A stretch of DNA of 64,000 nt from Desulfatiglandales bacterium. Its GTDB lineage: Bacteria; Desulfobacterota; DSM-4660; Desulfatiglandales; Desulfatiglandaceae. Under the pieces are notes generated by a model. It did no database searches and was not told the DNA's origin. It was given only the letters and a program-made list of their open reading frames with translations. The stretch's first letter is position 1; each line of letters opens with the position of its first letter. Position numbers and translations under genes: made by a program. Shown here piece by piece: positions 1 through 64,000 of this stretch. The stretch lies in contig OY759599.1 in NCBI GenBank assembly GCA_963662465.1, positions 1,952,001 to 2,016,000 on the forward strand. The letters run 5' to 3'.

Positions 1-2
1 AG

Positions 3-362
3 GCAAAAGATGGGTTCTTTACCAGGGCCGCGGTAGAGGGTCTCCACTCAAAACGGCTCGAAGAATATTTCGCTCCGGAGAAAGAGGGTTTCAGAGTAAA
101 AGAGGTGCTAAAGCGCATGGTAAGCTTTGAGGAACACAGCCTCATCGCCGCCCCCCCCTGTACCGGGCAGAATCTTGTGCTGTGTCGGAATGTCCTCATC
201 TATTTCTCTCCCATCCTGCAGGCGCAGGTTTTGAAACACCTTCACCGGGGGCTACGCCACGGAGGTTTTTTGCTCTTAGGCAAGGCTGAGGCCCCGGGGA
301 AGGAAACAAAAGGATTGTTTCAATGTGTAAACAACAAAGCAAAACTGTATCGGAAAGCGTGA
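3..362 (+). CDS. cheR: CheR-type protein-glutamate methyltransferase, C-terminal part (5' end outside window)
   Basis: Frame is open from base 3; contains LVLCRNVLIYF and GGFLLLGKAE CheR motifs. Confidence 0.9.
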   Translation, partial: AKDGFFTRAAVEGLHSKRLEEYFAPEKEGFRVKEVLKRMVSFEEHSLIAAPPCTGQNLVLCRNVLIYFSPILQAQVLKHLHRGLRHGGFLLLGKAEAPGKETKGLFQCVNNKAKLYRKA

Positions 363-949
363 TCCGTAATCCGCAATCCGCAATCCGCAATCTGGTTGTC
401 ATTGCCGCGTCGGCCGGAGGGATTTCCCCGTTGACCCAGGTGATCTCTCAACTGCCCAAAGGGCTGGCGGCCGCGGTGATTGTGGTGCAGCACCTCTCGG
501 CGAAAAGGGAAACCACTCTTCCCGAAATGCTGAATCGTCAGTCAAAATTACAGGTATCCCTGGCCGAGGACGGGATGCCCCTTGAAGCCGGAAAAGTCTA
601 TATTGCGGAGCCGGGGAAACACCTCCTGGTGGAGGACGATTTCCTGTCCGTGGTTTTTTCCGAGCGGGTCCACTATGTGCGCCCTTCCGCGGACCTGCTC
701 TTTGTCTCCGCGGCCACATCCTTCGGTCGACGTGTGATCGGGGTTGTTCTCTCCGGGACGGGCAAGGACGGGGCCCTCGGTTGCGTCTCCATCAAGGCAA
801 AGGGAGGGGTCACCATGGCCCAGGATGAAGCAACCGCCGGTTACTATGGTATGCCGCAGAGCGCCATTGACGCCGATGCAATCGATTACGTTTTACCACC
901 AAACCGTATCGTTGACAAGATTGTGGAACTGGTCAATACTACCCGATGA
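359..949 (+). CDS. cheB: Stand-alone CheB methylesterase (no receiver domain)
   Basis: Catalytic motifs AASAGG, VQHL, RPSAD, LSGTGKDG; GTG at 359 overlaps the cheR stop (GTGA). Confidence 0.9.
   Translation: MIRNPQSAIRNLVVIAASAGGISPLTQVISQLPKGLAAAVIVVQHLSAKRETTLPEMLNRQSKLQVSLAEDGMPLEAGKVYIAEPGKHLLVEDDFLSVVFSERVHYVRPSADLLFVSAATSFGRRVIGVVLSGTGKDGALGCVSIKAKGGVTMAQDEATAGYYGMPQSAIDADAIDYVLPPNRIVDKIVELVNTTR
362..392. repeat. Tandem heptamer repeat (ATCCGCA)n at the cheB 5' end
   Basis: atccgta atccgca atccgca atccgca atc; related copies at ~982-1000 and inverted at ~2932-2940. Confidence 0.8.
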
Positions 950-1032
950 CCGTTGAACCCATAACCGATTCGTTATTTGTCAATCCGCATTCCGCAATCC
1001 AAATAAAAAAAAGGGGGAAAAGGTAAACAGCC

Positions 1033-2547
1033 ATGAAAAAAGTAAAGGTATTACGCCATTCACGGTCGGCGGGAGATCTCCGGACCCGGCCCACGACCAC
1101 CACCGACAGGTTTAAAGAAACGGTGCCGGCCAAGGTGAGCCGGAATATCCGCCAGGGGCACCTGGTGAAGGCCATGAGGGGCATCAACCACCTTGAATGG
1201 GAGCCCTGGGAACAGACGGTTACAGAGATGCAGCGGGCCATGGACCGGCAACGTCTGAACCAGAACAATCGTTTTTATAACGCCCTGGACACGGCCCATC
1301 AGATGGTACAGGAGATACGGCGAAGGGAAGAGGAACTTCAGGCCATCAACGAGGAAATGGAGGCTTCAAACGAAGAGCTTCAGGCCACCAATGAGGAGAT
1401 GGAGGCTACCAATGAAGAGTTGCAGGCGACTTCGGAAGAGCTGCGCCAGGCGGGGGCCTATGCCGGCAGCCTGATCGAGGCGAGCCTGGATACCCTGGTG
1501 ACCATCGGTTCGGATGGAAAAATCACCGATATCAATTCCGAAACGGAAAGAATCACCGGTCGCACCAGAGAAGAACTCGTGGGCACGGACTTTTCGAATT
1601 ATTTCACGGATCCCGAGAATGCAAGGACAGGGTATCTGAAAGCCTTAAAGGAGGGGGCGGTGCGAGACTATCCTCTGGAACTCCGGCACGCCGATGAGCA
1701 TGTGACGCCTGTCCTGTACAACGCCTCGGTGTATCGGGACGAGGCCGGGAAGGTCTTAGGGGTTTTCGCGGCAGCCCGGGACGTCACGGAGCAGAAAAAA
1801 ACAGAGGAAAAGCTGAAAAACCTGCTGGATCAACTCAAAGGATCCCAGGCCCAACTCATACAGGCCGGAAAAATGGGCGCCATGGGCACCATGACCGCCG
1901 GCATAGCGCACGAACTTAACAACCCCATGATGGGGATACTCAATTTTGTTCAGTATTGTCTCAAACACACCTCACCGGACGACAGGCGATACACGGTCCT
2001 TCAAGACGCTGAGAATGAAACGAAACGCTGTGCTGAGATTGTTCAGAATCTCTTAACCTTTTCCCGCATGGAGCAGGAAGGTGAGGAAGAGTATACTAAA
2101 GTGAGCTGCAAGATGATACTGGATCGCGTTCTCAAGTTACTATCCTACCGGGTCGAGAGAGAAAAGGTATTGCTCACTGAACATACGGCTGAAGAAATCC
2201 CCCCCATCTGGGTGAAAGAAAACAATATTCAACAGGTGATCTTCAATTTGATCGGCAATGCCCTGGACAGTTTAAGAACCAGCGATAAAAAAAAGATCCA
2301 TGCGGACATACGCCCTGAAGGTAAATTTGTCCAAATAACCATTGGGGATACCGGGTGTGGTATTTCCCCTGAAAACCTCCAAAAAATCTTCGATCCCTTT
2401 TTTACCACAAAACCTGTCGGGAAAGGAACGGGGCTTGGACTTTCCATATGCCACAGCATTGTCGAGTCCCACGGCGGAAATATCAAAGGAACAAAGATAA
2501 GGGTTCTATTACCCATTGAGAAAAGTGACGGGGATAAGGGAAATTAA
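1033..2547 (+). CDS. PAS histidine kinase with methyl-accepting-type EE heptad coiled coil (MAC-like)
   Basis: EEELQAINEEMEASNEELQATNEE repeats, PAS, H-box GIAHELNNP, N-box NLIGNALD, DTGCG, PFFTTK, GTGLGL; start codon uncertain. Confidence 0.88.
   Translation: MKKVKVLRHSRSAGDLRTRPTTTTDRFKETVPAKVSRNIRQGHLVKAMRGINHLEWEPWEQTVTEMQRAMDRQRLNQNNRFYNALDTAHQMVQEIRRREEELQAINEEMEASNEELQATNEEMEATNEELQATSEELRQAGAYAGSLIEASLDTLVTIGSDGKITDINSETERITGRTREELVGTDFSNYFTDPENARTGYLKALKEGAVRDYPLELRHADEHVTPVLYNASVYRDEAGKVLGVFAAARDVTEQKKTEEKLKNLLDQLKGSQAQLIQAGKMGAMGTMTAGIAHELNNPMMGILNFVQYCLKHTSPDDRRYTVLQDAENETKRCAEIVQNLLTFSRMEQEGEEEYTKVSCKMILDRVLKLLSYRVEREKVLLTEHTAEEIPPIWVKENNIQQVIFNLIGNALDSLRTSDKKKIHADIRPEGKFVQITIGDTGCGISPENLQKIFDPFFTTKPVGKGTGLGLSICHSIVESHGGNIKGTKIRVLLPIEKSDGDKGN
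1330..1443 (+). repeat. Degenerate 21-bp coding repeat (EE[L/M][Q/E]AxN heptads)
   Basis: gaggaacttcaggccatcaac / gaggaaatggaggcttcaaac / gaagagcttcaggccaccaat / gaggagatggaggctaccaat / gaagagttgcaggcgacttcg. Confidence 0.85.
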
Positions 2548-2548
2548 A

Positions 2549-2932
2549 ATGAGCAAGCGTATTTTGGTCATTGACGATGAATTGTCCATCAGGAAATCGT
2601 TTCTCCTGGCCCTTGAAGATACGGGGTACCTGGTGGATACCGTTGAATCGGGGGAGAAAGGGATCGAAATGGAACAAAACAACAAATATGATCTGATCTT
2701 TCTTGACCTCAAGATGCCGGGGTTAAACGGCGTGGAAACCTTGCGGGCACTGCGAAAAATAGATATGGATGTACCGATTTACATTGTAACGGCTTTTCAT
2801 AAAGAGTTTTTTGAAGGACTCAAAAAGGCGGGAGAAGACGGAATAGACTTTGAGATGGTCAAGAAACCCATCGGTGGCGCCGATATTGTTTTGGTCGCCA
2901 AAAGTGTCTTGGAAGGGGCAACAGGATATTAG
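2549..2932 (+). CDS. Single-domain response regulator
   Basis: VIDDE, FLDLKMPG, IVTAF, KP motifs; ATG immediately after the kinase stop. Confidence 0.92.
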   Translation: MSKRILVIDDELSIRKSFLLALEDTGYLVDTVESGEKGIEMEQNNKYDLIFLDLKMPGLNGVETLRALRKIDMDVPIYIVTAFHKEFFEGLKKAGEDGIDFEMVKKPIGGADIVLVAKSVLEGATGY

Positions 2933-2976
2933 ATTGCGGACTATCGCCAATCTTCAATATTATAAAGGGAAGCGCC

Positions 2977-3273
2977 ATGAAACGAATACTACTCCGTTTA
3001 TACGTTACCGGTTCAACACCACGATCCATGAAGGCCATCGCAAACCTGAAAGCTATTTGTGAAGGGGAATTGAAGGGCAAAGTCGATCTTCAGGTGATAG
3101 ATGTTTTGGAACATCCCCAATTGGCTGAAAATGAGAAGGTCATTGCAACCCCCACCCTGATCAAGGAGATTCCCCCGCCCTTAAGGCGTATCATCGGGGA
3201 CCTGTCGGACAAGGACAGGGTCCTGCTTGGGCTTGAGATTGTTGAGGCAATCGCACTCAAGAAAACAGAATGA
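2977..3273 (+). CDS. kaiB: KaiB-family protein
   Basis: LRLYVTGSTPRS...VIDVLEHPQLAE...IATPTLIKEIPPPLRRIIGDLSD matches the KaiB signature over its full length. Confidence 0.95.
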   Translation: MKRILLRLYVTGSTPRSMKAIANLKAICEGELKGKVDLQVIDVLEHPQLAENEKVIATPTLIKEIPPPLRRIIGDLSDKDRVLLGLEIVEAIALKKTE

Positions 3274-3372
3274 AAAAGATCCTTGTCGCGCCGGCGCTGA
3301 TCAAAGACCTGCCGGCGGCCTCTCAGACAGGTCATCAATCCTTTCCGCCACCCTGAATGAGCCGGAGGTTTT

Positions 3373-4866
3373 ATGAAAACAAAGGCTTTTCGCATTCTTG
3401 CCCTGGACGATGAACCGTCGATCCTCCAGTTGTACAAGCGGATACTCCCCGCGGGACAAGGCGGGAAACCGATCCCCGCCGGGGTCGCCTTTGATCTGAC
3501 CTGTTGCGCCCGCGCTGAAGAAGCCGTGGAAGTCTTTCGGGAGGCCGTGGCGGAGAACCGACCCTTTTCGGTGGTTTTTCTGGATATCCGCATGCCTGAA
3601 GGACGGGACGGGGTGTGGGCGGCCGAGGAAATCCGGAAACTGGATACTACCATGGGGATCGTCATGGTCACCGGAGATATTGACGCCGATTTTGATGATG
3701 TGGAACGTCGGGTCCCACCGCCGGACAAGCTCTTCTATTTGGCAAAGCCGTTCAATGCCAAGGAAATCCGCCGGTTTTCCCTGGCCCTCTGTGCCCGATG
3801 GGAGGCGGAAAGGGAACTGCTCCGGATCCATGACCATCTGGAAACCATGGTGGCGGAGAGAACCGCTGCCCTGACGGACGCCAACGAACATCTCAAGGCC
3901 GAAGCGGTAAACCGCCTGGCGGCGGAAAAGACCCTTCGGCTCAGCCAGGAAAACTTCCGTAACATGATTTTGGAAAACGCGGACGGCATCATCATCTTTG
4001 ACCCGGAACAGATGGTTCGGTTCGTCAACCCAGCGGCGGAAGGGATCTTCCGGAAAAAGGCGGAAAAATTCATCGGGACCTCCCTGGGGTTCCCCCTGGT
4101 GGACGGAGACAAAACGGAACTGGATATCGTCCAACCTGGAGGCACTTTGATGGTGGTGGAAATGCGGGTGACGGAAACCCGCTGGGAGGGGGAAAAGGCC
4201 TATCTCGCTTCCCTCCGGGACATCTCGGAGCACAGTCGCACCAAGGAAGACCTGAGAGAAAGCGTCGAAAGTCTTGAAAACACCATGACTCGTACGGTGG
4301 AGGCCATGGCCAGGACCGTTGAAAGAAGAGACCCCTACACGGCGGGCCATCAGTACAGGGTGGCGACACTGTCGCGGGCCATCGGCCGGGAGATGGGATT
4401 TTCCGACCAGGAGATCCTGGGCCTCTACATGGCGGCTCTGGTTCACGACATCGGCAAAATATGTATTCCCGCGGAGATCCTTTGCAGACCCGGACGCTTG
4501 AGCAAACCGGAAATGAACATGATCCAATACCATTCCCAAGACGGATACGACATTCTGAAAGACATCCCCTTTCCCTGGCCCATCGCCCGCATTGTCCTGC
4601 AGCATCATGAACGCATGGACGGCTCCGGCTACCCAAAGGGTCTTTCCGGAGATGAAATTATGATGGAGGCTCGGATCCTGGCCGTGGCGGATGTGGTGGA
4701 AGCCATGGCCTCCCACCGCCCCTACCGGGAGGCCCGGGGGCTCCCGCTCGCCCTGGAGGAAATCTCAAAGAACAGCGGAAAATTCTATGACCGGCAGGTG
4801 GTGAACACCTGCGTAAGATTGTTCGAGGAACAGCAATTCACCCTGCCCAACGGGCTGGATTCATAA
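3373..4866 (+). CDS. REC-PAS-HD-GYP phosphodiesterase (probable c-di-GMP PDE)
   Basis: ALDDE/FLDIRMP/KP receiver, PAS, RDPYTAGHQ, LVHDIGK, HHERMDGSGYP, VADVVEAM. Confidence 0.92.
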   Translation: MKTKAFRILALDDEPSILQLYKRILPAGQGGKPIPAGVAFDLTCCARAEEAVEVFREAVAENRPFSVVFLDIRMPEGRDGVWAAEEIRKLDTTMGIVMVTGDIDADFDDVERRVPPPDKLFYLAKPFNAKEIRRFSLALCARWEAERELLRIHDHLETMVAERTAALTDANEHLKAEAVNRLAAEKTLRLSQENFRNMILENADGIIIFDPEQMVRFVNPAAEGIFRKKAEKFIGTSLGFPLVDGDKTELDIVQPGGTLMVVEMRVTETRWEGEKAYLASLRDISEHSRTKEDLRESVESLENTMTRTVEAMARTVERRDPYTAGHQYRVATLSRAIGREMGFSDQEILGLYMAALVHDIGKICIPAEILCRPGRLSKPEMNMIQYHSQDGYDILKDIPFPWPIARIVLQHHERMDGSGYPKGLSGDEIMMEARILAVADVVEAMASHRPYREARGLPLALEEISKNSGKFYDRQVVNTCVRLFEEQQFTLPNGLDS

Positions 4867-4875
4867 AGAGTCTCC

Positions 4876-5555
4876 ATGACCCCGCTCCATCTTCGTCACC
4901 CGATTCATACATTAAGCGGCCGGCAGTTGCTTTCCTCGGGCGCTGCACTCACAAAAGAGACCTTAGATCAGCTCATTTTGTCAAATAAAACAATGCCCGA
5001 ACCATCCTTTTCAGTGATGGATCATGGCTCGACCAAAAGGGACCTCCTTGATTTTATTCATCAGCCGCCCTATAACGCCATATTCTCCGACCCGGAACGA
5101 ATCCGGGATTGATGACCCGCATGGCATCTGTTTGTGAGGAACGGGATATGCTTGAGCATCATGCCGCAGCCGGGTATATTCTGCTTTGTTATCACCTAAA
5201 GGACAAAAACAACCTGGTGGCCCGAGTGGCGCTGAACCATCATGAACGAAGAAACGGCGCCGGATACCCAGAAGGGATAAAGCAAACAGACCGACTGATT
5301 GAAATTGTGGCCGTCTGTGACATCTATGACGCCCTCGTTTCCCGAAGACCCTATCGGGCCGCACCTTATGACAACCGCACAGCACTGGAGGAAATTACCC
5401 TGTTGGCGGAAAAAGGTGAAATATCCTGGGAGGCACTCAACGCATTGATCTCCCATAACCGCAGAAAAAAACCCCACTACAGCCGAGTTATCGCGTTCAT
5501 GGAAAAAAGGGGGGTTCCACCACCAAAGAATGTTTATGGTGTCACGGTAGAATAA
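4876..5555 (+). pseudogene. HD-GYP protein with internal deletion and frame break
   Basis: Two overlapping ORFs (4876-5112, 5109-5555); the C-terminal part has HHERRNGAGYP and CDIYDAL but the HD-containing segment is absent. Confidence 0.75.
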
Positions 5556-5831
5556 GGTATCTATTATTTCCTCGCCTCCCGTGGCCCCCAGTCACCTCAC
5601 CAGGTGACAACTATACTGATACAGGAGGCCAAGCAATAAACTTAAAAAGCTTTATGGGAAAATAATGGGCAATGCCGACATGTATGACGAGATGCTACTG
5701 TCTGCGATTTCGCCCTGGGAGTGTTGAGGAAGGATAGGTTGCAAAACTTTAAAAGAACGTCCCGGTTCCCATGGGGGGGGTTGCCATTCAAAATGAGTTA
5801 TCGTCCAGATTGTATGGTAACGGGGAGTGGT

Positions 5832-5957
5832 ATGGCGATAAAGGGGGTGTTAAGAGAGGAATTGGATAATTCCGTCAGAATGCAGAAAAGATATGAGGAA
5901 GAACTCGAAAGGCTTCCTGTTGGCAGTCTTGTAAGAAAGAAAATCAAGGGGCATTAC
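5832..5957 (+). pseudogene. Truncated small hypothetical protein (MAIKGVLREELDNS...)
   Basis: RBS-like ggggag then ATG; protein-like sequence to KKIKGHY, then runs into C-rich heptamer-like DNA. Confidence 0.4.
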
Positions 5958-6057
5958 GTGGACAGGAGTCAAGATGACCCTTTCCATTTCTGCCCCCAGA
6001 CCCCTGACTCCTGATCCCCAACCCCCACCTTCTGTCCCCAAACGGGGAACAAATTCC

Positions 6058-6085
6058 TTGACAACCGTACCATAAACAGTACAAT
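6058..6085 (+). promoter_or_regulatory. Sigma70-type promoter with overlapping GTAC-N8-GTAC candidate operator
   Basis: TTGACA (6058-6063), 16-nt spacer, TACAAT (6080-6085); GTAC at 6067 and 6079. Confidence 0.7.
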
Positions 6086-6091
6086 CCCTCT

Positions 6092-6439
6092 GTGGATAAG
6101 AGAAAGATCATAAGCGCCCATTTTTATAAATCCTCTTCGGGAAGAATGCCAGTACGGGAATGGCTCCTGTCATTATCAAAAGAGGACAGAATCGAGATCG
6201 GCGGAGATATCGCCAATGTAGAATACCATTGGCCCGTAGGCCCGCCAAAATGTAAACCCATCGGCGATGGGATGTTCGAAATTCGCTCCAGAATTTCGAA
6301 CGACCGAATCGCCCGGGTGCTTTTCTTTACAGAATCCGATCAGTTATATCTACTTCATGGATTCATCAAGAAAACCACCAAAATCCCCAAACGGGACGTC
6401 GATCTGGCGCGGAACCGAAAGAAGGTAATGGAGGGATAA
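6092..6439 (+). CDS. Type II toxin, RelE/ParE superfamily (HigB/Gp49-like)
   Basis: FYKSSSGRMPVREWL...GMFEIRS...ARVLF...LLHGFIKKT; lies upstream of an HTH antitoxin. Confidence 0.88.
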   Translation: MDKRKIISAHFYKSSSGRMPVREWLLSLSKEDRIEIGGDIANVEYHWPVGPPKCKPIGDGMFEIRSRISNDRIARVLFFTESDQLYLLHGFIKKTTKIPKRDVDLARNRKKVMEG

Positions 6440-6441
6440 AA

Positions 6442-6735
6442 ATGATCAACAAAAAGCATATCGGACAAGGTTTTGAGGATTTTCTCCAGGAAGAAGGGAT
6501 CTACGAACAAGTCCAGTTGAATGCCTTGAAAAAGACCCTTGCGCATCAGATCAAGGCCATGATGGAGGAACGAGGCATACCCAAAACAGAGATGGCAAGT
6601 CGTATGCACACGAGCCGATCCTCTCTGGACCGTCTTCTAAATGAGAATTTCTGCAACGTGACCATCGGCACGATCAGTAAGGCAGCAACTGTTCTGGGAA
6701 AACGAATCGAACTCTCCCTCGTGGACAACGGATAA
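6442..6735 (+). CDS. XRE-family HTH antitoxin (HigA-like)
   Basis: HIGQGFEDFLQEEG N-terminus and KTEMASRMHTSRSSLDRLL HTH; starts 2 nt after the toxin stop. Confidence 0.88.
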   Translation: MINKKHIGQGFEDFLQEEGIYEQVQLNALKKTLAHQIKAMMEERGIPKTEMASRMHTSRSSLDRLLNENFCNVTIGTISKAATVLGKRIELSLVDNG

Positions 6736-7110
6736 GCATGATACGAAGGATGCGGCCAATGTAGCGGATTTGGTTTCCCAAGGCAAATATCTGTTTTACG
6801 AATATCCGATCATGCCGCTTCGCGAACTGCGAAATCTGCTGTCTTTTAAACGTCGGCTGAAAAAACAGGAACATGGGACCAGAGTACGAATTCGGAATCA
6901 TTTGCTTGCTCAGTATTTTCCTGAATTGGATACTTATTTTTCCCGGATATCAGGCTGTAGCCTTAGCGTTGTGAAATGGTGTCTGGAACCTTCTTTGATT
7001 GCAGGACTGGAGTACGAAGAGTTCCTTAGGTTGGTCGCACCCGGTAAACGTACGGTAAGACAACTGGAGTACGTGAAGCAGATTTGGGAAAAGGCATTTG
7101 AATCCATCCT
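6731..7110 (+). mobile_element. IS110-family transposase internal fragment
   Basis: Frame reads DKHDTKDAANVADLVSQGK...LRELRNLL...RIRNHLLAQYFPELD; both ends missing. Confidence 0.7.
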
Positions 7111-7119
7111 GAGAAGGCA

Positions 7120-7377
7120 TTGTCCCTGTGCGAAGAACGCACCGACCACATCCACCTGCTCATCACGGATGTGGTGATGCCGGAGATGGATGGCGGTCAG
7201 TTAACGGAACGGGTTAAGAAACGGATGCCGGGGGTCAAAGTTCTCTATATGTCGGGATATACAGAGGACGTCATCGCGCAAAAGGGTGTGCTTTATAAAG
7301 GGGTCCGGTTCCTTCAAAAACCCTTCTCCCGGGAAGCATTGCTCAGGAAGGTTCGTGAGGTATTGGATGAGAAATGA
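7120..7377 (+). pseudogene. C-terminal receiver-domain fragment, probably of a hybrid kinase
   Basis: IHLLITDVVMPEMDG...VLYMSGY...FLQKPFS; the N-terminal DD strand is missing and it abuts the IS110 fragment. Confidence 0.75.
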
Positions 7378-7413
7378 ACCGCCGTTCCGGGATAATGTAT
7401 TCGTAACCGTTCA

Positions 7414-7606
7414 CAGGGTGCAGGGTGTAGTTGTCAGGGGGCCGAATGAGATTGGAAGATTTTATATGTATGGAAAAGAGGCCCACGATTGAGTCCAATA
7501 TCCACAAACAATCAGATCAAACATGCCGATTGTCTCAATTTGATAGATGTCAAGTGCTTGAGAAAGAATTAGCGCTGATTTTTCTGCACCCTGACAACTG
7601 CACCCT
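7414..7606. repeat. Inverted-repeat-bounded element containing a decayed four-helix-bundle-like gene start
   Basis: agggtgtagttgtcaggg (7422-7439) vs ccctgacaactgcaccct (7589-7606), 17/18 complementary; ATG at 7446 reads MRLED(L)YVWKR..RLS.NIHK across frameshifts. Confidence 0.6.
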
Positions 7607-7679
7607 CTTAATCCCGGAAGACCTCTACCCGGTCCCTTTTGATGTATATTTTAGACATACATTAACCAGTGATGCAAAT

Positions 7680-10118
7680 TCAAGGGGTTTTTCCATTGCA
7701 CGGTAGAACAGGGCATGGCGCCGATTGAACGTTGGATTTTAAAGATTGAAAAACCACCACCCGGTTGCGCCCCGCTTCCTTGGCCCGGTACAGGGCTTCA
7801 TCAGCCTGGTCGATGATCTTTCGAGCGGAACCTTTTTCGCCCGGCACGTCCTGACTGACCCCCAGACTGATGGTGAACCGAATGGGGCCGGTCCTCCATG
7901 GGACCCGGGCCCCTTCCACCATCCGACGCAACCGTTCGCAGGCGGCGCGTCCCCCCTCCAGCGACGTCTCCGGCAGAATCACCGCAAACTCCTCCCCCCC
8001 GTATCGGCAGGCCACATCGGTCTGCCGGGACCATTGTCTGATAATCCTTCCCATATCCGCCAGAACCGCATCGCCGGCCGAGTGTCCCAGCGTATCATTG
8101 ATCCGCTTAAAAAAATCCAGGTCGATCATGGATAACGCCAGATCCGTACCATGCCGCTCGGCCCGCGCCCTTTCACTCTCAAGGGCTTCCATGAAATACC
8201 GGCGATTGAACAGACCGGTCAGTTCATCTCGAGTGGCCATTTCCGAGATCTTTCTTCGGGCCATGTGGATTTCTCTTTTGAGGCTCGCCTTTTCCATCAC
8301 ATTTCGAATGCAGCAGGAAACGGTTTCCGAATCAAAACGCGTTTTGGTCAGGTAATCATCAGCCCCTTCCTGAATCAGACGGGCGGCGATCATTTCATCT
8401 CCCTGCCCGGTTAACAGCACCACCGGAATTTCATAACCGGCTTCTTTCATGGCCCGCAAAAAATCAAAGCCATTCCCGTCCGGCAACTGATAATCCAGTA
8501 GCACCAGCGACGGCGATTTCTCCTGAAGACAGCGAAGCCCTTGTTCAATATTTCCGGCATGACGCAATTCAATGCCACCCACACGCTTTAAAACCGATTG
8601 AATGGTCTCAAAATCCTCAAGGGAATCCTCAATGGAAAGAACATGAATTTTCTGATCAATATTCACGATCCTGCCGCTGGACCCGTAGGGCTTGGTTTCA
8701 TACTGTCGAATGTTTTGAATTTTTTTGATGGTATCGGCAATTCTTCTGCCGGCCTCTTCAATTTCTTTCATGCAAAGGGCCAGTTCTTTCGGATCATCCT
8801 CTGCGTCCTTCATCAAATCAATATTTCCCAACAGTATGGACAGGGGCTGGTTCAGTTCGTGGGCCGTGGCCCCCGACATTTGAAGCAGAACCTTGAGACG
8901 TTCCTCTTCAATCAGTGCTTCCTGTTGTTCCAGAATTTTCCGGTTGGCGCTTTTGAGCTTCTCTTCCATCCGCTTTCGTGCCGTAATATCCCGAATGGAG
9001 GCCAGACAGACCTTCTTTCCCTCCCACTCAATTTCAACGCTTCGCATCTCCCCAACCTTCAGGGTTCCATCCCGACTCAGAATATCCAGCTCCGAGGTTT
9101 CCCCGGCAAGCAGTGGAAAGCCAAAGGATGAACCGATGAATGATCCCGAATCCCGACCGAACATTTTTTCAGCCGCCGGATTGATGATCCGCACAATCCC
9201 TTCATCATCCGCAAGAATCAAAGCGTCACTAAACTGATTAATGATTCCCCAAAGCCTTTCTTCACCGGCCTTGAGGTTTTCGGATTCACTTTTACGCCGG
9301 GTAACATCGGTTACGATAAAAGTGACATTGCCCTTGTCGGCGGCATGTGGAAGGGTTTCCATGGCAAGGAAACGATCGTTCAGGATAATGGGATCATCAT
9401 AGGGGATAGCAACGGAGGCCTGCGCGTTCATTTCCATCATGAGTCGCATAATGCGCAACCGATCTTTTTCGTTAAAAAGAGCCGGAAACGGGGCGCCCAG
9501 CAATTCCGAATCGTTCTTCCTGAAGAACGAGCAGGCCGCGTCATTCACGTAAAGGATTCGACCCTCCGGGCTCAGTTCCACAATGCCCTGGCTCATGTTA
9601 TCCAGGATCAAGCGGGTCTGTTTTTTTGAACAGAGCAACTCAGCCGTCATTTTCCGCGGGAAAACATGCGCCGTCCCGATAATCTCCCCTGAACGACATC
9701 GGTCGCTGACACCTTCAGGATCACGCAAAACTTCCTGAATGTAATCGACCATTTTCGAAACCGGGCCTTTGGCAATCAATGCATCGGCGCCCAATTCGTC
9801 CATGTCGGGTCGTTCCTCCACGAGCATTCCTGAAAAAACGGCGATATAAACGGACTGCAGTTCTTTTTTCCCTCGGATGGCCCGGCAAAGGTTTTTACCG
9901 TCCATATCGGGAAGAACCATGTCCAAAAATATAATATGGGGACGGTGAAAATGCAGCACATCCAAAGCCGAGAGACCATCCTGAACCGTCAGGACTTCAT
10001 ACCCGGCATCGGAAAGGGTCCGCTCCATGAACTCACGAATGACGGGATCATCATCCACCACCAGGACCTTTCTGAGGGCATGGCTCATTTCCCACGCTTT
10101 CTCTTTCACGGCGTTCAT
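7680..10118 (-). CDS. Diguanylate cyclase, REC-PAS-PAS-HisKA-REC-GGDEF
   Basis: Two receivers, two PAS, ATAHELNQP H-box without ATPase domain, DELTGLFNRR, RQTD I-site, RYGGEEF; start overlaps the kaiB stop (ATGA). Confidence 0.93.
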   Translation of the reverse strand: MNAVKEKAWEMSHALRKVLVVDDDPVIREFMERTLSDAGYEVLTVQDGLSALDVLHFHRPHIIFLDMVLPDMDGKNLCRAIRGKKELQSVYIAVFSGMLVEERPDMDELGADALIAKGPVSKMVDYIQEVLRDPEGVSDRCRSGEIIGTAHVFPRKMTAELLCSKKQTRLILDNMSQGIVELSPEGRILYVNDAACSFFRKNDSELLGAPFPALFNEKDRLRIMRLMMEMNAQASVAIPYDDPIILNDRFLAMETLPHAADKGNVTFIVTDVTRRKSESENLKAGEERLWGIINQFSDALILADDEGIVRIINPAAEKMFGRDSGSFIGSSFGFPLLAGETSELDILSRDGTLKVGEMRSVEIEWEGKKVCLASIRDITARKRMEEKLKSANRKILEQQEALIEEERLKVLLQMSGATAHELNQPLSILLGNIDLMKDAEDDPKELALCMKEIEEAGRRIADTIKKIQNIRQYETKPYGSSGRIVNIDQKIHVLSIEDSLEDFETIQSVLKRVGGIELRHAGNIEQGLRCLQEKSPSLVLLDYQLPDGNGFDFLRAMKEAGYEIPVVLLTGQGDEMIAARLIQEGADDYLTKTRFDSETVSCCIRNVMEKASLKREIHMARRKISEMATRDELTGLFNRRYFMEALESERARAERHGTDLALSMIDLDFFKRINDTLGHSAGDAVLADMGRIIRQWSRQTDVACRYGGEEFAVILPETSLEGGRAACERLRRMVEGARVPWRTGPIRFTISLGVSQDVPGEKGSARKIIDQADEALYRAKEAGRNRVVVFQSLKSNVQSAPCPVLPCNGKTP

Positions 10119-10399
10119 GAATTTTTACCCCTCAAGTTCAGCAAATCAAATACCCTTTTGCCATCGGAAAGATCGCCGATAAGGCGCCGCATGGGTGGGG
10201 GGGTCAGCAAAATCAGGGTAGGCGTCGCCATGACGTTGGCCTCCTCAGCCGATTGGGGATCTTTGAGTACATCAATAATCTCCAGAGTCCCCTGCCCCTT
10301 CAAACGCTCGTCAAAAATCGTCGTCACCCCATCGATGGCCTTTTTGGATCTCAGCGTATCCCCAGCCACGTATAATTTCATGAATACGTTGTTTTCCAT
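10115..10399 (-). CDS. kaiB: KaiB-family protein (second paralogue)
   Basis: KLYVAGDTLRS...IIDVLKDPQSAEE...MATPTL...PPPMRRLIGDLSD. Confidence 0.93.
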   Translation of the reverse strand: MENNVFMKLYVAGDTLRSKKAIDGVTTIFDERLKGQGTLEIIDVLKDPQSAEEANVMATPTLILLTPPPMRRLIGDLSDGKRVFDLLNLRGKNS

Positions 10400-10517
10400 G
10401 AATCCTCATCTTTCATCTTTGGAAACAATCTTTTGCCTCGAAAAACAGCCCTTTCCGGAACCCCATTAAAGCATAAGGCGCATACGGTGTAAACATATCA
10501 CTTCATAAAAATATCTT

Positions 10518-12812
10518 CTACGTGAGTTTATACTGAGCAACAATCTCCTTGATTTCTTCCGCCAGCTCGTTGAGGCCGGCAGCGGCTTTTTCGGACTGCT
10601 GGGTGCCGGCCTCAGTCTGGGCGGCGGCCTGGTCGATGCTTTCCATGGCGGAAGCCACCTGGTCCATACCTGCCAGTTGCTGGCGCGTACTGGCGGAAAT
10701 TTGCTGGGCCGCCGCCGCTACCTTCTCAATACGGGTCGTGATGGTTTCAATGGCTTCCCCGGTGGTGCGGGCCAATTGCTGCCCCGCCTCAGCTCGCCGG
10801 GTCCCCTCTTCGGTCACCATCACAGCCGTGTTGGCAGCTTTCTGAATCTCGCCTAAAATCTCTCTCACCTTGGCCGTGGCCTGACGGGACTTCTCCGCCA
10901 AACCGCGGACCTCGCCCGCCACCACGGCAAACCCTTTGCCTGCTTCACCGGCCCGGGCCGCTTCGATGGCCGCATTCAAGGCCAGCAAGTTTGATTGATC
11001 GGCAATGTCATTGACCGTGGCGTTAATATCTCCGATCTGCAGGGTCTGCTCGCTCAGGGTCAGAATGGTTTCGGCAATATGAGCTACCTGCGCTTTAATA
11101 TTGTCCATGCTCACCACGGTTTCCGCCACGGCCTGAAGCCCTTGTTTCGAAGCGGCAGTGGATTCCTGGGCCATTTGCGACACCATTTGCACTCGCTCAT
11201 GGGATTGTTCCGCTGTCTGTCGCACTTCCTGCACCGTGGTGGAGGTCTCATTGACAGCTGCGGCCTGCTGGCTGGTGGTGGCGGCCTGTTGGCTGGTGGT
11301 GGCCAGGATCTCAGTGGCGGCCGACGAGATATTGGCGGTGGCTTCCCACATTCGGGTGGCCAGACTGCGAAGACCGCCGGTCATGACGTTCAGATTCTTT
11401 GCCAGAATGCTTAAATCCCCGTCGCCGACCACGGCAACCTGGCCGGTCAAATCGCCCTGACCCACTTTTTCCACAAAAGCCACATAGGCACTGACTGTAT
11501 CCTCCAGATCGGCTTTCACCTGTTGCTCCTGATCGGCTTTCCGCGCCAGATCTTCCATGGATATTTTCAAGTTTTGAACCATGCCGTTAAAGGCGTCCGC
11601 CAGAATACCCACTTCATCCCGGGTTTTTACACGGGCCTCCACATCCAGATTTCCGGCTTTCACGGCCCGGGCCGTTTCGGTGATTTGGCGAATCGGTCGT
11701 GAAAGGGTGGCGGCAATCCAAAAAACGCACAGGGCTACGATCAGGGCTACGCCGCCTCCGATCATCCAGGTCATGTTCCGCAAATTTCGAGCAAGGGCAA
11801 AGGCCTTGGCTTCAGCTACCTCCGCAATAACAGCCCATTGGATGCCCTCTATGTTCACGGGCGCATAGGAAGAAAGCACCTTTACACCGCGATAATCCGT
11901 AATGAGACGGGTTCCGGTTTCCCCTGCAAGGGCTTTTCGGGAAGCAACCGTGTCCACGCCGTTTTTTGATACAGCGCTGGACAGAGATGCCTTAACCGAG
12001 TGGGTTTCAGGGCTCAAACGCGAATCCGACCGCATTCGCTTGTCCGATCCCACCAGATAAATTTCCAGACCTTCTTTGGCTTGGTCTCCATCGCTTACAA
12101 TGCTGTTCAGGAGAGCGAAAGGAAGCTGATAGACCAGAGCGCCGGTGCGGACCGGGCCGTTAAAAACAGGGGCGCCGGCGAACATGACCGGCTCGCCGTC
12201 CATCAAACCCACATCCACGAAACAGACATCCCCCTCCTTGGCGGATTTCAACCGGCGGCAGAGCGCTCCCAAATTGGTTTCCTTTAAAGGCCCGGATAGG
12301 AGGTTAACGCCGAAAAGCCTGCCCTTGTTACTGCTGTAAATCACATCACCCTCATTGTTCAACATGAGGATGTCGGCAATGCCCAGGAGTTGCTTATGTT
12401 CGGGGAGGGATGCATGCTGCTCCTGGTGAACCGTGCTGTAAGCACTGCCGTCCATGGCGTCCAGAAGCTTCGGCTTATCCAGGTAGAGGGAACGAATATT
12501 TTCAGACCCCAGAAATCGAAATCCATTGGCCAAGTCTCCCATATCATAAACGATGGCGGGTTTCTTGGCCATTTCCAGGAGATCGATTTTCCAACGGTTC
12601 CAAACCCGCAAAATTCGGTTTTTTTTAAGGGCCGTATCATCAGCCAATTGAATAAAGGCTTCCTGGCGCAGCGCTTTTTGCGCTTCCCCATAAAGCATCA
12701 CCCCCAGGGCCGCCAGCGGCGTCAGCGCAAACAGTAAAAACCAGAAGAGCAATTTACCTTGAATGCTTCGAAAAAAGCGCAGAGATGCGGCAGGTTTTTC
12801 CTGTTTTATCAT
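10518..12812 (-). CDS. Methyl-accepting chemotaxis protein (periplasmic Cache-like domain, HAMP)
   Basis: Two TM segments, [43 protein letters not shown] upstream of ATG 12812. Confidence 0.93.
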
Positions 12813-12841
12813 AGTCCTTCCTCCCAAACGATGAGATGCTT

Positions 12842-14037
12842 TTAATAGGAGGGGCGCCATCTGCCATCCTTGACCTGCATAACGTGAATGGTCTGAATGC
12901 CGTCCCCTTTTTTGTCAAAGGCCATCATGCCGGCCGTGCCCCGCCACATTTTCATCTGGGCCAGGCCGTCTCGAATTTTTTGCGGTTTTCCTGCAACTGT
13001 TCAGGATCATTGTTGATGCCTTTGCGCTTCATGATATTCACCAAAAATAGAAGGATATCATGCACCACCACGCTATACTGTTCCGGTCGGCATCCCATAT
13101 CCGGATACTTTGCCTCGCATCGTTTTGTAAATTCCTTTTTGAATGCAACCACCTTCGGCCTTGGATCATCCGGATTAAAAACGCTGCCGGTCCAGAATCC
13201 CTCCGCATCTTCACCGGCGATTTCAATAATCGCTTGCGACGACATGGCATTGGCGCCTAGAATGGGCTGTTTTATTCCCTGTTTTCGAATCGCCTTGAGA
13301 ATCAGCCCCCCTTCTTTGGGGAGGGCCGCAATGCAGATGCCGTCCGGATTGTATTGTTTGAGCTGAAGTGCCTGTTGCGTAAAATCCGTGTCTCCGGTTG
13401 AAAAACAGGTGGGGTTGTTCCGGTTGAGAATTTGAACATTTAATTCCCTGAAAATTTCAGGCCAGACTGTTTTACCCACAACGGCGGTGTAGACGTTTTC
13501 CGAATCATAGATCAGGGCCACACTTTTAATTTGATGCGCCTTAACCCAGGCCTTCGCCATAACATTTTCAATATTTTCGGCGCTGACAGTCATTCGAAAG
13601 GCATAGGGGAATTTTTTGAGGTCGCTCAGTCCAGGCTTGGCCGATGCAGTGGCAATGATAACCACCTTTTCCCGGTTGGTTGCCGGTCGAAGGGGTTCAA
13701 AGCAATGGCTGAACAATGGGCCGATGACCGCCAGCACGTGATCATCTTCCGCCAGTTTACGGTAGTTTTCCAGGGTCTGGGCGGCATCGCTTCCCGTATC
13801 ATAGAGAATTATCTCCACCGGCGTTCCATTGATCCCGCCCCGGCGGTTGATTTTTTCCACGGCCATTTCTATCCCCACAGCCTCTTTCTTTCCCCATCCC
13901 GGATTGAGACCGGTCATGGGGGCCAGCAATCCAACCTTCAAGGAACCCGAATCCGCCCATAAGAGAGGCAATCCCGCTCCAAAGATGCAAATTGCCAGAA
14001 GGCCTTCAAAAATTATTTTTTTCCATACCCATTTCAT
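12842..14037 (-). CDS. LivK-like periplasmic substrate-binding protein, frameshifted near the C-terminus
   Basis: Signal peptide, [28 protein letters not shown]; one extra A in the run at 12976-12981 restores ...[27 protein letters not shown]...[10 protein letters not shown] (stop at 12842). Confidence 0.8.
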
Positions 14038-14434
14038 TTTCCCGCCCCCCCTCAATCATCATGGGGCCTTCCAAAGCCCCTTTACACACCATGAGAATCG
14101 TATCCCCGTCCACCGGCTTGTTGAGCAGCTCGAATTCCGTTCCTTTTTGTGCCATAATTGACAGTTCCTCGAAAAATTCACCATAAAACGCCGTCACAAT
14201 GTATACCAGCATCTCTTGATCCAGTTTCCGGATTTCACTTAAAGTTTCCACCCCCGACATACCGGGCATTTTCAAATCCAGAAAGACCAGATCGTATGAT
14301 TCCGACGCGATCATTTCAAGGCCTTTTTTGCCGGACGAAGCCGTATCCACAAGGTAGCCGCTGTCCTCCAGCGCCAACTCAAAAGATCTGCGTATTGCAG
14401 CCTCATCGTCGATCACAATGATTCGTTTTGCCAT
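14006..14434 (-). CDS. Single-domain response regulator (paralogue of 2549-2932)
   Basis: VIDDE, FLDLKMPG, IVTAF, NKP. Confidence 0.92.
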   Translation of the reverse strand: MAKRIIVIDDEAAIRRSFELALEDSGYLVDTASSGKKGLEMIASESYDLVFLDLKMPGMSGVETLSEIRKLDQEMLVYIVTAFYGEFFEELSIMAQKGTEFELLNKPVDGDTILMVCKGALEGPMMIEGGRENEMGMEKNNF

Positions 14435-14476
14435 TATTGCCTCCACCCTCTTGAAAAACCAAATCCGACAAACTTA

Positions 14477-16309
14477 TTATACGGGCAGCCGCACTGTAAA
14501 AACGCTGCCCTTTCCCGGTTCACTGCGACATTCAATGTGCCCCCCGCGCTTTTCCACAATACCGCGGCTCACGGACAATCCCAGGCCGGTTCCTTTTCCA
14601 ACGGGCTTGGTCGTGTAAAAAGGGTCAAATATCTTCTCTTTAATGTCTTTGGGGATGCCGCATCCCGTGTCTGCCACGCGAACCTTGACATAGCCGTTCG
14701 GGTCGTGCGCAATGTAAATATCGATTTTTCTGGTATCCTTTTCTCTCACCGCATCCAGCGCATTACTGATGAGATTCAGAAAAATCTGTTGAATATTGCT
14801 CGCATTCACTGAAATTTCAGGGCAATTTTCCGCCGTTTTCATGCTAAACGAAACGCCTTCCTTTACAAGACGGTAGGAAAGCAATTTGTGCACCCGTTCA
14901 ATGATATTTTCACAGGAAATTACCTCACGGCTTTCCTCGCTTTGCGCTTCTATGCGGGAGAAGGTTTGGAGATTTTTGACAATCTCAATGCACCGGCGAG
15001 TCTCCCGTTCCATATCGTCCAGAACCGAATACACTTTGTTTTTCCCGTCCACATGTTTTTTGCAGTATTGGGCAAAATTGAGCATGCCCATCATGGGATT
15101 GTTGAGTTCATGGGCAATGCCGGCGGTCAGCGTTCCCAGGGCGCCCAGTTTTTCCGCTTGAATCAACTGGGCCTGGGACTCCCGTAAAGCCGTGGTGCGC
15201 TCCTCCACCCGCTTTTCCAGATTGTCGTGAGCGGCTTTCAGGTCCCTTTCCATCTGTTTACGCACGGAAATATCCCGAATCACTCCCACGGTTCCCATGA
15301 ATTCCTTCTGCTTCGCCTCCGGATTGACCTCCCACATGCCGGAGCTGTTCACCTCCATAATCACATATTCCCGGGTCAGGGGTTCGATGAAGCCCGGCTC
15401 AACGCTTGCCGCATTCAGCGGCACCAGACGAATCTCCAGTCCTTCGGTTTTCCGCGCCCCGGTCCGCTGTTCGTTAAACAGTTTCGGGGCCCCTTTATCG
15501 CTGGTTTTCCTGCCCTTCATTTTTTCCAGAACCGTTTCCCGGTCCACCTGGGCCGCATCCGACGGTAAAATGATTTGGCTGAAATGCCGACCGATCAAGT
15601 CCTCGGGCTTATAGCCCAACCGCTTGATGGCTTCGTTGACAAACGTAAATTTACCTTGAGAATCGATGCGATATACAATATCCGGAATGGTTTTCACGAG
15701 GCTTCGAAATCGATTTTCCGAAAGCCGTAATTCATAGACTCTCTCCGCTAATTTTTCATTGAGATCCCGGAGTTCTTCCTGAGCCTTCAACAGCTCCGTA
15801 TTGCGTAAAACCGCGTTTTCATAGGTGGAAAGGAGCAGATTCATGATCCGTGTGCTGGTGGAGAGTACTTTTCGTCGTTTGCCCCCTAAAACAATTTCCA
15901 GTTCCTCCCACTTCTCATTCCGGTTCAGCGCAGGGGGGTGATTGAGGATGTCTTCCACACGGGACAACAGGGAGGTTTCATCAAAGGGCTTCGTCAAATA
16001 GTAATCCGCTTTGGCTTCCAGTCCCTTAAGAATGTCCTTCGAGTCCGAAAGGGTGGTCAGCAGAATGATGGGAATATTTGCCAGTTCAGGATGATCCTTG
16101 ATTTCCCGACACATTTCGTAACCCGTCATTTTCGGCATGACCACATCGCTGATAATCAAATGGGGGTGCGTTTTCGTCGCCGCTTCCAGGCCCTGCCGTC
16201 CATCCCGGGCCACATGCACCTCATAGCCAACCTGTTCCAGCAAAAGCTTGAGATACATGGCCTGCGTGGGACTGTCCTCCACCACCAGGATACGATGATT
16301 ATTCGCCAT
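14477..16309 (-). CDS. REC-PAS histidine kinase
   Basis: VVEDSPTQ/ISDVVMP/TKP receiver, PAS, GIAHELNNP, NLISNALD, DTGCG, GTGLGL. Confidence 0.92.
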   Translation of the reverse strand: MANNHRILVVEDSPTQAMYLKLLLEQVGYEVHVARDGRQGLEAATKTHPHLIISDVVMPKMTGYEMCREIKDHPELANIPIILLTTLSDSKDILKGLEAKADYYLTKPFDETSLLSRVEDILNHPPALNRNEKWEELEIVLGGKRRKVLSTSTRIMNLLLSTYENAVLRNTELLKAQEELRDLNEKLAERVYELRLSENRFRSLVKTIPDIVYRIDSQGKFTFVNEAIKRLGYKPEDLIGRHFSQIILPSDAAQVDRETVLEKMKGRKTSDKGAPKLFNEQRTGARKTEGLEIRLVPLNAASVEPGFIEPLTREYVIMEVNSSGMWEVNPEAKQKEFMGTVGVIRDISVRKQMERDLKAAHDNLEKRVEERTTALRESQAQLIQAEKLGALGTLTAGIAHELNNPMMGMLNFAQYCKKHVDGKNKVYSVLDDMERETRRCIEIVKNLQTFSRIEAQSEESREVISCENIIERVHKLLSYRLVKEGVSFSMKTAENCPEISVNASNIQQIFLNLISNALDAVREKDTRKIDIYIAHDPNGYVKVRVADTGCGIPKDIKEKIFDPFYTTKPVGKGTGLGLSVSRGIVEKRGGHIECRSEPGKGSVFTVRLPV

Positions 16310-16733
16310 GGCGTTCCCCCCGCAAGGTCGCCCTGGGCTGCACGTTAACCAGCATCTTGACCTTCGCCAGGAACTCGGTCTCCCATTTGGGCGGTTCAAA
16401 ACCAAAACCCTTCGGCTTGGCCATCACATCCAGCGCACCGGCCCGCATAGCCTCAAAGGCTATATTCATTTCCTGAAAGTTGCTTTTGGCGGTTATCACA
16501 ATAATGGGGATGGGATTTTCGGCCATGATCCGTCGTGTGGCCTCCAGGCCGTCCATAACCGGCATGGTCACATCCATGGTAATCAGGTCAGGTTTTAAGC
16601 CACGGGCCATGGCAACTGCCTCCCCGCCATTTTCCGCTTCACCCACCACCTCAATTTCCGGATCAGCGTTCAGAAGTTCCTTGAGTATCATTCGAATGGT
16701 GGCAGAATCATCCACAATCAATATGCGTATCAT
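16299..16733 (-). CDS. Stand-alone CheB-type receiver domain protein
   Basis: IVDDS...VVGEAENG...TMDVTMPVMDG...IMAENPIPI, closely resembling the REC of the adjacent CheB. Confidence 0.85.
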   Translation of the reverse strand: MIRILIVDDSATIRMILKELLNADPEIEVVGEAENGGEAVAMARGLKPDLITMDVTMPVMDGLEATRRIMAENPIPIIVITAKSNFQEMNIAFEAMRAGALDVMAKPKGFGFEPPKWETEFLAKVKMLVNVQPRATLRGERHGE

Positions 16734-17767
16734 AATAGGATCAACTCCCTGATATTTCTACCAATGGCGTCAAGCGCCAGTACTTTTAACGCCGCATCCA
16801 TGGCAATGGCTTCCTTGGGCATTCCGAAAACGATGGAACTGGCCTCATCCTGAGCAATGGTATAGCCCCCTTCCTGTTTTATGGCATATAAACCGTCGGC
16901 CCCATCCCGACCCATTCCGGTCAGAAGGACGCCTAAGGCGCCGGCGCCGTAGTGTTTTGCCACTGAATTGAACAGGGCTGTTACCGATGGTCGGTGACCA
17001 TCCAGCGGATTCTGTTTAAGAAGCGCTGCCCGTCGTTCCCTTGTCACCTGAAGGTGAACATCGTCGGGGGCAACGTAAACAGTGCCCGGCAGAAGTAATT
17101 CACCGTTTTTCGCTAGTACGACGCGAATGGGGACCGTCTCGTTGAGCCATCGGGCCAGACCGGCGGTAAATCCTTTGCTGATATGCTGTACCAGCACAAC
17201 AGGCGCGGGAAATGTCGTCGGAAAATCCCCCAGAATGGTTTGAAGAGCCGGCGGCCCGCCCGTGGAGGCGCCCACGGCAACGATCCGGTATGAATGTGAA
17301 GGGCGTATGCTTGGGGAGGGCGCCTTTTTGGCGACCGGTTTTGAATTTTTCGCCGGCCATCGGCGCCGAACCACTTTCACATCGGACATGGCCTTAACCA
17401 CTTTGATGAGTTCATGAGCGCCCGGATCATCTTCAGGCAAACCGTGAGGCTTTCCAAACACCATCAATGCACCTGAGTCCACCCCCTTGTAGGTCACGCC
17501 CAAACGGATATCCGATTCGGTGCTGGTCAGTATGACGATGGGGACCGGTGATTCCGCCATAATGCGGCGAATGGCCTCATAACCATCCATTTCCGGCATA
17601 TGGATGTCCATGGTGACCACATCCGGATGAAGCCGGGCCACCATATCGATGGCCTCTTCACCGTTTTGCGCTTCCCCCACCACATGAAGCTCCGGATCCG
17701 TGCTGAAAATGGCCCGAATCAATTGTCGAATGGTTGGCGAATCATCGACAATCAGTGCTTTGATCAT
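16730..17767 (-). CDS. cheB: CheB methylesterase with receiver domain (WspF-like)
   Basis: REC plus GASTGG, VQHI, HRPSV, LTGMGRDG. Confidence 0.95.
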   Translation of the reverse strand: MIKALIVDDSPTIRQLIRAIFSTDPELHVVGEAQNGEEAIDMVARLHPDVVTMDIHMPEMDGYEAIRRIMAESPVPIVILTSTESDIRLGVTYKGVDSGALMVFGKPHGLPEDDPGAHELIKVVKAMSDVKVVRRRWPAKNSKPVAKKAPSPSIRPSHSYRIVAVGASTGGPPALQTILGDFPTTFPAPVVLVQHISKGFTAGLARWLNETVPIRVVLAKNGELLLPGTVYVAPDDVHLQVTRERRAALLKQNPLDGHRPSVTALFNSVAKHYGAGALGVLLTGMGRDGADGLYAIKQEGGYTIAQDEASSIVFGMPKEAIAMDAALKVLALDAIGRNIRELILL

Positions 17768-17777
17768 TTTTAAATCC

Positions 17778-20123
17778 CTATCCAATCAAACGCTCAATGG
17801 TTTCCAGTAACGCCTGCTGGTCAAAGGTCCCCTTGGTAATATACACATCCGCACCGACCTCCATGCCTCGAATTTTGTCCTCGGTCGATTCCAGGGAGGT
17901 GACCAGCACAATGGGCAAATCCTCAAACCGGGTGTCGTGCCGAACCTTCTCGGTCAACTGGAAACCGTCCATACGCGGCATTTCAATATCAAACACCACC
18001 GCATCGAAAGATTCGTCCTGCATCCGTTCCCACCCTTCAACGCCGTCCGCAGCCTGAGCCACATGGTATCCGGCATTTTCCAGGATATTTTTTTCAAGGG
18101 TTCTCGTGGTAATGGAATCATCCACCACCAGGATTTTCTTGGCCACAGCCGGTTTCCCTCGGATTTTCCGCATCAGGTTGACGCCCTTAAACCCCTGGGC
18201 CGAATAGATCATGCTGCCGGCATTCAGGATCATTACCACCTGCCCCGTGCCCAGGATCGTGGCCCCTGAAATATTCCGTACCCGCTGCAACTGCGGGCCC
18301 AGGTTCTTTATGACAACCTCCTGTACCCCCAGGAACTCCTCCACTTGAAATGCCAGTCTCTTTTCTACCGCCCCCAGAATCACCACCTTGATTTTCTGTC
18401 CCGCGTTTTCGGCCTTTTCAAAACCCGGCAACTCCAGAATCCGGTCCATGGGAAACAACGGCAATGCCCGGCCATCTACGTTAATGGCCGATTTTCCTTC
18501 CATACGCTTAATTTGTTCCGGCTTGAGCTGTAGAATCCGTTCAACACTCGTATTGGGAACCGCCACGGTCTGATTGGCCACCTTCAACATCAATACGTGG
18601 ATGGTGGCCAGGGTCAGGGGCAGAATCAAGGTAAAGGTGGTTCCCTTGTTCATTTCGGTGTACGTTTTAACCTGGCCGTGAAGGTTTTCAAGCTGCTCCC
18701 GCACCACATCCATCCCCACGCCCCGACCGGAGAGCTCCGTAACCGCGGCATGAGTGGATAGACCGGATTGGAAAAGCAGGTCAATGGTCTCATCGAGACC
18801 CATTTTTTCGGCATCCACCGGCGAAATCAGATTGTTTTTCACAGCCGCCCCACGAACCGCGGGCAAGTTGATGCCGGCCCCATCATCGCTCACCTCCAGA
18901 ACGATGTGGTTGCCCCGCTGAAGGGCTTTCAAATAAATGGTTCCTTCGCGGGACTTCCCTTTTTCCAGGCGTTGATCCGGCAGCTCAATGCCATGATCAA
19001 TGGCATTTCGCAACAGGTGTGTCAGCGGATCCTTCAGGCCTTCCAGAACCTGACGATCAATTTCGGTCTCAACCCCTTCCAGAATCAGTTGAACCTCTTT
19101 TCCTTTTTCACGGGCAATATTGCGGATCATTCGAGGGAAAAGATCAAAGAGGGTGGACACCGGCACCATACGCACACGGCGCACACCGTCCTGTATGTCG
19201 TCGGTCAACAATGCCAGGTGCCGGTAGTCCCCTTCCAGCAATTCGCAAAGGCGGTTTATTTTTTGACCCACATCGTTGAGATGAATTTCATTGCGCGTAA
19301 AAAACGCCGTAAGGGTTTCCAAATCCGGATCTCCTTTAACGCGGCGTTCCACATCCCTTTTTTTTGCCCGAATTTTTCGCCAGTGTTTCTCCCATCCACC
19401 CAACACGGTTTGAACGGATTTCAATTCACCCAGTCTTTGTTCCATACGCATTCGCGCACCCAGCAATTCTCCCATTCCAACCATGAGACCATCCAGTTTC
19501 TCCGTACTGACGCGAATGGTGTCGCCGCCCCTGTTGCCAAGGGAAACAGGCTTGGATTCGGCGGTTTTTCCAGCGGAAACCGTCTCTGTTTTTTTCTTCG
19601 GTTTCGCTTCCCCTTGTTCTGTGCGGAGGTTGTCATCGGTTTCGGTTCCAACGCGATCCGCTTCCCCATTTTCCAACGAAACCGCAGGTTCATGGATCTT
19701 ATTCCCGACATCCGATAATTCTCCTCGAAGCACCGAATCCATATCCGACATGACCGCTCTTCTGGCTTCGAATGGCAGAACCAGGCCATCAAGATGCAAT
19801 CGCATGGCATCATTGAGTAGATCGGTGGCGCGAAGCAGAGAATCCACCAGCTGGTAAGAGGATGTCAGCTCTCCTGTCTTAAGGGCGCCCAAAACATCCT
19901 CCATTTTGTGCGCCACCGTATGGATGTCCTTCAAATCAACGGCGCGGGCCGAGCCCTTGATACTGTGTGCCGACCGAAAAAGGGCTTTCAGCAGTTCATC
20001 CCGCTCATCCGGCGGCAGATCCTTTTCGATCTCCAGCAATCCCTTGTTCAGCGCGGCAGAATGGTCTTCCAACTCCGCCCTAAAGGTCGCCAGCAGTTGA
20101 CGCTGAAGTTCTTCGCGATCCAT
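17778..20123 (-). CDS. cheA: CheA-receiver hybrid kinase (WspE-like)
   Basis: Hpt FRSAHSIKG, HLLRNAIDHG, DDGAG, SGRGVGMDVV, CheW domain, C-terminal VVDDSITTR receiver. Confidence 0.95.
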   Translation of the reverse strand: MDREELQRQLLATFRAELEDHSAALNKGLLEIEKDLPPDERDELLKALFRSAHSIKGSARAVDLKDIHTVAHKMEDVLGALKTGELTSSYQLVDSLLRATDLLNDAMRLHLDGLVLPFEARRAVMSDMDSVLRGELSDVGNKIHEPAVSLENGEADRVGTETDDNLRTEQGEAKPKKKTETVSAGKTAESKPVSLGNRGGDTIRVSTEKLDGLMVGMGELLGARMRMEQRLGELKSVQTVLGGWEKHWRKIRAKKRDVERRVKGDPDLETLTAFFTRNEIHLNDVGQKINRLCELLEGDYRHLALLTDDIQDGVRRVRMVPVSTLFDLFPRMIRNIAREKGKEVQLILEGVETEIDRQVLEGLKDPLTHLLRNAIDHGIELPDQRLEKGKSREGTIYLKALQRGNHIVLEVSDDGAGINLPAVRGAAVKNNLISPVDAEKMGLDETIDLLFQSGLSTHAAVTELSGRGVGMDVVREQLENLHGQVKTYTEMNKGTTFTLILPLTLATIHVLMLKVANQTVAVPNTSVERILQLKPEQIKRMEGKSAINVDGRALPLFPMDRILELPGFEKAENAGQKIKVVILGAVEKRLAFQVEEFLGVQEVVIKNLGPQLQRVRNISGATILGTGQVVMILNAGSMIYSAQGFKGVNLMRKIRGKPAVAKKILVVDDSITTRTLEKNILENAGYHVAQAADGVEGWERMQDESFDAVVFDIEMPRMDGFQLTEKVRHDTRFEDLPIVLVTSLESTEDKIRGMEVGADVYITKGTFDQQALLETIERLIG

Positions 20124-20148
20124 ATCTTTCCCCAGTGCAATTGAAATC

Positions 20149-22398
20149 TCAATTCAAACGATAACGTCCCACAATCCCTTTCAGTTGTTCGGCCAAGGCA
20201 TTCAGATTTCTGACGGATTCCTCCACCTCCCGCGTCCCTTCTTCGGTCTGGGAGGTCGTCCGATTGATGTTTTGCATGGCCTCGGAAATCTGATCCATGC
20301 CGGCCAGCTGATCCTGGATGCTCACGGAGATCTGCTGAAGGGTATGGGCGCCCTTTTGCATGTCTTCATTGATGGCACAAATAACTGCCCCCGCTTTCTC
20401 GGCCTGATGCACGCCGGCGTCCGCCCGCCGGGTTCCCTCTTCAGTCACCATCACCGCCCTGTTGGCGGCTTTCTGGATATCTCCCAGAATCTCCTGCACC
20501 CTGGCGGTGGCCTGACGCGACTCATCGGCCAGGTTTCTCACTTCTCCCGCCACCACCGCAAATCCCTTTCCCGCTTCACCGGCGCGGGCCGCTTCAATGG
20601 CGGCATTCAGGGCCAACAGGTTGGACTGGTCGGCGATATCATTGACGGTCTCGATAATGTCTCCGATTTGCTGGGTTTGCTCGCTGAGCGTCAGGATGTT
20701 TTCAGCAATGCTGGACATCTGTTCTTTAATGCGGTTAACCCCTGCAACAGCCTCCTGGACTGCCGCAAAGCCCGCATCTGTTTCTTTCATGGTTTCTTTT
20801 GCCAACCGAGCCATTTTGCTGGATCGTCCGGCACTTTGCTGCGCGGTCCGGCGGGCCTGATCCATTGTGATGGAAGTTTGAGCAACGCTTGCCGCCTGTT
20901 CAGCGCTCATAGCCGCCTGTTCCTGGGTAGCGGCCAGGATCTGAGAAGTAGCCGACGTCATGTTCTGAACCCCTTCAGAAACCAGGGTTGCCAGTTCTTT
21001 CAGATTCCGCGTCATTTGGTTCAGGTAATTACCCAAAATCGCCAATTCGTCTTCATTGTTTGGCGGAATCACTTCGGCGGTCAAATCGCCCCGGCCCACA
21101 ACTTCCAAAAATTTCACGTAATCTCTCACTGTGGATTCCAGGGATTGTTTGGTTTCCCGGTCTGCCCGGGCACGGTATTCCAGTTCTTCGGTCATCTGTC
21201 TGAGATTGGCCACCATCCGGTTAAAAGACTTGGCCAGCATGCCGGCTTCGCCCTTTGCGCGAACCTCCGCAATCACATTCAGGTCCCCTGCGCTGATTTT
21301 TTCCGCCGCATCCGTCACACGTCCGATGGGCCTGGAAATCCTGGCCGCCACGAACCAGACCAGCGCCAGCGCAAGGGCCGTCAAAATCAAGCCGATAAAG
21401 ATCATGCGCCACATCATGCGCGAGGTTTCATGGGTAACCACATCCCAGGGCAGACTGATATTGACAAACCAGGGCGTTTGCGTATGGCCGATGCGCACCG
21501 GTACAAACGCCGTTATAAACCCTTCGTCCATTTCAACAACGGCTTTTCCCGATTGAACATACGCCAGGTCCGATCGCAGGTCCCGATGCGGTTTTTGCGT
21601 GAGGCCACCCAGGTCTTTATGGTTTCCTTCGGAAGCAACGATCATACCCCCATGGGTGATAAGGCTGACCACGGCTTGTCCGGGATAGGGATTGTGCTTT
21701 TCCAGATAGGTCTGTAGCGCCTTCATGCCCACATCCACGCCTGCAATGCCCCGGAAAACACCGTCCACTACGATGGGCGCTACCAGCGACGTCATCAACA
21801 CCTCCCGGCCCTGCACCGGATAGAGATAGGGCTCGATGATGCACTCTCTCTTTCGCTTTCTGGGCAACTGATAATAGTCGCCTTTACCCTCAATTTCGTA
21901 ATATTCAGGGGTCTCCACCTCGATTTCTCCGGACCCCCCCCGATTCCAGTAGGCGATAAATCGGCCCGTTTCGTCATAGGGAAAGCGGCCCTTGAATTGG
22001 TCATCTTTCCCATCAAAGGCATCGGGCTCCCAGAGGGTATAGGTTCCGACAAAATCCGGATTGCTTGCCGTCACTTTTTTGAGCATTCGGTTGATCTGAT
22101 CCCGAGATAACGCCACGCCGTTTTCAACCATCCCCGAGACGGCCTTTTCCTTTATTCCCACAGAACCAAACGCCTGCGCCAGGGTCCGCGCCGCATCCAG
22201 CGGGACCTCTATACGGGCCTGGATAAAATTTCCGATGGCCTCTCCATCAGCAAGGATGCCCTTTTTCGCCGTCTCAAGGGCAATGCTTCGCTGGGTAACG
22301 ACCGCATAGGCGAGCATCAGGCCAAACATCAATAACATGCACGCCCCCACCCACAAAAGGATTTTGACCTTGATGGTTTGGACGCTGAATCGAACCAT
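20149..22398 (-). CDS. Methyl-accepting chemotaxis protein with dCache-like sensor
   Basis: TM, periplasmic YYQLP...IIEPY..., TM, HAMP, signalling hairpin [16 protein letters not shown]. Confidence 0.93.
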
Positions 22399-22417
22399 TT
22401 CTACTTTCCTCACCTTG

Positions 22418-22981
22418 CTAAGCCGTCTCTTCCCGAACGATGATTCCCGGATCGGAAATAAGCTTTTGCATATCCAGAATCATGAGCATGTCGGCGGTCA
22501 CGCCTTTGATATACCCCTGGGCGCCGGCTGAAACAGCCCCGGTCGGAGGCTGAACATCACTCAGGGAAATTTTTTCAAGTTTCGGACGACCATCCGCCAC
22601 AATGCAGAATTCCATCAACTTTCGATCCGGTGCGGTTTCACCTACAATTAAAAGCACATGGGCCTTTTCCATGTCAATATCAACGGCAATTCCCAGATAG
22701 GCGGCAATATTCATCATGGAATAGATTCTGCCTCGAAGATTGACCGCCCCGACAATAAAATCAGGCGTACAGGGGACCAGGGACCACATCCCCCGCTTCA
22801 GGGGTTGAATCTCCTGAATGTGTTCGATGTTCAGACCGAAGCGCTCCTCGCCCAATGAAAAGCTCAGAAGCCGCGGAACGTCCTGAGCCTCTGACTCTCC
22901 AGGCCCTGTTTTGGCCAATTCACACGCCCGCTGCTTCAGGATTTTTTGTAACGCTTCATCCAGGGATGTTTCCGTCATCAT
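22418..22981 (-). CDS. cheW: CheW coupling protein
   Basis: [37 protein letters not shown]. Confidence 0.9.
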
Positions 22982-23049
22982 CTGCAAACCCTTTCTTGTA
23001 AACATTTACGATTCAGCGCTTTTTCAACCGTAAGCAGTTGCCCATTTTT

Positions 23050-24582
23050 TTACTTCAAGGTCTTCGCCATTGTCAACAGCGTCCCGGCCGTCAGCGCTTC
23101 CGCGTCTGACAGGGGCGTCTCCGGCGCCATACGGGAAAGCAGTTTTACGGCCTGGTCTCGGTGGCGATCCGATTGATCGTTCTTATCCAGCCGGCGAAAC
23201 AAAACCGCCATGGAAAAATGGGCCAATGCAAAATCGGGTTTAAGAAAAAGCGCCCGCTTGAGTTTGTCGAGCGCATCTTTCATATTGCCGCTTTCCTGAT
23301 GGATCAGCGCCAGGGTATAGTAAGCATCCGAAATCAAGGGGTTGATCTCAATGGCTTGCTCACAAAATAATTTGGCCGATTCCATCCTGCCGAGATTGGC
23401 ATGGGCCAAACCCATCTGATAAAGGCTTTCGGCATCTTTGGGGTTTTGGGCAATACACGTCAAAAATGCATCCATGGCTTCTTCATAGCGCTTCTGACGA
23501 ACCAGATGGATGCCTTTCTGAAAAAAATCCAGTGCAGGAGCCGTTTCCCCCGAAAATACGGGATTCGTTGTTTTCTGAATGAAACCGTTTTCCGTAAGCT
23601 GTGAATCCTCTTTGGCCGTTTCTTCAAAAACCGTCGGTTTCACGGGAGTGATGGGTACAGGCGTACGGCAGATGCTTTCATTTGCGGACTTTCCATGAAA
23701 CCGAAACGGCTTGGTGAAAGGTTTTCGCAACTTTTGAAAGACCGTACCACCTGAAAAAATACGGGCCGCATAGGCATCAAAAACCGGAATGCCGGTTTCA
23801 GCCGCACCCATCATAAGCCATCCACCCCATATCAAACACCTGTGAAAACGTTCGGCCACCTGTCGGATCACCGCCTCGGAATAATAGATGGCCACATTGC
23901 GGCACAGAATCAGGTCCATGGCGTTGGTATTGGTGAAAAGGGACGGATAAACCGGCTCGTTCAAATTGAGGTAGGCAAAGTGTACGTTTTCCCGAATTCG
24001 CGGAATCACTTCGTACGCTTCACCCTTTTGTCTGAAATAACGGGATTGAAAGCTCGGATCGGTTTGCCGAAAGGACCAGGGCCGATAGTGAGCTGCCCTG
24101 CCCTTTTTGAGTACCGTTTTATTGATATCCGTTGCCAGGATGGTAATGTTCCAGAGATGGATATCTAAAAGCAGCTCTGCCAGCAACATGGACAGGGTGT
24201 AGGCTTCTTCGCCGGTGGCACACGCCGCACTCCATATTCGAATTCGGCGATCATGTTGATGTTCGGCAATGATCCGGGGGAGAACATACTGCCGAAGGGC
24301 CTCAATCTGTTTTTCATCCCTGAAAAAATAAGTTTCCCCGACCGTCAGTTCCTTAACCAGTGCATCCCACAGGGGGCTGTTCGTTTCAGCGACCTGAAGC
24401 ATTTGAAAATATCGGTCCAAGTCGTTTTCAGCAGCCTCTTTACACAATAAGGTAATGCCCCGTCCCAAGGCGGATCGCCTTTTAGGCCCGAAGAGGATGC
24501 CGGTCCGTTCCAGAACCAGTGTCTTGAATCGTTCATGCTGATCGTTGTTCAGGAAATATCGGGATTTCAGCGCCGTATTCAT
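23050..24582 (-). CDS. cheR: CheR methyltransferase with C-terminal TPR repeats (WspC-like)
   Basis: TVGETYFFRD, IWSAACATGEEAY, ATDIN, LCRNVAIY, followed by TPR helices. Confidence 0.93.
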   Translation of the reverse strand: MNTALKSRYFLNNDQHERFKTLVLERTGILFGPKRRSALGRGITLLCKEAAENDLDRYFQMLQVAETNSPLWDALVKELTVGETYFFRDEKQIEALRQYVLPRIIAEHQHDRRIRIWSAACATGEEAYTLSMLLAELLLDIHLWNITILATDINKTVLKKGRAAHYRPWSFRQTDPSFQSRYFRQKGEAYEVIPRIRENVHFAYLNLNEPVYPSLFTNTNAMDLILCRNVAIYYSEAVIRQVAERFHRCLIWGGWLMMGAAETGIPVFDAYAARIFSGGTVFQKLRKPFTKPFRFHGKSANESICRTPVPITPVKPTVFEETAKEDSQLTENGFIQKTTNPVFSGETAPALDFFQKGIHLVRQKRYEEAMDAFLTCIAQNPKDAESLYQMGLAHANLGRMESAKLFCEQAIEINPLISDAYYTLALIHQESGNMKDALDKLKRALFLKPDFALAHFSMAVLFRRLDKNDQSDRHRDQAVKLLSRMAPETPLSDAEALTAGTLLTMAKTLK

Positions 24583-24589
24583 AACTTTG

Positions 24590-25126
24590 TTAATCTACCA
24601 AATGTTCTTCAAATTCAATGAGCGCCCCGGTATCGATCTGATCAACCTCCAGCACCAGATAAACAACATTGTTTTTCCGAACCACCGCGTTAAGCAACGG
24701 GGATTTCTTCAAAGCACCCTCCGGTTTTGCCAGATGACGCCGGGATACGGCCATCACTTCCTCGACGTCTTCGGCAATGACCCCCAGCCTTCGGTTCCGC
24801 GTATGCATAATCAGGATGCGATGATCCAGTTCCGCCGTTTTAAGCGGCAAACCCAATCGTTTTCTCAAGGTAATGACCGGCATTACCTTTCCCTGCAAGT
24901 TGATGAGCCCGGAAATCCAATCCGGCGCCTCAGGGACCGGAACCAGTGCCACCATGCGAATAACGCGCTCGACCTTGTCCAGGGGAAAAGCCAGTTGACG
25001 GTCGCCAATGCGAAAAGCGAGAAAATACCCCTCAATCCCCCCCGAATCAGAAGTTTTGGGTTCCTGTAACGCATGCGGTTCGCCAAGAGGCATCTCTGAC
25101 GGCTCTATGGTTGATTTATCCTGCAC
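24590..25126 (-). CDS. cheW: CheW coupling protein
   Basis: LAFPLDKVERVI, VPEAPDWISGLINLQGKVMPVI. Confidence 0.9.
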   Translation of the reverse strand: MQDKSTIEPSEMPLGEPHALQEPKTSDSGGIEGYFLAFRIGDRQLAFPLDKVERVIRMVALVPVPEAPDWISGLINLQGKVMPVITLRKRLGLPLKTAELDHRILIMHTRNRRLGVIAEDVEEVMAVSRRHLAKPEGALKKSPLLNAVVRKNNVVYLVLEVDQIDTGALIEFEEHLVD

Positions 25127-25358
25127 TTTTTCTTCCTCGCATCTCCATATTTTGACACATAGAGGATGTATTACTATCTTGAACCCCTTGTCAACAGCAA
25201 TCCATCACCCCTTACCATTGCATCAGGGCGGTACGGGTTAAATGCCAAGGGATTGACAAAATGGGCGGAATATGAGAATCAAGTGACGAATCATTGAACA
25301 GATCGTTCCCGAGAAATGGCTGGAAATGCTCCCTGTACCGGAAAGGCAACCTCAAAAA

Positions 25359-26282
25359 ATGAACACGAAAATGACCCACACACCCTTTGAAAAGGGAACG
25401 TTATGGACCCGAATTCTGGAAACGACCCAAACCGCATTGAAAAATGGCACGCTGAGACCCATTCACACGGAAGGCAGGGTCATGAGAGACGGAGGGGTAG
25501 ACTTCCTGGTCAGAGTGGTGGAAAGCCTGGCCCGAAAGGCAGCGGATAAGATTCTAATGGCGGAAAAGAGCAGGGGAAAAAAAGAAAAGCCCAATCCTTT
25601 TCTCCCCTATGAAGAAGACATGTTTGTCTCCGATATTTCCGATACCCACCGCTGCCTCCTTAACAAGTTCAACGTGATCGCGTACCACCTGCTGATCGTT
25701 ACAAGGGTATTTGAACACCAGGAAACCCTTCTTACGCTTCGTGATTTTGAAGCTGCGTGCCGGTGCATGGTTGAATTCGAGGGCCTCGCCTTTTATAACG
25801 GCGGCAAAATTGCCGGGGCCAGCCAGGACCATAAACACCTGCAACTGATTCCGCTCCCCATGGCGTCCACCGGAAAGGCAGTCCCCATGGAAAGTCTCTT
25901 TGAGCAACCGCAAAAAATCCCGGGCGTGGTCCCCGGCCTTCCGTTTATCCATGCCTTCAAGCGGTTTTCGTCCATTACCGATATCCCTCTTGATATGGGG
26001 GCCCTGGCCCTTCACAAGATGTATCGACTCATGCTCCATCAGGTGGGGCTCAACACCTTCAGCGAGCGGGACAAAAACCTCCAGTCCGGTCCCTACAACC
26101 TGCTCTTCACCCGGGAATGGATGCTCCTGGTTCCCCGATCAAGGGAATATTTTGAATCGATTTCCGTGAATGCCCTTGGCTTTGCCGGCGCGCTGCTGGC
26201 TCGCAACCCGGAAGAAATGGATCTCATTGAAAAAGAGGGGGGCATGGGGGTGCTGAAACATACTGCGGTGGCACAACCGTAG
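25359..26282 (+). CDS. ATP adenylyltransferase / Ap4A phosphorylase (APA2-like, HIT-related)
   Basis: NPFLPYE, LLNKFNV, FYNGG..AGASQDHKHLQ (HxHxQ), YNLL, ISVNALGFAG; exact start uncertain. Confidence 0.85.
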   Translation: MNTKMTHTPFEKGTLWTRILETTQTALKNGTLRPIHTEGRVMRDGGVDFLVRVVESLARKAADKILMAEKSRGKKEKPNPFLPYEEDMFVSDISDTHRCLLNKFNVIAYHLLIVTRVFEHQETLLTLRDFEAACRCMVEFEGLAFYNGGKIAGASQDHKHLQLIPLPMASTGKAVPMESLFEQPQKIPGVVPGLPFIHAFKRFSSITDIPLDMGALALHKMYRLMLHQVGLNTFSERDKNLQSGPYNLLFTREWMLLVPRSREYFESISVNALGFAGALLARNPEEMDLIEKEGGMGVLKHTAVAQP

Positions 26283-26340
26283 GGGGCGCCCTCCCCGTGG
26301 GCGCCCGAAAACGGGGCAACCACGGGGGGATTGCCCCTAC
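26279..26340. repeat. GTAG-family REP doublet (two inverted REP-like palindromes)
   Basis: GTAGGGGGCGCCCTCCCCGTGGGCGCCC ... GGGCAACCACGGGGGGATTGCCCCTAC. Confidence 0.75.
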
Positions 26341-26873
26341 TTCTTTTCTTTTTGTTCGCTGGCCAGATGGGTTGCGGATTCAACGGGATTGGTGGCATGC
26401 AGTCTTTCCCGTACCTCTTTCACCTCTTCCTCCGTGCCATGAAAGATGACCAGGAATTTATCGGCTTTGACCGCCGTCTCATACTTGACCACGCTGTCCT
26501 TGGGGATGCCGATGCTGAAAAGGCCCGCTCCCAGGGCACTTAAACCACCCACAACGATGGCGTTTTCAAGTGCCCCCAGAATCAACCCGCCCGCCGGTCC
26601 CAGAGCCACGATATGCCCTACCCCCGGAACAAAAAAGAGGGCAGACCCGAACAGCAGCCCCATAATCCCACCCCAGAAAGCGCCCAGTTTACCCCAGAAC
26701 TTCATGCGATCCCCGGCATTGTAGTATCCCACCACATTTTCTTCCGCATGATAATCCTTGCCCAATATGGACAGTTTTTTCATGTTGACACCGGCCTTTT
26801 CCAGGGCCCTGATGGCGACTTCAGCCTCGGTGTGGGTGTTGTAAATGGCAACCGCTGAACTATCTTTTGACAT
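26337..26873 (-). CDS. General-stress/DUF1269-like glycine-rich membrane protein
   Basis: AIYNTHTEAE, LSILGKDYH, WGKLGAFWGG, LFSIGIP..YE..KADKFLV. Confidence 0.75.
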   Translation of the reverse strand: MSKDSSAVAIYNTHTEAEVAIRALEKAGVNMKKLSILGKDYHAEENVVGYYNAGDRMKFWGKLGAFWGGIMGLLFGSALFFVPGVGHIVALGPAGGLILGALENAIVVGGLSALGAGLFSIGIPKDSVVKYETAVKADKFLVIFHGTEEEVKEVRERLHATNPVESATHLASEQKEKK

Positions 26874-26919
26874 GCAAATCCTCCCTCTCAAAAAAGTTTT
26901 TCAAATCGCATCGAAAAAA

Positions 26920-28062
26920 TTACTTTCCGATGACGTGTTTGGCAATGACGGTCCTCTGGATTTCAGAGGTTCCCTCATAAAGGGTAAATACCCGAGCATC
27001 CCGGTAATACCGCTCCACGGGATAGTCCTGCATGTAACCATATCCCCCGTGGATTTGCAAGGCCTGGTAAGCCGCCCTGTTGGCCATTTCGGAGGCGAAC
27101 ACCTTGGCCATGGAGGCTGCCGCGCTATAGTTTTCACCTCTGTCCCGCATGGCGGCGGCATTGAAGGTCAGAAGCCTTGCCGCCTCAATTTCCGTGGCCA
27201 TATCGGCGATCATCCACCTGAGTCCTTGAAACTGGGAAATGGTTTTCCCGAACTGCACCCGCTCATTGGCGTAAGCCACCGCCGCATCCAGACAGGCATG
27301 GGCGACTCCCAGGGACTGGGATGAAATACCGATTCGCCCTCCGTCAAGAGATGTCATGGCAATGAGAAATCCGTCCCCTTCCGCTCCCAGAAGATTCTCC
27401 GCCGGAACGCGGCAATCTTCGAAAATCAACTCCACCGTGTCGGATGCGCGAAGCCCCATTTTTTTCTCTTCCTTGCCCACGGAAAACCCGGGCGTCCCCT
27501 TCTCCACCACAAAAGCGCTGATGCCGCGATGTTTTTTGTCCGGGTCCGTATAGGCGGTGACCACGGTCAAATGGGAATTCTTGCCCGTGGTAATGAACAT
27601 CTTGTTGCCGTTTAGGACATAACTGTTCCCCTCTTTTACCGCTCTGGTTTTCTGGCTCACGGGGTCGCTTCCCGCCCCCGGTTCCGTTAGGGCGAAGGAT
27701 CCCAGCATTTCCCCCATAGCCAGCTTTTTCAGGTATTTTTCTTTCAGGTAATCGGATCCGAAAAGGGTAATGGGGCCGCACGCCACGGAATTGTGTACCG
27801 ACATGATCACCGCCGTAGATGCGCAGGCATAAGCGATTTCCTGGAGGGCCAGGCAATAACTGACCGTGTCCACCCCCGCGCCATTATAGGCCACAGGCGC
27901 ATTCATGCCCAACAGGCCCAGTTTGCCCATTTTTTTGAGATTTTCAGCGGGGAATTCGCCGGTCAAGTCCCTTTCCGCGGCCGTCGGTAAAACGGTCTCC
28001 CTGGCAAATTCCCTGACCATGGCACGGATCATCCGTTGTTCTTCATTGAGTTGGTAGGCCAT
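26920..28062 (-). CDS. Acyl-CoA dehydrogenase (short/branched chain)
   Basis: FALTEPGAGSD, KMFITTG, RVQFGK, QIHGGYGY, YEGT catalytic Glu. Confidence 0.95.
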   Translation of the reverse strand: MAYQLNEEQRMIRAMVREFARETVLPTAAERDLTGEFPAENLKKMGKLGLLGMNAPVAYNGAGVDTVSYCLALQEIAYACASTAVIMSVHNSVACGPITLFGSDYLKEKYLKKLAMGEMLGSFALTEPGAGSDPVSQKTRAVKEGNSYVLNGNKMFITTGKNSHLTVVTAYTDPDKKHRGISAFVVEKGTPGFSVGKEEKKMGLRASDTVELIFEDCRVPAENLLGAEGDGFLIAMTSLDGGRIGISSQSLGVAHACLDAAVAYANERVQFGKTISQFQGLRWMIADMATEIEAARLLTFNAAAMRDRGENYSAAASMAKVFASEMANRAAYQALQIHGGYGYMQDYPVERYYRDARVFTLYEGTSEIQRTVIAKHVIGK

Positions 28063-28124
28063 TTTCCTCCCTCAAAAATTCGCACAATGGATTCTTGACA
28101 ACCGGTTCCGTTAACACACCCGGA

Positions 28125-28673
28125 TCAGGGCGTATAGAGTACCACCAGAAGTTCCGCCGTTTCCGAGCTGATATTCTTCAGTTTGTGAACAATGGAAGAA
28201 TCAAAATGAAGGCTATCCCCGGGACCCAGAATATTCTGATTCTCTCCCACCATCACCTCGATCTTACCCTTGAGTACATACTGGAATTCCTCTCCCACAT
28301 GCTGGTATCCCACGGGCTTGTGCTCGGATTTGGGATCAATCAATACCTTGAAGGCTTTCAAGCGCTTGTGCCTCGCTTCAGGGGTCAGGGTTTCGTAGCT
28401 GTACTCCTCGGTGCGCTTCTGATATCCTTCCGCTGATTTTTCGCCGGCCCTCTTTTTTTCCTCCCGGAGCAGAATACTCGAATCCACTTCGAGGGCTTTC
28501 GATAGTTGAAGGATTACCGAAACCGGCGGCATCACCTCTCCCTTTTCCACCTGGGAGATAAACCCAGGCTTCAGCCCCGTTTCATTGGCCAGGTGCTTGA
28601 GGGTGAGCTTTTTATCTTTCCTCAACTTCATGAGGCGTTTTCCGATGGACTGGTCTTTTTTTCCACTCGGCAT
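28125..28673 (-). CDS. XRE-HTH plus cupin transcriptional regulator
   Basis: LTLKHLANETGL..ISQVEKG HTH; HVGEEF...GDSLHFDS..H cupin; AGGAGG before ATG 28673. Confidence 0.88.
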   Translation of the reverse strand: MPSGKKDQSIGKRLMKLRKDKKLTLKHLANETGLKPGFISQVEKGEVMPPVSVILQLSKALEVDSSILLREEKKRAGEKSAEGYQKRTEEYSYETLTPEARHKRLKAFKVLIDPKSEHKPVGYQHVGEEFQYVLKGKIEVMVGENQNILGPGDSLHFDSSIVHKLKNISSETAELLVVLYTP

Positions 28674-28692
28674 GGATACCCTCCTTTCGTCT

Positions 28693-28929
28693 TCATTCAT
28701 CAACGTTGTTTTTGGAAAGTCTGAAAGCTTTTACCATTCGCAAAACAAAACCCAGCACCAGGGTGGCGCTGATGAGAATCATGAGATTGGAAGCAAAAAA
28801 AGCCATGATAAAAGAATAGGGATTCCCAAGTTTATAGGCGGATATGAGCATCAGAATCCCGAAAACCAGAAAAAAACAACCCACAAGGATCAAAAGAAGC
28901 TGACGCACCCACCAGAAAATACCGAACAT
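28693..28929 (-). CDS. Small two-TM membrane protein
   Basis: Two hydrophobic segments; lies in the operon between meaB and the regulator. Confidence 0.65.
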   Translation of the reverse strand: MFGIFWWVRQLLLILVGCFFLVFGILMLISAYKLGNPYSFIMAFFASNLMILISATLVLGFVLRMVKAFRLSKNNVDE

Positions 28930-28957
28930 GAAGTTATCTTTTCCCTTAATAGACTGA

Positions 28958-29932
28958 CTATCCGTCGGCAGGAAGCCCGCCCAATGCGGGAAACACCAGG
29001 TTTTCACAGGCGGTATAGGGATCCAGGCGACCCTTCACAATCGCATCCACAGCACTATCAAAATCCCCACTTTCCGTCAGTTTATCCAGCACTTCCTCAA
29101 ACAACCGGGCCTTGATCATATCCACCAGCTCCTGGCGTACCCTGTCCGGGCTTCGCCTGGATTTAAGCCCCCCCGCTGATTGTTCCAGGTATTGGGCATG
29201 TTGATCGACCGCTTCCAGAAAATCGTCCACGCCCTTATCAAACACAGCTTCCACCTTGATGATGGGCGGTTTCCACAGACCTCTGTCAAATTTTCGCTGG
29301 TCCATCTCGATCATCAACCGCAGTTCATTGAGGGTTTTATCGCTCCCTTCGCGGTCGCTTTTGTTGATCAGAAAGATATCGCCCACTTCCAGAATTCCCG
29401 CCTTGATGGCTTGAATATCGTCTCCCATGCCGGGAACCACCACAATCACCGTGGTATGGGCGCTCCGCACCACATCCACTTCATCCTGACCTACCCCCAC
29501 GGTTTCCACCAGGATCACGTCCTTGCCCATGGCATCCAGAATGTCAATGGCGCTTCGGGTGGACTGGGTCAATCCGCCGAAATGACCCCGGGTGGCAAGG
29601 GATCGGATAAAGACCCCCGAATCCATACTGTGTCGCTGCATGCGAACCCGGTCCCCCAAAATCGCCCCCCCGCTGAAAGGACTGGTGGGATCCACCGCCA
29701 GAACCCCCACGGTTTTCCCCCGCTTTCTCAGATGGGCCAGCATCTGATCCACCAGGGTACTCTTTCCCACGCCCGGCGCGCCGGTGATGCCGATAACGTA
29801 AGCCCGCCCCGTATGGGGATAAAGCGCTTTTAAAACATCCCGCACCTCGGGCATGCCATCGTCCACATCGCGAATAAGACGGGCCACGGCCCGCACATCG
29901 CCGCTGGTTACTTTTTCAACCAAATCTTTCAT
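28958..29932 (-). CDS. meaB: MeaB/ArgK mutase-chaperone GTPase
   Basis: GAPGVGKST, AVDPTSPFSGGAILGDRVRM, ETVGVGQDE, NKSD. Confidence 0.95.
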   Translation of the reverse strand: MKDLVEKVTSGDVRAVARLIRDVDDGMPEVRDVLKALYPHTGRAYVIGITGAPGVGKSTLVDQMLAHLRKRGKTVGVLAVDPTSPFSGGAILGDRVRMQRHSMDSGVFIRSLATRGHFGGLTQSTRSAIDILDAMGKDVILVETVGVGQDEVDVVRSAHTTVIVVVPGMGDDIQAIKAGILEVGDIFLINKSDREGSDKTLNELRLMIEMDQRKFDRGLWKPPIIKVEAVFDKGVDDFLEAVDQHAQYLEQSAGGLKSRRSPDRVRQELVDMIKARLFEEVLDKLTESGDFDSAVDAIVKGRLDPYTACENLVFPALGGLPADG

Positions 29933-29968
29933 GGTATATGCCTTTTTTATCTAAGGCGGAAAACCGCA

Positions 29969-30043
29969 GTTTTAAGTTTTAGGTTTTAAGTTATCCTAAT
30001 CAATGAATTGCTTGTTTTTAACTTAAAACTTAAAACTTAAAAC
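29969..30043. repeat. Inverted heptamer array (GTTTTAA)n...(TTAAAAC)n
   Basis: 24-nt arms at 29969-29992 and 30020-30043, complementary with one mismatch. Confidence 0.85.
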
Positions 30044-30044
30044 C

Positions 30045-30073
30045 GTGTCTGAACGGGCTTTTCGTTCAGACAC
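30045..30073 (-). terminator. Perfect 11-bp hairpin directly after the mutase small-subunit stop
   Basis: gtgtctgaacg-ggctttt-cgttcagacac, followed by GGTTTT on the - strand. Confidence 0.5.
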
Positions 30074-30477
30074 TATCTAGGCGTCACGTTTTCCCGCACC
30101 CATTTGACAATTTCATCCATGGTGGTTCCCGGCGTAAAGATCTCCTTGACCCCGGCCGCTTTAAGCCTTGCGATATCATCATCGGGAATAATGCCGCCGC
30201 CGCACACCACAATATCATCGGCGCCCTTTTCCCGCAGAAGATCCAAAACCGCCTGGAACAGATACTTGTGGGCCCCGGCCAGACTGGACAGACCGATCAT
30301 GTCCACGTCTTCCTGGATAGCCGCCTCCACGATCTCCTCGGGCGTCTGGTGAAGCCCCGTATAGACCACCTCAAACCCCGCATCGCGGTAGGCCCGCGCA
30401 ATGATTCTCGCTCCCCGGTCATGCCCATCCAATCCGGGCTTGGCAACCATTACCCTGACTCTTCGTTCGCGTTTCAT
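30073..30477 (-). CDS. icmB: Acyl-CoA mutase small (cobalamin-binding) subunit
   Basis: [10 protein letters not shown] (DxHxxG), GLSSL, GGGIIP, FTPG. Confidence 0.85.
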
Positions 30478-30489
30478 AGTTTCCTCTCT

Positions 30490-32178
30490 CTAGTAAATCC
30501 CCGGATCGCGGTAAGAACCATACACATCCCTGAAAACGTCGCAAACTTCCTGAAGCGTAGCGCCGGATTTAACCGCATCGATGAGCGGTTCCATCACATT
30601 TTCACTCCCCGAGCAGGCCTCCCCCACCCTTTCAAGACAACGGGCCACCTCCGGGGCCTTGCGATTCTCCTTGACCCGGTTGGTTTTTTCAATCTGCTGC
30701 GCTTCCAGTTCCTCGTCGATTTCCAGCACCTCCACGGGGATGTCTTCTTCCTCGATAGCGTACTTGTTCACTCCCACCACAGTCTTTTCGCCATTATCGA
30801 TCTGCTTCTGATAGTGATAGGCCGCATCGGCAATTTCCAACTGGGGGTAATTACGTTCGATGGCAGCCAGCATGCCCCCCATATCATCAATTTTCTGAAT
30901 AATTTCAAAAGCCGCCTCTTCCATCTCGTTGGTCAGCTTTTCCACGAAATAGCTTCCCCCCAGGGGGTCGATGGTATTGGCAACGCCCGATTCTTCCGCA
31001 ATGATCTGCTGGGTCCGGAGCGCGATGGTGGCGGCCTCCTCCGTGGGAATGGCCAGCACCTCGTCCAAAGAATTGGTATGGAGCGACTGGGTGCCCCCCA
31101 TGACGGCAGCCAGACCCTGGAGTGCAGTTCTCACCACATTGTTATAGGGCTGCTGCGCCGTGAGGGAACAGCCCGCCGTCTGGGTGTGAAACCGCATCCA
31201 CAAGGACCGCGGGTCTTTTGCCTTGAAGCGATCTTTCATGATCCGGGCCCACATGCGCCGGGCCGCGCGAAATTTGGCTACCTCTTCGAAGAAATCCAGG
31301 TGGGAGTTGAAGAAGAAGGAAAATCGCGGTGCAAACTGGTCCACATGCAGCCCCCGTTCCAGAGCCTTTTCCGTGTAGGCGATGCCGTCGGCCAGGGTAA
31401 AAGCCAATTCCTGCACCGCCGTTGAGCCCGCCTCCCGAATATGGTAGCCGCTGATGCTGATGGTATTCCATCTCGGCACCTGGCGGGTGCCGAATTCCAC
31501 AGTGTCCGTCACGATGCGAACGGACGGTTCAGGCGGACACATAAAGGTTTTCTGGGCCACGAACTCCTTCAGCATATCGTTCTGGATGGTGCCGCCCAGG
31601 ATTTTTCGGTCGATCCCGCGGTTTTCCGCCATGGCGATATACATGGCCCAGACAACAGCAGCGGGCGGATTGATGGTCATGGAGGTGGTGATCTGGTCGA
31701 TGGGAAGCCCCGCAAACAGGTCCTCCATGTCTTTCAGGGTATCAATGGCCACGCCGCACTTGCCGCACTCGCCCCTGGCCTTTGGGGAATCCGAGTCGTA
31801 TCCCATCAGGGTGGGCATGTCAAAGGCCGTGGAAAGACCGGTCTGGCCTTCACGAACCAGGAGATGAAAGCGTTTGTTGGTGTCCGCGGCACTGCCCAGG
31901 CCCGCGAACATGCGCATGGTCCAGAGACGGCCCCGATACATGGAGGGCTGTACCCCCCGGGTATAGGGATAGTCGCCGGGGAACCCGATATCCGCGGCAA
32001 AATCCTGATCTTTCAGGTCCGCCGGCGTATAAAGATCATTGATAACCCGATCTGAAACCGTGGAAAACCGGCTTAACCGCTCCGGTTTGACGGCAAAAAC
32101 CCGGGTCAGTTTTTGTTTCCACGCGGCATACTTTTCTTCGATATCTTGAAAAATCTTGGGATTAAAGGTCAAAGCCAT
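30490..32178 (-). CDS. icmA: Acyl-CoA mutase large subunit, isobutyryl-CoA mutase type
   Basis: PYTRG, WTMRMFAG (Phe at the MCM Tyr89 position), QNDMLKEFVAQ (Gln at the MCM Arg207 position), ISGYHIREAG. Confidence 0.82.
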   Translation of the reverse strand: MALTFNPKIFQDIEEKYAAWKQKLTRVFAVKPERLSRFSTVSDRVINDLYTPADLKDQDFAADIGFPGDYPYTRGVQPSMYRGRLWTMRMFAGLGSAADTNKRFHLLVREGQTGLSTAFDMPTLMGYDSDSPKARGECGKCGVAIDTLKDMEDLFAGLPIDQITTSMTINPPAAVVWAMYIAMAENRGIDRKILGGTIQNDMLKEFVAQKTFMCPPEPSVRIVTDTVEFGTRQVPRWNTISISGYHIREAGSTAVQELAFTLADGIAYTEKALERGLHVDQFAPRFSFFFNSHLDFFEEVAKFRAARRMWARIMKDRFKAKDPRSLWMRFHTQTAGCSLTAQQPYNNVVRTALQGLAAVMGGTQSLHTNSLDEVLAIPTEEAATIALRTQQIIAEESGVANTIDPLGGSYFVEKLTNEMEEAAFEIIQKIDDMGGMLAAIERNYPQLEIADAAYHYQKQIDNGEKTVVGVNKYAIEEEDIPVEVLEIDEELEAQQIEKTNRVKENRKAPEVARCLERVGEACSGSENVMEPLIDAVKSGATLQEVCDVFRDVYGSYRDPGIY

Positions 32179-32194
32179 GGCCCACCTCCTGTCT

Positions 32195-32272
32195 GATTGT
32201 TGATTGTTGATTGTTGATTGTCGATTGTTGATTTAAGGCCAATCACCAATCAACAATCGCAAATCATCAATC
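32195..32272. repeat. Inverted heptamer array (GATTGTT)n...(AATCAAC-like)n
   Basis: gattgtt x3, gattgtc, gattgtt, gattt - aaggcc - aatcacc aatcaac aatcgca aatcatc aatc. Confidence 0.85.
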
Positions 32273-33412
32273 CCTAATGAGGTTTTTTGCCACCACCAGA
32301 CGCATAATCTCGTTGGTGCCCTCATAAATCTGGCATATTTTCGCGTCCCGCATGTGACGTTCCATGGGATATTCCTTGCAGTACCCGTATCCTCCCAGGA
32401 TCTGCACCCCTTCGACGGAGGCTCTCATCGCCGCGTCCGAGGCGAACATCTTGGCCATGGCCGCTTCCTTCTCATAAGGTTTATGGTGACTTTCCAGCCA
32501 GGCGGCCCGAAGGGTCAGCAATTCCGCCGCATCCAGTTCCGTAGCCATATCCGCCAGTTTCCACTGGATGGCCTGAAAGCTGGTAATGGGTTTTCCGAAC
32601 TGCTCCCGGGTCTTGGCATATTTAACGGCATCTTCCAGTACCGACCGACCAATGCCGATAGCCTGGGCCGCAATGCCGATGCGCCCCCCGTCCAGGGTAC
32701 TCAGCATCTGCCTGAACCCATCGCCTTCATTTCCCAGAAGGCCGTCGGCGGGGAGCCTGGCATCCTCAAAAATCAGTTCCGAAGTTCCCGAGGCCAGGAT
32801 GCCCATTTTTTCTTCCAACCGCCCCACCTTGAACCCAGGGGTATTTTCCAGATCTACCACAAAGGAGCTGATCCCCTTGTAGCCTTTCCCTTTCTCGGTG
32901 ACGGCGGCGATCACAGCGTAGCGGGCCACATTGCCATTGGTAATGAATTTCTTTTCCCCATTGATGACCCATTCATCCCCATCTCTAACAGCCGTGGTCC
33001 GCAAGCCTGCGGGATCGGACCCGGCGCCGGCCTCGGTAAGGCCATAGCAGCCCAGATATTCTCCCGCGGCACAGGGATAAAGGTATTTCTTCTTCTGAGC
33101 CTCCGTACCATACGCATAAACCGGAAAACAGTAGAGGGAATTGTTGACGCTCATGATGACCCCTGTGGAGGCGCAAGCCTTGGACACCTCGATCAAAGCC
33201 AGCGCGTAGCTAACATAATCCATGCCGCCGCCGCCGTATTCCTCAGGCACGGCAATGCCCAGCATTTTCAACTCTCCCAGTTGTTTGACGATCTCCGCCG
33301 GATGGGCATGGGTCTCATCCAGCAGGGCAGCCTTGGGCCGAATCTCCGCCTCAGCAAAGCGGGCCGCCATCTCTTGCACCATCTGCTGTTCTTCGGTTAA
33401 TGCGAAGTCCAT
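32267..33412 (-). CDS. Acyl-CoA dehydrogenase (butyryl-CoA DH-like)
   Basis: YGLTEAGAGSD, KKFITNG, REQFGK, QILGGYGY, YEGT. Confidence 0.95.
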   Translation of the reverse strand: MDFALTEEQQMVQEMAARFAEAEIRPKAALLDETHAHPAEIVKQLGELKMLGIAVPEEYGGGGMDYVSYALALIEVSKACASTGVIMSVNNSLYCFPVYAYGTEAQKKKYLYPCAAGEYLGCYGLTEAGAGSDPAGLRTTAVRDGDEWVINGEKKFITNGNVARYAVIAAVTEKGKGYKGISSFVVDLENTPGFKVGRLEEKMGILASGTSELIFEDARLPADGLLGNEGDGFRQMLSTLDGGRIGIAAQAIGIGRSVLEDAVKYAKTREQFGKPITSFQAIQWKLADMATELDAAELLTLRAAWLESHHKPYEKEAAMAKMFASDAAMRASVEGVQILGGYGYCKEYPMERHMRDAKICQIYEGTNEIMRLVVAKNLIRD

Positions 33413-33417
33413 GGTTG

Positions 33418-34206
33418 TTACGCGAGCTCCCCTTTAAAATCGGGTTTTCGTTTCTCCAGGAATGCCGTCATCCCTTCCTTTCCATCCGGGCTGGACATGC
33501 ACAGGCCAAAGGCGTCCGCCTCCATGAAGTTGCCCGTGCGAAGATCCACGTCAAAGCCACGATCAATGGTATTCTTGATGGCCCGCATGGACACTTTTCC
33601 CTTGCCTGCAATGACCTTCGCGGTCTTTATTGTCGCTTCCCACAGTTCATCCGCAGAAAACACCTTGTTGGCAAGGCCGATCTCTTTTGCTTCCTGAGCG
33701 CCGATGATGGCGCCCGTCATGCAGAGTTCCTTGGCCATTGCTTTCCCCACAAGCCGGGACAGCCGCTGGGTTCCCCCAAATCCAGGCATAATGCCGAGAT
33801 TGATCTCAGGTTGACCGAACTTGGCCTTTTCAGAGGCATAGATAAAATCACATGCCATGGCCATCTCGGTTCCGCCTCCGAGAGCAAACCCGTTGACACA
33901 GGCAATCACCGGTATTGGAAGACTTTCAAGCCGAAAAAACAGGTTCTGACCTTCCAGGGAAAACTGCCGACCCTGAAGGGGTGAAAAGGTGGACATGTGA
34001 CCGATGTCGGCGCCGGCAATAAACGCTTTTTCGCCTTCGCCGGTCAGCACCAGCACCTTGATATTCGCATCCGCCTCAATCGTGTCCAGGGCTTCACCCA
34101 TTTCAGCCAGTACGCCCGGGTTGATGGCATTTAACGCCTTAGGCCGGTTGAACTTAATAATGGCTATATTTCCATCTACTTCAAAAATAATGTTTTCAAA
34201 TGACAT
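33418..34206 (-). CDS. crt: Enoyl-CoA hydratase (crotonase)
   Basis: NRPKALNA, AFIAGADI, GGGTE, QPEINLG (both catalytic Glu present). Confidence 0.88.
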   Translation of the reverse strand: MSFENIIFEVDGNIAIIKFNRPKALNAINPGVLAEMGEALDTIEADANIKVLVLTGEGEKAFIAGADIGHMSTFSPLQGRQFSLEGQNLFFRLESLPIPVIACVNGFALGGGTEMAMACDFIYASEKAKFGQPEINLGIMPGFGGTQRLSRLVGKAMAKELCMTGAIIGAQEAKEIGLANKVFSADELWEATIKTAKVIAGKGKVSMRAIKNTIDRGFDVDLRTGNFMEADAFGLCMSSPDGKEGMTAFLEKRKPDFKGELA

Positions 34207-34249
34207 GATATATTTCCCCCATCCGGTTGAGATATCAAAAAAACATTTG

Positions 34250-34305
34250 CCGGTTTCCGGTTCACCGGTGACGGTCTTTAAAACCAAAAACCGGAAACCG
34301 GAAAC
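34250..34305. repeat. Inverted heptamer array (CCGGTTT)n...(AAACCGG)n
   Basis: ccggttt ccggttc accggtg ... aaaccaa aaaccgg aaaccgg aaac. Confidence 0.7.
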
Positions 34306-34315
34306 TTTCAGATGA

Positions 34316-35599
34316 TTAACAAGCCTCCAGAATCATGGCCATACCCTGGCCCCCGCCGATGCAGAGGGATGCCAGACCCAATGCCACATTCTTGCGCATC
34401 ATTTCACTCATTAGGGTCAACGTAATGCGGGCGCCCGAGCAGCCGACGGGATGTCCGATGGAAATACCGCTGCCCAGCACATTGGTTTTTTCCATGTCGC
34501 ATTTCAGTTCCCGCACACAGGCGATGGCCTGGGAGGCAAAGGCCTCGTTCAGCTCAATGGACCCAAAATCATCGATGGTCAAATTTTCGCTCTTCAACAG
34601 TTTTCGAACCGCCGGAATGGGTCCCAGACCCATGTAGGCCGGATCAATCCCCGCACTTGCATAGGCACGGATTTTCACCAGAGGCTTCAACCCCAGGTTT
34701 TTTGCTTTTTCCGCCGACATAAGCAGAAGGGCCGCCGCTGCATCGTTGATCCCGGAGGCGTTTCCCGCCGTCACGGTCCCGTCTTTCTTAAAGGCGGGCC
34801 TGAGCTTGGCCATCTTTTCCAAGCTGGTCGCCATGGGACGCTCATCCGTATCAAAAATCAGGGGATCTTTTTTTCGCTGGGGAATGATCACCGGCGCAAT
34901 CTCGTCCTTGAAAAGACCGTCGGCGATGGCTTTCATGGCTCGCTGGTGACTCAAGGCGCCCAGTTCATCCTGCTCCAGCCTTGAAATGCCGTATTTTTCC
35001 GCGATGTTTTCGGCGGTAAGCCCCATATGGTATCCATAGAAAATCTCAAACAGGCCGTCCATGATCATCAGATCCACCATTTCCGCATTGTTCATTCTGG
35101 CGCCCCAGCGGGCCGCGGGCAGGGCATAGGGAATGAGGCTCATGTTTTCCATGCCGCCCGCCAGAATCACATCCGCCTCGCCGGCGGCAATGGACTGGGC
35201 AGCCAGGGCAATAGCTTTCATGCCGGAAGCACAAACCTTGTTCAGACTGAAAGCACTGGTTTCCTTTGCAATGCCGGCCTTGATCATGGCCTGGCGCGCC
35301 ACGTTCTGCCCCTGGGCCGCGCCCACCACATTTCCCATGATCACTTCATCGATTTCAACGGGCTGAAAACCGTCATCGTAATCATAAGCCTTTTTTTCAA
35401 GATCAATCATTCCCAGGCCCTTGAGGGAATCGGGATCAAATTGAGACAAATTATCCGTGACCACCGGTTTTAACTGTACATTTTTGAGGGTTTCTTTCAA
35501 TACCAGTGACCCCAACTGTACCACGGGCGTTGATTTCAACGTCTTGCCGAATGTACCTACAGGTGTTCTTTTTCCAGAAACAACCACCACATCTCTCAT
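34316..35599 (-). CDS. Acetyl-CoA C-acyltransferase (thiolase) with N-terminal insertion
   Basis: NKVCASG, NEAFA, GHPVG, LCIGGG. Confidence 0.95.
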   Translation of the reverse strand: MRDVVVVSGKRTPVGTFGKTLKSTPVVQLGSLVLKETLKNVQLKPVVTDNLSQFDPDSLKGLGMIDLEKKAYDYDDGFQPVEIDEVIMGNVVGAAQGQNVARQAMIKAGIAKETSAFSLNKVCASGMKAIALAAQSIAAGEADVILAGGMENMSLIPYALPAARWGARMNNAEMVDLMIMDGLFEIFYGYHMGLTAENIAEKYGISRLEQDELGALSHQRAMKAIADGLFKDEIAPVIIPQRKKDPLIFDTDERPMATSLEKMAKLRPAFKKDGTVTAGNASGINDAAAALLLMSAEKAKNLGLKPLVKIRAYASAGIDPAYMGLGPIPAVRKLLKSENLTIDDFGSIELNEAFASQAIACVRELKCDMEKTNVLGSGISIGHPVGCSGARITLTLMSEMMRKNVALGLASLCIGGGQGMAMILEAC

Positions 35600-35626
35600 T
35601 CTTTTCTCTCCTAATATTTAAGATAT

Positions 35627-36817
35627 TTAAGCTTCGTTATAAACCACCAACGTCACGGCTTCGCCGCCCCCCAGACAAAGGGAGGCCTCGCCGATTTCAG
35701 CGCCGCGGTCCTTCATGGCATAAATCAGCGTGGTCAACACCCTGGCGCCACTGGCCCCGATAGGGTGTCCGATGGCCACGGAGCCGCCATGGATATTCAC
35801 CCGCGACGGATCAATGCCCAGCTCCCGGTTGATGGCCACGGATGACGTGCTGAACGCCTCATTGATCTCATGCAGATCGATATCCCCCACCTTGAGGCCA
35901 TCCTTTGCCAGAACTTTCGGTATGGACAACATCGGCGCTACCAGCACATACTTCATATCCAGTCCCGAGGCGCCCTGTGCCCCCACACGCACCAGGGGCT
36001 TGCACCCAAGCGCGTCGGCCTTTTCCCGGCTCATCACCACCAGGGCCGATGCCCCGTCCGCGATTTTGGAGGCATTCCCGGCGGTCACAAGACCATCCTT
36101 TTTAAACGCCGGGCGCAGCCTTTTGAGACCTTCTACGGAGGTCAGGGGTTTTCGGTTTGGAATTTCATCCATATCGAAAATCACCGGGTCGCCCTTTCGG
36201 CTTGGAATTTCCACGGGAACGATTTCACCGCTGAATTTTCCCTGCTCCTGAGCCTTCCATGATTTTTCATAGGAATCAAGGGCAAATGCATCAGAATCTT
36301 CACGATTTACTTTATATTTTTCAGACACCAGTTCCGCACTGATCCCCATGTGAAAATCGTTCACATGATCCCAGAGCCCGTCATGCACCATGCCGTCGAC
36401 CATCTTGCCGTTGTTCATGCGATACCCTGTCCTGGCCTGTTTCAACATGTAGGGGCAAAGGTTCATGTTTTCCTGTCCCCCCGCCACCACCACATCCGCA
36501 TCGCCGCACATGATGGCCTGGGCCGCCAGCATCACCGCCTTCAGACCTGAACCGCACACTTTATTGATGGTAATAGCACCCACATCCCAGGGCAACCCCG
36601 CGCGAACCATGGTCTGTCGGGCGGGATTCTGTCCCAGCCCATGGGGCAGCACGTTGCCCATGATCACCTCGTCCACATCCTTGTTCTCAACGCCTGCCCG
36701 CTTCAGGGCCTCCTTGATCACCAATGCCCCGAGATCCGTGGCGGAAACAGTACTCAAGAACCCCGCGAAATCGCCGACAGGGGTCCTGCAGGCACTGACA
36801 ATAACAACTTCTCTCAT
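35627..36817 (-). CDS. Acetyl-CoA acetyltransferase (thiolase)
   Basis: NKVCGSG, NEAF, GHPIG, LCLGGG. Confidence 0.95.
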   Translation of the reverse strand: MREVVIVSACRTPVGDFAGFLSTVSATDLGALVIKEALKRAGVENKDVDEVIMGNVLPHGLGQNPARQTMVRAGLPWDVGAITINKVCGSGLKAVMLAAQAIMCGDADVVVAGGQENMNLCPYMLKQARTGYRMNNGKMVDGMVHDGLWDHVNDFHMGISAELVSEKYKVNREDSDAFALDSYEKSWKAQEQGKFSGEIVPVEIPSRKGDPVIFDMDEIPNRKPLTSVEGLKRLRPAFKKDGLVTAGNASKIADGASALVVMSREKADALGCKPLVRVGAQGASGLDMKYVLVAPMLSIPKVLAKDGLKVGDIDLHEINEAFSTSSVAINRELGIDPSRVNIHGGSVAIGHPIGASGARVLTTLIYAMKDRGAEIGEASLCLGGGEAVTLVVYNEA

Positions 36818-36972
36818 TAAATTTCCCCTTTCAAAAAACCGATCCGCTATATCCACAAAATTTTCCCTAAAAACAGATTATCAGTATATAATAAAGGACC
36901 TCTTTTCAAGTCAAGACAATTCACGACATGCAAATATTCGCGGTTAGCGAATAGAGAAAAGGAGAAAAGCGC

Positions 36973-38307
36973 ATGAGCAACTTGCGACAAACCGTTTTTT
37001 TCAACCAGCACCTGGCCCTGGGCGCAAAGATGGTGGAATTCGGCGGCTGGGAAATGCCCATCATGTATCCGGAGGGCATCATCCGGGAACATCTTGAAAC
37101 CCGCCGGGGAGCGGGATTATTTGACGTAAGCCACATGGGCCGCTTCGTAATCAGGGGAAAGGAAGCGTTACCATTCCTTCAGCATGTCCTCACCAACAAC
37201 GCTGCGGCACTCGATATTAAAACCATTGGCGCTCAGTATACCCTTATTCCCACCGAAACCGGCGGCGCCGTGGATGATGCTTATCTTTATCGCTTTCAAA
37301 CGGATGAATATCTGCTGGTGGTCAATGCCGCCAATCGGGATAAGGACAGGCGACATCTAAAGTGTTTTACGGAGGCTTACCCTGAAATCCAGATCCTCGA
37401 CCGCACCAGGGAAATGGCCATGCTCTCCCTTCAGGGACCGGCATCCAGAAGCATCCTGCAAAGGATCATGCCGGGTGAAAATCTTCCGGAACCCAGACGG
37501 AACTCAGTTTGCACCGTTTCAATTTCAGGGGTCCAGGTGCTTGTTGCCCGCACCGGTTATACCGGTGAACCGCTCTGCTTTGAACTCTTTGTGGATGGAA
37601 ACCATGCCCCCCTGTTGTGGGATCATTTGCTGGCCGAAGGGGCTGCGCCGGTGGGGCTGGGTGCAAGGGATACGCTCCGCCTGGAAGCGGGACTTCCCCT
37701 TTATGGGCACGAACTGGGCACGGATCCGGAAGGACGGGAAATCCCCATCCTGGCCTGCCCCATCACAAAGTCCGCTGTCAGTTTTTCACCACTGAAAGGG
37801 GATTTTGTGGGAAGAGAAGCGCTGATAAAACAATTTGAAGCCTTTAAGCGCATCATTTCCCATGATGCCCCTCATCCAACCAACCTCCCTCGAATGATCC
37901 GGCCCATAGCGCTCACTGAAAGGGGGGTTGCCCGGCCGGGATCAAAGGTCTTCAAAGGGGACCGTCACGTGGGCGTCATCACCAGCGGCACCATGGTCCC
38001 CTATTGGGTTGTGAAGGGCGAAGGATTAAAATCGGAATTGACCGATGAACACCGACTTCGCGCCATCTGTCTGGGCTATGTGGACAGCGGCCTCAACGTG
38101 GATGATCCCCTCGTTGTTGAAATCCGAGGTAAATCGGTTAAGGCCGTGGTCGCGCCCTTTCACATGAGATCCGATGCGCCCCCCTATGCCCGACCGATTC
38201 TTCAAGGTGGAACGTCTGCTGGAAGCGGAATTACAGGCCTACCTGGGTTGCCGGGAGGTGGAAACCCGTCTAATCAGCGGACAGATGGCCAATATGGCCG
38301 TGTATAG
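36973..38307 (+). CDS. gcvT: Glycine cleavage T protein (aminomethyltransferase); the tail after ~38200 appears out of frame
   Basis: MVEFGGWEMP, GLFDVSHMG, ARTGYTGE, GLGARDTLRLEAG. Confidence 0.85.
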   Translation: MSNLRQTVFFNQHLALGAKMVEFGGWEMPIMYPEGIIREHLETRRGAGLFDVSHMGRFVIRGKEALPFLQHVLTNNAAALDIKTIGAQYTLIPTETGGAVDDAYLYRFQTDEYLLVVNAANRDKDRRHLKCFTEAYPEIQILDRTREMAMLSLQGPASRSILQRIMPGENLPEPRRNSVCTVSISGVQVLVARTGYTGEPLCFELFVDGNHAPLLWDHLLAEGAAPVGLGARDTLRLEAGLPLYGHELGTDPEGREIPILACPITKSAVSFSPLKGDFVGREALIKQFEAFKRIISHDAPHPTNLPRMIRPIALTERGVARPGSKVFKGDRHVGVITSGTMVPYWVVKGEGLKSELTDEHRLRAICLGYVDSGLNVDDPLVVEIRGKSVKAVVAPFHMRSDAPPYARPILQGGTSAGSGITGLPGLPGGGNPSNQRTDGQYGRV

Positions 38308-39037
38308 CGCCATGATGGACGACCTGAATCGCACCGACCGCAAACGAGAGGCGCAACGCATCCGGTGTGTCATGTGCCACCACATTGCCAAGGAGGGACA
38401 CCTCAGCAGTCAGCCCATGGGAGCCCTCAGGGATTTTGTGGCCCACAATTCCGCGACCGAGCGTCCCGCGGTGGTCAACTTTCCCGTATTGCCGCATAAT
38501 CCCTACCAAATGGATGTGCCCGCCGCCCTCAAACAAATCGAAATTTCGCGGCCCGAATTGATCATCCTGGGAAAAAGCATGGTGATCTACAACGACTATC
38601 AGCCGAAGGTCTTGGCCAACGCCAAAGCCTTTGCCCATGCACTTTCCGACCGCGGCCTTGAACCGGCGGGAGATCCAAAGACAGGCTACACTGAAACCCA
38701 CCAGGTGATACTGCCGGTGGGGTACGGGCGCGGTCAGGAGATGGCTGAAAGGCTCGAAGACAACAACATCATCTGCAATTATCAGGCGACTCCCGATGAG
38801 GAGGGCTTTACCGCATCAGGGGCGCTTCGACTGGGGGTTTCGGAAATGACGCGATTTGGCATGGAAGAGAAGGATTTCCAGGAACTCGCGCAATTGATGA
38901 GGGACGTGGTCGTCAAAAACGCCCATGTCAAAGCCAGGGTTGAAAAAATGCGGCAACGGTTTCAAGATCTAAAATTTTGTTTTTCCGAGCAGGATTTCGA
39001 AGGCCACTTGCAGGAACTTCACAGACTTCTGCTATAA
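38174..39037 (+). pseudogene. Serine-hydroxymethyltransferase-like remnant with internal deletions
   Basis: SGQMANMAV, GHLS, YQPKVLANAKAFA, TETHQV, LRLG..EMTRFG present; the DxAH and THK(PLP-Lys) segment is missing at ~38590. Confidence 0.72.
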
Positions 39038-39468
39038 AATATTGGGGTATGAGTCAGTACGTAATGCGCTATTTTCGATGTTTTTTGTTGTTTTTCAGGC
39101 GCCCAACAACGATGATTCAAAGGGTATGCCTTTCAGCTTTCGAACGGAAGAATAGAACCAGCATTCTTCATTTTTTGTTATACGAAAAATGGGCGTCAAA
39201 AACCCATTTTTCTGAGGCTTCCAAGAACACAGTGTAACAGAAAGGTAATATAGGAACCCTTCACTTTTGGATTAACAGTCTGAAAAGGGCGTGACCACAA
39301 GATGTAGTGGCATCTGAGAATGAGAGAAACGGCAAATTCAATTTTGCTCGGATGACATATTGAGCTCTTATGTAAGATCATAAGTTTTTTTCAGATATAT
39401 GAGAGATATCCCCATGGTGAACAAAGACCGCAATTGGTGATTATCTCTGAAAACAGACAGCTGTTAAC

Positions 39469-40246
39469 CTATCCACTTGTGTAAACGGCAGCAATGAGAT
39501 AACGCTTGTACGTCTTCCCATCGTGTTGGACCGTCTCTGTGACCTGCTCCCAGTCTAATGTCTTAATGACTTTTTCCAGGGTGTAGGAATGAAGCAGATC
39601 ATCATCCTGCATCTGACCGTATCCCGGAACAGATGATGTGGTGATATAGTCTCCTGCCTGGATTTTTCCGTTGATATCAGTTACCCAGACCCGACCTTCC
39701 CCCGGTGCATTGACCACCCCGAAACGTTCACCATCCTCAGCTTTATACCAGTGATCTTCAGGAAGAGGACCACCGTAAACAATAACACCGAATACAGCTT
39801 TATCCCTGGTCTTGGTGGATATTGTAACTGTTGGCAGAGTGAACGACAGAGGTATTACCCCGTTTTTATCCTTTCTTTCTGCGGTTCTACCGGTTACAGA
39901 AGAAATCATTCCCGGCACAATTTCTTCCGGCATATCCTGTGCGAATCTCACCTCATGGGCGCCCGTGAAGGGTACGTAATTACTGCCTTGGACCGCCTGC
40001 ATAAAAATCGTATTGGTTTCCATAGCCGTAAACGCCCCTAACGAAAGTACCGGCTGCTTCAAAATATCCGCCGTATGAATAATATCTGTCGGAATAAGTG
40101 TTCACACCGCCAATAATCGCTCCATTAGGACTGTCTGTAAAATTTCCAGTAGAAAAGCTGCCGCTCAGGTGAAGTGGAGCGCTGATGCCCCCACCTGATA
40201 AGGCTGTAGCCAGCAACCTCAAGCAAAGCAGAGAGTTTATACTCAA
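39469..40246 (-). pseudogene. Remnant of a tail-fibre-like/surface protein with an intramolecular-chaperone-like C-terminal domain
   Basis: GGYF/GVYG/YDFYA low-complexity segment, frameshift near 39990, then PFTGAH...VNAPGEGRVWVTDING..GDYITTS..PGYGQ.QDDD. Confidence 0.5.
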
Positions 40247-40515
40247 AGGAATTAATCGGTTTGCCTTCCACAGAAGGGCTGCTCTTTTGAGAATTCACCC
40301 CATTCTGTTTGCATCCACCCACACTCTGTGGTAAATGGATCATAAAACCAGTTTGTATTTGAGTCGCGCTTTTTTCCGGTATAGGTTTTTCGTTGTCGTG
40401 AAACATCCTGCCCCAGAAGCCGTGGGCACTGGGACTGCTTTAGGGGTATACGCGGACAGTATCTGCCAAAAAGGGCACCCGGAAATTCGATATCGCCATG
40501 GGTGGGGATGTTTTA

Positions 40516-41898
40516 ATGGACCGCCGTTTCTTCAATAGCCTTCTCCTTTTTCTATTGTTTTCACTTATTGTAGCCCTTCCCGGCACTGCGCACACGGACA
40601 CGTTAATGGACGATCCGATCCCGGAGAGCGGAGGGATTGCTGCGAACCCCCAGACGGCCTATACCTTTTTGGGTTGGGATCAACTGGGTCGCGGCCTGGG
40701 CCTGAAAGATGAATGGGGAGTCCGTCTGGGCGGATTTTTGATCCTCGAACCAAACTGGATTGCCTCGGGCGGGGTCGAGCCAAACTCGAGCCACGCAAGT
40801 CTGGCCGTGGGCATCCACACATCAGTCGATCTGCGAAAGGCCGTTGGTATCCCCGGAGGAACGTTGGGGGTTGAATTCCTCGGGTTTACTGGGGATGCTA
40901 TCAATAACGCTGCCGGTTGCGTCCAGATGTTCAGCAACATGGATGGTGCTCCGCCCCGAAGTCGCATAGAGCTGATGCAGGCATGGTGGCATCAGCGCCT
41001 GTTCGACGACAAGCTCATCTTCCAAATCGGTAAGATGAACGTGGCCGGACACTTCGGCACGGTTACGAAACCGGTGTTTGTCAGCGAAGGCCATCTTCAG
41101 GATTCCGGTAGCGACATCAGCAGCCTGATTTGGGCGCCGGTGGGCCTCAATCCGACAGTGCTCTCCATATTCCCCGCCTATTACAATACCGCCTATGGGG
41201 CCACCGTCCACTTTGCCCCCACCCATAACCTGTATGCTTCCTACGGCCTTTTCGACGGGAATCTTGCCCGAGGCGTACAGACGGGTCTCAAGTGGGGGCC
41301 GCAGTTCAACGATTACAAGCTTCACATCGGGGAATTGGGATATGCCTGGCGCGTGGGAGAACACGGCAAGCCGGGGAGGCTCGGGGTGGGGGTCTGGAGA
41401 CAGACCGGGGACCTGAACGCACCCTCTCTCACTAGCGAGGATGGGGCAACGGGGTATTATTTATTTGCCAACCAGCGGCTCTGGTACCGAAAGCCGGACA
41501 TCAACAACTCCGGACTCATCGGCTATTTTCAATATGGGCACACCGGCGCCGATTCAGTGATGGTCAATGACTATGTCGGCACCGGGCTCAGCGGGGTCGG
41601 CCTGGTGCCCGGACGACCTTACGATACCATCAGTGTGGGTATGGCGTGGTCCAAGCTGAACGACCTGCCCGGCGCAGGCGCCTTCTTCTACCCCGATGTC
41701 AAGTCCGATTCAAAAGACCTCAGGGGAAACGAATTGATGTTCCAGGCCGCGTACCTGACGACCTTTGTTTTCAAGACGTTCAGCGCTTTCTGGACCCTCA
41801 CTCCGGAATTGGTCTACACCTATATCCCCACCCCGGGGCGACGTCCGGACCTTGATGCAGCCCATGTATTCACGGCACGCTTTATTGTATTGTTTTAA
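40516..41898 (+). CDS. Carbohydrate-selective porin, OprB family
   Basis: Signal peptide, LMQAWWHQRLFDDKL..QIGK, GYYLFANQRLW, GLVPGRPYDT..G, terminal Phe. Confidence 0.8.
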   Translation: MDRRFFNSLLLFLLFSLIVALPGTAHTDTLMDDPIPESGGIAANPQTAYTFLGWDQLGRGLGLKDEWGVRLGGFLILEPNWIASGGVEPNSSHASLAVGIHTSVDLRKAVGIPGGTLGVEFLGFTGDAINNAAGCVQMFSNMDGAPPRSRIELMQAWWHQRLFDDKLIFQIGKMNVAGHFGTVTKPVFVSEGHLQDSGSDISSLIWAPVGLNPTVLSIFPAYYNTAYGATVHFAPTHNLYASYGLFDGNLARGVQTGLKWGPQFNDYKLHIGELGYAWRVGEHGKPGRLGVGVWRQTGDLNAPSLTSEDGATGYYLFANQRLWYRKPDINNSGLIGYFQYGHTGADSVMVNDYVGTGLSGVGLVPGRPYDTISVGMAWSKLNDLPGAGAFFYPDVKSDSKDLRGNELMFQAAYLTTFVFKTFSAFWTLTPELVYTYIPTPGRRPDLDAAHVFTARFIVLF

Positions 41899-41903
41899 CA
41901 CTC

Positions 41904-42716
41904 TCAATATTCCATCGTTCCTTTACGCCTTTTCTCGGCGACGCTCAGCAAATAATCGTCTAGCGCTTTCATATATTCCGGATTTTTGGCCTGTGCACCC
42001 ATTGATTCCAGACCCGACCGATCGTCATCGGTCGTGATGACGAGTCTCTGATTTTCCGCGATGCCTGCGAGGATGCGCTCTGCCGAAACCTTTGGGGTGA
42101 TGGCGAAGTCAGGTGCCTGTCCCTGCCAAATAGCGGTCGCAACGGTCCCCGGAATAACAACTGAAAAACGAACGTTATCCTGCCAATATTCGGCACGCAA
42201 CGATAACGTAAAACTCACCAAAGCGGATTTTGTTGCTGCATACATGCTCTGGGCCGGGAACGGAGAAAACGCAATTCCGGACGCAGTATTGGCTATATGC
42301 CCGCCTCCCTGCGCGATCATTATCGGCAGTGCGGCGCGGACGCCGTAAAGAGGGCCATAGAAATTGACATCGAAGGCGAACTTCCAATCTTCGTTTGTCG
42401 TTTCACCAAACCATTTGGCTAGCCCGGCCCCCGCATTGTTAAAAAGCAGGTCAAGGTGCCCGCCGCCGATCTCAGCCGCACGCGCGACCATTGCTTGCAC
42501 GCTCTCTTCTTTTGTAACATCCGTCTTCACGGAAAAGACCTTGCCGGGATATGTACCTTTCAGACGTGCAATTTCCCTTTCTAAATTCTCCTCGTTGACG
42601 TCAGCCAGCACGACCGCCTTAGCATCCATGGCCAGCATTCCTTCGCACATCGCCAGTCCGATTCCCGACGCACCGCCCGTAACGGCCGCAACTTTATCTT
42701 TATAATATTCTTTCAT
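41904..42716 (-). CDS. Short-chain dehydrogenase/reductase
   Basis: TGGASGIG, NNAG, YAATK. Confidence 0.92.
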   Translation of the reverse strand: MKEYYKDKVAAVTGGASGIGLAMCEGMLAMDAKAVVLADVNEENLEREIARLKGTYPGKVFSVKTDVTKEESVQAMVARAAEIGGGHLDLLFNNAGAGLAKWFGETTNEDWKFAFDVNFYGPLYGVRAALPIMIAQGGGHIANTASGIAFSPFPAQSMYAATKSALVSFTLSLRAEYWQDNVRFSVVIPGTVATAIWQGQAPDFAITPKVSAERILAGIAENQRLVITTDDDRSGLESMGAQAKNPEYMKALDDYLLSVAEKRRKGTMEY

Positions 42717-42784
42717 CCTCTTTGTCTCCTTTTCCCGTAAAGGACTTCGTCGATCTCCCATAGAATCCTGAAATGCAATTTTTC

Positions 42785-42813
42785 TTGACGTCCAGGTATG
42801 CCGACACTATATT
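42785..42813 (+). promoter_or_regulatory. Candidate sigma70 promoter
   Basis: TTGACG, 17-nt spacer, TATATT, upstream of the ORF at 42872. Confidence 0.5.
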
Positions 42814-42871
42814 CTTTTACGCAAAAAAATAATTTCTATCAATTACTTTAAGCTCTTAACATTGAAATCAG

Positions 42872-44041
42872 GTGACAAAAAACAAACTTTTCAAAGAGGC
42901 TGACCTTTCACTCGAAGTCGTCATGCTCCTGTTTGCGGGAATGGTGATGCTCGTCCTCGGCCTGCTGCTGTTTCCTGTTTATGCAGGCATTCTCTCCTAC
43001 TATGAAAACGGTCTCTTCGGCCTTATGCTGGTCGTTTATGCCCTTCAGATCATATCCATGGGGAAGACACCATTTGGCGATATACGAAGATCCCGGACAG
43101 TCATTCTATTCGGCGTAATCATCGCCGCGGTAGGGATTGTCGCTTGTTTTATCCCGGACATCTTCGGAAACGTTCCTCGCATTCTTCTCATTATCTTCTT
43201 CGGGGCCGGCGGCCTCGTCCTTTTCCTCCAAATGCTCTTTGGTCAAAACAAATATCGGCTCTGGCGAGAATACGGAGGTATCTTCAATCACCTAATCCTT
43301 GCGTGTGGCGTGGTCTATCTCGTCCAGATATTGATTGCATTTTTGATTTTTGATCCAAACTTCCTTAGAGGCGCGCAGGTGGCAACCGCGGCTCTCCTTT
43401 ACGGGCTTGCACTTTTTTATCTCGCTTGTGTTTTGCAAAGAATCACATGGCGTTATCCTCCCACACAACAAAAACCGCCATCTGATGGCAGCCTCTCCAT
43501 GGACAACATTATTCTCCTGCTGATGGGTGTTTTCATGGTCCTTCTGGGTCTCCTGCTGCTTCCCGTAAACCTTGGTCTCCTCCCATTCTCGGGAAGCGCC
43601 CAGCTCGGGCTTCTGATGGTCATATTTGCCATCCAGATGCTGGCGCTCGGAAGCACCCCCATCGGGGCCTTTCCCAGGTCCTGGCTCATCGTTCTGCTCG
43701 GCTTTATCTTTGGGGCTCTTGGTGTTATATCATGCATCATTCCTGACATTCTCGTCATGCCGCTCACCCTCCTCGTCGGTCTCCTCAATATAGTTGCGGG
43801 TATCATTGGGATTGTAAAGGTCACCCTGAAAGCGAGGAAAACTGCTGAGCCAATTCCAACAACTCTTTTGAAGATCAATTCCGCCCTACTTGTCACAAAC
43901 ATTCTGACCATTCTTTTTGGAATGACAATGCTTTTCGCCGGTCTGATTCCAGGATTCATCATTGGAACGGTTCTTGCGGCAAACGGAGGCGTCCTGCTTT
44001 ACCTGCTCCATCAACTGGTATCTTTGGAAAAAACACAATGA
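42872..44041 (+). CDS. Polytopic membrane protein built from an internal duplication
   Basis: Many hydrophobic segments; halves GLMLVVYALQIISMGKTPFG / GLLMVIFAIQMLALGSTPIG. Confidence 0.8.
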   Translation: MTKNKLFKEADLSLEVVMLLFAGMVMLVLGLLLFPVYAGILSYYENGLFGLMLVVYALQIISMGKTPFGDIRRSRTVILFGVIIAAVGIVACFIPDIFGNVPRILLIIFFGAGGLVLFLQMLFGQNKYRLWREYGGIFNHLILACGVVYLVQILIAFLIFDPNFLRGAQVATAALLYGLALFYLACVLQRITWRYPPTQQKPPSDGSLSMDNIILLLMGVFMVLLGLLLLPVNLGLLPFSGSAQLGLLMVIFAIQMLALGSTPIGAFPRSWLIVLLGFIFGALGVISCIIPDILVMPLTLLVGLLNIVAGIIGIVKVTLKARKTAEPIPTTLLKINSALLVTNILTILFGMTMLFAGLIPGFIIGTVLAANGGVLLYLLHQLVSLEKTQ

Positions 44042-44163
44042 CGGAACATCATAGATGTTTTTTCGGTGGTCTCATTTTTTGGTTATTGTTGATTAAATTG
44101 AAGTACAGCTTACCTGCCCTACCCTGTCAATAAGGTGCATAGGGAGGCAAAAGGAGAACGGAT

Positions 44164-45018
44164 ATGGAAAATGATAGTCGGCATGACAACGATTTTTTTA
44201 AAGACAAAGTGGCGATAATCACGGGGGCGTCTACCGGCATAGGACTTGGTTTGAGTCGCGGCCTGCTCGAGCGGGGCGCGGAGGTGTATATGAGCAGCAG
44301 GACGCCAAAAAACATCGCCGCAGCTGCCGAATCTCTTCGGAAACACGGGGGGCGCGTCCATGCCCAGGTTGTGGATGTACGTGACGAAGATGCGGTTGAT
44401 AATTATATCGAATTCGTAGGGAGCAGGGGCCCAATCCACTACATCTTTTGCAATGCGGGCGTGGGCTTCGGCCAAGCGTTTACCACAACGAAAAGAGAGG
44501 ACTGGAATACGGTTTTCGACGTCAACCTGTTCGGCGTAGTAAACTGCGTGCATGCGGTCGTACCCATCATGATGAGACAGGGATACGGACATATTGTGAA
44601 CACCGCTTCCGTGTGCGGAATCGTGCCACTCCCTTATCAGACCGTTTATGCGGCCTCGAAGTATGCCGTCGTGGGCTTCGGGGAGGATTTGCGCTACGAG
44701 ATGTCCTTCCACAATATCAAGGTAACGACGGTCTGTCCCGGCGCGGTGGATACGATGATTTTCTACCGCTCTCTGGACTATAAGCTCCACATGGAACTGC
44801 CGAAGCCACCGGAAGCGATCAGCATCGATCAGGCTGCCGACGAAATTCTCACAGGTGTGGAGGCGGGACGAAATATCGTGCCCGTCGAGGACTTTGCGAG
44901 AAAGATGTACCATGCCATCGGCACGAACCCGTCGGAGGTCGAAGAGACGATGTGCCATTTAGCAAAATTGAGGCACGATGATCCGCAATATGCAATGGGC
45001 GATCCAACCATGGAATAA
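44164..45018 (+). CDS. Short-chain dehydrogenase/reductase
   Basis: TGASTGIG, CNAG, YAASK. Confidence 0.92.
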   Translation: MENDSRHDNDFFKDKVAIITGASTGIGLGLSRGLLERGAEVYMSSRTPKNIAAAAESLRKHGGRVHAQVVDVRDEDAVDNYIEFVGSRGPIHYIFCNAGVGFGQAFTTTKREDWNTVFDVNLFGVVNCVHAVVPIMMRQGYGHIVNTASVCGIVPLPYQTVYAASKYAVVGFGEDLRYEMSFHNIKVTTVCPGAVDTMIFYRSLDYKLHMELPKPPEAISIDQAADEILTGVEAGRNIVPVEDFARKMYHAIGTNPSEVEETMCHLAKLRHDDPQYAMGDPTME

Positions 45019-45561
45019 CCCTCTTTTCATGCTGACGGTACGGGTCAAAAGAAAACAAACCACCAAATGTGCGGCGAGCGCCCCTGATAGCTGAAGTTCA
45101 AGAATGCAGGCGGAATTTCATTGCCCCAATAGTGTGTGTTATCTTGACAATATCAAATTTATTTTGTGGGTTCAAAACCTGGCAATATGCTTTAGCTATC
45201 CATAAATGTGTTCAGGCATTGGAAGTTACATCGAAGAACCTTACGGCCACAACATATGGGGGTCGGTTGCTTTGTTGCGCACCCCGATCGCACGAAAGGG
45301 GTGTGTACATTAACCCAGCATGGCACATCCGCCAATTTCCTGCAAGGCTGGACAGCAATTCTAATTATGGTTTTTGAGATAGGCTGCGGTTTGTTTTTTT
45401 CGTTGCCATTCACGGACGGCGCATTCCCCTTGTTCCCATATTCTGCCCGGGAATAAGGGAAAAAACATTGATATCATTGATAATTATTTTTTTTACGGAC
45501 ATTTTTTTCATATAATGATAATAGATCCTGAACAAGAATACCTCATATTATTGGAAACAAA

Positions 45562-46015
45562 ATGTCCTCTGAAAAACAATCAAAGAAGAAATCTCAGCAG
45601 CTCAGTTTCGATAGTATGGTCAAATGCCTTCGATCCACGATGGCTGGTTTTCCTGATATACGAACAGGGTCCAACTGCCACTACAGCATTGAGGACGCAG
45701 CCTTGGGTGCATTTTCTATTTTTTTTACTCAAAGCCCTTCTTTCCTGGCATTTCAAAGCGATATGCAGAAAAATAAAGGAATAAGCAATGCCCAAACCCT
45801 GTTTAACATGGATGAAATTCCTTCTGATAACCACATTCGAAATTTGATGGATGAAGTTCCACCCTCCGAAGCATATCCGATGTTCCATTATGTATTTGAT
45901 GGAATAAAGGTTATTTCATTGCCCCCCGAGTTTATAACGCCTCAAGATGGACACCAAAAACAGGACTGTGAAAATGCTGCCGCGAAACGTTGGATAAAGC
46001 AGTATGCACCATTAT
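45562..46015 (+). mobile_element. Transposase remnant (ISNCY-like), internally deleted and truncated
   Basis: FPDIRTG, DAALGAFSIFFTQSPSFL, IPSDNHIRNLMD joined directly to PEFITPQDGHQKQDCENAAAKRW. Confidence 0.7.
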
Positions 46016-46454
46016 ACTGTCGTCCAAAAAACTGTCAGTTCCATGCATCTCTCAAGCCTCAGTCCAACCCCTTCCCAACGATGATATCACAACCCTTCGG
46101 CTGCGGGAAATCGGTTGAGATACCATTTCGGCCAGAATAGTGGGATTGGCCTGATGAGACACAAAAATCAGTTTGAGCGATAATTCAGAGATGTGCACTC
46201 ATCACCGAGAAACGGTAGAATGATTTGCTTTATGATTTCAAATGGCATCACCTAATACAGAATTGAGGCGTCATATGGTTTGCGATAGAATTGTAGGGTG
46301 AATCCATATTGTGTGCTGTTGTTGAAGACGCAACCATAGGCATGCTGAGATCCGTACTGATGGTATAGAGTACGAACCCGTTCCATTGGTCAGTGTTGGT
46401 ATAACCGGTTTCCAGTAAGAATCAGAGCATACCAACACATCAATGCCTTCCAGA

Positions 46455-47720
46455 TTAGTGTGCCAGGTGTACCGTCAGCGTACAGCGATTTCCAGTCTGA
46501 GCATCAGGGTCAAACGGCGCTCGCGGAAGCGATGTAATGATCAGGGTTCTGGTTCCATCCGGGCCAAATGGAATGCGGGCATTGCCCCCTTTTAGGTCGA
46601 CGAAGTTCCCATCTGAATCCTTCGAAATCCCCGGCACCACCTGTACAATCCAGTCCACCGTTTGATCCAATGGTTCCACCAGCGAAAGTTCGAAAGATTT
46701 TTGTGAGGTATCCGTTTGTTCAATCTCCAAATACACACTGCCGAGCACCATCGGGGCCGGTTCTATCGGATATGAACCAGAAATGGCTTGAAGGGAGTTC
46801 ACACTTACACCTGACTCGGGCAGGAATGGAAGCTGCAACCACTCTGTCGGCAAGTGACGGAAATGCTTTCCGTCATCCCTCGGGCCGGTGTAATAACGCC
46901 ATCGTGCAAACGCAATCACCGAATCCATGAATGACTCACCCAACGGCGCAAGGATGGTATTCAGGCCATCAACCAGATTGGGACTATTGACCAAGAGATC
47001 GGGATGATTTCGAACTTTGAGCCACAGATCAGGCAAAAAGCCCTCGCTGCTCTCAAAATACCGGTCACGAATAAAACAAAAATAAAGAGCCGAACCATAC
47101 ATGTACCAGGTGCTGTAATCGTCATCCCAAAGCAGGCTCCAGTCCGGTCTGGATTGGAAATCCTCAATGCAGTAACTGCAGGCCGGGCCAAAAAATTGCT
47201 CAATATAGACGGACGTCATTTCAAAGGAGATGGCGATTTCATGCCAATCATTAGCAGCCTGTGTGGCATGGTTGAATTCATGCGCGATGGTTTGGCCCAG
47301 AATGTCTCCGCCATAGGGTCCCCAGGGATCCAGCAGCATAAAACTGGCGCGCCCGCCCCAGGGGGTAACGATATCCTCCGAAACGATATTCACCCAACAC
47401 TTCCGATGGCCTTCCCAGATAAAAACGTCGAAAGCGCCGTCAGGACCGCACAGACGTTCGTCGGAAGGCGGAGGTACATACCCCCATTCATCCACTTAAA
47501 CCTCCCAGGCGACTTCAAGATACGCTATAACTTCCCGCGCCATGGCCTCCTCGTTCGCGGTGCGATAGTGAACCATAAAGGGATACTTCTCTGACACAAG
47601 CGAAAACGGCCAATATTCAGGATGTTCACATTCTCCTCCGTTTTGCACTCCATGAAAGAGGGACGTTATGAACCCTCTTTTTCTGGAAATGCCCCCTTGT
47701 TCCACTGGTTGCAGGTACAC
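46455..47720 (-). pseudogene. Zinc metallopeptidase (HExxH) interrupted by an in-frame TAA
   Basis: AHEFNHATQ...FE motif; ORFs 47496-47720 and 46455-47495 are in the same frame, separated by one TAA. Confidence 0.65.
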
Positions 47721-47827
47721 GCATTAGTACGGAAAATAAGAAAACCGAATACAATTTTGCGCCTGGTTTCCCTCCTCGGATTGAAAGATGATTTATTTTT
47801 AGAACTTTTCTTTAAAACAGCAGCCCA

Positions 47828-48760
47828 TTAAACAAAGGCAGTCTTTCGCCTGCGAATTGTTTTGACGGCTATTCCTGCTATAATCAGAGACAGAATAAAA
47901 ATACCCCACTCGCTCAAAGTGGGAACAGGAGTTGGTGCATCTGCCGTTACTGCCAATCCAATTGGGTTATTGCATCCTGCTATCCAGTTTTGGTCGACGT
48001 CTGAACCATCCAAATTGGCTCGACCTATGGTGCCATTATTGGTATTTGACCAGTATACATGTTTTGAATCGACGGCCAGTCCCTTTGGATTATTGCATCC
48101 CGATACCCAATTTTGGTTGGGACTGGAACCATCCAGATTGGCTCGACCTATCGCGCCATGGCTGTTTGACCAATATACATGTTTCGAATCGACAGCCAGC
48201 CCCTTTGGGGAAATGCACCCTGGTATCCAGTTTTGGTTGATGTTTGAGCCATCCAGGTTGGCTCGGCCTATCGTACCGGAAACACTATTGGCCCAGTAAA
48301 CATAATTTGAATCGACGGCAACCGCTTGTGGCTGACCTCCAAATATCCAGATCTGGTTGGGACTGGAACCATCCAGATTTGCGCGGCCTATACCATCAAC
48401 ATTTGCCCAGTATACATAATTTGAGTCAAGCGCCAAATCCGCTGGATAATTACACCCCGATATCCAGTTCTGGTTGGGGCTAGAGCCATCCAGGTTTGCG
48501 CGGCCTACACCGCCAGGACTATAAGTCCAGTAGACATAATTTGGATCGACCGCCACACCCCATGGTGTAAACCCCGACATCCAATTCTGGTTCGGACTGG
48601 AACCATCATGGTTCGCTCTACCTATGGCATCGCCGTATTCATTTGCCCAGTATACATAGGCCGAACACTTATCAGCAAGAACGGGTATAAACAACACCAG
48701 TGCCAAAAGGATTGTCAAACACAACGAAAAAAATCTTTTCTGAAAAGTCTCCACGATCAA
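47828..48760 (-). CDS. Secreted six-repeat beta-propeller protein with IPTL-CTERM-like tail
   Basis: Signal peptide, six YVYW..IGRANLDGS..NQNW..P.GLAVD repeats, VPTLSEWG plus TM plus RRRK. Confidence 0.85.
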   Translation of the reverse strand: MIVETFQKRFFSLCLTILLALVLFIPVLADKCSAYVYWANEYGDAIGRANHDGSSPNQNWMSGFTPWGVAVDPNYVYWTYSPGGVGRANLDGSSPNQNWISGCNYPADLALDSNYVYWANVDGIGRANLDGSSPNQIWIFGGQPQAVAVDSNYVYWANSVSGTIGRANLDGSNINQNWIPGCISPKGLAVDSKHVYWSNSHGAIGRANLDGSSPNQNWVSGCNNPKGLAVDSKHVYWSNTNNGTIGRANLDGSDVDQNWIAGCNNPIGLAVTADAPTPVPTLSEWGIFILSLIIAGIAVKTIRRRKTAFV

Positions 48761-49581
48761 TTCCTCCTCTACTGTCCCATTGCGAAATATTGCCTGAAAG
48801 AGACCTGGAAAATGGCAATATCACCCTAACAAACCAATACTACGTAGATGCCGGCCTGTCGCGTTTATGATATCCCCCACCACCATCCGCCCTCCGTTCA
48901 GAATTAAAGACTTTGGAAAAAATGAGTGCTCTGGGGAAGGCGGCCCCCTATGAGTTTCACCCAAGAAGCTGTAGATCCCGCAGGTACGCATTTTTATTCA
49001 CCCTCCATAGCAACATGAGCGCAGTCCACAAGTTGGACATCCCCTGAAAACAATAAGTTACGTCAGGAATAGCGGCCACTCGAATGCCTCGCACAGGAAC
49101 GTCGGAGCGAAAAGAAATTTTTCTGAAATTTTTCGTGGAAATCCCTCCGCTATCCATGGTTCCCGGCAGCACCTAGGTTTTTGTCCCATGGTGCGGCAAA
49201 AGCATGGATAAGCCTTGGCGGAGGCGGGCATCAGAGTGGCTGGTGGTCAGGCCCCCGTCAGGTTTTCTTTGGATGAAATCCTGTCGGTAACGCCGATTAG
49301 TTAAAAAATGTATATTTTACGCTTTCCGTTATGTCAAGGAAAAAAAGATACTGGTGTCTAAGGAGGTTCAGGCAATTTCGGGAAATGGCCCGACCTCTCA
49401 AATCCATGGCGCTTTCATCGGCCGGATAGTTGAGATAGAATCCAGAAATTCAACTATCCTGTGCCGTCAAAGCCAAGTAATATGCCTTACGTTCTTTGAG
49501 AAGGGTATTATCGCAGATTTGAAAATATTTCAGCCGCACTTTGACTCATCTCTTATGCCAAAAACCAAAATATCGTAAAGC

Positions 49582-49919
49582 TCAAAAAAGTTGTTTTATA
49601 ATGAAGAAAATTTCATTTCTCCATCCATGTCCGTAATCCATATATCCACCAAAAACCAGTTCGGAAGGACCTCTTTGGGAAAAATTCCGGCGGTATAAGT
49701 ATTTCCCGAATGGGTCGGCGAAAACAGCCGGCGCAAGCCGAAACGCACGGGAAAACCCACCAATCCAGCGTAACGCTGTCCCCAAACACAGGCGCTTTGA
49801 AACGCCGCATCCAAGGGAAAGAGCGAGCCCAGAGACCCTGAGAGATCGCCCAACGGCGCCGCGTAAACTGTGGCGACTTTCCCGGAAATGGCGACCCCGT
49901 CTTTCAGGTCAAAAAACAC
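49582..49919 (-). pseudogene. PKS-dehydratase (hot-dog)-like fragment
   Basis: FPLDAAFQSACVWGQRY..FPV..VDIWI; no 5' portion. Confidence 0.45.
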
Positions 49920-49946
49920 CTTAGCCCCAGCAGATGTGGGTTGAGA

Positions 49947-51647
49947 CTATTGACCTACTTTAAAATCCGCCCCTGCCTTCACTGTAACGCCTGTTTTAAA
50001 AGTAACCTTTAGGGCTTTTAATCTCACTCTGGCGCCACCCTCAACCGTTACATTCGAACCGAACGTGATGCTTGAAACGGCGCTGCATTCACAGTCAGCG
50101 CCCGGTTGATAGATGTAGTTGTCAATAAAGACATCACTCCCGACGCATGGCGGGCAGTCAGCAACAAGGGACTTGCTCGCCTCTCCGGTATTACCATAGC
50201 GCCCCATATTCACTCTGTTGCCGTTGGGCACGGGCTCATCGACAAAGGCGGATTGAGGATTTCCTTTGTCGATACAGGGACTCTGGTTCTGATCCAACAC
50301 CCATCCCCCCGCACCGCCGCCGGCCGCCGGATCCCATCGCCCCGTTGTGGATTGCAGGTGGTAGTCTTTGTTCGCCGAATTGGCGAAAAGGGGATTGGAA
50401 GAGAGGTTGCCCGTCCCTACAAGCGTTTCCGCTGAGTCCGTGTAGGTTACTGTAATTTTAGAGGTCGCATCTGCGTAGAAATCATCTCCGCCATTTCCCC
50501 AGAATATGGAATTCTGAACCGTGACAACGGAATAGTATTCCACCAGCAGGCCCTTGCCCCCGAATTGACCACATTCAGAACACAGGTTGTCTGCAATGGT
50601 GCAATGGCTCAGGGTGCAGGTCGATCCCATTTCGTCCCAAGCCCCATCGACATAAACGCCCGCGCCACCTCTTTCCTCGCATTCGTTGTTCTCGATCAAT
50701 TCGTGTTCCAGTATTGCACCGGCGCCATCGTCTATGAATACACCGCCCCCGGCGGAGGGGGCGTAATTTCCGCTGAAACGATTGTAGGAAAGCGCAGCAG
50801 ATGTTTCCTCACCAAAAACAACTACCCCACCGCCCCAGCCGTAGCCCAAACTCCGGCCCACTTCATTGTTCAGAAAGTCGTTGTGGGATATAACCACCGA
50901 GTTGCCCGAAATATACAATCCGCCGCCATGGTCTTCCACCGCCGTGTTCCCCTGAATGGTGTTGTTCCGAACAACAGCATCACCACCAGCAACGGCGATG
51001 CCGGCCCCGCGGCCGGCAAAATTATTTCTCACCAGGTTTCCGATAATCCGCACATTCGATGATTCCGACGCAATACCCCCTCCACGATCATCGAGACCCG
51101 TGTGCCGCGTGTCATTGCCTTCGATGGTGTTTCTGGAGAGGATCGGGGAACCGCCTGACACATACACTCCGCCACCCAGAGCACTCCATTCATCTGTAAA
51201 CCCGGTTCCACCCGTGATGCTAAATCCGTCAACAGTACTTGAGCCGGAATCTAAAAGTATAACCACCGCATTGGTCCCATCCCCCCGGATTCGGGTCACC
51301 TGGTTACCCGGATCCTGGGTATCAAAAATACCGCCGGTTCCGGCAGCATAATCGGCGGGAGTTCCACCGGTAAATCCTCCCAGAAGATGAACTATCACGG
51401 TATTTATGACGATATTCCCAGGGTAGTCGCCTTGCGCGACCCGGACCGTGTACTCGCTACCGCCTGTTGCCACGGCAATGGCATCCTGGATTGTGTTGTA
51501 AGGGTGTTTGGATGAGCCATCCTCAGTACCGGTGGTGTTATTTTTATCCACGAAAAATTCCCCGGCATTCACCAGGGCAGGCATGAACAAGAAAAACCCC
51601 AAAAGAGACAATCGCCACAGAACATAACACTTTCCATATCTAACCAT
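49947..51647 (-). CDS. Secreted right-handed beta-helix protein with Cys-containing C-terminal module
   Basis: Signal peptide, PYNTIQDAI cap, repeated N..GGG coils, DYHLQS..SPCIDKG..NMGRYG. Confidence 0.8.
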   Translation of the reverse strand: MVRYGKCYVLWRLSLLGFFLFMPALVNAGEFFVDKNNTTGTEDGSSKHPYNTIQDAIAVATGGSEYTVRVAQGDYPGNIVINTVIVHLLGGFTGGTPADYAAGTGGIFDTQDPGNQVTRIRGDGTNAVVILLDSGSSTVDGFSITGGTGFTDEWSALGGGVYVSGGSPILSRNTIEGNDTRHTGLDDRGGGIASESSNVRIIGNLVRNNFAGRGAGIAVAGGDAVVRNNTIQGNTAVEDHGGGLYISGNSVVISHNDFLNNEVGRSLGYGWGGGVVVFGEETSAALSYNRFSGNYAPSAGGGVFIDDGAGAILEHELIENNECEERGGAGVYVDGAWDEMGSTCTLSHCTIADNLCSECGQFGGKGLLVEYYSVVTVQNSIFWGNGGDDFYADATSKITVTYTDSAETLVGTGNLSSNPLFANSANKDYHLQSTTGRWDPAAGGGAGGWVLDQNQSPCIDKGNPQSAFVDEPVPNGNRVNMGRYGNTGEASKSLVADCPPCVGSDVFIDNYIYQPGADCECSAVSSITFGSNVTVEGGARVRLKALKVTFKTGVTVKAGADFKVGQ

Positions 51648-51670
51648 TTTTTTTGCCCTCCTTCTGTAAA

Positions 51671-54600
51671 TTAAGGCCTTATGGTTACCATTTGCAGCGT
51701 AAGCGACCCCTGGTTCACTTTTGGCGCTTTCATGAAGGTTGAGTTGGGTGTTTGAGAGGTAAACGTGGTGTTCCATCCGCCCTGAACGGTTAGTGATTTA
51801 GAGGCGTTAAGGGTAATCGACGAGGCGTAATCTCCCTGAACAACTCTAATGGTGGCGCCGGTAACCGCGGCGTTGACGGCGTCCTGGATCGAGGTATAGC
51901 AGGGGGCAAGGCTATTGCAATGACCGGCAATATCCACGTAGAATATGGTCAATGAATCCATGAAGAGCAACACGCCTTGATCGTTCACAACATGCGTGCC
52001 GCTATTTTCAGGGAGAAACGTCACACTATTTTGCCCACCCGCCAACTGACTGGAAAGGGCGTAGTGGGCTCCGGGCGTCAGATCAAACAGGACGTTCAGC
52101 GTCTGTCCGCTCCGCTGATAGCTATAGGTGATGTTTCCGGTCGGAGGGCTTCCATCATTGGCGGATGAGAAAAGGACCACGCGATTAAGGGCGGGGTCTG
52201 AGATATGAGCGCCGGCCATTCCTGTCGCGGTAATGAGAACGGTTTCAGGCATGGCGCCATTGCCGGCTTCGGCAGGGTAAAGCACTGTCAGGAAATTATG
52301 ATCCAGTGCTGTATCAGCAGGCTCCAGTTCAAGCCGCCACTCCCCGTAGGGAATATCTTCAAAGTCATTCGTCGGTCGAGGCTGGGATTCGCCTGGATCC
52401 CACACTGCCAGTCATAGTTGGCATCAAATACCCAGAAGGCCTTGATGCCGCGACCGCCCACTTTACGCACACACCTCTGGTCAGGCAAAAGAAATTTCAT
52501 GAACAGTTTTCCATTCCCCGAAACGGCCGTGGCAAGGTCTGCGCCGGTATAGAGCGTCTCTCCCGGGGAGATGCCGGCAGCCGTGCCATTGACAACGGGC
52601 TCGTTCATGGTGTGAAATAAAAGTTTCGTATTCTTCCCACTGAAGGAGGCTTGGGTAACCCCGACCCGATCAAAGATCACCAAGAAATCATTGGCGCCGG
52701 AGGATTGAGGACGCAGGTACACAAATTCCCTTTGAAACCGGGTCACCTTGGCCACATTTCCATCGAGACCCGTGTCCATCGCCTGATTGTATGTGGGGTT
52801 GTTGTAGGCATTGGTTGCATCCCCGAGGGCATAGGTAAAATAGCTGTCATCCTTGAAACGAAGCATGCGACCGGTATCGTATTGGGTGATGTGTTGCTGG
52901 AAATATTCAAGGGTGCTCGGGGAGCGGCTGGCCGGATACATGCTCCGCTGTCCGCCGTCATTGGAGGAGGCATCGGGTCGTGCAGATGAGAAATCCTCTA
53001 AGGGGTTATAGACCACCAGGGTGTTGTGGGCAATGGTGCGAACATAGTAGTTGACGTCATGATTGGAAAGTCCCTCACCGCTGTAAACGCCGCTATCCAG
53101 GGCCAGGTCGGTATATTTGAACAGGGTGAAGCTGTTCTGGTCGTAATGTTGATGGTAGGTAAAATGGTCTCCGCACTGAAAGGTAGTATAGGTAGGCGTG
53201 AGAATCGTATCGACTGCGCCGTCCGGCCAGTCAGAGCGCATGAAAAGAGTGCCGGTTGAAGGGGCATAATGGGTCAGGAGCGCAGGGGTTTTTGATCCCA
53301 AATTCGGGTTAAACCATAGAAACTCTTCATGGCACATAAAATCCATGGAGCTATTCGCCGGTGGAGCGGCCAAGTAGGCTTGGAGTTCTGCAGCCAGGGG
53401 GTCATCGGGATAGCGCCCCACAAGGATCAGGGCCATGATTCTGCCATAGTTGGCCATGCTGCCCCTGTTTCGCTCACCGTCTCCGGTTGAGAGATAGGGG
53501 CGATAGGATTCACCCCATTGGTCCGCCTGACCAGGCCAGTGGTGAAGGAGCAGATAGCCGAGGCGATCTTGAAACCATCCCGTACTTTCAAAAAGATCCT
53601 CGCCCGTGCCGGTTCGCCATGCTTCTACGGCCTTAACCCTGGGCCAGTTGGCAACCCAATCATAGACCATCCCTTCGGGCCAGGCCCCTCCCTCTGCAAT
53701 ATGCTTGAGCAACAACAGATCATTATCCCGGTAGCGCCTTTGCCTGTATTCATCCAGCCACTCCCCGGCGCGAGGATTATCCCCATGGGATGCCAGACCG
53801 ATGAGGCTATATGAGTAGCCATAACGCGGCCAGTAATTTCCCCACCCCGGAACATCTTCCCCCTTCGGAACGTCATCGCCCCAGGCATTGAAATAGGCTA
53901 CAAATTGGGCAATCTGTTGGACTGACAGGCAGTCGTGGCACCAGTCAAAGACAAGGGCGATGTCGCCTGCTTTGGTGGACCAGTCGTTGGGGTCGGCGAT
54001 TTCCGCCAGGGCGAGTGAGACCGCCTGATTACAGTAGGCGATATTGCCCGTGATCTGCCATACAAGGGCTTTGGCCTGCATTTGTCCATTCGCCTGGTCC
54101 GCTTCCGCTTTCAATTGCGCCCAACGGGGATTGGAAGGCAGGGCGCGCGCTTTTAAGGCCATCAGTTTGGCAGGCGTCAGATAGATGCGTGGGTGGCTGG
54201 ATGGTATGCTGAGAAGGCGCAGGTAAACGGTGTCCGCGGCGGTTTCCCCTAACTCATTGGTGACGGTCAGCTCAATCTCCCACTCCCCTGCCTTGTCCGG
54301 GGTAAAGTTCGTTAAAGCCGTTGTGCCAGGGAGCGCACCACTCATGCTGGAGCCATAGGCCGCCTGAACGATCCGCCACGCGTAGGTGAGCATAGCATCA
54401 TTTCCGCTCGGCCTGTCATGGCTTCCGGAGCCGTCCAGGGTCACAACGCCGCCATCCCACTGGAAGGTTTCCCGGTCAGGACCTGCGTCGGCAAAGGGAA
54501 CATCAGGATTATAAACAATCGTGAGTTTCGGTCGCAGAGTGGCATCACCAGCCTGACTGGATGCAAATTCGCGATCATCACGGTTCCCTTCCTGGTAACC

Positions 54601-55245
54601 GGTGGCGTCGCGCAATACCACGCCAAAGTTGGATTGTTCTCCTCTAATCCACGCTCGAGCCGGGGCTGCCACATCCCACGTGTACCATCCCTCGTTCACC
54701 ACGTCCGCATAACTCTCAGGATTTTCAGCGTAATCCTGGCCCGCAGCCATACCCCGCTCTCCCCAGGGCACATGGGTTCCCTCCCCTGAATAGTATTCAA
54801 AGGCATTATAACCGGTGGCGCCATGGGCCCCGATAGCATTGATCGGAGAATCCACCAGGTTCCCTTCATCCCAGTCAACGAGTACCCCATAGAGACGTAC
54901 GCGCCGGGTATAGTCCTGGCCGCCGGAACCGGAATGGGTCCGGTTGTACAGGGATAGGGCAGCGGAAACCACCTTGCTGTTGGCAGGGATACTGCTCAGT
55001 TCAAAGCGAAGGAGAGGGTTGTTTCCATCATTACGCTCCACCGAAAGGATATCGTTTTGCCCGTAATTGCGCGTATCCTGAGGGGGTGACGCCCAGTCGT
55101 TGGTGCTGATCCACGTATCCTTCACCCCCTCGTATCCTTCTGTGCCCTGCTGAAGGACCAGGGTTCGCTCTACGGCATATAAAGGCGGGAAGGCCAAAAG
55201 GCTCAAACTCAGACATACAAATGTGAACAGGATGATTTTCCTCAT
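51671..55245 (-). pseudogene. Large secreted DNRLRE + PKD-like + heparinase II/III-like protein, frameshifted at ~52403
   Basis: Signal peptide, LLRFELSSIP/RPKLTI, ADAGPD, WPEG..Y, MRSDW, HQHYDQNSF, RTIAHNT; removing a duplicated TG (cagTGtgggat) joins both ORFs as YDWQWDPGE. Confidence 0.78.
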
Positions 55246-55271
55246 GGCGCACACCTCCGTTAGGGCTAGAG

Positions 55272-56084
55272 TCATTCCCTGGAAACATCTTTAATATCCA
55301 GACGTGGAGACGCCATAGTGATGCCCTCTTCGTCAAACCGGGCCTTGATCTTTGCATTCAGGCCCCAGCGGCCGGTCAGGGCATGCTTTCTAAGCACCCA
55401 GAACCTGGCTTTCATCTCCATATACCCCGGGGTGAATCTATCCACCACCACCCGGGGCGCCGGTTTTTCCAGCACAATTTCAGAGTCTTTCAGGATATCC
55501 CCCACCACGCCTTTCACCTTGTCCACATCCTCGTCGTAGGGAATGAAAAAATCGATATCCAAACGGCGGTTGGGTCTCTCACTGGAGTTTGCCACCTGAT
55601 CGTTCAACACCTTGTGGTTGGGAATATAAACCATCTTGCCGTCAAAGGTTCGAAGGCGCGTATGCATGACCGTGATGAGGTCCACCTTGCCCACGGCCCC
55701 CGAGACATAGATGATGTCCCCCTTTTTGAAAGGTAACTTGGGGATGTAGGGTTTGGCGATGACGAAAACCGCGACCCCTACCAGAACGATGACCATGATC
55801 ACCCGAAACAGAAGGGCGGCGGGAAAGCCGATAAAATTCAGAACAACCAAAGCACTTATCAGCAGCACAAGGATATGCAGCCCGGTAACCAAATAGGCGG
55901 TTCTTCGCTCCGGCATTCCGGCTTTGATCAAGAGGGAGGATACAAACTTCCCCAGATATTTCACCAGAATCAACACAATAACCAAGAGGATCATGCCCTT
56001 GAGCACCATGGGACCCAATTCTTCGCTGACTCGGCTGATCTGGTCCACATAATTGTTTAAGCCTGAAGAAACGCCATTCATCAC
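55272..56084 (-). CDS. Small-conductance mechanosensitive channel family protein
   Basis: TM segments, PFKKGD, TRLRTFDGKMVYIPN, RRLDI..IPYDED. Confidence 0.85.
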   Translation of the reverse strand: MMNGVSSGLNNYVDQISRVSEELGPMVLKGMILLVIVLILVKYLGKFVSSLLIKAGMPERRTAYLVTGLHILVLLISALVVLNFIGFPAALLFRVIMVIVLVGVAVFVIAKPYIPKLPFKKGDIIYVSGAVGKVDLITVMHTRLRTFDGKMVYIPNHKVLNDQVANSSERPNRRLDIDFFIPYDEDVDKVKGVVGDILKDSEIVLEKPAPRVVVDRFTPGYMEMKARFWVLRKHALTGRWGLNAKIKARFDEEGITMASPRLDIKDVSRE

Positions 56085-56107
56085 AAGCCTCCTTTTCTAT
56101 GCCCTGG

Positions 56108-58354
56108 TTACAGAATCTTTTTCCGGGATAAACGCAAGCTGTTGCTCACCACCGTAATGCTGCTCATGGCCATGGCCATGGCCGCCAGGATGGGGTGCAA
56201 TTCCCGCAGAAACCCGGGCAACAAATGAAAGGGATACAGGGCGCCGGCTGCAACGGGAATGAGAATGATATTATAGATAAATGCACTGAACAGATTCTGA
56301 CGGATGGTGGCCATGGTGGCCCGGCTGATGCGGATGGCCCAGAGTACACCTTTGAGATTGCCGCTCTGTAAGATGATGTCCCCGGTTTCGATGGCCACAT
56401 CCGTTCCAGTCCCGATGGCCAGTCCCACGTCGGCTCGGGCCAGGGCCGGCGCGTCGTTGATGCCGTCCCCCACCATGCCCACCCGCGCCCCCTGGGCTTG
56501 AAATTCCCTGATTTTTCCTTCCTTTTCATCGGGCAGGACATCCGCCGCCACGATATCGATCCCGGCCTCCCCAGCGATCACTTGAGCGGCCCGGGCGTTG
56601 TCTCCCGTGAGCATGACCACCTTCAGCCCTTCCCGGTGGAGTTCTCCCACAACCGCTGCCGACTCCGGCTTCAGGGTGTCGGACAGACTGATGATTCCCG
56701 CGAACCGGTCGTTTTCCGCCACCACCATGAGGGTTTTCCCCTGGCCTTCCAAGGCTATGATCTGATTTTCCGCATCTTGCGTAAAAACCACGCCCGTTTC
56801 CCGAAGCCAGGCGGGTTTTCCCACCCGAATCAGACCCTGACCATCGATCCGGGCCGTCACCCCATGCCCGCGCAGGGCCTTGAATGCCGTCGTCTCCACC
56901 AGTTCAATCTTTCGATCAAGCGCTTCCTTCACAATGGCCCGCCCCAGGGGATGTTCCGAGCCCCTTTCAACGGAAGCCGCCATTTTCAGGAGGTCGTTTT
57001 CATCTCCCATAAACCCTTCGGCCAGGACATCCACCACCGAAGGCCTGCCCACGGTCAAGGTGCCGGTCTTGTCCAGCACCAGGATTTTAAGATGCGCCGC
57101 CATTTCCAGGGCTTCGCTGTTTTTAAACAACACGCCCTTTTCAGCCCCCTTCCCGGTCCCGGCCATAATGGCGGTAGGCGTCGCCAACCCCAGGGCGCAG
57201 GGACACGCAATGACCAGCACGGCCACCATCCGGATCATGGCAGGCACAAATTGGCCGCCGACAGTCCACCAGAGAATAAAAGTCAGCAGCGCAATGCCAA
57301 TAACGCCCGGCACGAAAAAAGCGGCCACGCGATCGGCGACGGCCTGAATGGGGGCCTTGCTCCCCTGGGCTTCCTGCACCAGCCGGATAATCTGGGCCAG
57401 GGCCGTGTCTTTCCCCACCTTTGCGGCCTCGAACTTGATAAGACCCTCGCCGTTCACCGCGCCTGCGATCACCTTATCTTCAGGCCCCTTGTCCACCGGA
57501 ATGGGCTCACCGGTGAGCATGGATTCATCCACGCTGGATTCCCCTTCCACCACCACCCCGTCCACGGGAATGCGTTCTCCGGGCCTCACCAGTACCAGAT
57601 CCCCCACCTTGACGGCGGCCAGGGGAATCACCTGCTCTTTCCCGTCCACCAGAACAGCGGCCGTTTTGGGCCGCAAGCCCATAAGCTTCCGGATCGCGCC
57701 CCCGGTGCGGCCCTTGGTTCTGGACTCCAGCATTTTTCCCAGCTTGATGAGGGTAATGATCACGGCGGCGGTTTCAAAATAGACATGTTGGCCCAGCACC
57801 GGATAAACCAGCAGGGCCAGGGAATAAAAATAAGCCACGGAAGACCCCATGGCCACCAGCACATCCATGTTGGCGCTGCCGTTTTTGAGGCTTTTGAAGC
57901 CGCCCACATAATAATCCCATCCCGTGTAAAACTGGACGGGGGTGGCCAGGGCCAGAAAAAGCCGGTTGACCCATACCTCATGACTCCAGGCTCCCAGAAA
58001 ACTGAAATCCCTGCCCATACTGAGAAGAAAAAGGGGCGCCGCAAAAACAACCCCCACCAGAAATTTTTGGGTCTGGTCTTTGATTTCAGCGTTCCGGGCC
58101 AATAGTTCTGCGTCTTCACCGCCGGCATCATCCTGCCTCACCGCACCAAACCCGGCCGCTTCAATGGCCGCGATCATCTCCTCGGGGCCGGTCACGGACG
58201 GGAGATAGGACACGACGACCCGTTCCGCCGCGAAATTCACCGCGGCATTCAACACGCCCGGAACCTTTTTCTTCAAGGTCCTTTCGATGGTCATGGCGCA
58301 GTTGACGCAACTCATACCGGTGACCGGGAACGTAACCTGGGTTTGATCCGCCAT
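56108..58354 (-). CDS. copA: Cu(I)-translocating P1B-type ATPase
   Basis: [38 protein letters not shown]. Confidence 0.93.
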
Positions 58355-58361
58355 GGCGTCC

Positions 58362-58568
58362 TTAGTCCGCCGCCGGGTAGTTGATCTCTTTCAGCACTGA
58401 TTTGAGCTTTTCCTCCGTGGCCGGGGCTTCCCAGGACACTGAAATCTCCTTTTTACCGGGGTCTCCCTCAACGAAGGATACCCCCGCCAACTCATTCAGT
58501 TCATTTTGAATGGCCTTGACGCAATGACCGCAATTGATGTTGGGAATTGAAAATCGGGTTGTTTCCAT
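58362..58568 (-). CDS. copZ: Heavy-metal-associated copper chaperone
   Basis: NINCGHC HMA motif; AGGAGG RBS; directly upstream of copA. Confidence 0.85.
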
Positions 58569-58688
58569 TTGGCAACGCCTCCTTGTTTGAGTTAACATGG
58601 TGATTCTATTCCTTAGATTCACAATCGTAAAAATGGTTACAAGATGGCTGTTTTTCGTCCATACCGCCCCGGAAAAATGACTGAACAT

Positions 58689-60314
58689 TTACAGAACACG
58701 ATACACGGTAATCGGCTTGCTGTACCCCTTCACCCGACACGGCGACTGTCGTTCCATTTTGACGGAAGTCGTCAGCTGTTTTACGGTCTCCTCGCTCACC
58801 AGAATGTCGCACTTGATATCCCGGGTCAATCCCTGAATCCGCGCCGCCACATTGACCGTGCTGCCGATCAGACTGTAGGCGGATTGTTCTTCGCTCCCGG
58901 AGTTTCCCGCCAGAATGTTCCCGGAGTGAATGCCGATCCCATGGGCAAACATCTCTTTTCCCTGGGCGGACCGTTCCCGATTGAGCGCTTCCAAAGCCTT
59001 CCGCATCGCAAGAGCCGCCGCCACCGCCGCATCCCCATGACCTTCAAAATAGACAGGCACGCCGAAAACCGCCTCGATTTCATCGCCCGCAAACTGAATA
59101 ACGAGTCCTCTGTGAAGTCGAATGGCCTGTTGCATCCGCGTAAAATAGGTCCGCATGGACCGCATGGCCTCTTCCGGAGGATTGTTTTCCACAAAAGGGG
59201 TGAAGTTTTCCAGGTCTGCGAACATCACCGTACCTTCACGCCGCTCCCCGTCCAGAGGGATGCGACCCGAGAGAATTTCATCCCGAATCTCGGGCGTCAC
59301 ATATCGCCCGAAAGCGGATCGAAGTTTTTCACGTTCCCCCAGACCTCTGATCATGGCATTGCCCGAATCCCCCAGGACGCCGATTTCGTCATTGCCCACC
59401 ACCTTGATGCGAGCGCCATAATCCCCATTTTGAATCCGGGTGTTCACAGCCAGCATGTTTTCAAGGGGTTCGACAATGGACCGAATCACCAGCCGGTTCA
59501 GGACCCCGGCGATCGCCAGAAAAATACCGGAAAGAACCACCGTAAACAGAATAATCCTGAAACCGTACTCTTTGGCGGACATGGCGTCCGGCGCCATCTC
59601 CCACTGCACGGTCACCAGCGTCACCAGCAGGATCGCTAGGGGAAGCACCGTTCCCATGCGATAGAAAAATCGAATGCGCCGTCCGATGACAAGCCGGGCC
59701 GCGCCGTACAGCCCCGCCAGATTCCCCTCGGGGAAAAACAGGGGAATCAACCCCTTCCGGCAATAGTCTTCGATCATATAAAAGGCCACGGATGACGTGA
59801 TAAATCCTACCATGCTGGCCCGGATGGAAAAAACCACGGCAGTGCGCAACTCCATCCAGTGCGTCAGGTAGGCCAGAAGGAAAATCAAGGCCGGCAGCAG
59901 CAGCCAAAGGCCCACATGAATGGCGACGAAGATAAACGGCAGGTTGATGATCCGACGTCTGGCTTGTTCAATTTTGACAGGTTCCGCCTCCCGGCCTCTC
60001 TTCATGTACTCCAGACAATATGAAACCGGTCCCAGGAGTTTATGCATGATCAACAGCGAAAGCGCGCCAATGGCCACGATCAGCAACAGTAATACCGAAA
60101 ACAGCCTGGCGACCGCCAGCCAATAGGAAAATCCTATCTCCGCTTTCAGGTCAGCGAATCGCTCAAGCATAAAATCCGTGGGCGTAGCCAGGTTGAGTGC
60201 GAACACAATGGCCACGCCGATGGCCATGGCCTTGACGCTGATGACGTAAAGACCGGTCAGGAAGAGGCCGTCGGCGGATATTTCAGTTTCTCCAGTTTGT
60301 TTGCCGTTTTTCAT
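58689..60314 (-). CDS. Membrane-bound HAMP class III nucleotide cyclase
   Basis: Multiple TMs, HAMP, FGRYV, MFADLENFT, QFAGDE, GIGIHSG, IGSTVNVAAR, VKG. Confidence 0.9.
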   Translation of the reverse strand: MKNGKQTGETEISADGLFLTGLYVISVKAMAIGVAIVFALNLATPTDFMLERFADLKAEIGFSYWLAVARLFSVLLLLIVAIGALSLLIMHKLLGPVSYCLEYMKRGREAEPVKIEQARRRIINLPFIFVAIHVGLWLLLPALIFLLAYLTHWMELRTAVVFSIRASMVGFITSSVAFYMIEDYCRKGLIPLFFPEGNLAGLYGAARLVIGRRIRFFYRMGTVLPLAILLVTLVTVQWEMAPDAMSAKEYGFRIILFTVVLSGIFLAIAGVLNRLVIRSIVEPLENMLAVNTRIQNGDYGARIKVVGNDEIGVLGDSGNAMIRGLGEREKLRSAFGRYVTPEIRDEILSGRIPLDGERREGTVMFADLENFTPFVENNPPEEAMRSMRTYFTRMQQAIRLHRGLVIQFAGDEIEAVFGVPVYFEGHGDAAVAAALAMRKALEALNRERSAQGKEMFAHGIGIHSGNILAGNSGSEEQSAYSLIGSTVNVAARIQGLTRDIKCDILVSEETVKQLTTSVKMERQSPCRVKGYSKPITVYRVL

Positions 60315-60519
60315 ATTCCCCCATTGTCTGAGCATAACCGCATTTTGGCTATTATGCCATTATCCAATGGGGAAGCAAACGGAAAAAGGTTTGCATGCGC
60401 TGATTTGGATGGGAAGAACAACAATCGCCAAGGGTATCTTCATTTTTTGCCATTGAATTTTTTATGAACAGGCAGTATCTTAAAGAATATTATTTTGAAG
60501 AAAGTGAATACACAAAAAA

Positions 60520-62529
60520 ATGTTAAACGAAAAAAATACCCATAAGTCCAATCCTCTTCCAAGCCCCCTTGAGGAAAGAATTCAGCAATTGAAGCAAGGC
60601 GAGCATCTTTTCGGCGCCCTTGCGGAAAAATTGGGGGACATTTTGTGGTATATGGACCTGGATTTGCGGACTCGCTACATAAGTCCCACCATTTACGGCA
60701 CGCTGGGCTTTACGCCGGCGGAGTGGATGGCCCGACCACTGCAAACGCATATGACCCCGGCATCCTTCAACCACGCATTGGAAATCTTTCAAACGGAGCT
60801 GGAACGGGAGCAAACGGCGGCGACGGACCCAGACAGGGCCGTTCAACTGGAGACGGAATATCTTCACCGAAACGGGAGTACCCTCTGGTTTCAAAATACG
60901 GTGGTGGGGATAAGGGACAAAACGGGGCATATGGTGGGTCTTCACGGCATTTCCCGAGAGATCACCAAACAGAAGCACGCCGAGGAAGAATCCGCCCGGA
61001 AATCCATGGAAAGACGACTCCTGCTGGATACCATTCCCATCCAAATCTGGTACTTGACCGACCCTGTGACCTACGGCGCCGTCAACAAAGCCCATGCGGA
61101 TTTCCTGGGCGTCAACCCGAAGGATCTGGCCTATGGTCGGATTGAGAATTTCCGACCTCCGGAAATAGTTCAGATGTGCAAAGCGGGCAACAGGGAAGTA
61201 TTCCAAACGGGGAAACCCATTCATACCAAAGAGTGGATGAAAGATTCCCGGGGAGAGGCGCGGCTCATCGCCGTCGCCAAGACCCCCAGGCTGAATGAAA
61301 CAGGAGAAGTGCAGTACGTGGTGTGCGCCGGCACGGATATCACGGAGGAAACCAGACGTCATGAAATAGCGCTGCGGCTCAATCAGCTTGAAAAAACCGA
61401 CAGCCTGGGTCGCATGGCCGGGGCCATTGCCCACCATTTCAACAACCAGCTCAGCGTAGTATTGGGCAACCTAGAACTGGCCATGGATCAGATGCCGTCT
61501 GATGCGATTTCCCGGGATAATATGGTTGAGGCCCAACGGGCCGCCAGGCGGGGAGCGGACCTGAGCAGCCGGATGCTCACCTACCTGGGCCAGACCCCCG
61601 CCAGGCAGGAACCCCTGGAACTTTGCGAAACCTGTCGTCGCATTCTGCCCATGCTTCAGGTAGCCTTACCACTTCATGTACAACTGGAAACCGATTTTCC
61701 CTCTCCTGGACCGGTCATCCAAGGCAATGCCAACCAGGTCCAGCAGGTTCTAACGAATCTCCTCACCAATGCCTGGGAAGCGATGGGCGAAACCCCCGGC
61801 ACGATCTTTTTGACCATCAAAATTATGCCGGCCAGGGACCTTCCAGCAACACACTTCCCCATCGACTGGAAACCGGCCCTTTCCGCCTACGCCTGTCTGG
61901 AAGTCAGGGATACCGGCTGCGGAATGGCCATTGATACCATTGACCGGGTTTTTGACCCGTTTTATACGGACAAATTCACCGGCAGGGGATTGGGGTTGCC
62001 CGTGGTTCTGGGATTGGTCAAGGCCTCTAACGGCGCCATCAGCGTGGAAAGCGCACCCAATGAAGGGAGCATTTTCCGGGTGTTCTGGCCCTTATCCATG
62101 GAAAAATCCATTCGTCCATCCGAAACCCTGAGGGACATCCAGGAGATTGAAGGGGGTGGAACGGTACTCCTGGTAGACGACGAGGCCATGTTGCGGAAGA
62201 TGGGTCGTCTCATGCTGGAGCACCTGGGTTTTACGGCACTGACGGCGCCCACCGGCGAGGAAGCCCTGGATGTTTTCCGAGAACATCCTCACGACATTCG
62301 ATGCGTCATCACCGATCTGAGCATGCCTGGCCTGAATGGCTGGGAAACCCTGGCGGCCCTCCGGAAGATAGCACCGGATTTGCCCGTGATTCTCGCCAGC
62401 GGCTACGACGAAGCCACCGTCATGGGAGAAGACCATGCTGAACGTCCCCAGGCTTTTCTGAGCAAACCCTATTCCCTGAAAGACCTGAAAGCAGCCCTGG
62501 GACGGACCCTCCTGAAAACAATATCCTGA
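60520..62529 (+). CDS. PAS-PAS hybrid histidine kinase with receiver
   Basis: Two PAS, AIAHHFNNQL, NLLTNAWEA, DTGCG, GRGLGL, LVDDE/TDLSMP/SKP. Confidence 0.92.
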   Translation: MLNEKNTHKSNPLPSPLEERIQQLKQGEHLFGALAEKLGDILWYMDLDLRTRYISPTIYGTLGFTPAEWMARPLQTHMTPASFNHALEIFQTELEREQTAATDPDRAVQLETEYLHRNGSTLWFQNTVVGIRDKTGHMVGLHGISREITKQKHAEEESARKSMERRLLLDTIPIQIWYLTDPVTYGAVNKAHADFLGVNPKDLAYGRIENFRPPEIVQMCKAGNREVFQTGKPIHTKEWMKDSRGEARLIAVAKTPRLNETGEVQYVVCAGTDITEETRRHEIALRLNQLEKTDSLGRMAGAIAHHFNNQLSVVLGNLELAMDQMPSDAISRDNMVEAQRAARRGADLSSRMLTYLGQTPARQEPLELCETCRRILPMLQVALPLHVQLETDFPSPGPVIQGNANQVQQVLTNLLTNAWEAMGETPGTIFLTIKIMPARDLPATHFPIDWKPALSAYACLEVRDTGCGMAIDTIDRVFDPFYTDKFTGRGLGLPVVLGLVKASNGAISVESAPNEGSIFRVFWPLSMEKSIRPSETLRDIQEIEGGGTVLLVDDEAMLRKMGRLMLEHLGFTALTAPTGEEALDVFREHPHDIRCVITDLSMPGLNGWETLAALRKIAPDLPVILASGYDEATVMGEDHAERPQAFLSKPYSLKDLKAALGRTLLKTIS

Positions 62530-62612
62530 GGGGTCACAACCATGATGCCATCCGGTATCCAACTTGATCTGAAAATCATTTTAATGGTTCCAAAACATGA
62601 GGAGAAACCGCC

Positions 62613-63605
62613 TTGCCGGCAATGATTCGCACCCATAGGGTTATAGCGTTAACCGCCATGATCGTCCTCTCGGCGATCTTTTTTCAGGCCCGGGGGATCC
62701 CCGAAACCCTCGCCATTGAACGGGATAAGGACCTCTCCTGCTGGCAGGGCACAGTCCGAAATACATTGTTGGATTATATTGATGATGTTTCAACGCCCGG
62801 ATCAAAAAAATTCATCCCCGCAAAAGACCGTATTGCCGTCTTTGATATGGACGGCACGCTCATGAGCGAAAGGCCCTTGGCTTTTGTCTTTGAAGCGACC
62901 CTGTGCTACCTGGCGCGACACAAAGCGGCATTATCCGCAAAAGGCCCCCGGTTTGAAGCCCTCTGTGAAGCCGCCGAAAAGCTGGATATCAAGTATCTGC
63001 GCAAAAACCTGGACCAAACCTTCGTTCTTCCGTTTGAAGGAAAAACCTTTGCCTTTTACAAAAGCTGGTGCCTGAACCTGTTTGAAACGGAAACTAATCC
63101 CCTCAAAAACCGACCGCAAAAAGATTTGATATACAAACCCATGATAGAACTCATCGATCTGCTCCACAAGCACGGTTTTCAGGTCTATGTGGTGTCGGGT
63201 TCCATGCAATTTGCCATCATGGCCATTTCTGAAAAATACCTGCATGTGGATGAAAGCCGGTGCATCGGAAGCATGGCGCAGGCCACGGCAAAAAAAGACG
63301 GGGATCGGATCGTTTTTCTTCGCGGGAAAATTCAACCACCCCCCAATGTCAGAAGTGGAAAGGCCGTCCGCATCATGATGAGAACCGGACAAGCGCCGGT
63401 ACTCGCCTTCGGCAACTCACCCGGGGATACCTGGATGCTGAACTTTACCGCTTCATCCCCCTACCACCACATGGCCTTTGTGCTGGACCACGATGATCCT
63501 CGGGAATTCGTCTACCGAAAACCCGAATTTCTGAAAACGGCACGCGATGAAAACTGGGTTATCATCAGCATGAAGGAAAACTTCAAGACCGTTTACGGCG
63601 AGTAA
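62613..63605 (+). CDS. Secreted HAD-family phosphatase
   Basis: Signal-like N-terminus, VFDMDGTL, VVSGS, GK, FGNSPGD; start may be ATG at 62622. Confidence 0.85.
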   Translation: MPAMIRTHRVIALTAMIVLSAIFFQARGIPETLAIERDKDLSCWQGTVRNTLLDYIDDVSTPGSKKFIPAKDRIAVFDMDGTLMSERPLAFVFEATLCYLARHKAALSAKGPRFEALCEAAEKLDIKYLRKNLDQTFVLPFEGKTFAFYKSWCLNLFETETNPLKNRPQKDLIYKPMIELIDLLHKHGFQVYVVSGSMQFAIMAISEKYLHVDESRCIGSMAQATAKKDGDRIVFLRGKIQPPPNVRSGKAVRIMMRTGQAPVLAFGNSPGDTWMLNFTASSPYHHMAFVLDHDDPREFVYRKPEFLKTARDENWVIISMKENFKTVYGE

Positions 63606-63677
63606 GGACAAAAGAAAAGAAGAGGCAAAAACAAGAAAATCGAGTCTCTTAAAACAGCCGCCGAAATATTCCTATGG

Positions 63678-64000
63678 GGGACCAAAACGTCAATGTCGGC
63701 CAGTCTACCGGATGGCACGGCCTTTTACGTTGCCATCCAAGCTTATAACGACGTCGGCAAAAGCGGATATTCCAATATCGAGTATTTTGTTATTACTTCG
63801 ACTGACTTCACAATAATGACAAACCCGACAGACAGCGAAATTCTATCGGCTACAGGAAGTGACGGGACTACCATCCACTACTACGGCGACCGCGACGACG
63901 ATGGCATACCAACGAACATTGACCGCTTCGACGTGGTGGATACCGACGGAACGTCGACTATGATTCAGTTGGACTCGGAAAGCCGTCCCAAGAGAATGCG
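63678..64000 (+). pseudogene. 5'-truncated extracellular protein fragment (FN3-like C-terminal strands), running off the window end
   Basis: Open frame GTKTSMSASLPDGTAFYVAIQAYNDVGKSGYSNIEYF...DRDDDG; no intact N-terminus. Confidence 0.45.

Follow-up and report, generated by a model that had tools for sequence, protein, structure and literature searches.

KaiB paralogues beside a c-di-GMP phosphodiesterase and a diguanylate cyclase in a Desulfatiglandales genome

To our knowledge, work on KaiB has dealt nearly always with its partnership with KaiC, and KidA is the single known link between KaiB and a c-di-GMP enzyme. The question of what KaiB may do away from KaiC is raised by a stretch of 64,000 nt, hereafter the window (contig OY759599.1, positions 1,952,001-2,016,000, assembly GCA_963662465.1), from the genome of a Desulfatiglandales bacterium, a sulfate-reducer-type organism of a non-phototrophic lineage. 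Two KaiB genes are present, KaiB-A on the + strand and KaiB-B on the - strand, and they precede enzymes of c-di-GMP breakdown and synthesis, respectively. Both modules consist of a kinase, a single-domain receiver, KaiB and a c-di-GMP enzyme. The reading to which we give an even chance is that KaiB acts in them not as a clock part but as a small subunit that binds the enzyme encoded 3' of it.

Domains were called by Pfam (Table 1), where the curated cut-off for KaiB (PF07689) is 27 bits, and both clusters were found with their parts where the initial annotation had placed them, including the HD-GYP gene after kaiB on the + strand. The full-length CheR gene (L020:11554-12363) begins upstream of the window and is preceded there by a dCache-PAS-HK-REC-REC kinase. 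The receiver-less CheB adjoins HK1 in the related genomes G010 and G024 too, and HK1 carries the repeats EEELQAINEEMEASNEELQATNEEMEATNEELQATSEEL at about residues 98-137. Residues 2-89 of KaiB-A (E=5e-29) and 5-89 of KaiB-B (E=3e-21) match solved cyanobacterial KaiB chains, a full-length similarity in both cases. In the phosphodiesterase a single PAS precedes HD-GYP, and the translation contains the receiver Asp and the HDIGK and HHERMDGSGYP motifs of HD-GYP enzymes. The region that separates the clusters contains gene fragments and a toxin-antitoxin pair.

Table 1. Genes of the two KaiB clusters in the window
Feature	Position	Strand	Evidence and remarks
CheR methyltransferase, 3' part	3-362	+	PF01739 E=9e-23; gene start upstream of window
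CheB-type methylesterase, no receiver domain	323-949	+	PF01339 E=1.8e-60
HK1, coiled coil with NEEL repeats, then PAS-HisKA-HATPase	1033-2547	+	Pfam
RR1, single-domain response regulator	2516-2932, likely start 2549	+	PF00072 E=3e-21
KaiB-A, canonical-type KaiB	2977-3273	+	PF07689 98.0 bits
REC-PAS-HD-GYP phosphodiesterase	3373-4866	+	HD_5 E=5e-40, plus REC and PAS
REC-PAS-PAS-DHp(HisKA, no ATPase)-REC-GGDEF diguanylate cyclase	7680-10118	-	Pfam
KaiB-B, member of cyclase-linked KaiB clade	10115-10399	-	PF07689 78.5 bits
MCP2, dCache-HAMP-MCP receptor	10518-12860	-	Pfam
Periplasmic binding protein, Peripla_BP_6	12952-14055	-	E=1.4e-49
RR2, single-domain response regulator	14006-14446	-	Pfam; RR1 paralogue
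HK2, REC-PAS-HisKA-HATPase kinase	14477-16405	-	Pfam; HK1 paralogue
RR3, single-domain response regulator	16299-16733	-	PF00072 E=1.7e-25
CheB, REC plus methylesterase	16730-17785	-	Pfam
CheA-REC hybrid kinase (Hpt, dimerisation, HATPase, CheW, REC)	17778-20123	-	Pfam
MCP1, PDC sensor-HAMP-MCP	20149-22413	-	Pfam
CheW	22418-23005	-	Pfam
CheR with C-terminal TPR repeats	23050-24582	-	Pfam
CheW, first gene of array	24590-25126	-	Pfam

The - strand carries a che/two-component array of 13 genes, which are co-directional between 25126 and 7680 and never more than 118 nt apart. At its end, the ATGA overlap of kaiB-B with the cyclase gene reported in the initial annotation was read directly in the sequence at 10115-10118. 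Pfam places two PAS domains before GGDEF in the cyclase, plus two receivers and a DHp domain, and finds no EAL. The translation reads RQTD-VACRY-GGEEF, in which the active-site motif and the RxxD I-site five residues upstream identify a GGDEF cyclase. The DHp domain, flanked by two true receivers, has an invariant histidine and no ATPase; His420, Asp66, Asp542 and the GGE.F motif are unchanged in 11 of 11 homologues.

Sequence identity between corresponding parts is 41% over 443 residues for HK1 and HK2, 58% for RR1 and RR2, and about 53% for KaiB-A and KaiB-B; on these alignments, the two modules are paralogous in their kinases, receivers and KaiBs. The PAS of the phosphodiesterase and PAS-B of the cyclase are 41% identical over 121 residues (E=5e-27), one PAS type being common to the two opposing enzymes. 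The single layout that had been proposed for both clusters needs one qualification, in that a binding protein and an MCP stand between receiver and kaiB on the - strand.

The link between KaiB-B and its cyclase was followed in 201 Desulfatiglandales genomes and in metagenome contigs. The KaiB-B clade is narrow, with seven loci in six of the 201 genomes and three further members on metagenome contigs. Its profile scores 155-170 bits on the seven genome loci, and the next best match in the 201 genomes reaches 104.5 bits. The clade is recovered in one tree with 7 of 7 rows (support 100/99) and in another with 10 of 10 (SH-aLRT 97). It forms a long, separate branch with altered C-terminal residues and has 25 invariant columns. 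A cyclase of one kind, roughly 780-812 residues long, lies next 3' of KaiB-B in all ten members, while flanks and genera differ. The two genes overlap by 4 nt in seven of the ten (six of the seven genome loci and L085), are separated by 5 nt in L086 and enclose a 154-residue REC open reading frame in G006; for L084 the start of the cyclase gene has no assigned position. In contrast, KaiC adjoins KaiB at 71 of 80 KaiB loci found in a metagenome scan. The persistence of the pair in differing flanks supports the functional connection of KaiB with a c-di-GMP enzyme that the initial annotation had proposed. KaiB-B is likely a regulatory subunit of the cyclase, because the clade always precedes it, including in two genomes in which KaiC was not found.

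A REC-HD-GYP-REC gene lies directly 5' of KaiB-B in five of the ten members (G010 L057, G016, G006, L084 and L085), so that the opposition of enzymes first noticed between the two window clusters recurs as a pair within one operon. These REC-HD-GYP-REC enzymes do not contain the shared PAS, and one KaiB acting through that PAS on both enzymes of the triad therefore cannot hold. For KaiB-A, the adjacency is conserved only in part: a c-di-GMP enzyme is directly 3' in three of five A-type loci, and none stands there in G010 or G024. A 75% identical ortholog of the phosphodiesterase likewise follows a KaiB in G004. RR1 precedes KaiB-A in G000 and G024 (79% identical ortholog in the latter), and a degenerate remnant of it is fused before KaiB in G004.

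The Wsp system of Pseudomonas consists of an MCP, two CheW, CheR-TPR, a CheA-REC hybrid, CheB and a receiver-GGDEF cyclase as the last gene. The same part list is complete in the - strand array, and the receiver-GGDEF cyclase again comes last. In contrast to Wsp, six genes (RR3, HK2, RR2, the binding protein, MCP2 and KaiB-B) intervene between CheB and the cyclase, which has two receivers, two PAS and a DHp domain. Moreover, che genes are absent at the syntenic KaiB-B loci of G010 and G007, and CheB is present with RR3, HK2 and RR2 in G004, as far as the examined stretch reaches. The chemosensory input, which the initial annotation had made part of the arrangement, is thus present in the window and, over that stretch, in G004 and is not a conserved component. 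MCP2 has orthologs upstream of KaiB-B in G004 and G016 (70-72%) and a paralogue (72%) in the host genome's own kaiBC locus, and the Peripla_BP_6 protein has an ortholog in G016, with paralogues at the kaiBC locus of both G000 and G010.

Cyanobacterial KaiB engages its partners in the fold-switched form. The Gly of the VLxGLDL motif is replaced by Leu or Ile in all ten members of the KaiB-B clade, and KaiB-A keeps both this Gly and the acidic residue. Alignments of 5JWO and 2QKE identify that Gly and a nearby Asp as the residues changed in fold-switch-locked KaiB, as does the legend of Fig. 1 in PMC9478674. AF2 models of both proteins were built from subfamily alignments of like size. The best PDB matches of the KaiB-B model are the fold-switch-stabilised KaiB 5JYT (TM 0.80) and 5JWO, as against 0.44-0.47 for ground-state KaiB; for KaiB-A, the top 17 matches are ground-state KaiB (TM 0.62-0.71), and no fold-switched form scores above 0.48. 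Model confidence is low (mean pLDDT 69.6 and 62.4 for the two models, 47-66 in the C-terminal halves), and AF2 is reported to lean on memorised KaiB structures (PMC11934219). The prediction, at that confidence, is a thioredoxin-like fold-switched resting form for KaiB-B and the canonical ground state for KaiB-A. The two would provide a natural pair for work on fold switching, namely 53% identical KaiBs of one genome with opposite predicted resting folds, which differ, among other residues, in the very glycine used in the laboratory to lock the switch.

The closest precedent for the window is the KidA-KaiB interaction, and the earlier impression that the arrangement matched no characterised system has to be narrowed to that extent. 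KidA of Synechococcus elongatus is described (PMC9478674) as a PAS-GGDEF-EAL protein whose PAS domains bind fold-switched KaiB. In both cases KaiB is coupled to a PAS-containing c-di-GMP enzyme (multi-PAS in KidA, PAS domains being N-terminal in both window enzymes), and the predicted resting form of KaiB-B is the one that KidA binds. These PAS domains are compared by domain layout. KidA, with four PAS domains before GGDEF-EAL, is not described as a kaiB neighbour in the passages cited and serves one clock KaiB inside the KaiABC oscillator, whereas the window has a dedicated KaiB paralogue translationally coupled to a cyclase of another architecture, and a separate HD-GYP enzyme frequently accompanies such a pair. 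The host also differs, as a non-phototrophic lineage member without KaiA, and KaiC was not found in the drafts of two KaiB-B carriers. The window would thereby extend the link between KaiB and c-di-GMP enzymes, as far as gene order indicates, from the cyanobacterial clock to anaerobic Desulfatiglandales.

KaiBs of the Rhodobacter and Legionella kaiBC systems belong to the same family as the window KaiBs, with high similarity, and differ in being encoded beside KaiC, which neither window KaiB is. The KaiB-B model has the Legionella KaiB, whose crystal structure shows the fold-switched form (PMC10808063), among its best structural matches, and the SasA N-terminal domain (6X61) also matches it. 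SasA and CikA resemble the window in coupling a thioredoxin-fold KaiB-like module (the SasA N-terminus) or a KaiB-binding receiver-fold domain (CikA) to a DHp-containing signalling protein. In the window, by contrast, KaiB is a separate protein, the partner DHp is without ATPase, and the output is c-di-GMP rather than RpaA phosphorylation.

On the binding-subunit reading, the docking site of KaiB-B would be in the sensor part of the cyclase, most plausibly the shared PAS if KidA is a guide, and docking would balance c-di-GMP synthesis against its breakdown by HD-GYP. The receiver domains of the c-di-GMP enzymes would take their input from the HK-RR pairs and, in the host genome, also from the Wsp-like Che pathway and from the MCP with its binding protein. 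The module may also read the state of KaiC where KaiC exists, as in the host, and would work without KaiC where it was not found. A bolder version, possible but less likely than not, is that the KaiB-B subfamily gave up both fold switching and KaiC and became the constitutive thioredoxin-fold subunit of a self-contained push-pull module (REC-HD-GYP-REC, KaiB and REC-PAS-PAS-DHp-REC-GGDEF). If this is true, KaiB-B would be the first KaiB to function apart from any KaiC clock or hourglass, and a natural snapshot of clock parts recruited to, or arisen from, ordinary second-messenger signalling. Gene order joins this clade to a cyclase and an HD-GYP enzyme even in genomes where KaiC was not found, which offers a concrete case in which action of KaiB on another target can be tested.

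The main alternative, which we consider rather unlikely, is that the window KaiBs are output or input arms of a remote KaiBC hourglass or clock; they would bind phosphorylated KaiC, the complex would recruit or release the adjoining enzyme, and c-di-GMP would track the state of KaiC. As the initial annotation stated, the window contains neither kaiC nor kaiA: all KaiC-family matches of the genome lie outside 1,952,001-2,016,000, and KaiA has no match anywhere in the 8.16 Mb. The genome-wide search returned two double-domain KaiC genes, each with its own KaiB, and none just outside the window. Seven KaiB matches were found in the genome, one of which is a truncated remnant. The host kaiBC1 locus, in the order RR2-like, binding protein, MCP2-like, REC-HD-GYP-REC, REC-X, KaiB, KaiC, is a paralogue of the RR2, binding protein, MCP2, KaiB-B and cyclase array of the window, and the RR2 paralogue at its head is 70% identical. 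In the congener G010, the KaiB-B/cyclase pair lies inside a kaiBC operon, where all genes point the same way, with an HD-GYP gene on one side of the pair and REC-X-KaiB-KaiC on the other. Downstream of kaiBC in G006 come a kinase and a cyclase of the same family. Dependence on KaiC could thus still apply in the host, given its two KaiC and these two gene orders. KaiB-A is 68% identical to the host genome's KaiC-linked KaiB, and KidA binds its KaiB within the clock (PMC9478674). Against the remote-KaiC alternative, the nearest full-length KaiC is encoded about 2.6 Mb from the window kaiB genes, and KaiB-B forms its long branch with changed C-terminal residues. Furthermore, KaiC was not found at E<=1e-20 in G007 (95% complete) or G016 (93%), two of the six KaiB-B genomes, or in G024 (96%), which carries CheR-CheB-HK1-RR1-KaiB, these three being fragmented drafts of 810, 460 and 400 contigs. 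The KaiC-independent and remote-KaiC options left side by side in the initial annotation therefore each retain some support.

KaiB binds receiver-fold domains of CikA and KaiA. It is conceivable, if improbable, that the window KaiBs act on the phosphorelay rather than on the enzyme, binding an RR1/RR2-type receiver or the REC/DHp domains and gating phosphotransfer from the kinase to the enzyme REC as a partner-switch step. Such a receiver accompanies KaiB of all three kinds (KaiB-A, KaiB-B and kaiBC1); RR2 stands directly before KaiB-B in G010, as its relative heads the kaiBC1 array, and the invariant DHp histidine between two true receivers of the cyclase would suit such a step. KaiB contacts the CikA pseudo-receiver at its alpha1-beta2-alpha2 face, as PMC12632262 reports. 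Nevertheless, the window receivers keep all phospho-acceptor residues, unlike the pseudo-receivers bound by KaiB, and the kaiB-B/cyclase pair of G007 has neither a receiver nor a kinase gene as a neighbour.

An adjacency without functional meaning, in which the kaiB copies are drifting duplicates among abundant signalling genes, is strongly disfavoured: two-component and c-di-GMP genes abound in the host genome, one KaiB match is truncated, and the clusters are separated by gene fragments and the toxin-antitoxin pair, but paralogous kinases, receivers and KaiBs together with a downstream cyclase kept in ten of ten clade members across differing flanks and genera, overlapping in seven, make the arrangement more than chance, as do the invariant columns of the clade. 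Both window KaiBs are intact and conserved, identity to the G010 orthologs being 85% and 77%.

The open reading frames between 1 and 27 kb of the window were annotated with Pfam, and every element of the layout that the initial annotation had described for the two convergent clusters was borne out. The minus-strand array comprises 13 co-directional genes between 25126 and 7680, neighbours being no more than 118 nt apart, and the remainder of CheR and a dCache-PAS-HK-REC-REC kinase lie upstream of the window. The translated cyclase carries GGEEF and an RxxD I-site, the HD-GYP enzyme has both HD and GYP motifs, and the phospho-acceptor Asp was found in every receiver domain of the translated window proteins. 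As read in the sequence, kaiB-B ends and the cyclase gene begins within a shared ATGA. The pieces between 4866 and 7680 look like what is left of an HD-GYP/REC gene that was broken up around a toxin-antitoxin insertion.

Features of the two clusters and of the stretch between them
Feature	Position	Strand	Basis
CheR, gene start upstream of window	3-362	+	Pfam
CheB methylesterase without receiver	323-949	+	Pfam
HK1, PAS histidine kinase	1033-2547	+	Pfam
RR1, single-domain receiver	2516-2932	+	Pfam
KaiB-A	2977-3273	+	Pfam, 98 bits
REC-PAS-HD-GYP protein	3373-4866	+	Pfam
Second HD-GYP gene between the clusters, fragment, profile positions 73-159 only	5109-5555		Pfam
Gp49-like/HTH toxin-antitoxin pair between the clusters	6092-6735		Pfam
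Receiver fragment between the clusters	7120-7377		Pfam
812-aa REC-PAS-PAS-HisKA-REC-GGDEF cyclase	7680-10118	-	Pfam
KaiB-B	10115-10399	-	Pfam, 78.5 bits
Array, first six genes: CheW, CheR-TPR, CheW, MCP1, CheA-REC, CheB		-	Pfam
Array, next genes: RR3, HK2 (REC-PAS-HK), RR2, periplasmic binding protein, dCache-MCP2		-	Pfam

The "twin" character of the clusters reflects real paralogy, since the receivers RR1 and RR2 (58% identity), the kinases HK1 and HK2 (41% over 443 residues) and the two KaiBs (53%) are all related by sequence. The HD-GYP enzyme and the cyclase have a common PAS type, and this domain is the only specific similarity between them (residues 177-297 and 271-391, respectively; 41% identity, E=5e-27). 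The pairwise paralogy and the common PAS type point to a repeated unit of kinase, receiver, KaiB and REC-PAS-output, present in two copies with opposite outputs. The N-terminus of HK1 contains a coiled coil of repeats at residues ~98-137, EEELQAINEEMEASNEELQATNEEMEATNEELQATSEEL. In fused kinases, Glu-rich NEEL repeats of this kind come after CheB/CheR domains and look like the methylation sites of MCPs, so HK1 itself may be a substrate of the adjoining CheR and CheB.

KaiB is patchy in the Desulfatiglandales, occurring in 10 of 41 close relatives and, across the order, in 55 of 201 genomes. A profile of the cyclase-linked KaiB scored 155-170 bits on only seven loci in six of these 201 genomes, namely the window's own genome (G000), G004, G006, G007, G010 (two loci) and G016; the next KaiB below them reached 104.5 bits. 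The seven KaiB-B sequences form a clade with support of 100/99, and all ten rows group together (SH-aLRT 97) once three metagenome contigs, among 80 loci listed, are added. A word-based protein search gave only 9 clusters at E<=1e-15, so members of the clade are scarce among public sequences. Among the 80 KaiB loci listed from the metagenome scan, KaiC lies beside KaiB in 71 and the KaiB-B-linked cyclase in 4, and the contig ends just past kaiB in 5.

Cyclases of the same family follow KaiB-B in 10/10 clade members, and the adjacency noted initially is thus kept in the relatives surveyed, in differing contexts. The two genes overlap by 4 nt in seven of the ten; the exceptions are a 5-nt gap in the metagenome contig L086, a 154-aa REC ORF in between in G006, and the contig L084, where the cyclase start is unplaced. 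A REC-HD-GYP-REC protein is encoded directly upstream of KaiB-B in half of the clade (5/10). One cyclase family is inherited together with a dedicated KaiB clade, to which it is translationally coupled, and an HD-GYP partner is frequent beside the pair. G016 has the order kinase, RR2, binding protein, MCP2, HD-GYP, KaiB-B, cyclase, and G007 has a bare KaiB-B/cyclase pair between the same flanks as in the window (Ap4A phosphorylase and poly-gamma-glutamate hydrolase). The chemosensory input proposed earlier is present in the window but found in some genomes only: the syntenic locus of G010 has neither che operon nor HD-GYP gene, and its KaiB-A lies elsewhere in the operon.

Several other leads were followed and set aside. 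A search of longer proteins yielded no fused KaiB-cyclase or KaiB-REC protein, which is weak evidence, and the long KaiB-containing frames in G072 and G084 proved to be artefacts of the reading frame, next to KaiC or a kinase. Distant relatives at four genome loci outside the order (38-46% identity) are ordinary KaiBs, two beside KaiC and two beside kinases. The window is covered almost fully by two sequencing runs of one sample (shares 0.98 and 0.97), whose library type is unrecorded and which are hence silent on transcription; in two metatranscriptome runs the matching contigs come only from relatives at 90-95% likeness, none spanning kaiB-B and the cyclase gene, and these runs are likewise uninformative in this respect.

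A-type KaiB is less tightly linked to c-di-GMP enzymes than KaiB-B. Such an enzyme directly follows it in G000, G004 and the metagenome contig L132, but not in G010 and G024. The enzyme in G004 is a 75% ortholog of the window's HD-GYP protein, and the KaiB there has the decayed remains of an RR1 fused in front of it. In L132, the KaiB shares 86% identity with KaiB-A; next to it comes a cyclase from the family linked to KaiB-B (53% identity to the window cyclase), and then a REC-HD-GYP. A canonical-type KaiB can thus stand at the head of a KaiB/cyclase/HD-GYP triad as well.

Sequence alignments to solved structures gave wild-type KaiBs as the best matches of KaiB-A and fold-switch-stabilised mutants as those of KaiB-B. 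These mutants differ from the wild type at Gly and Asp of VLIGLDL, and the fold-switch mutant is named G88A;D90R in the paper on KidA, a PAS-GGDEF-EAL protein of Synechococcus elongatus (PMC9478674). At these positions KaiB-A retains Gly and an acidic residue (LLGLEI), whereas Leu or Ile occupies the Gly position in 10/10 members of the KaiB-B clade and the Asp position is variable. The logic of AF-Cluster (PMC10808063) was applied by giving AF2, for each KaiB, an alignment of seven sequences from the subfamily of that protein. The best PDB matches of the KaiB-B model are fold-switched KaiB (5JYT, TM 0.80; 5JWO), Legionella KaiB and thioredoxins, with TM of 0.44-0.47 at most to ground-state KaiBs. 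The KaiB-A model (mean pLDDT 62.4) ends in a helix followed by a strand; all of its top 17 PDB matches show KaiB in the ground state (TM 0.62-0.71), against <=0.48 for fold-switched forms. KaiB-B is thus predicted to rest in the binding-competent thioredoxin-like fold. The modelled contrast agrees with the Gly replacement and is a lead rather than proof, because confidence is low in the C-terminal halves of both models and AF2 may recall KaiB structures.

Given these features, KaiB-B would dock on the cyclase's sensor region, tuning c-di-GMP synthesis against breakdown by the HD-GYP enzyme. The best guess for the docking site is the PAS domain, because fold-switched KaiB binds the PAS domains of KidA (PMC9478674). 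The kinase-receiver pairs would phosphorylate the receiver domains of the c-di-GMP enzymes, which the MCP and binding protein, and in G000 the Wsp-like Che pathway, would also feed. The canonical-type KaiB-A would play the part of KaiB-B for the HD-GYP enzyme, and it may still communicate with KaiC. The cyclase has a HisKA (DHp) domain (residues 413-467) with His420 and without an ATPase, placed after the PAS domains and before the second receiver; the domain and its invariant His are kept in 11/11 homologues, and both flanking receivers are true ones. The position of this His between two receivers, in a DHp that lacks an ATPase, suggests that a phosphorelay or phosphatase step takes place within the protein, and the DHp may serve as such a module.

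Alternatively, the KaiB paralogues could be arms of a remote KaiBC system. The statement that kaiC is lacking stands for the 64 kb, but G000 itself, a single contig of 8.16 Mb, is not free of KaiC. It encodes two double-domain KaiCs, near 4.604 and 4.624 Mb. Each is accompanied by a KaiB of its own, with two KaiBs following the first KaiC, and the KaiB-family matches number seven in all; a whole-genome family search gave no match for KaiA. The kaiBC1 locus of G000 reads RR2-like (70%), binding protein (55%), MCP2-like (72%), REC-HD-GYP-REC, REC-X, KaiB, KaiC, and is thus a paralogue of the window's array of RR2, binding protein, MCP2, KaiB-B and cyclase. In G010, the second copy joins the pair with KaiC in one array (binding protein, MCP, REC-HD-GYP-REC, KaiB-B, cyclase, REC-X, KaiB, KaiC). 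Both this G010 operon and the paralogous kaiBC1 array speak for the remote-KaiBC alternative. A KaiC family search at E<=1e-20, repeated at E<=1e-30, detected none at either cut-off in G007 (95% complete, 810 contigs), G016 (93%, 460 contigs) and G024 (96%, 400 contigs). Among the 55 KaiB carriers of the 201 genomes, 47 have KaiC and eight lack a match at E<=1e-30 (G007, G016, G024, G048, G084, G090, G170 and G185), including two of the six KaiB-B carriers (G007 and G016). These eight run against a statement in a 2017 survey that bacterial KaiB occurs only together with full-length KaiC (PMC5520375); all are draft assemblies, so absence of KaiC is not proven, and the KaiC-free reading rests on such drafts. 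KaiB could also gate the phosphorelay by binding the RR1/RR2-type receiver, which accompanies all three KaiB kinds. An adjacency of kaiB and c-di-GMP enzyme genes without meaning is strongly argued against by the conservation of the kaiB-cyclase pair.

KidA is the nearest precedent, as it shows a KaiB binding to a c-di-GMP enzyme. The earlier claim that no characterised system matches is weakened because KidA sets this precedent; the arrangement itself is undescribed in the open-access papers and bioRxiv preprints searched. The new features are a separate KaiB clade fixed beside a cyclase and often an HD-GYP enzyme too, the loss of the fold-switch glycine in this clade, its host lineage of anaerobic Desulfatiglandales without KaiA, and two KaiB-B carriers, both draft assemblies, in which KaiC was not found.

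Other KaiB loci of G000 were also inspected. The kaiBC operon within L017 (G000:C1:4,615,000-4,634,000) is preceded by REC-X, a 368-aa REC protein whose C-terminal half has no assigned domain, and a BREX BrxL gene is close by. The seventh KaiB match (G000:C1:3,111,273-3,111,506; L019:9150-9700, minus strand) covers ~70 KaiB residues and then meets a TGA; translation with TGA read as U and a six-frame look at L019 showed a truncated KaiB and, past the TGA in another frame, the C-terminal end of a receiver resembling RR1. Selenocysteine at this in-frame TGA was thereby ruled out, and the match is a remnant; its G004 relatives are intact, belong to another KaiB type and have the TGA upstream of the domain. 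L018 (G000:C1:3,058,000-3,077,000) holds an orphan KaiB type of 133 aa with an N-terminal extension, far from KaiC, flanked by an HTH-REC regulator and a PAS-GAF-HK-REC kinase and kept in G010 (L058).
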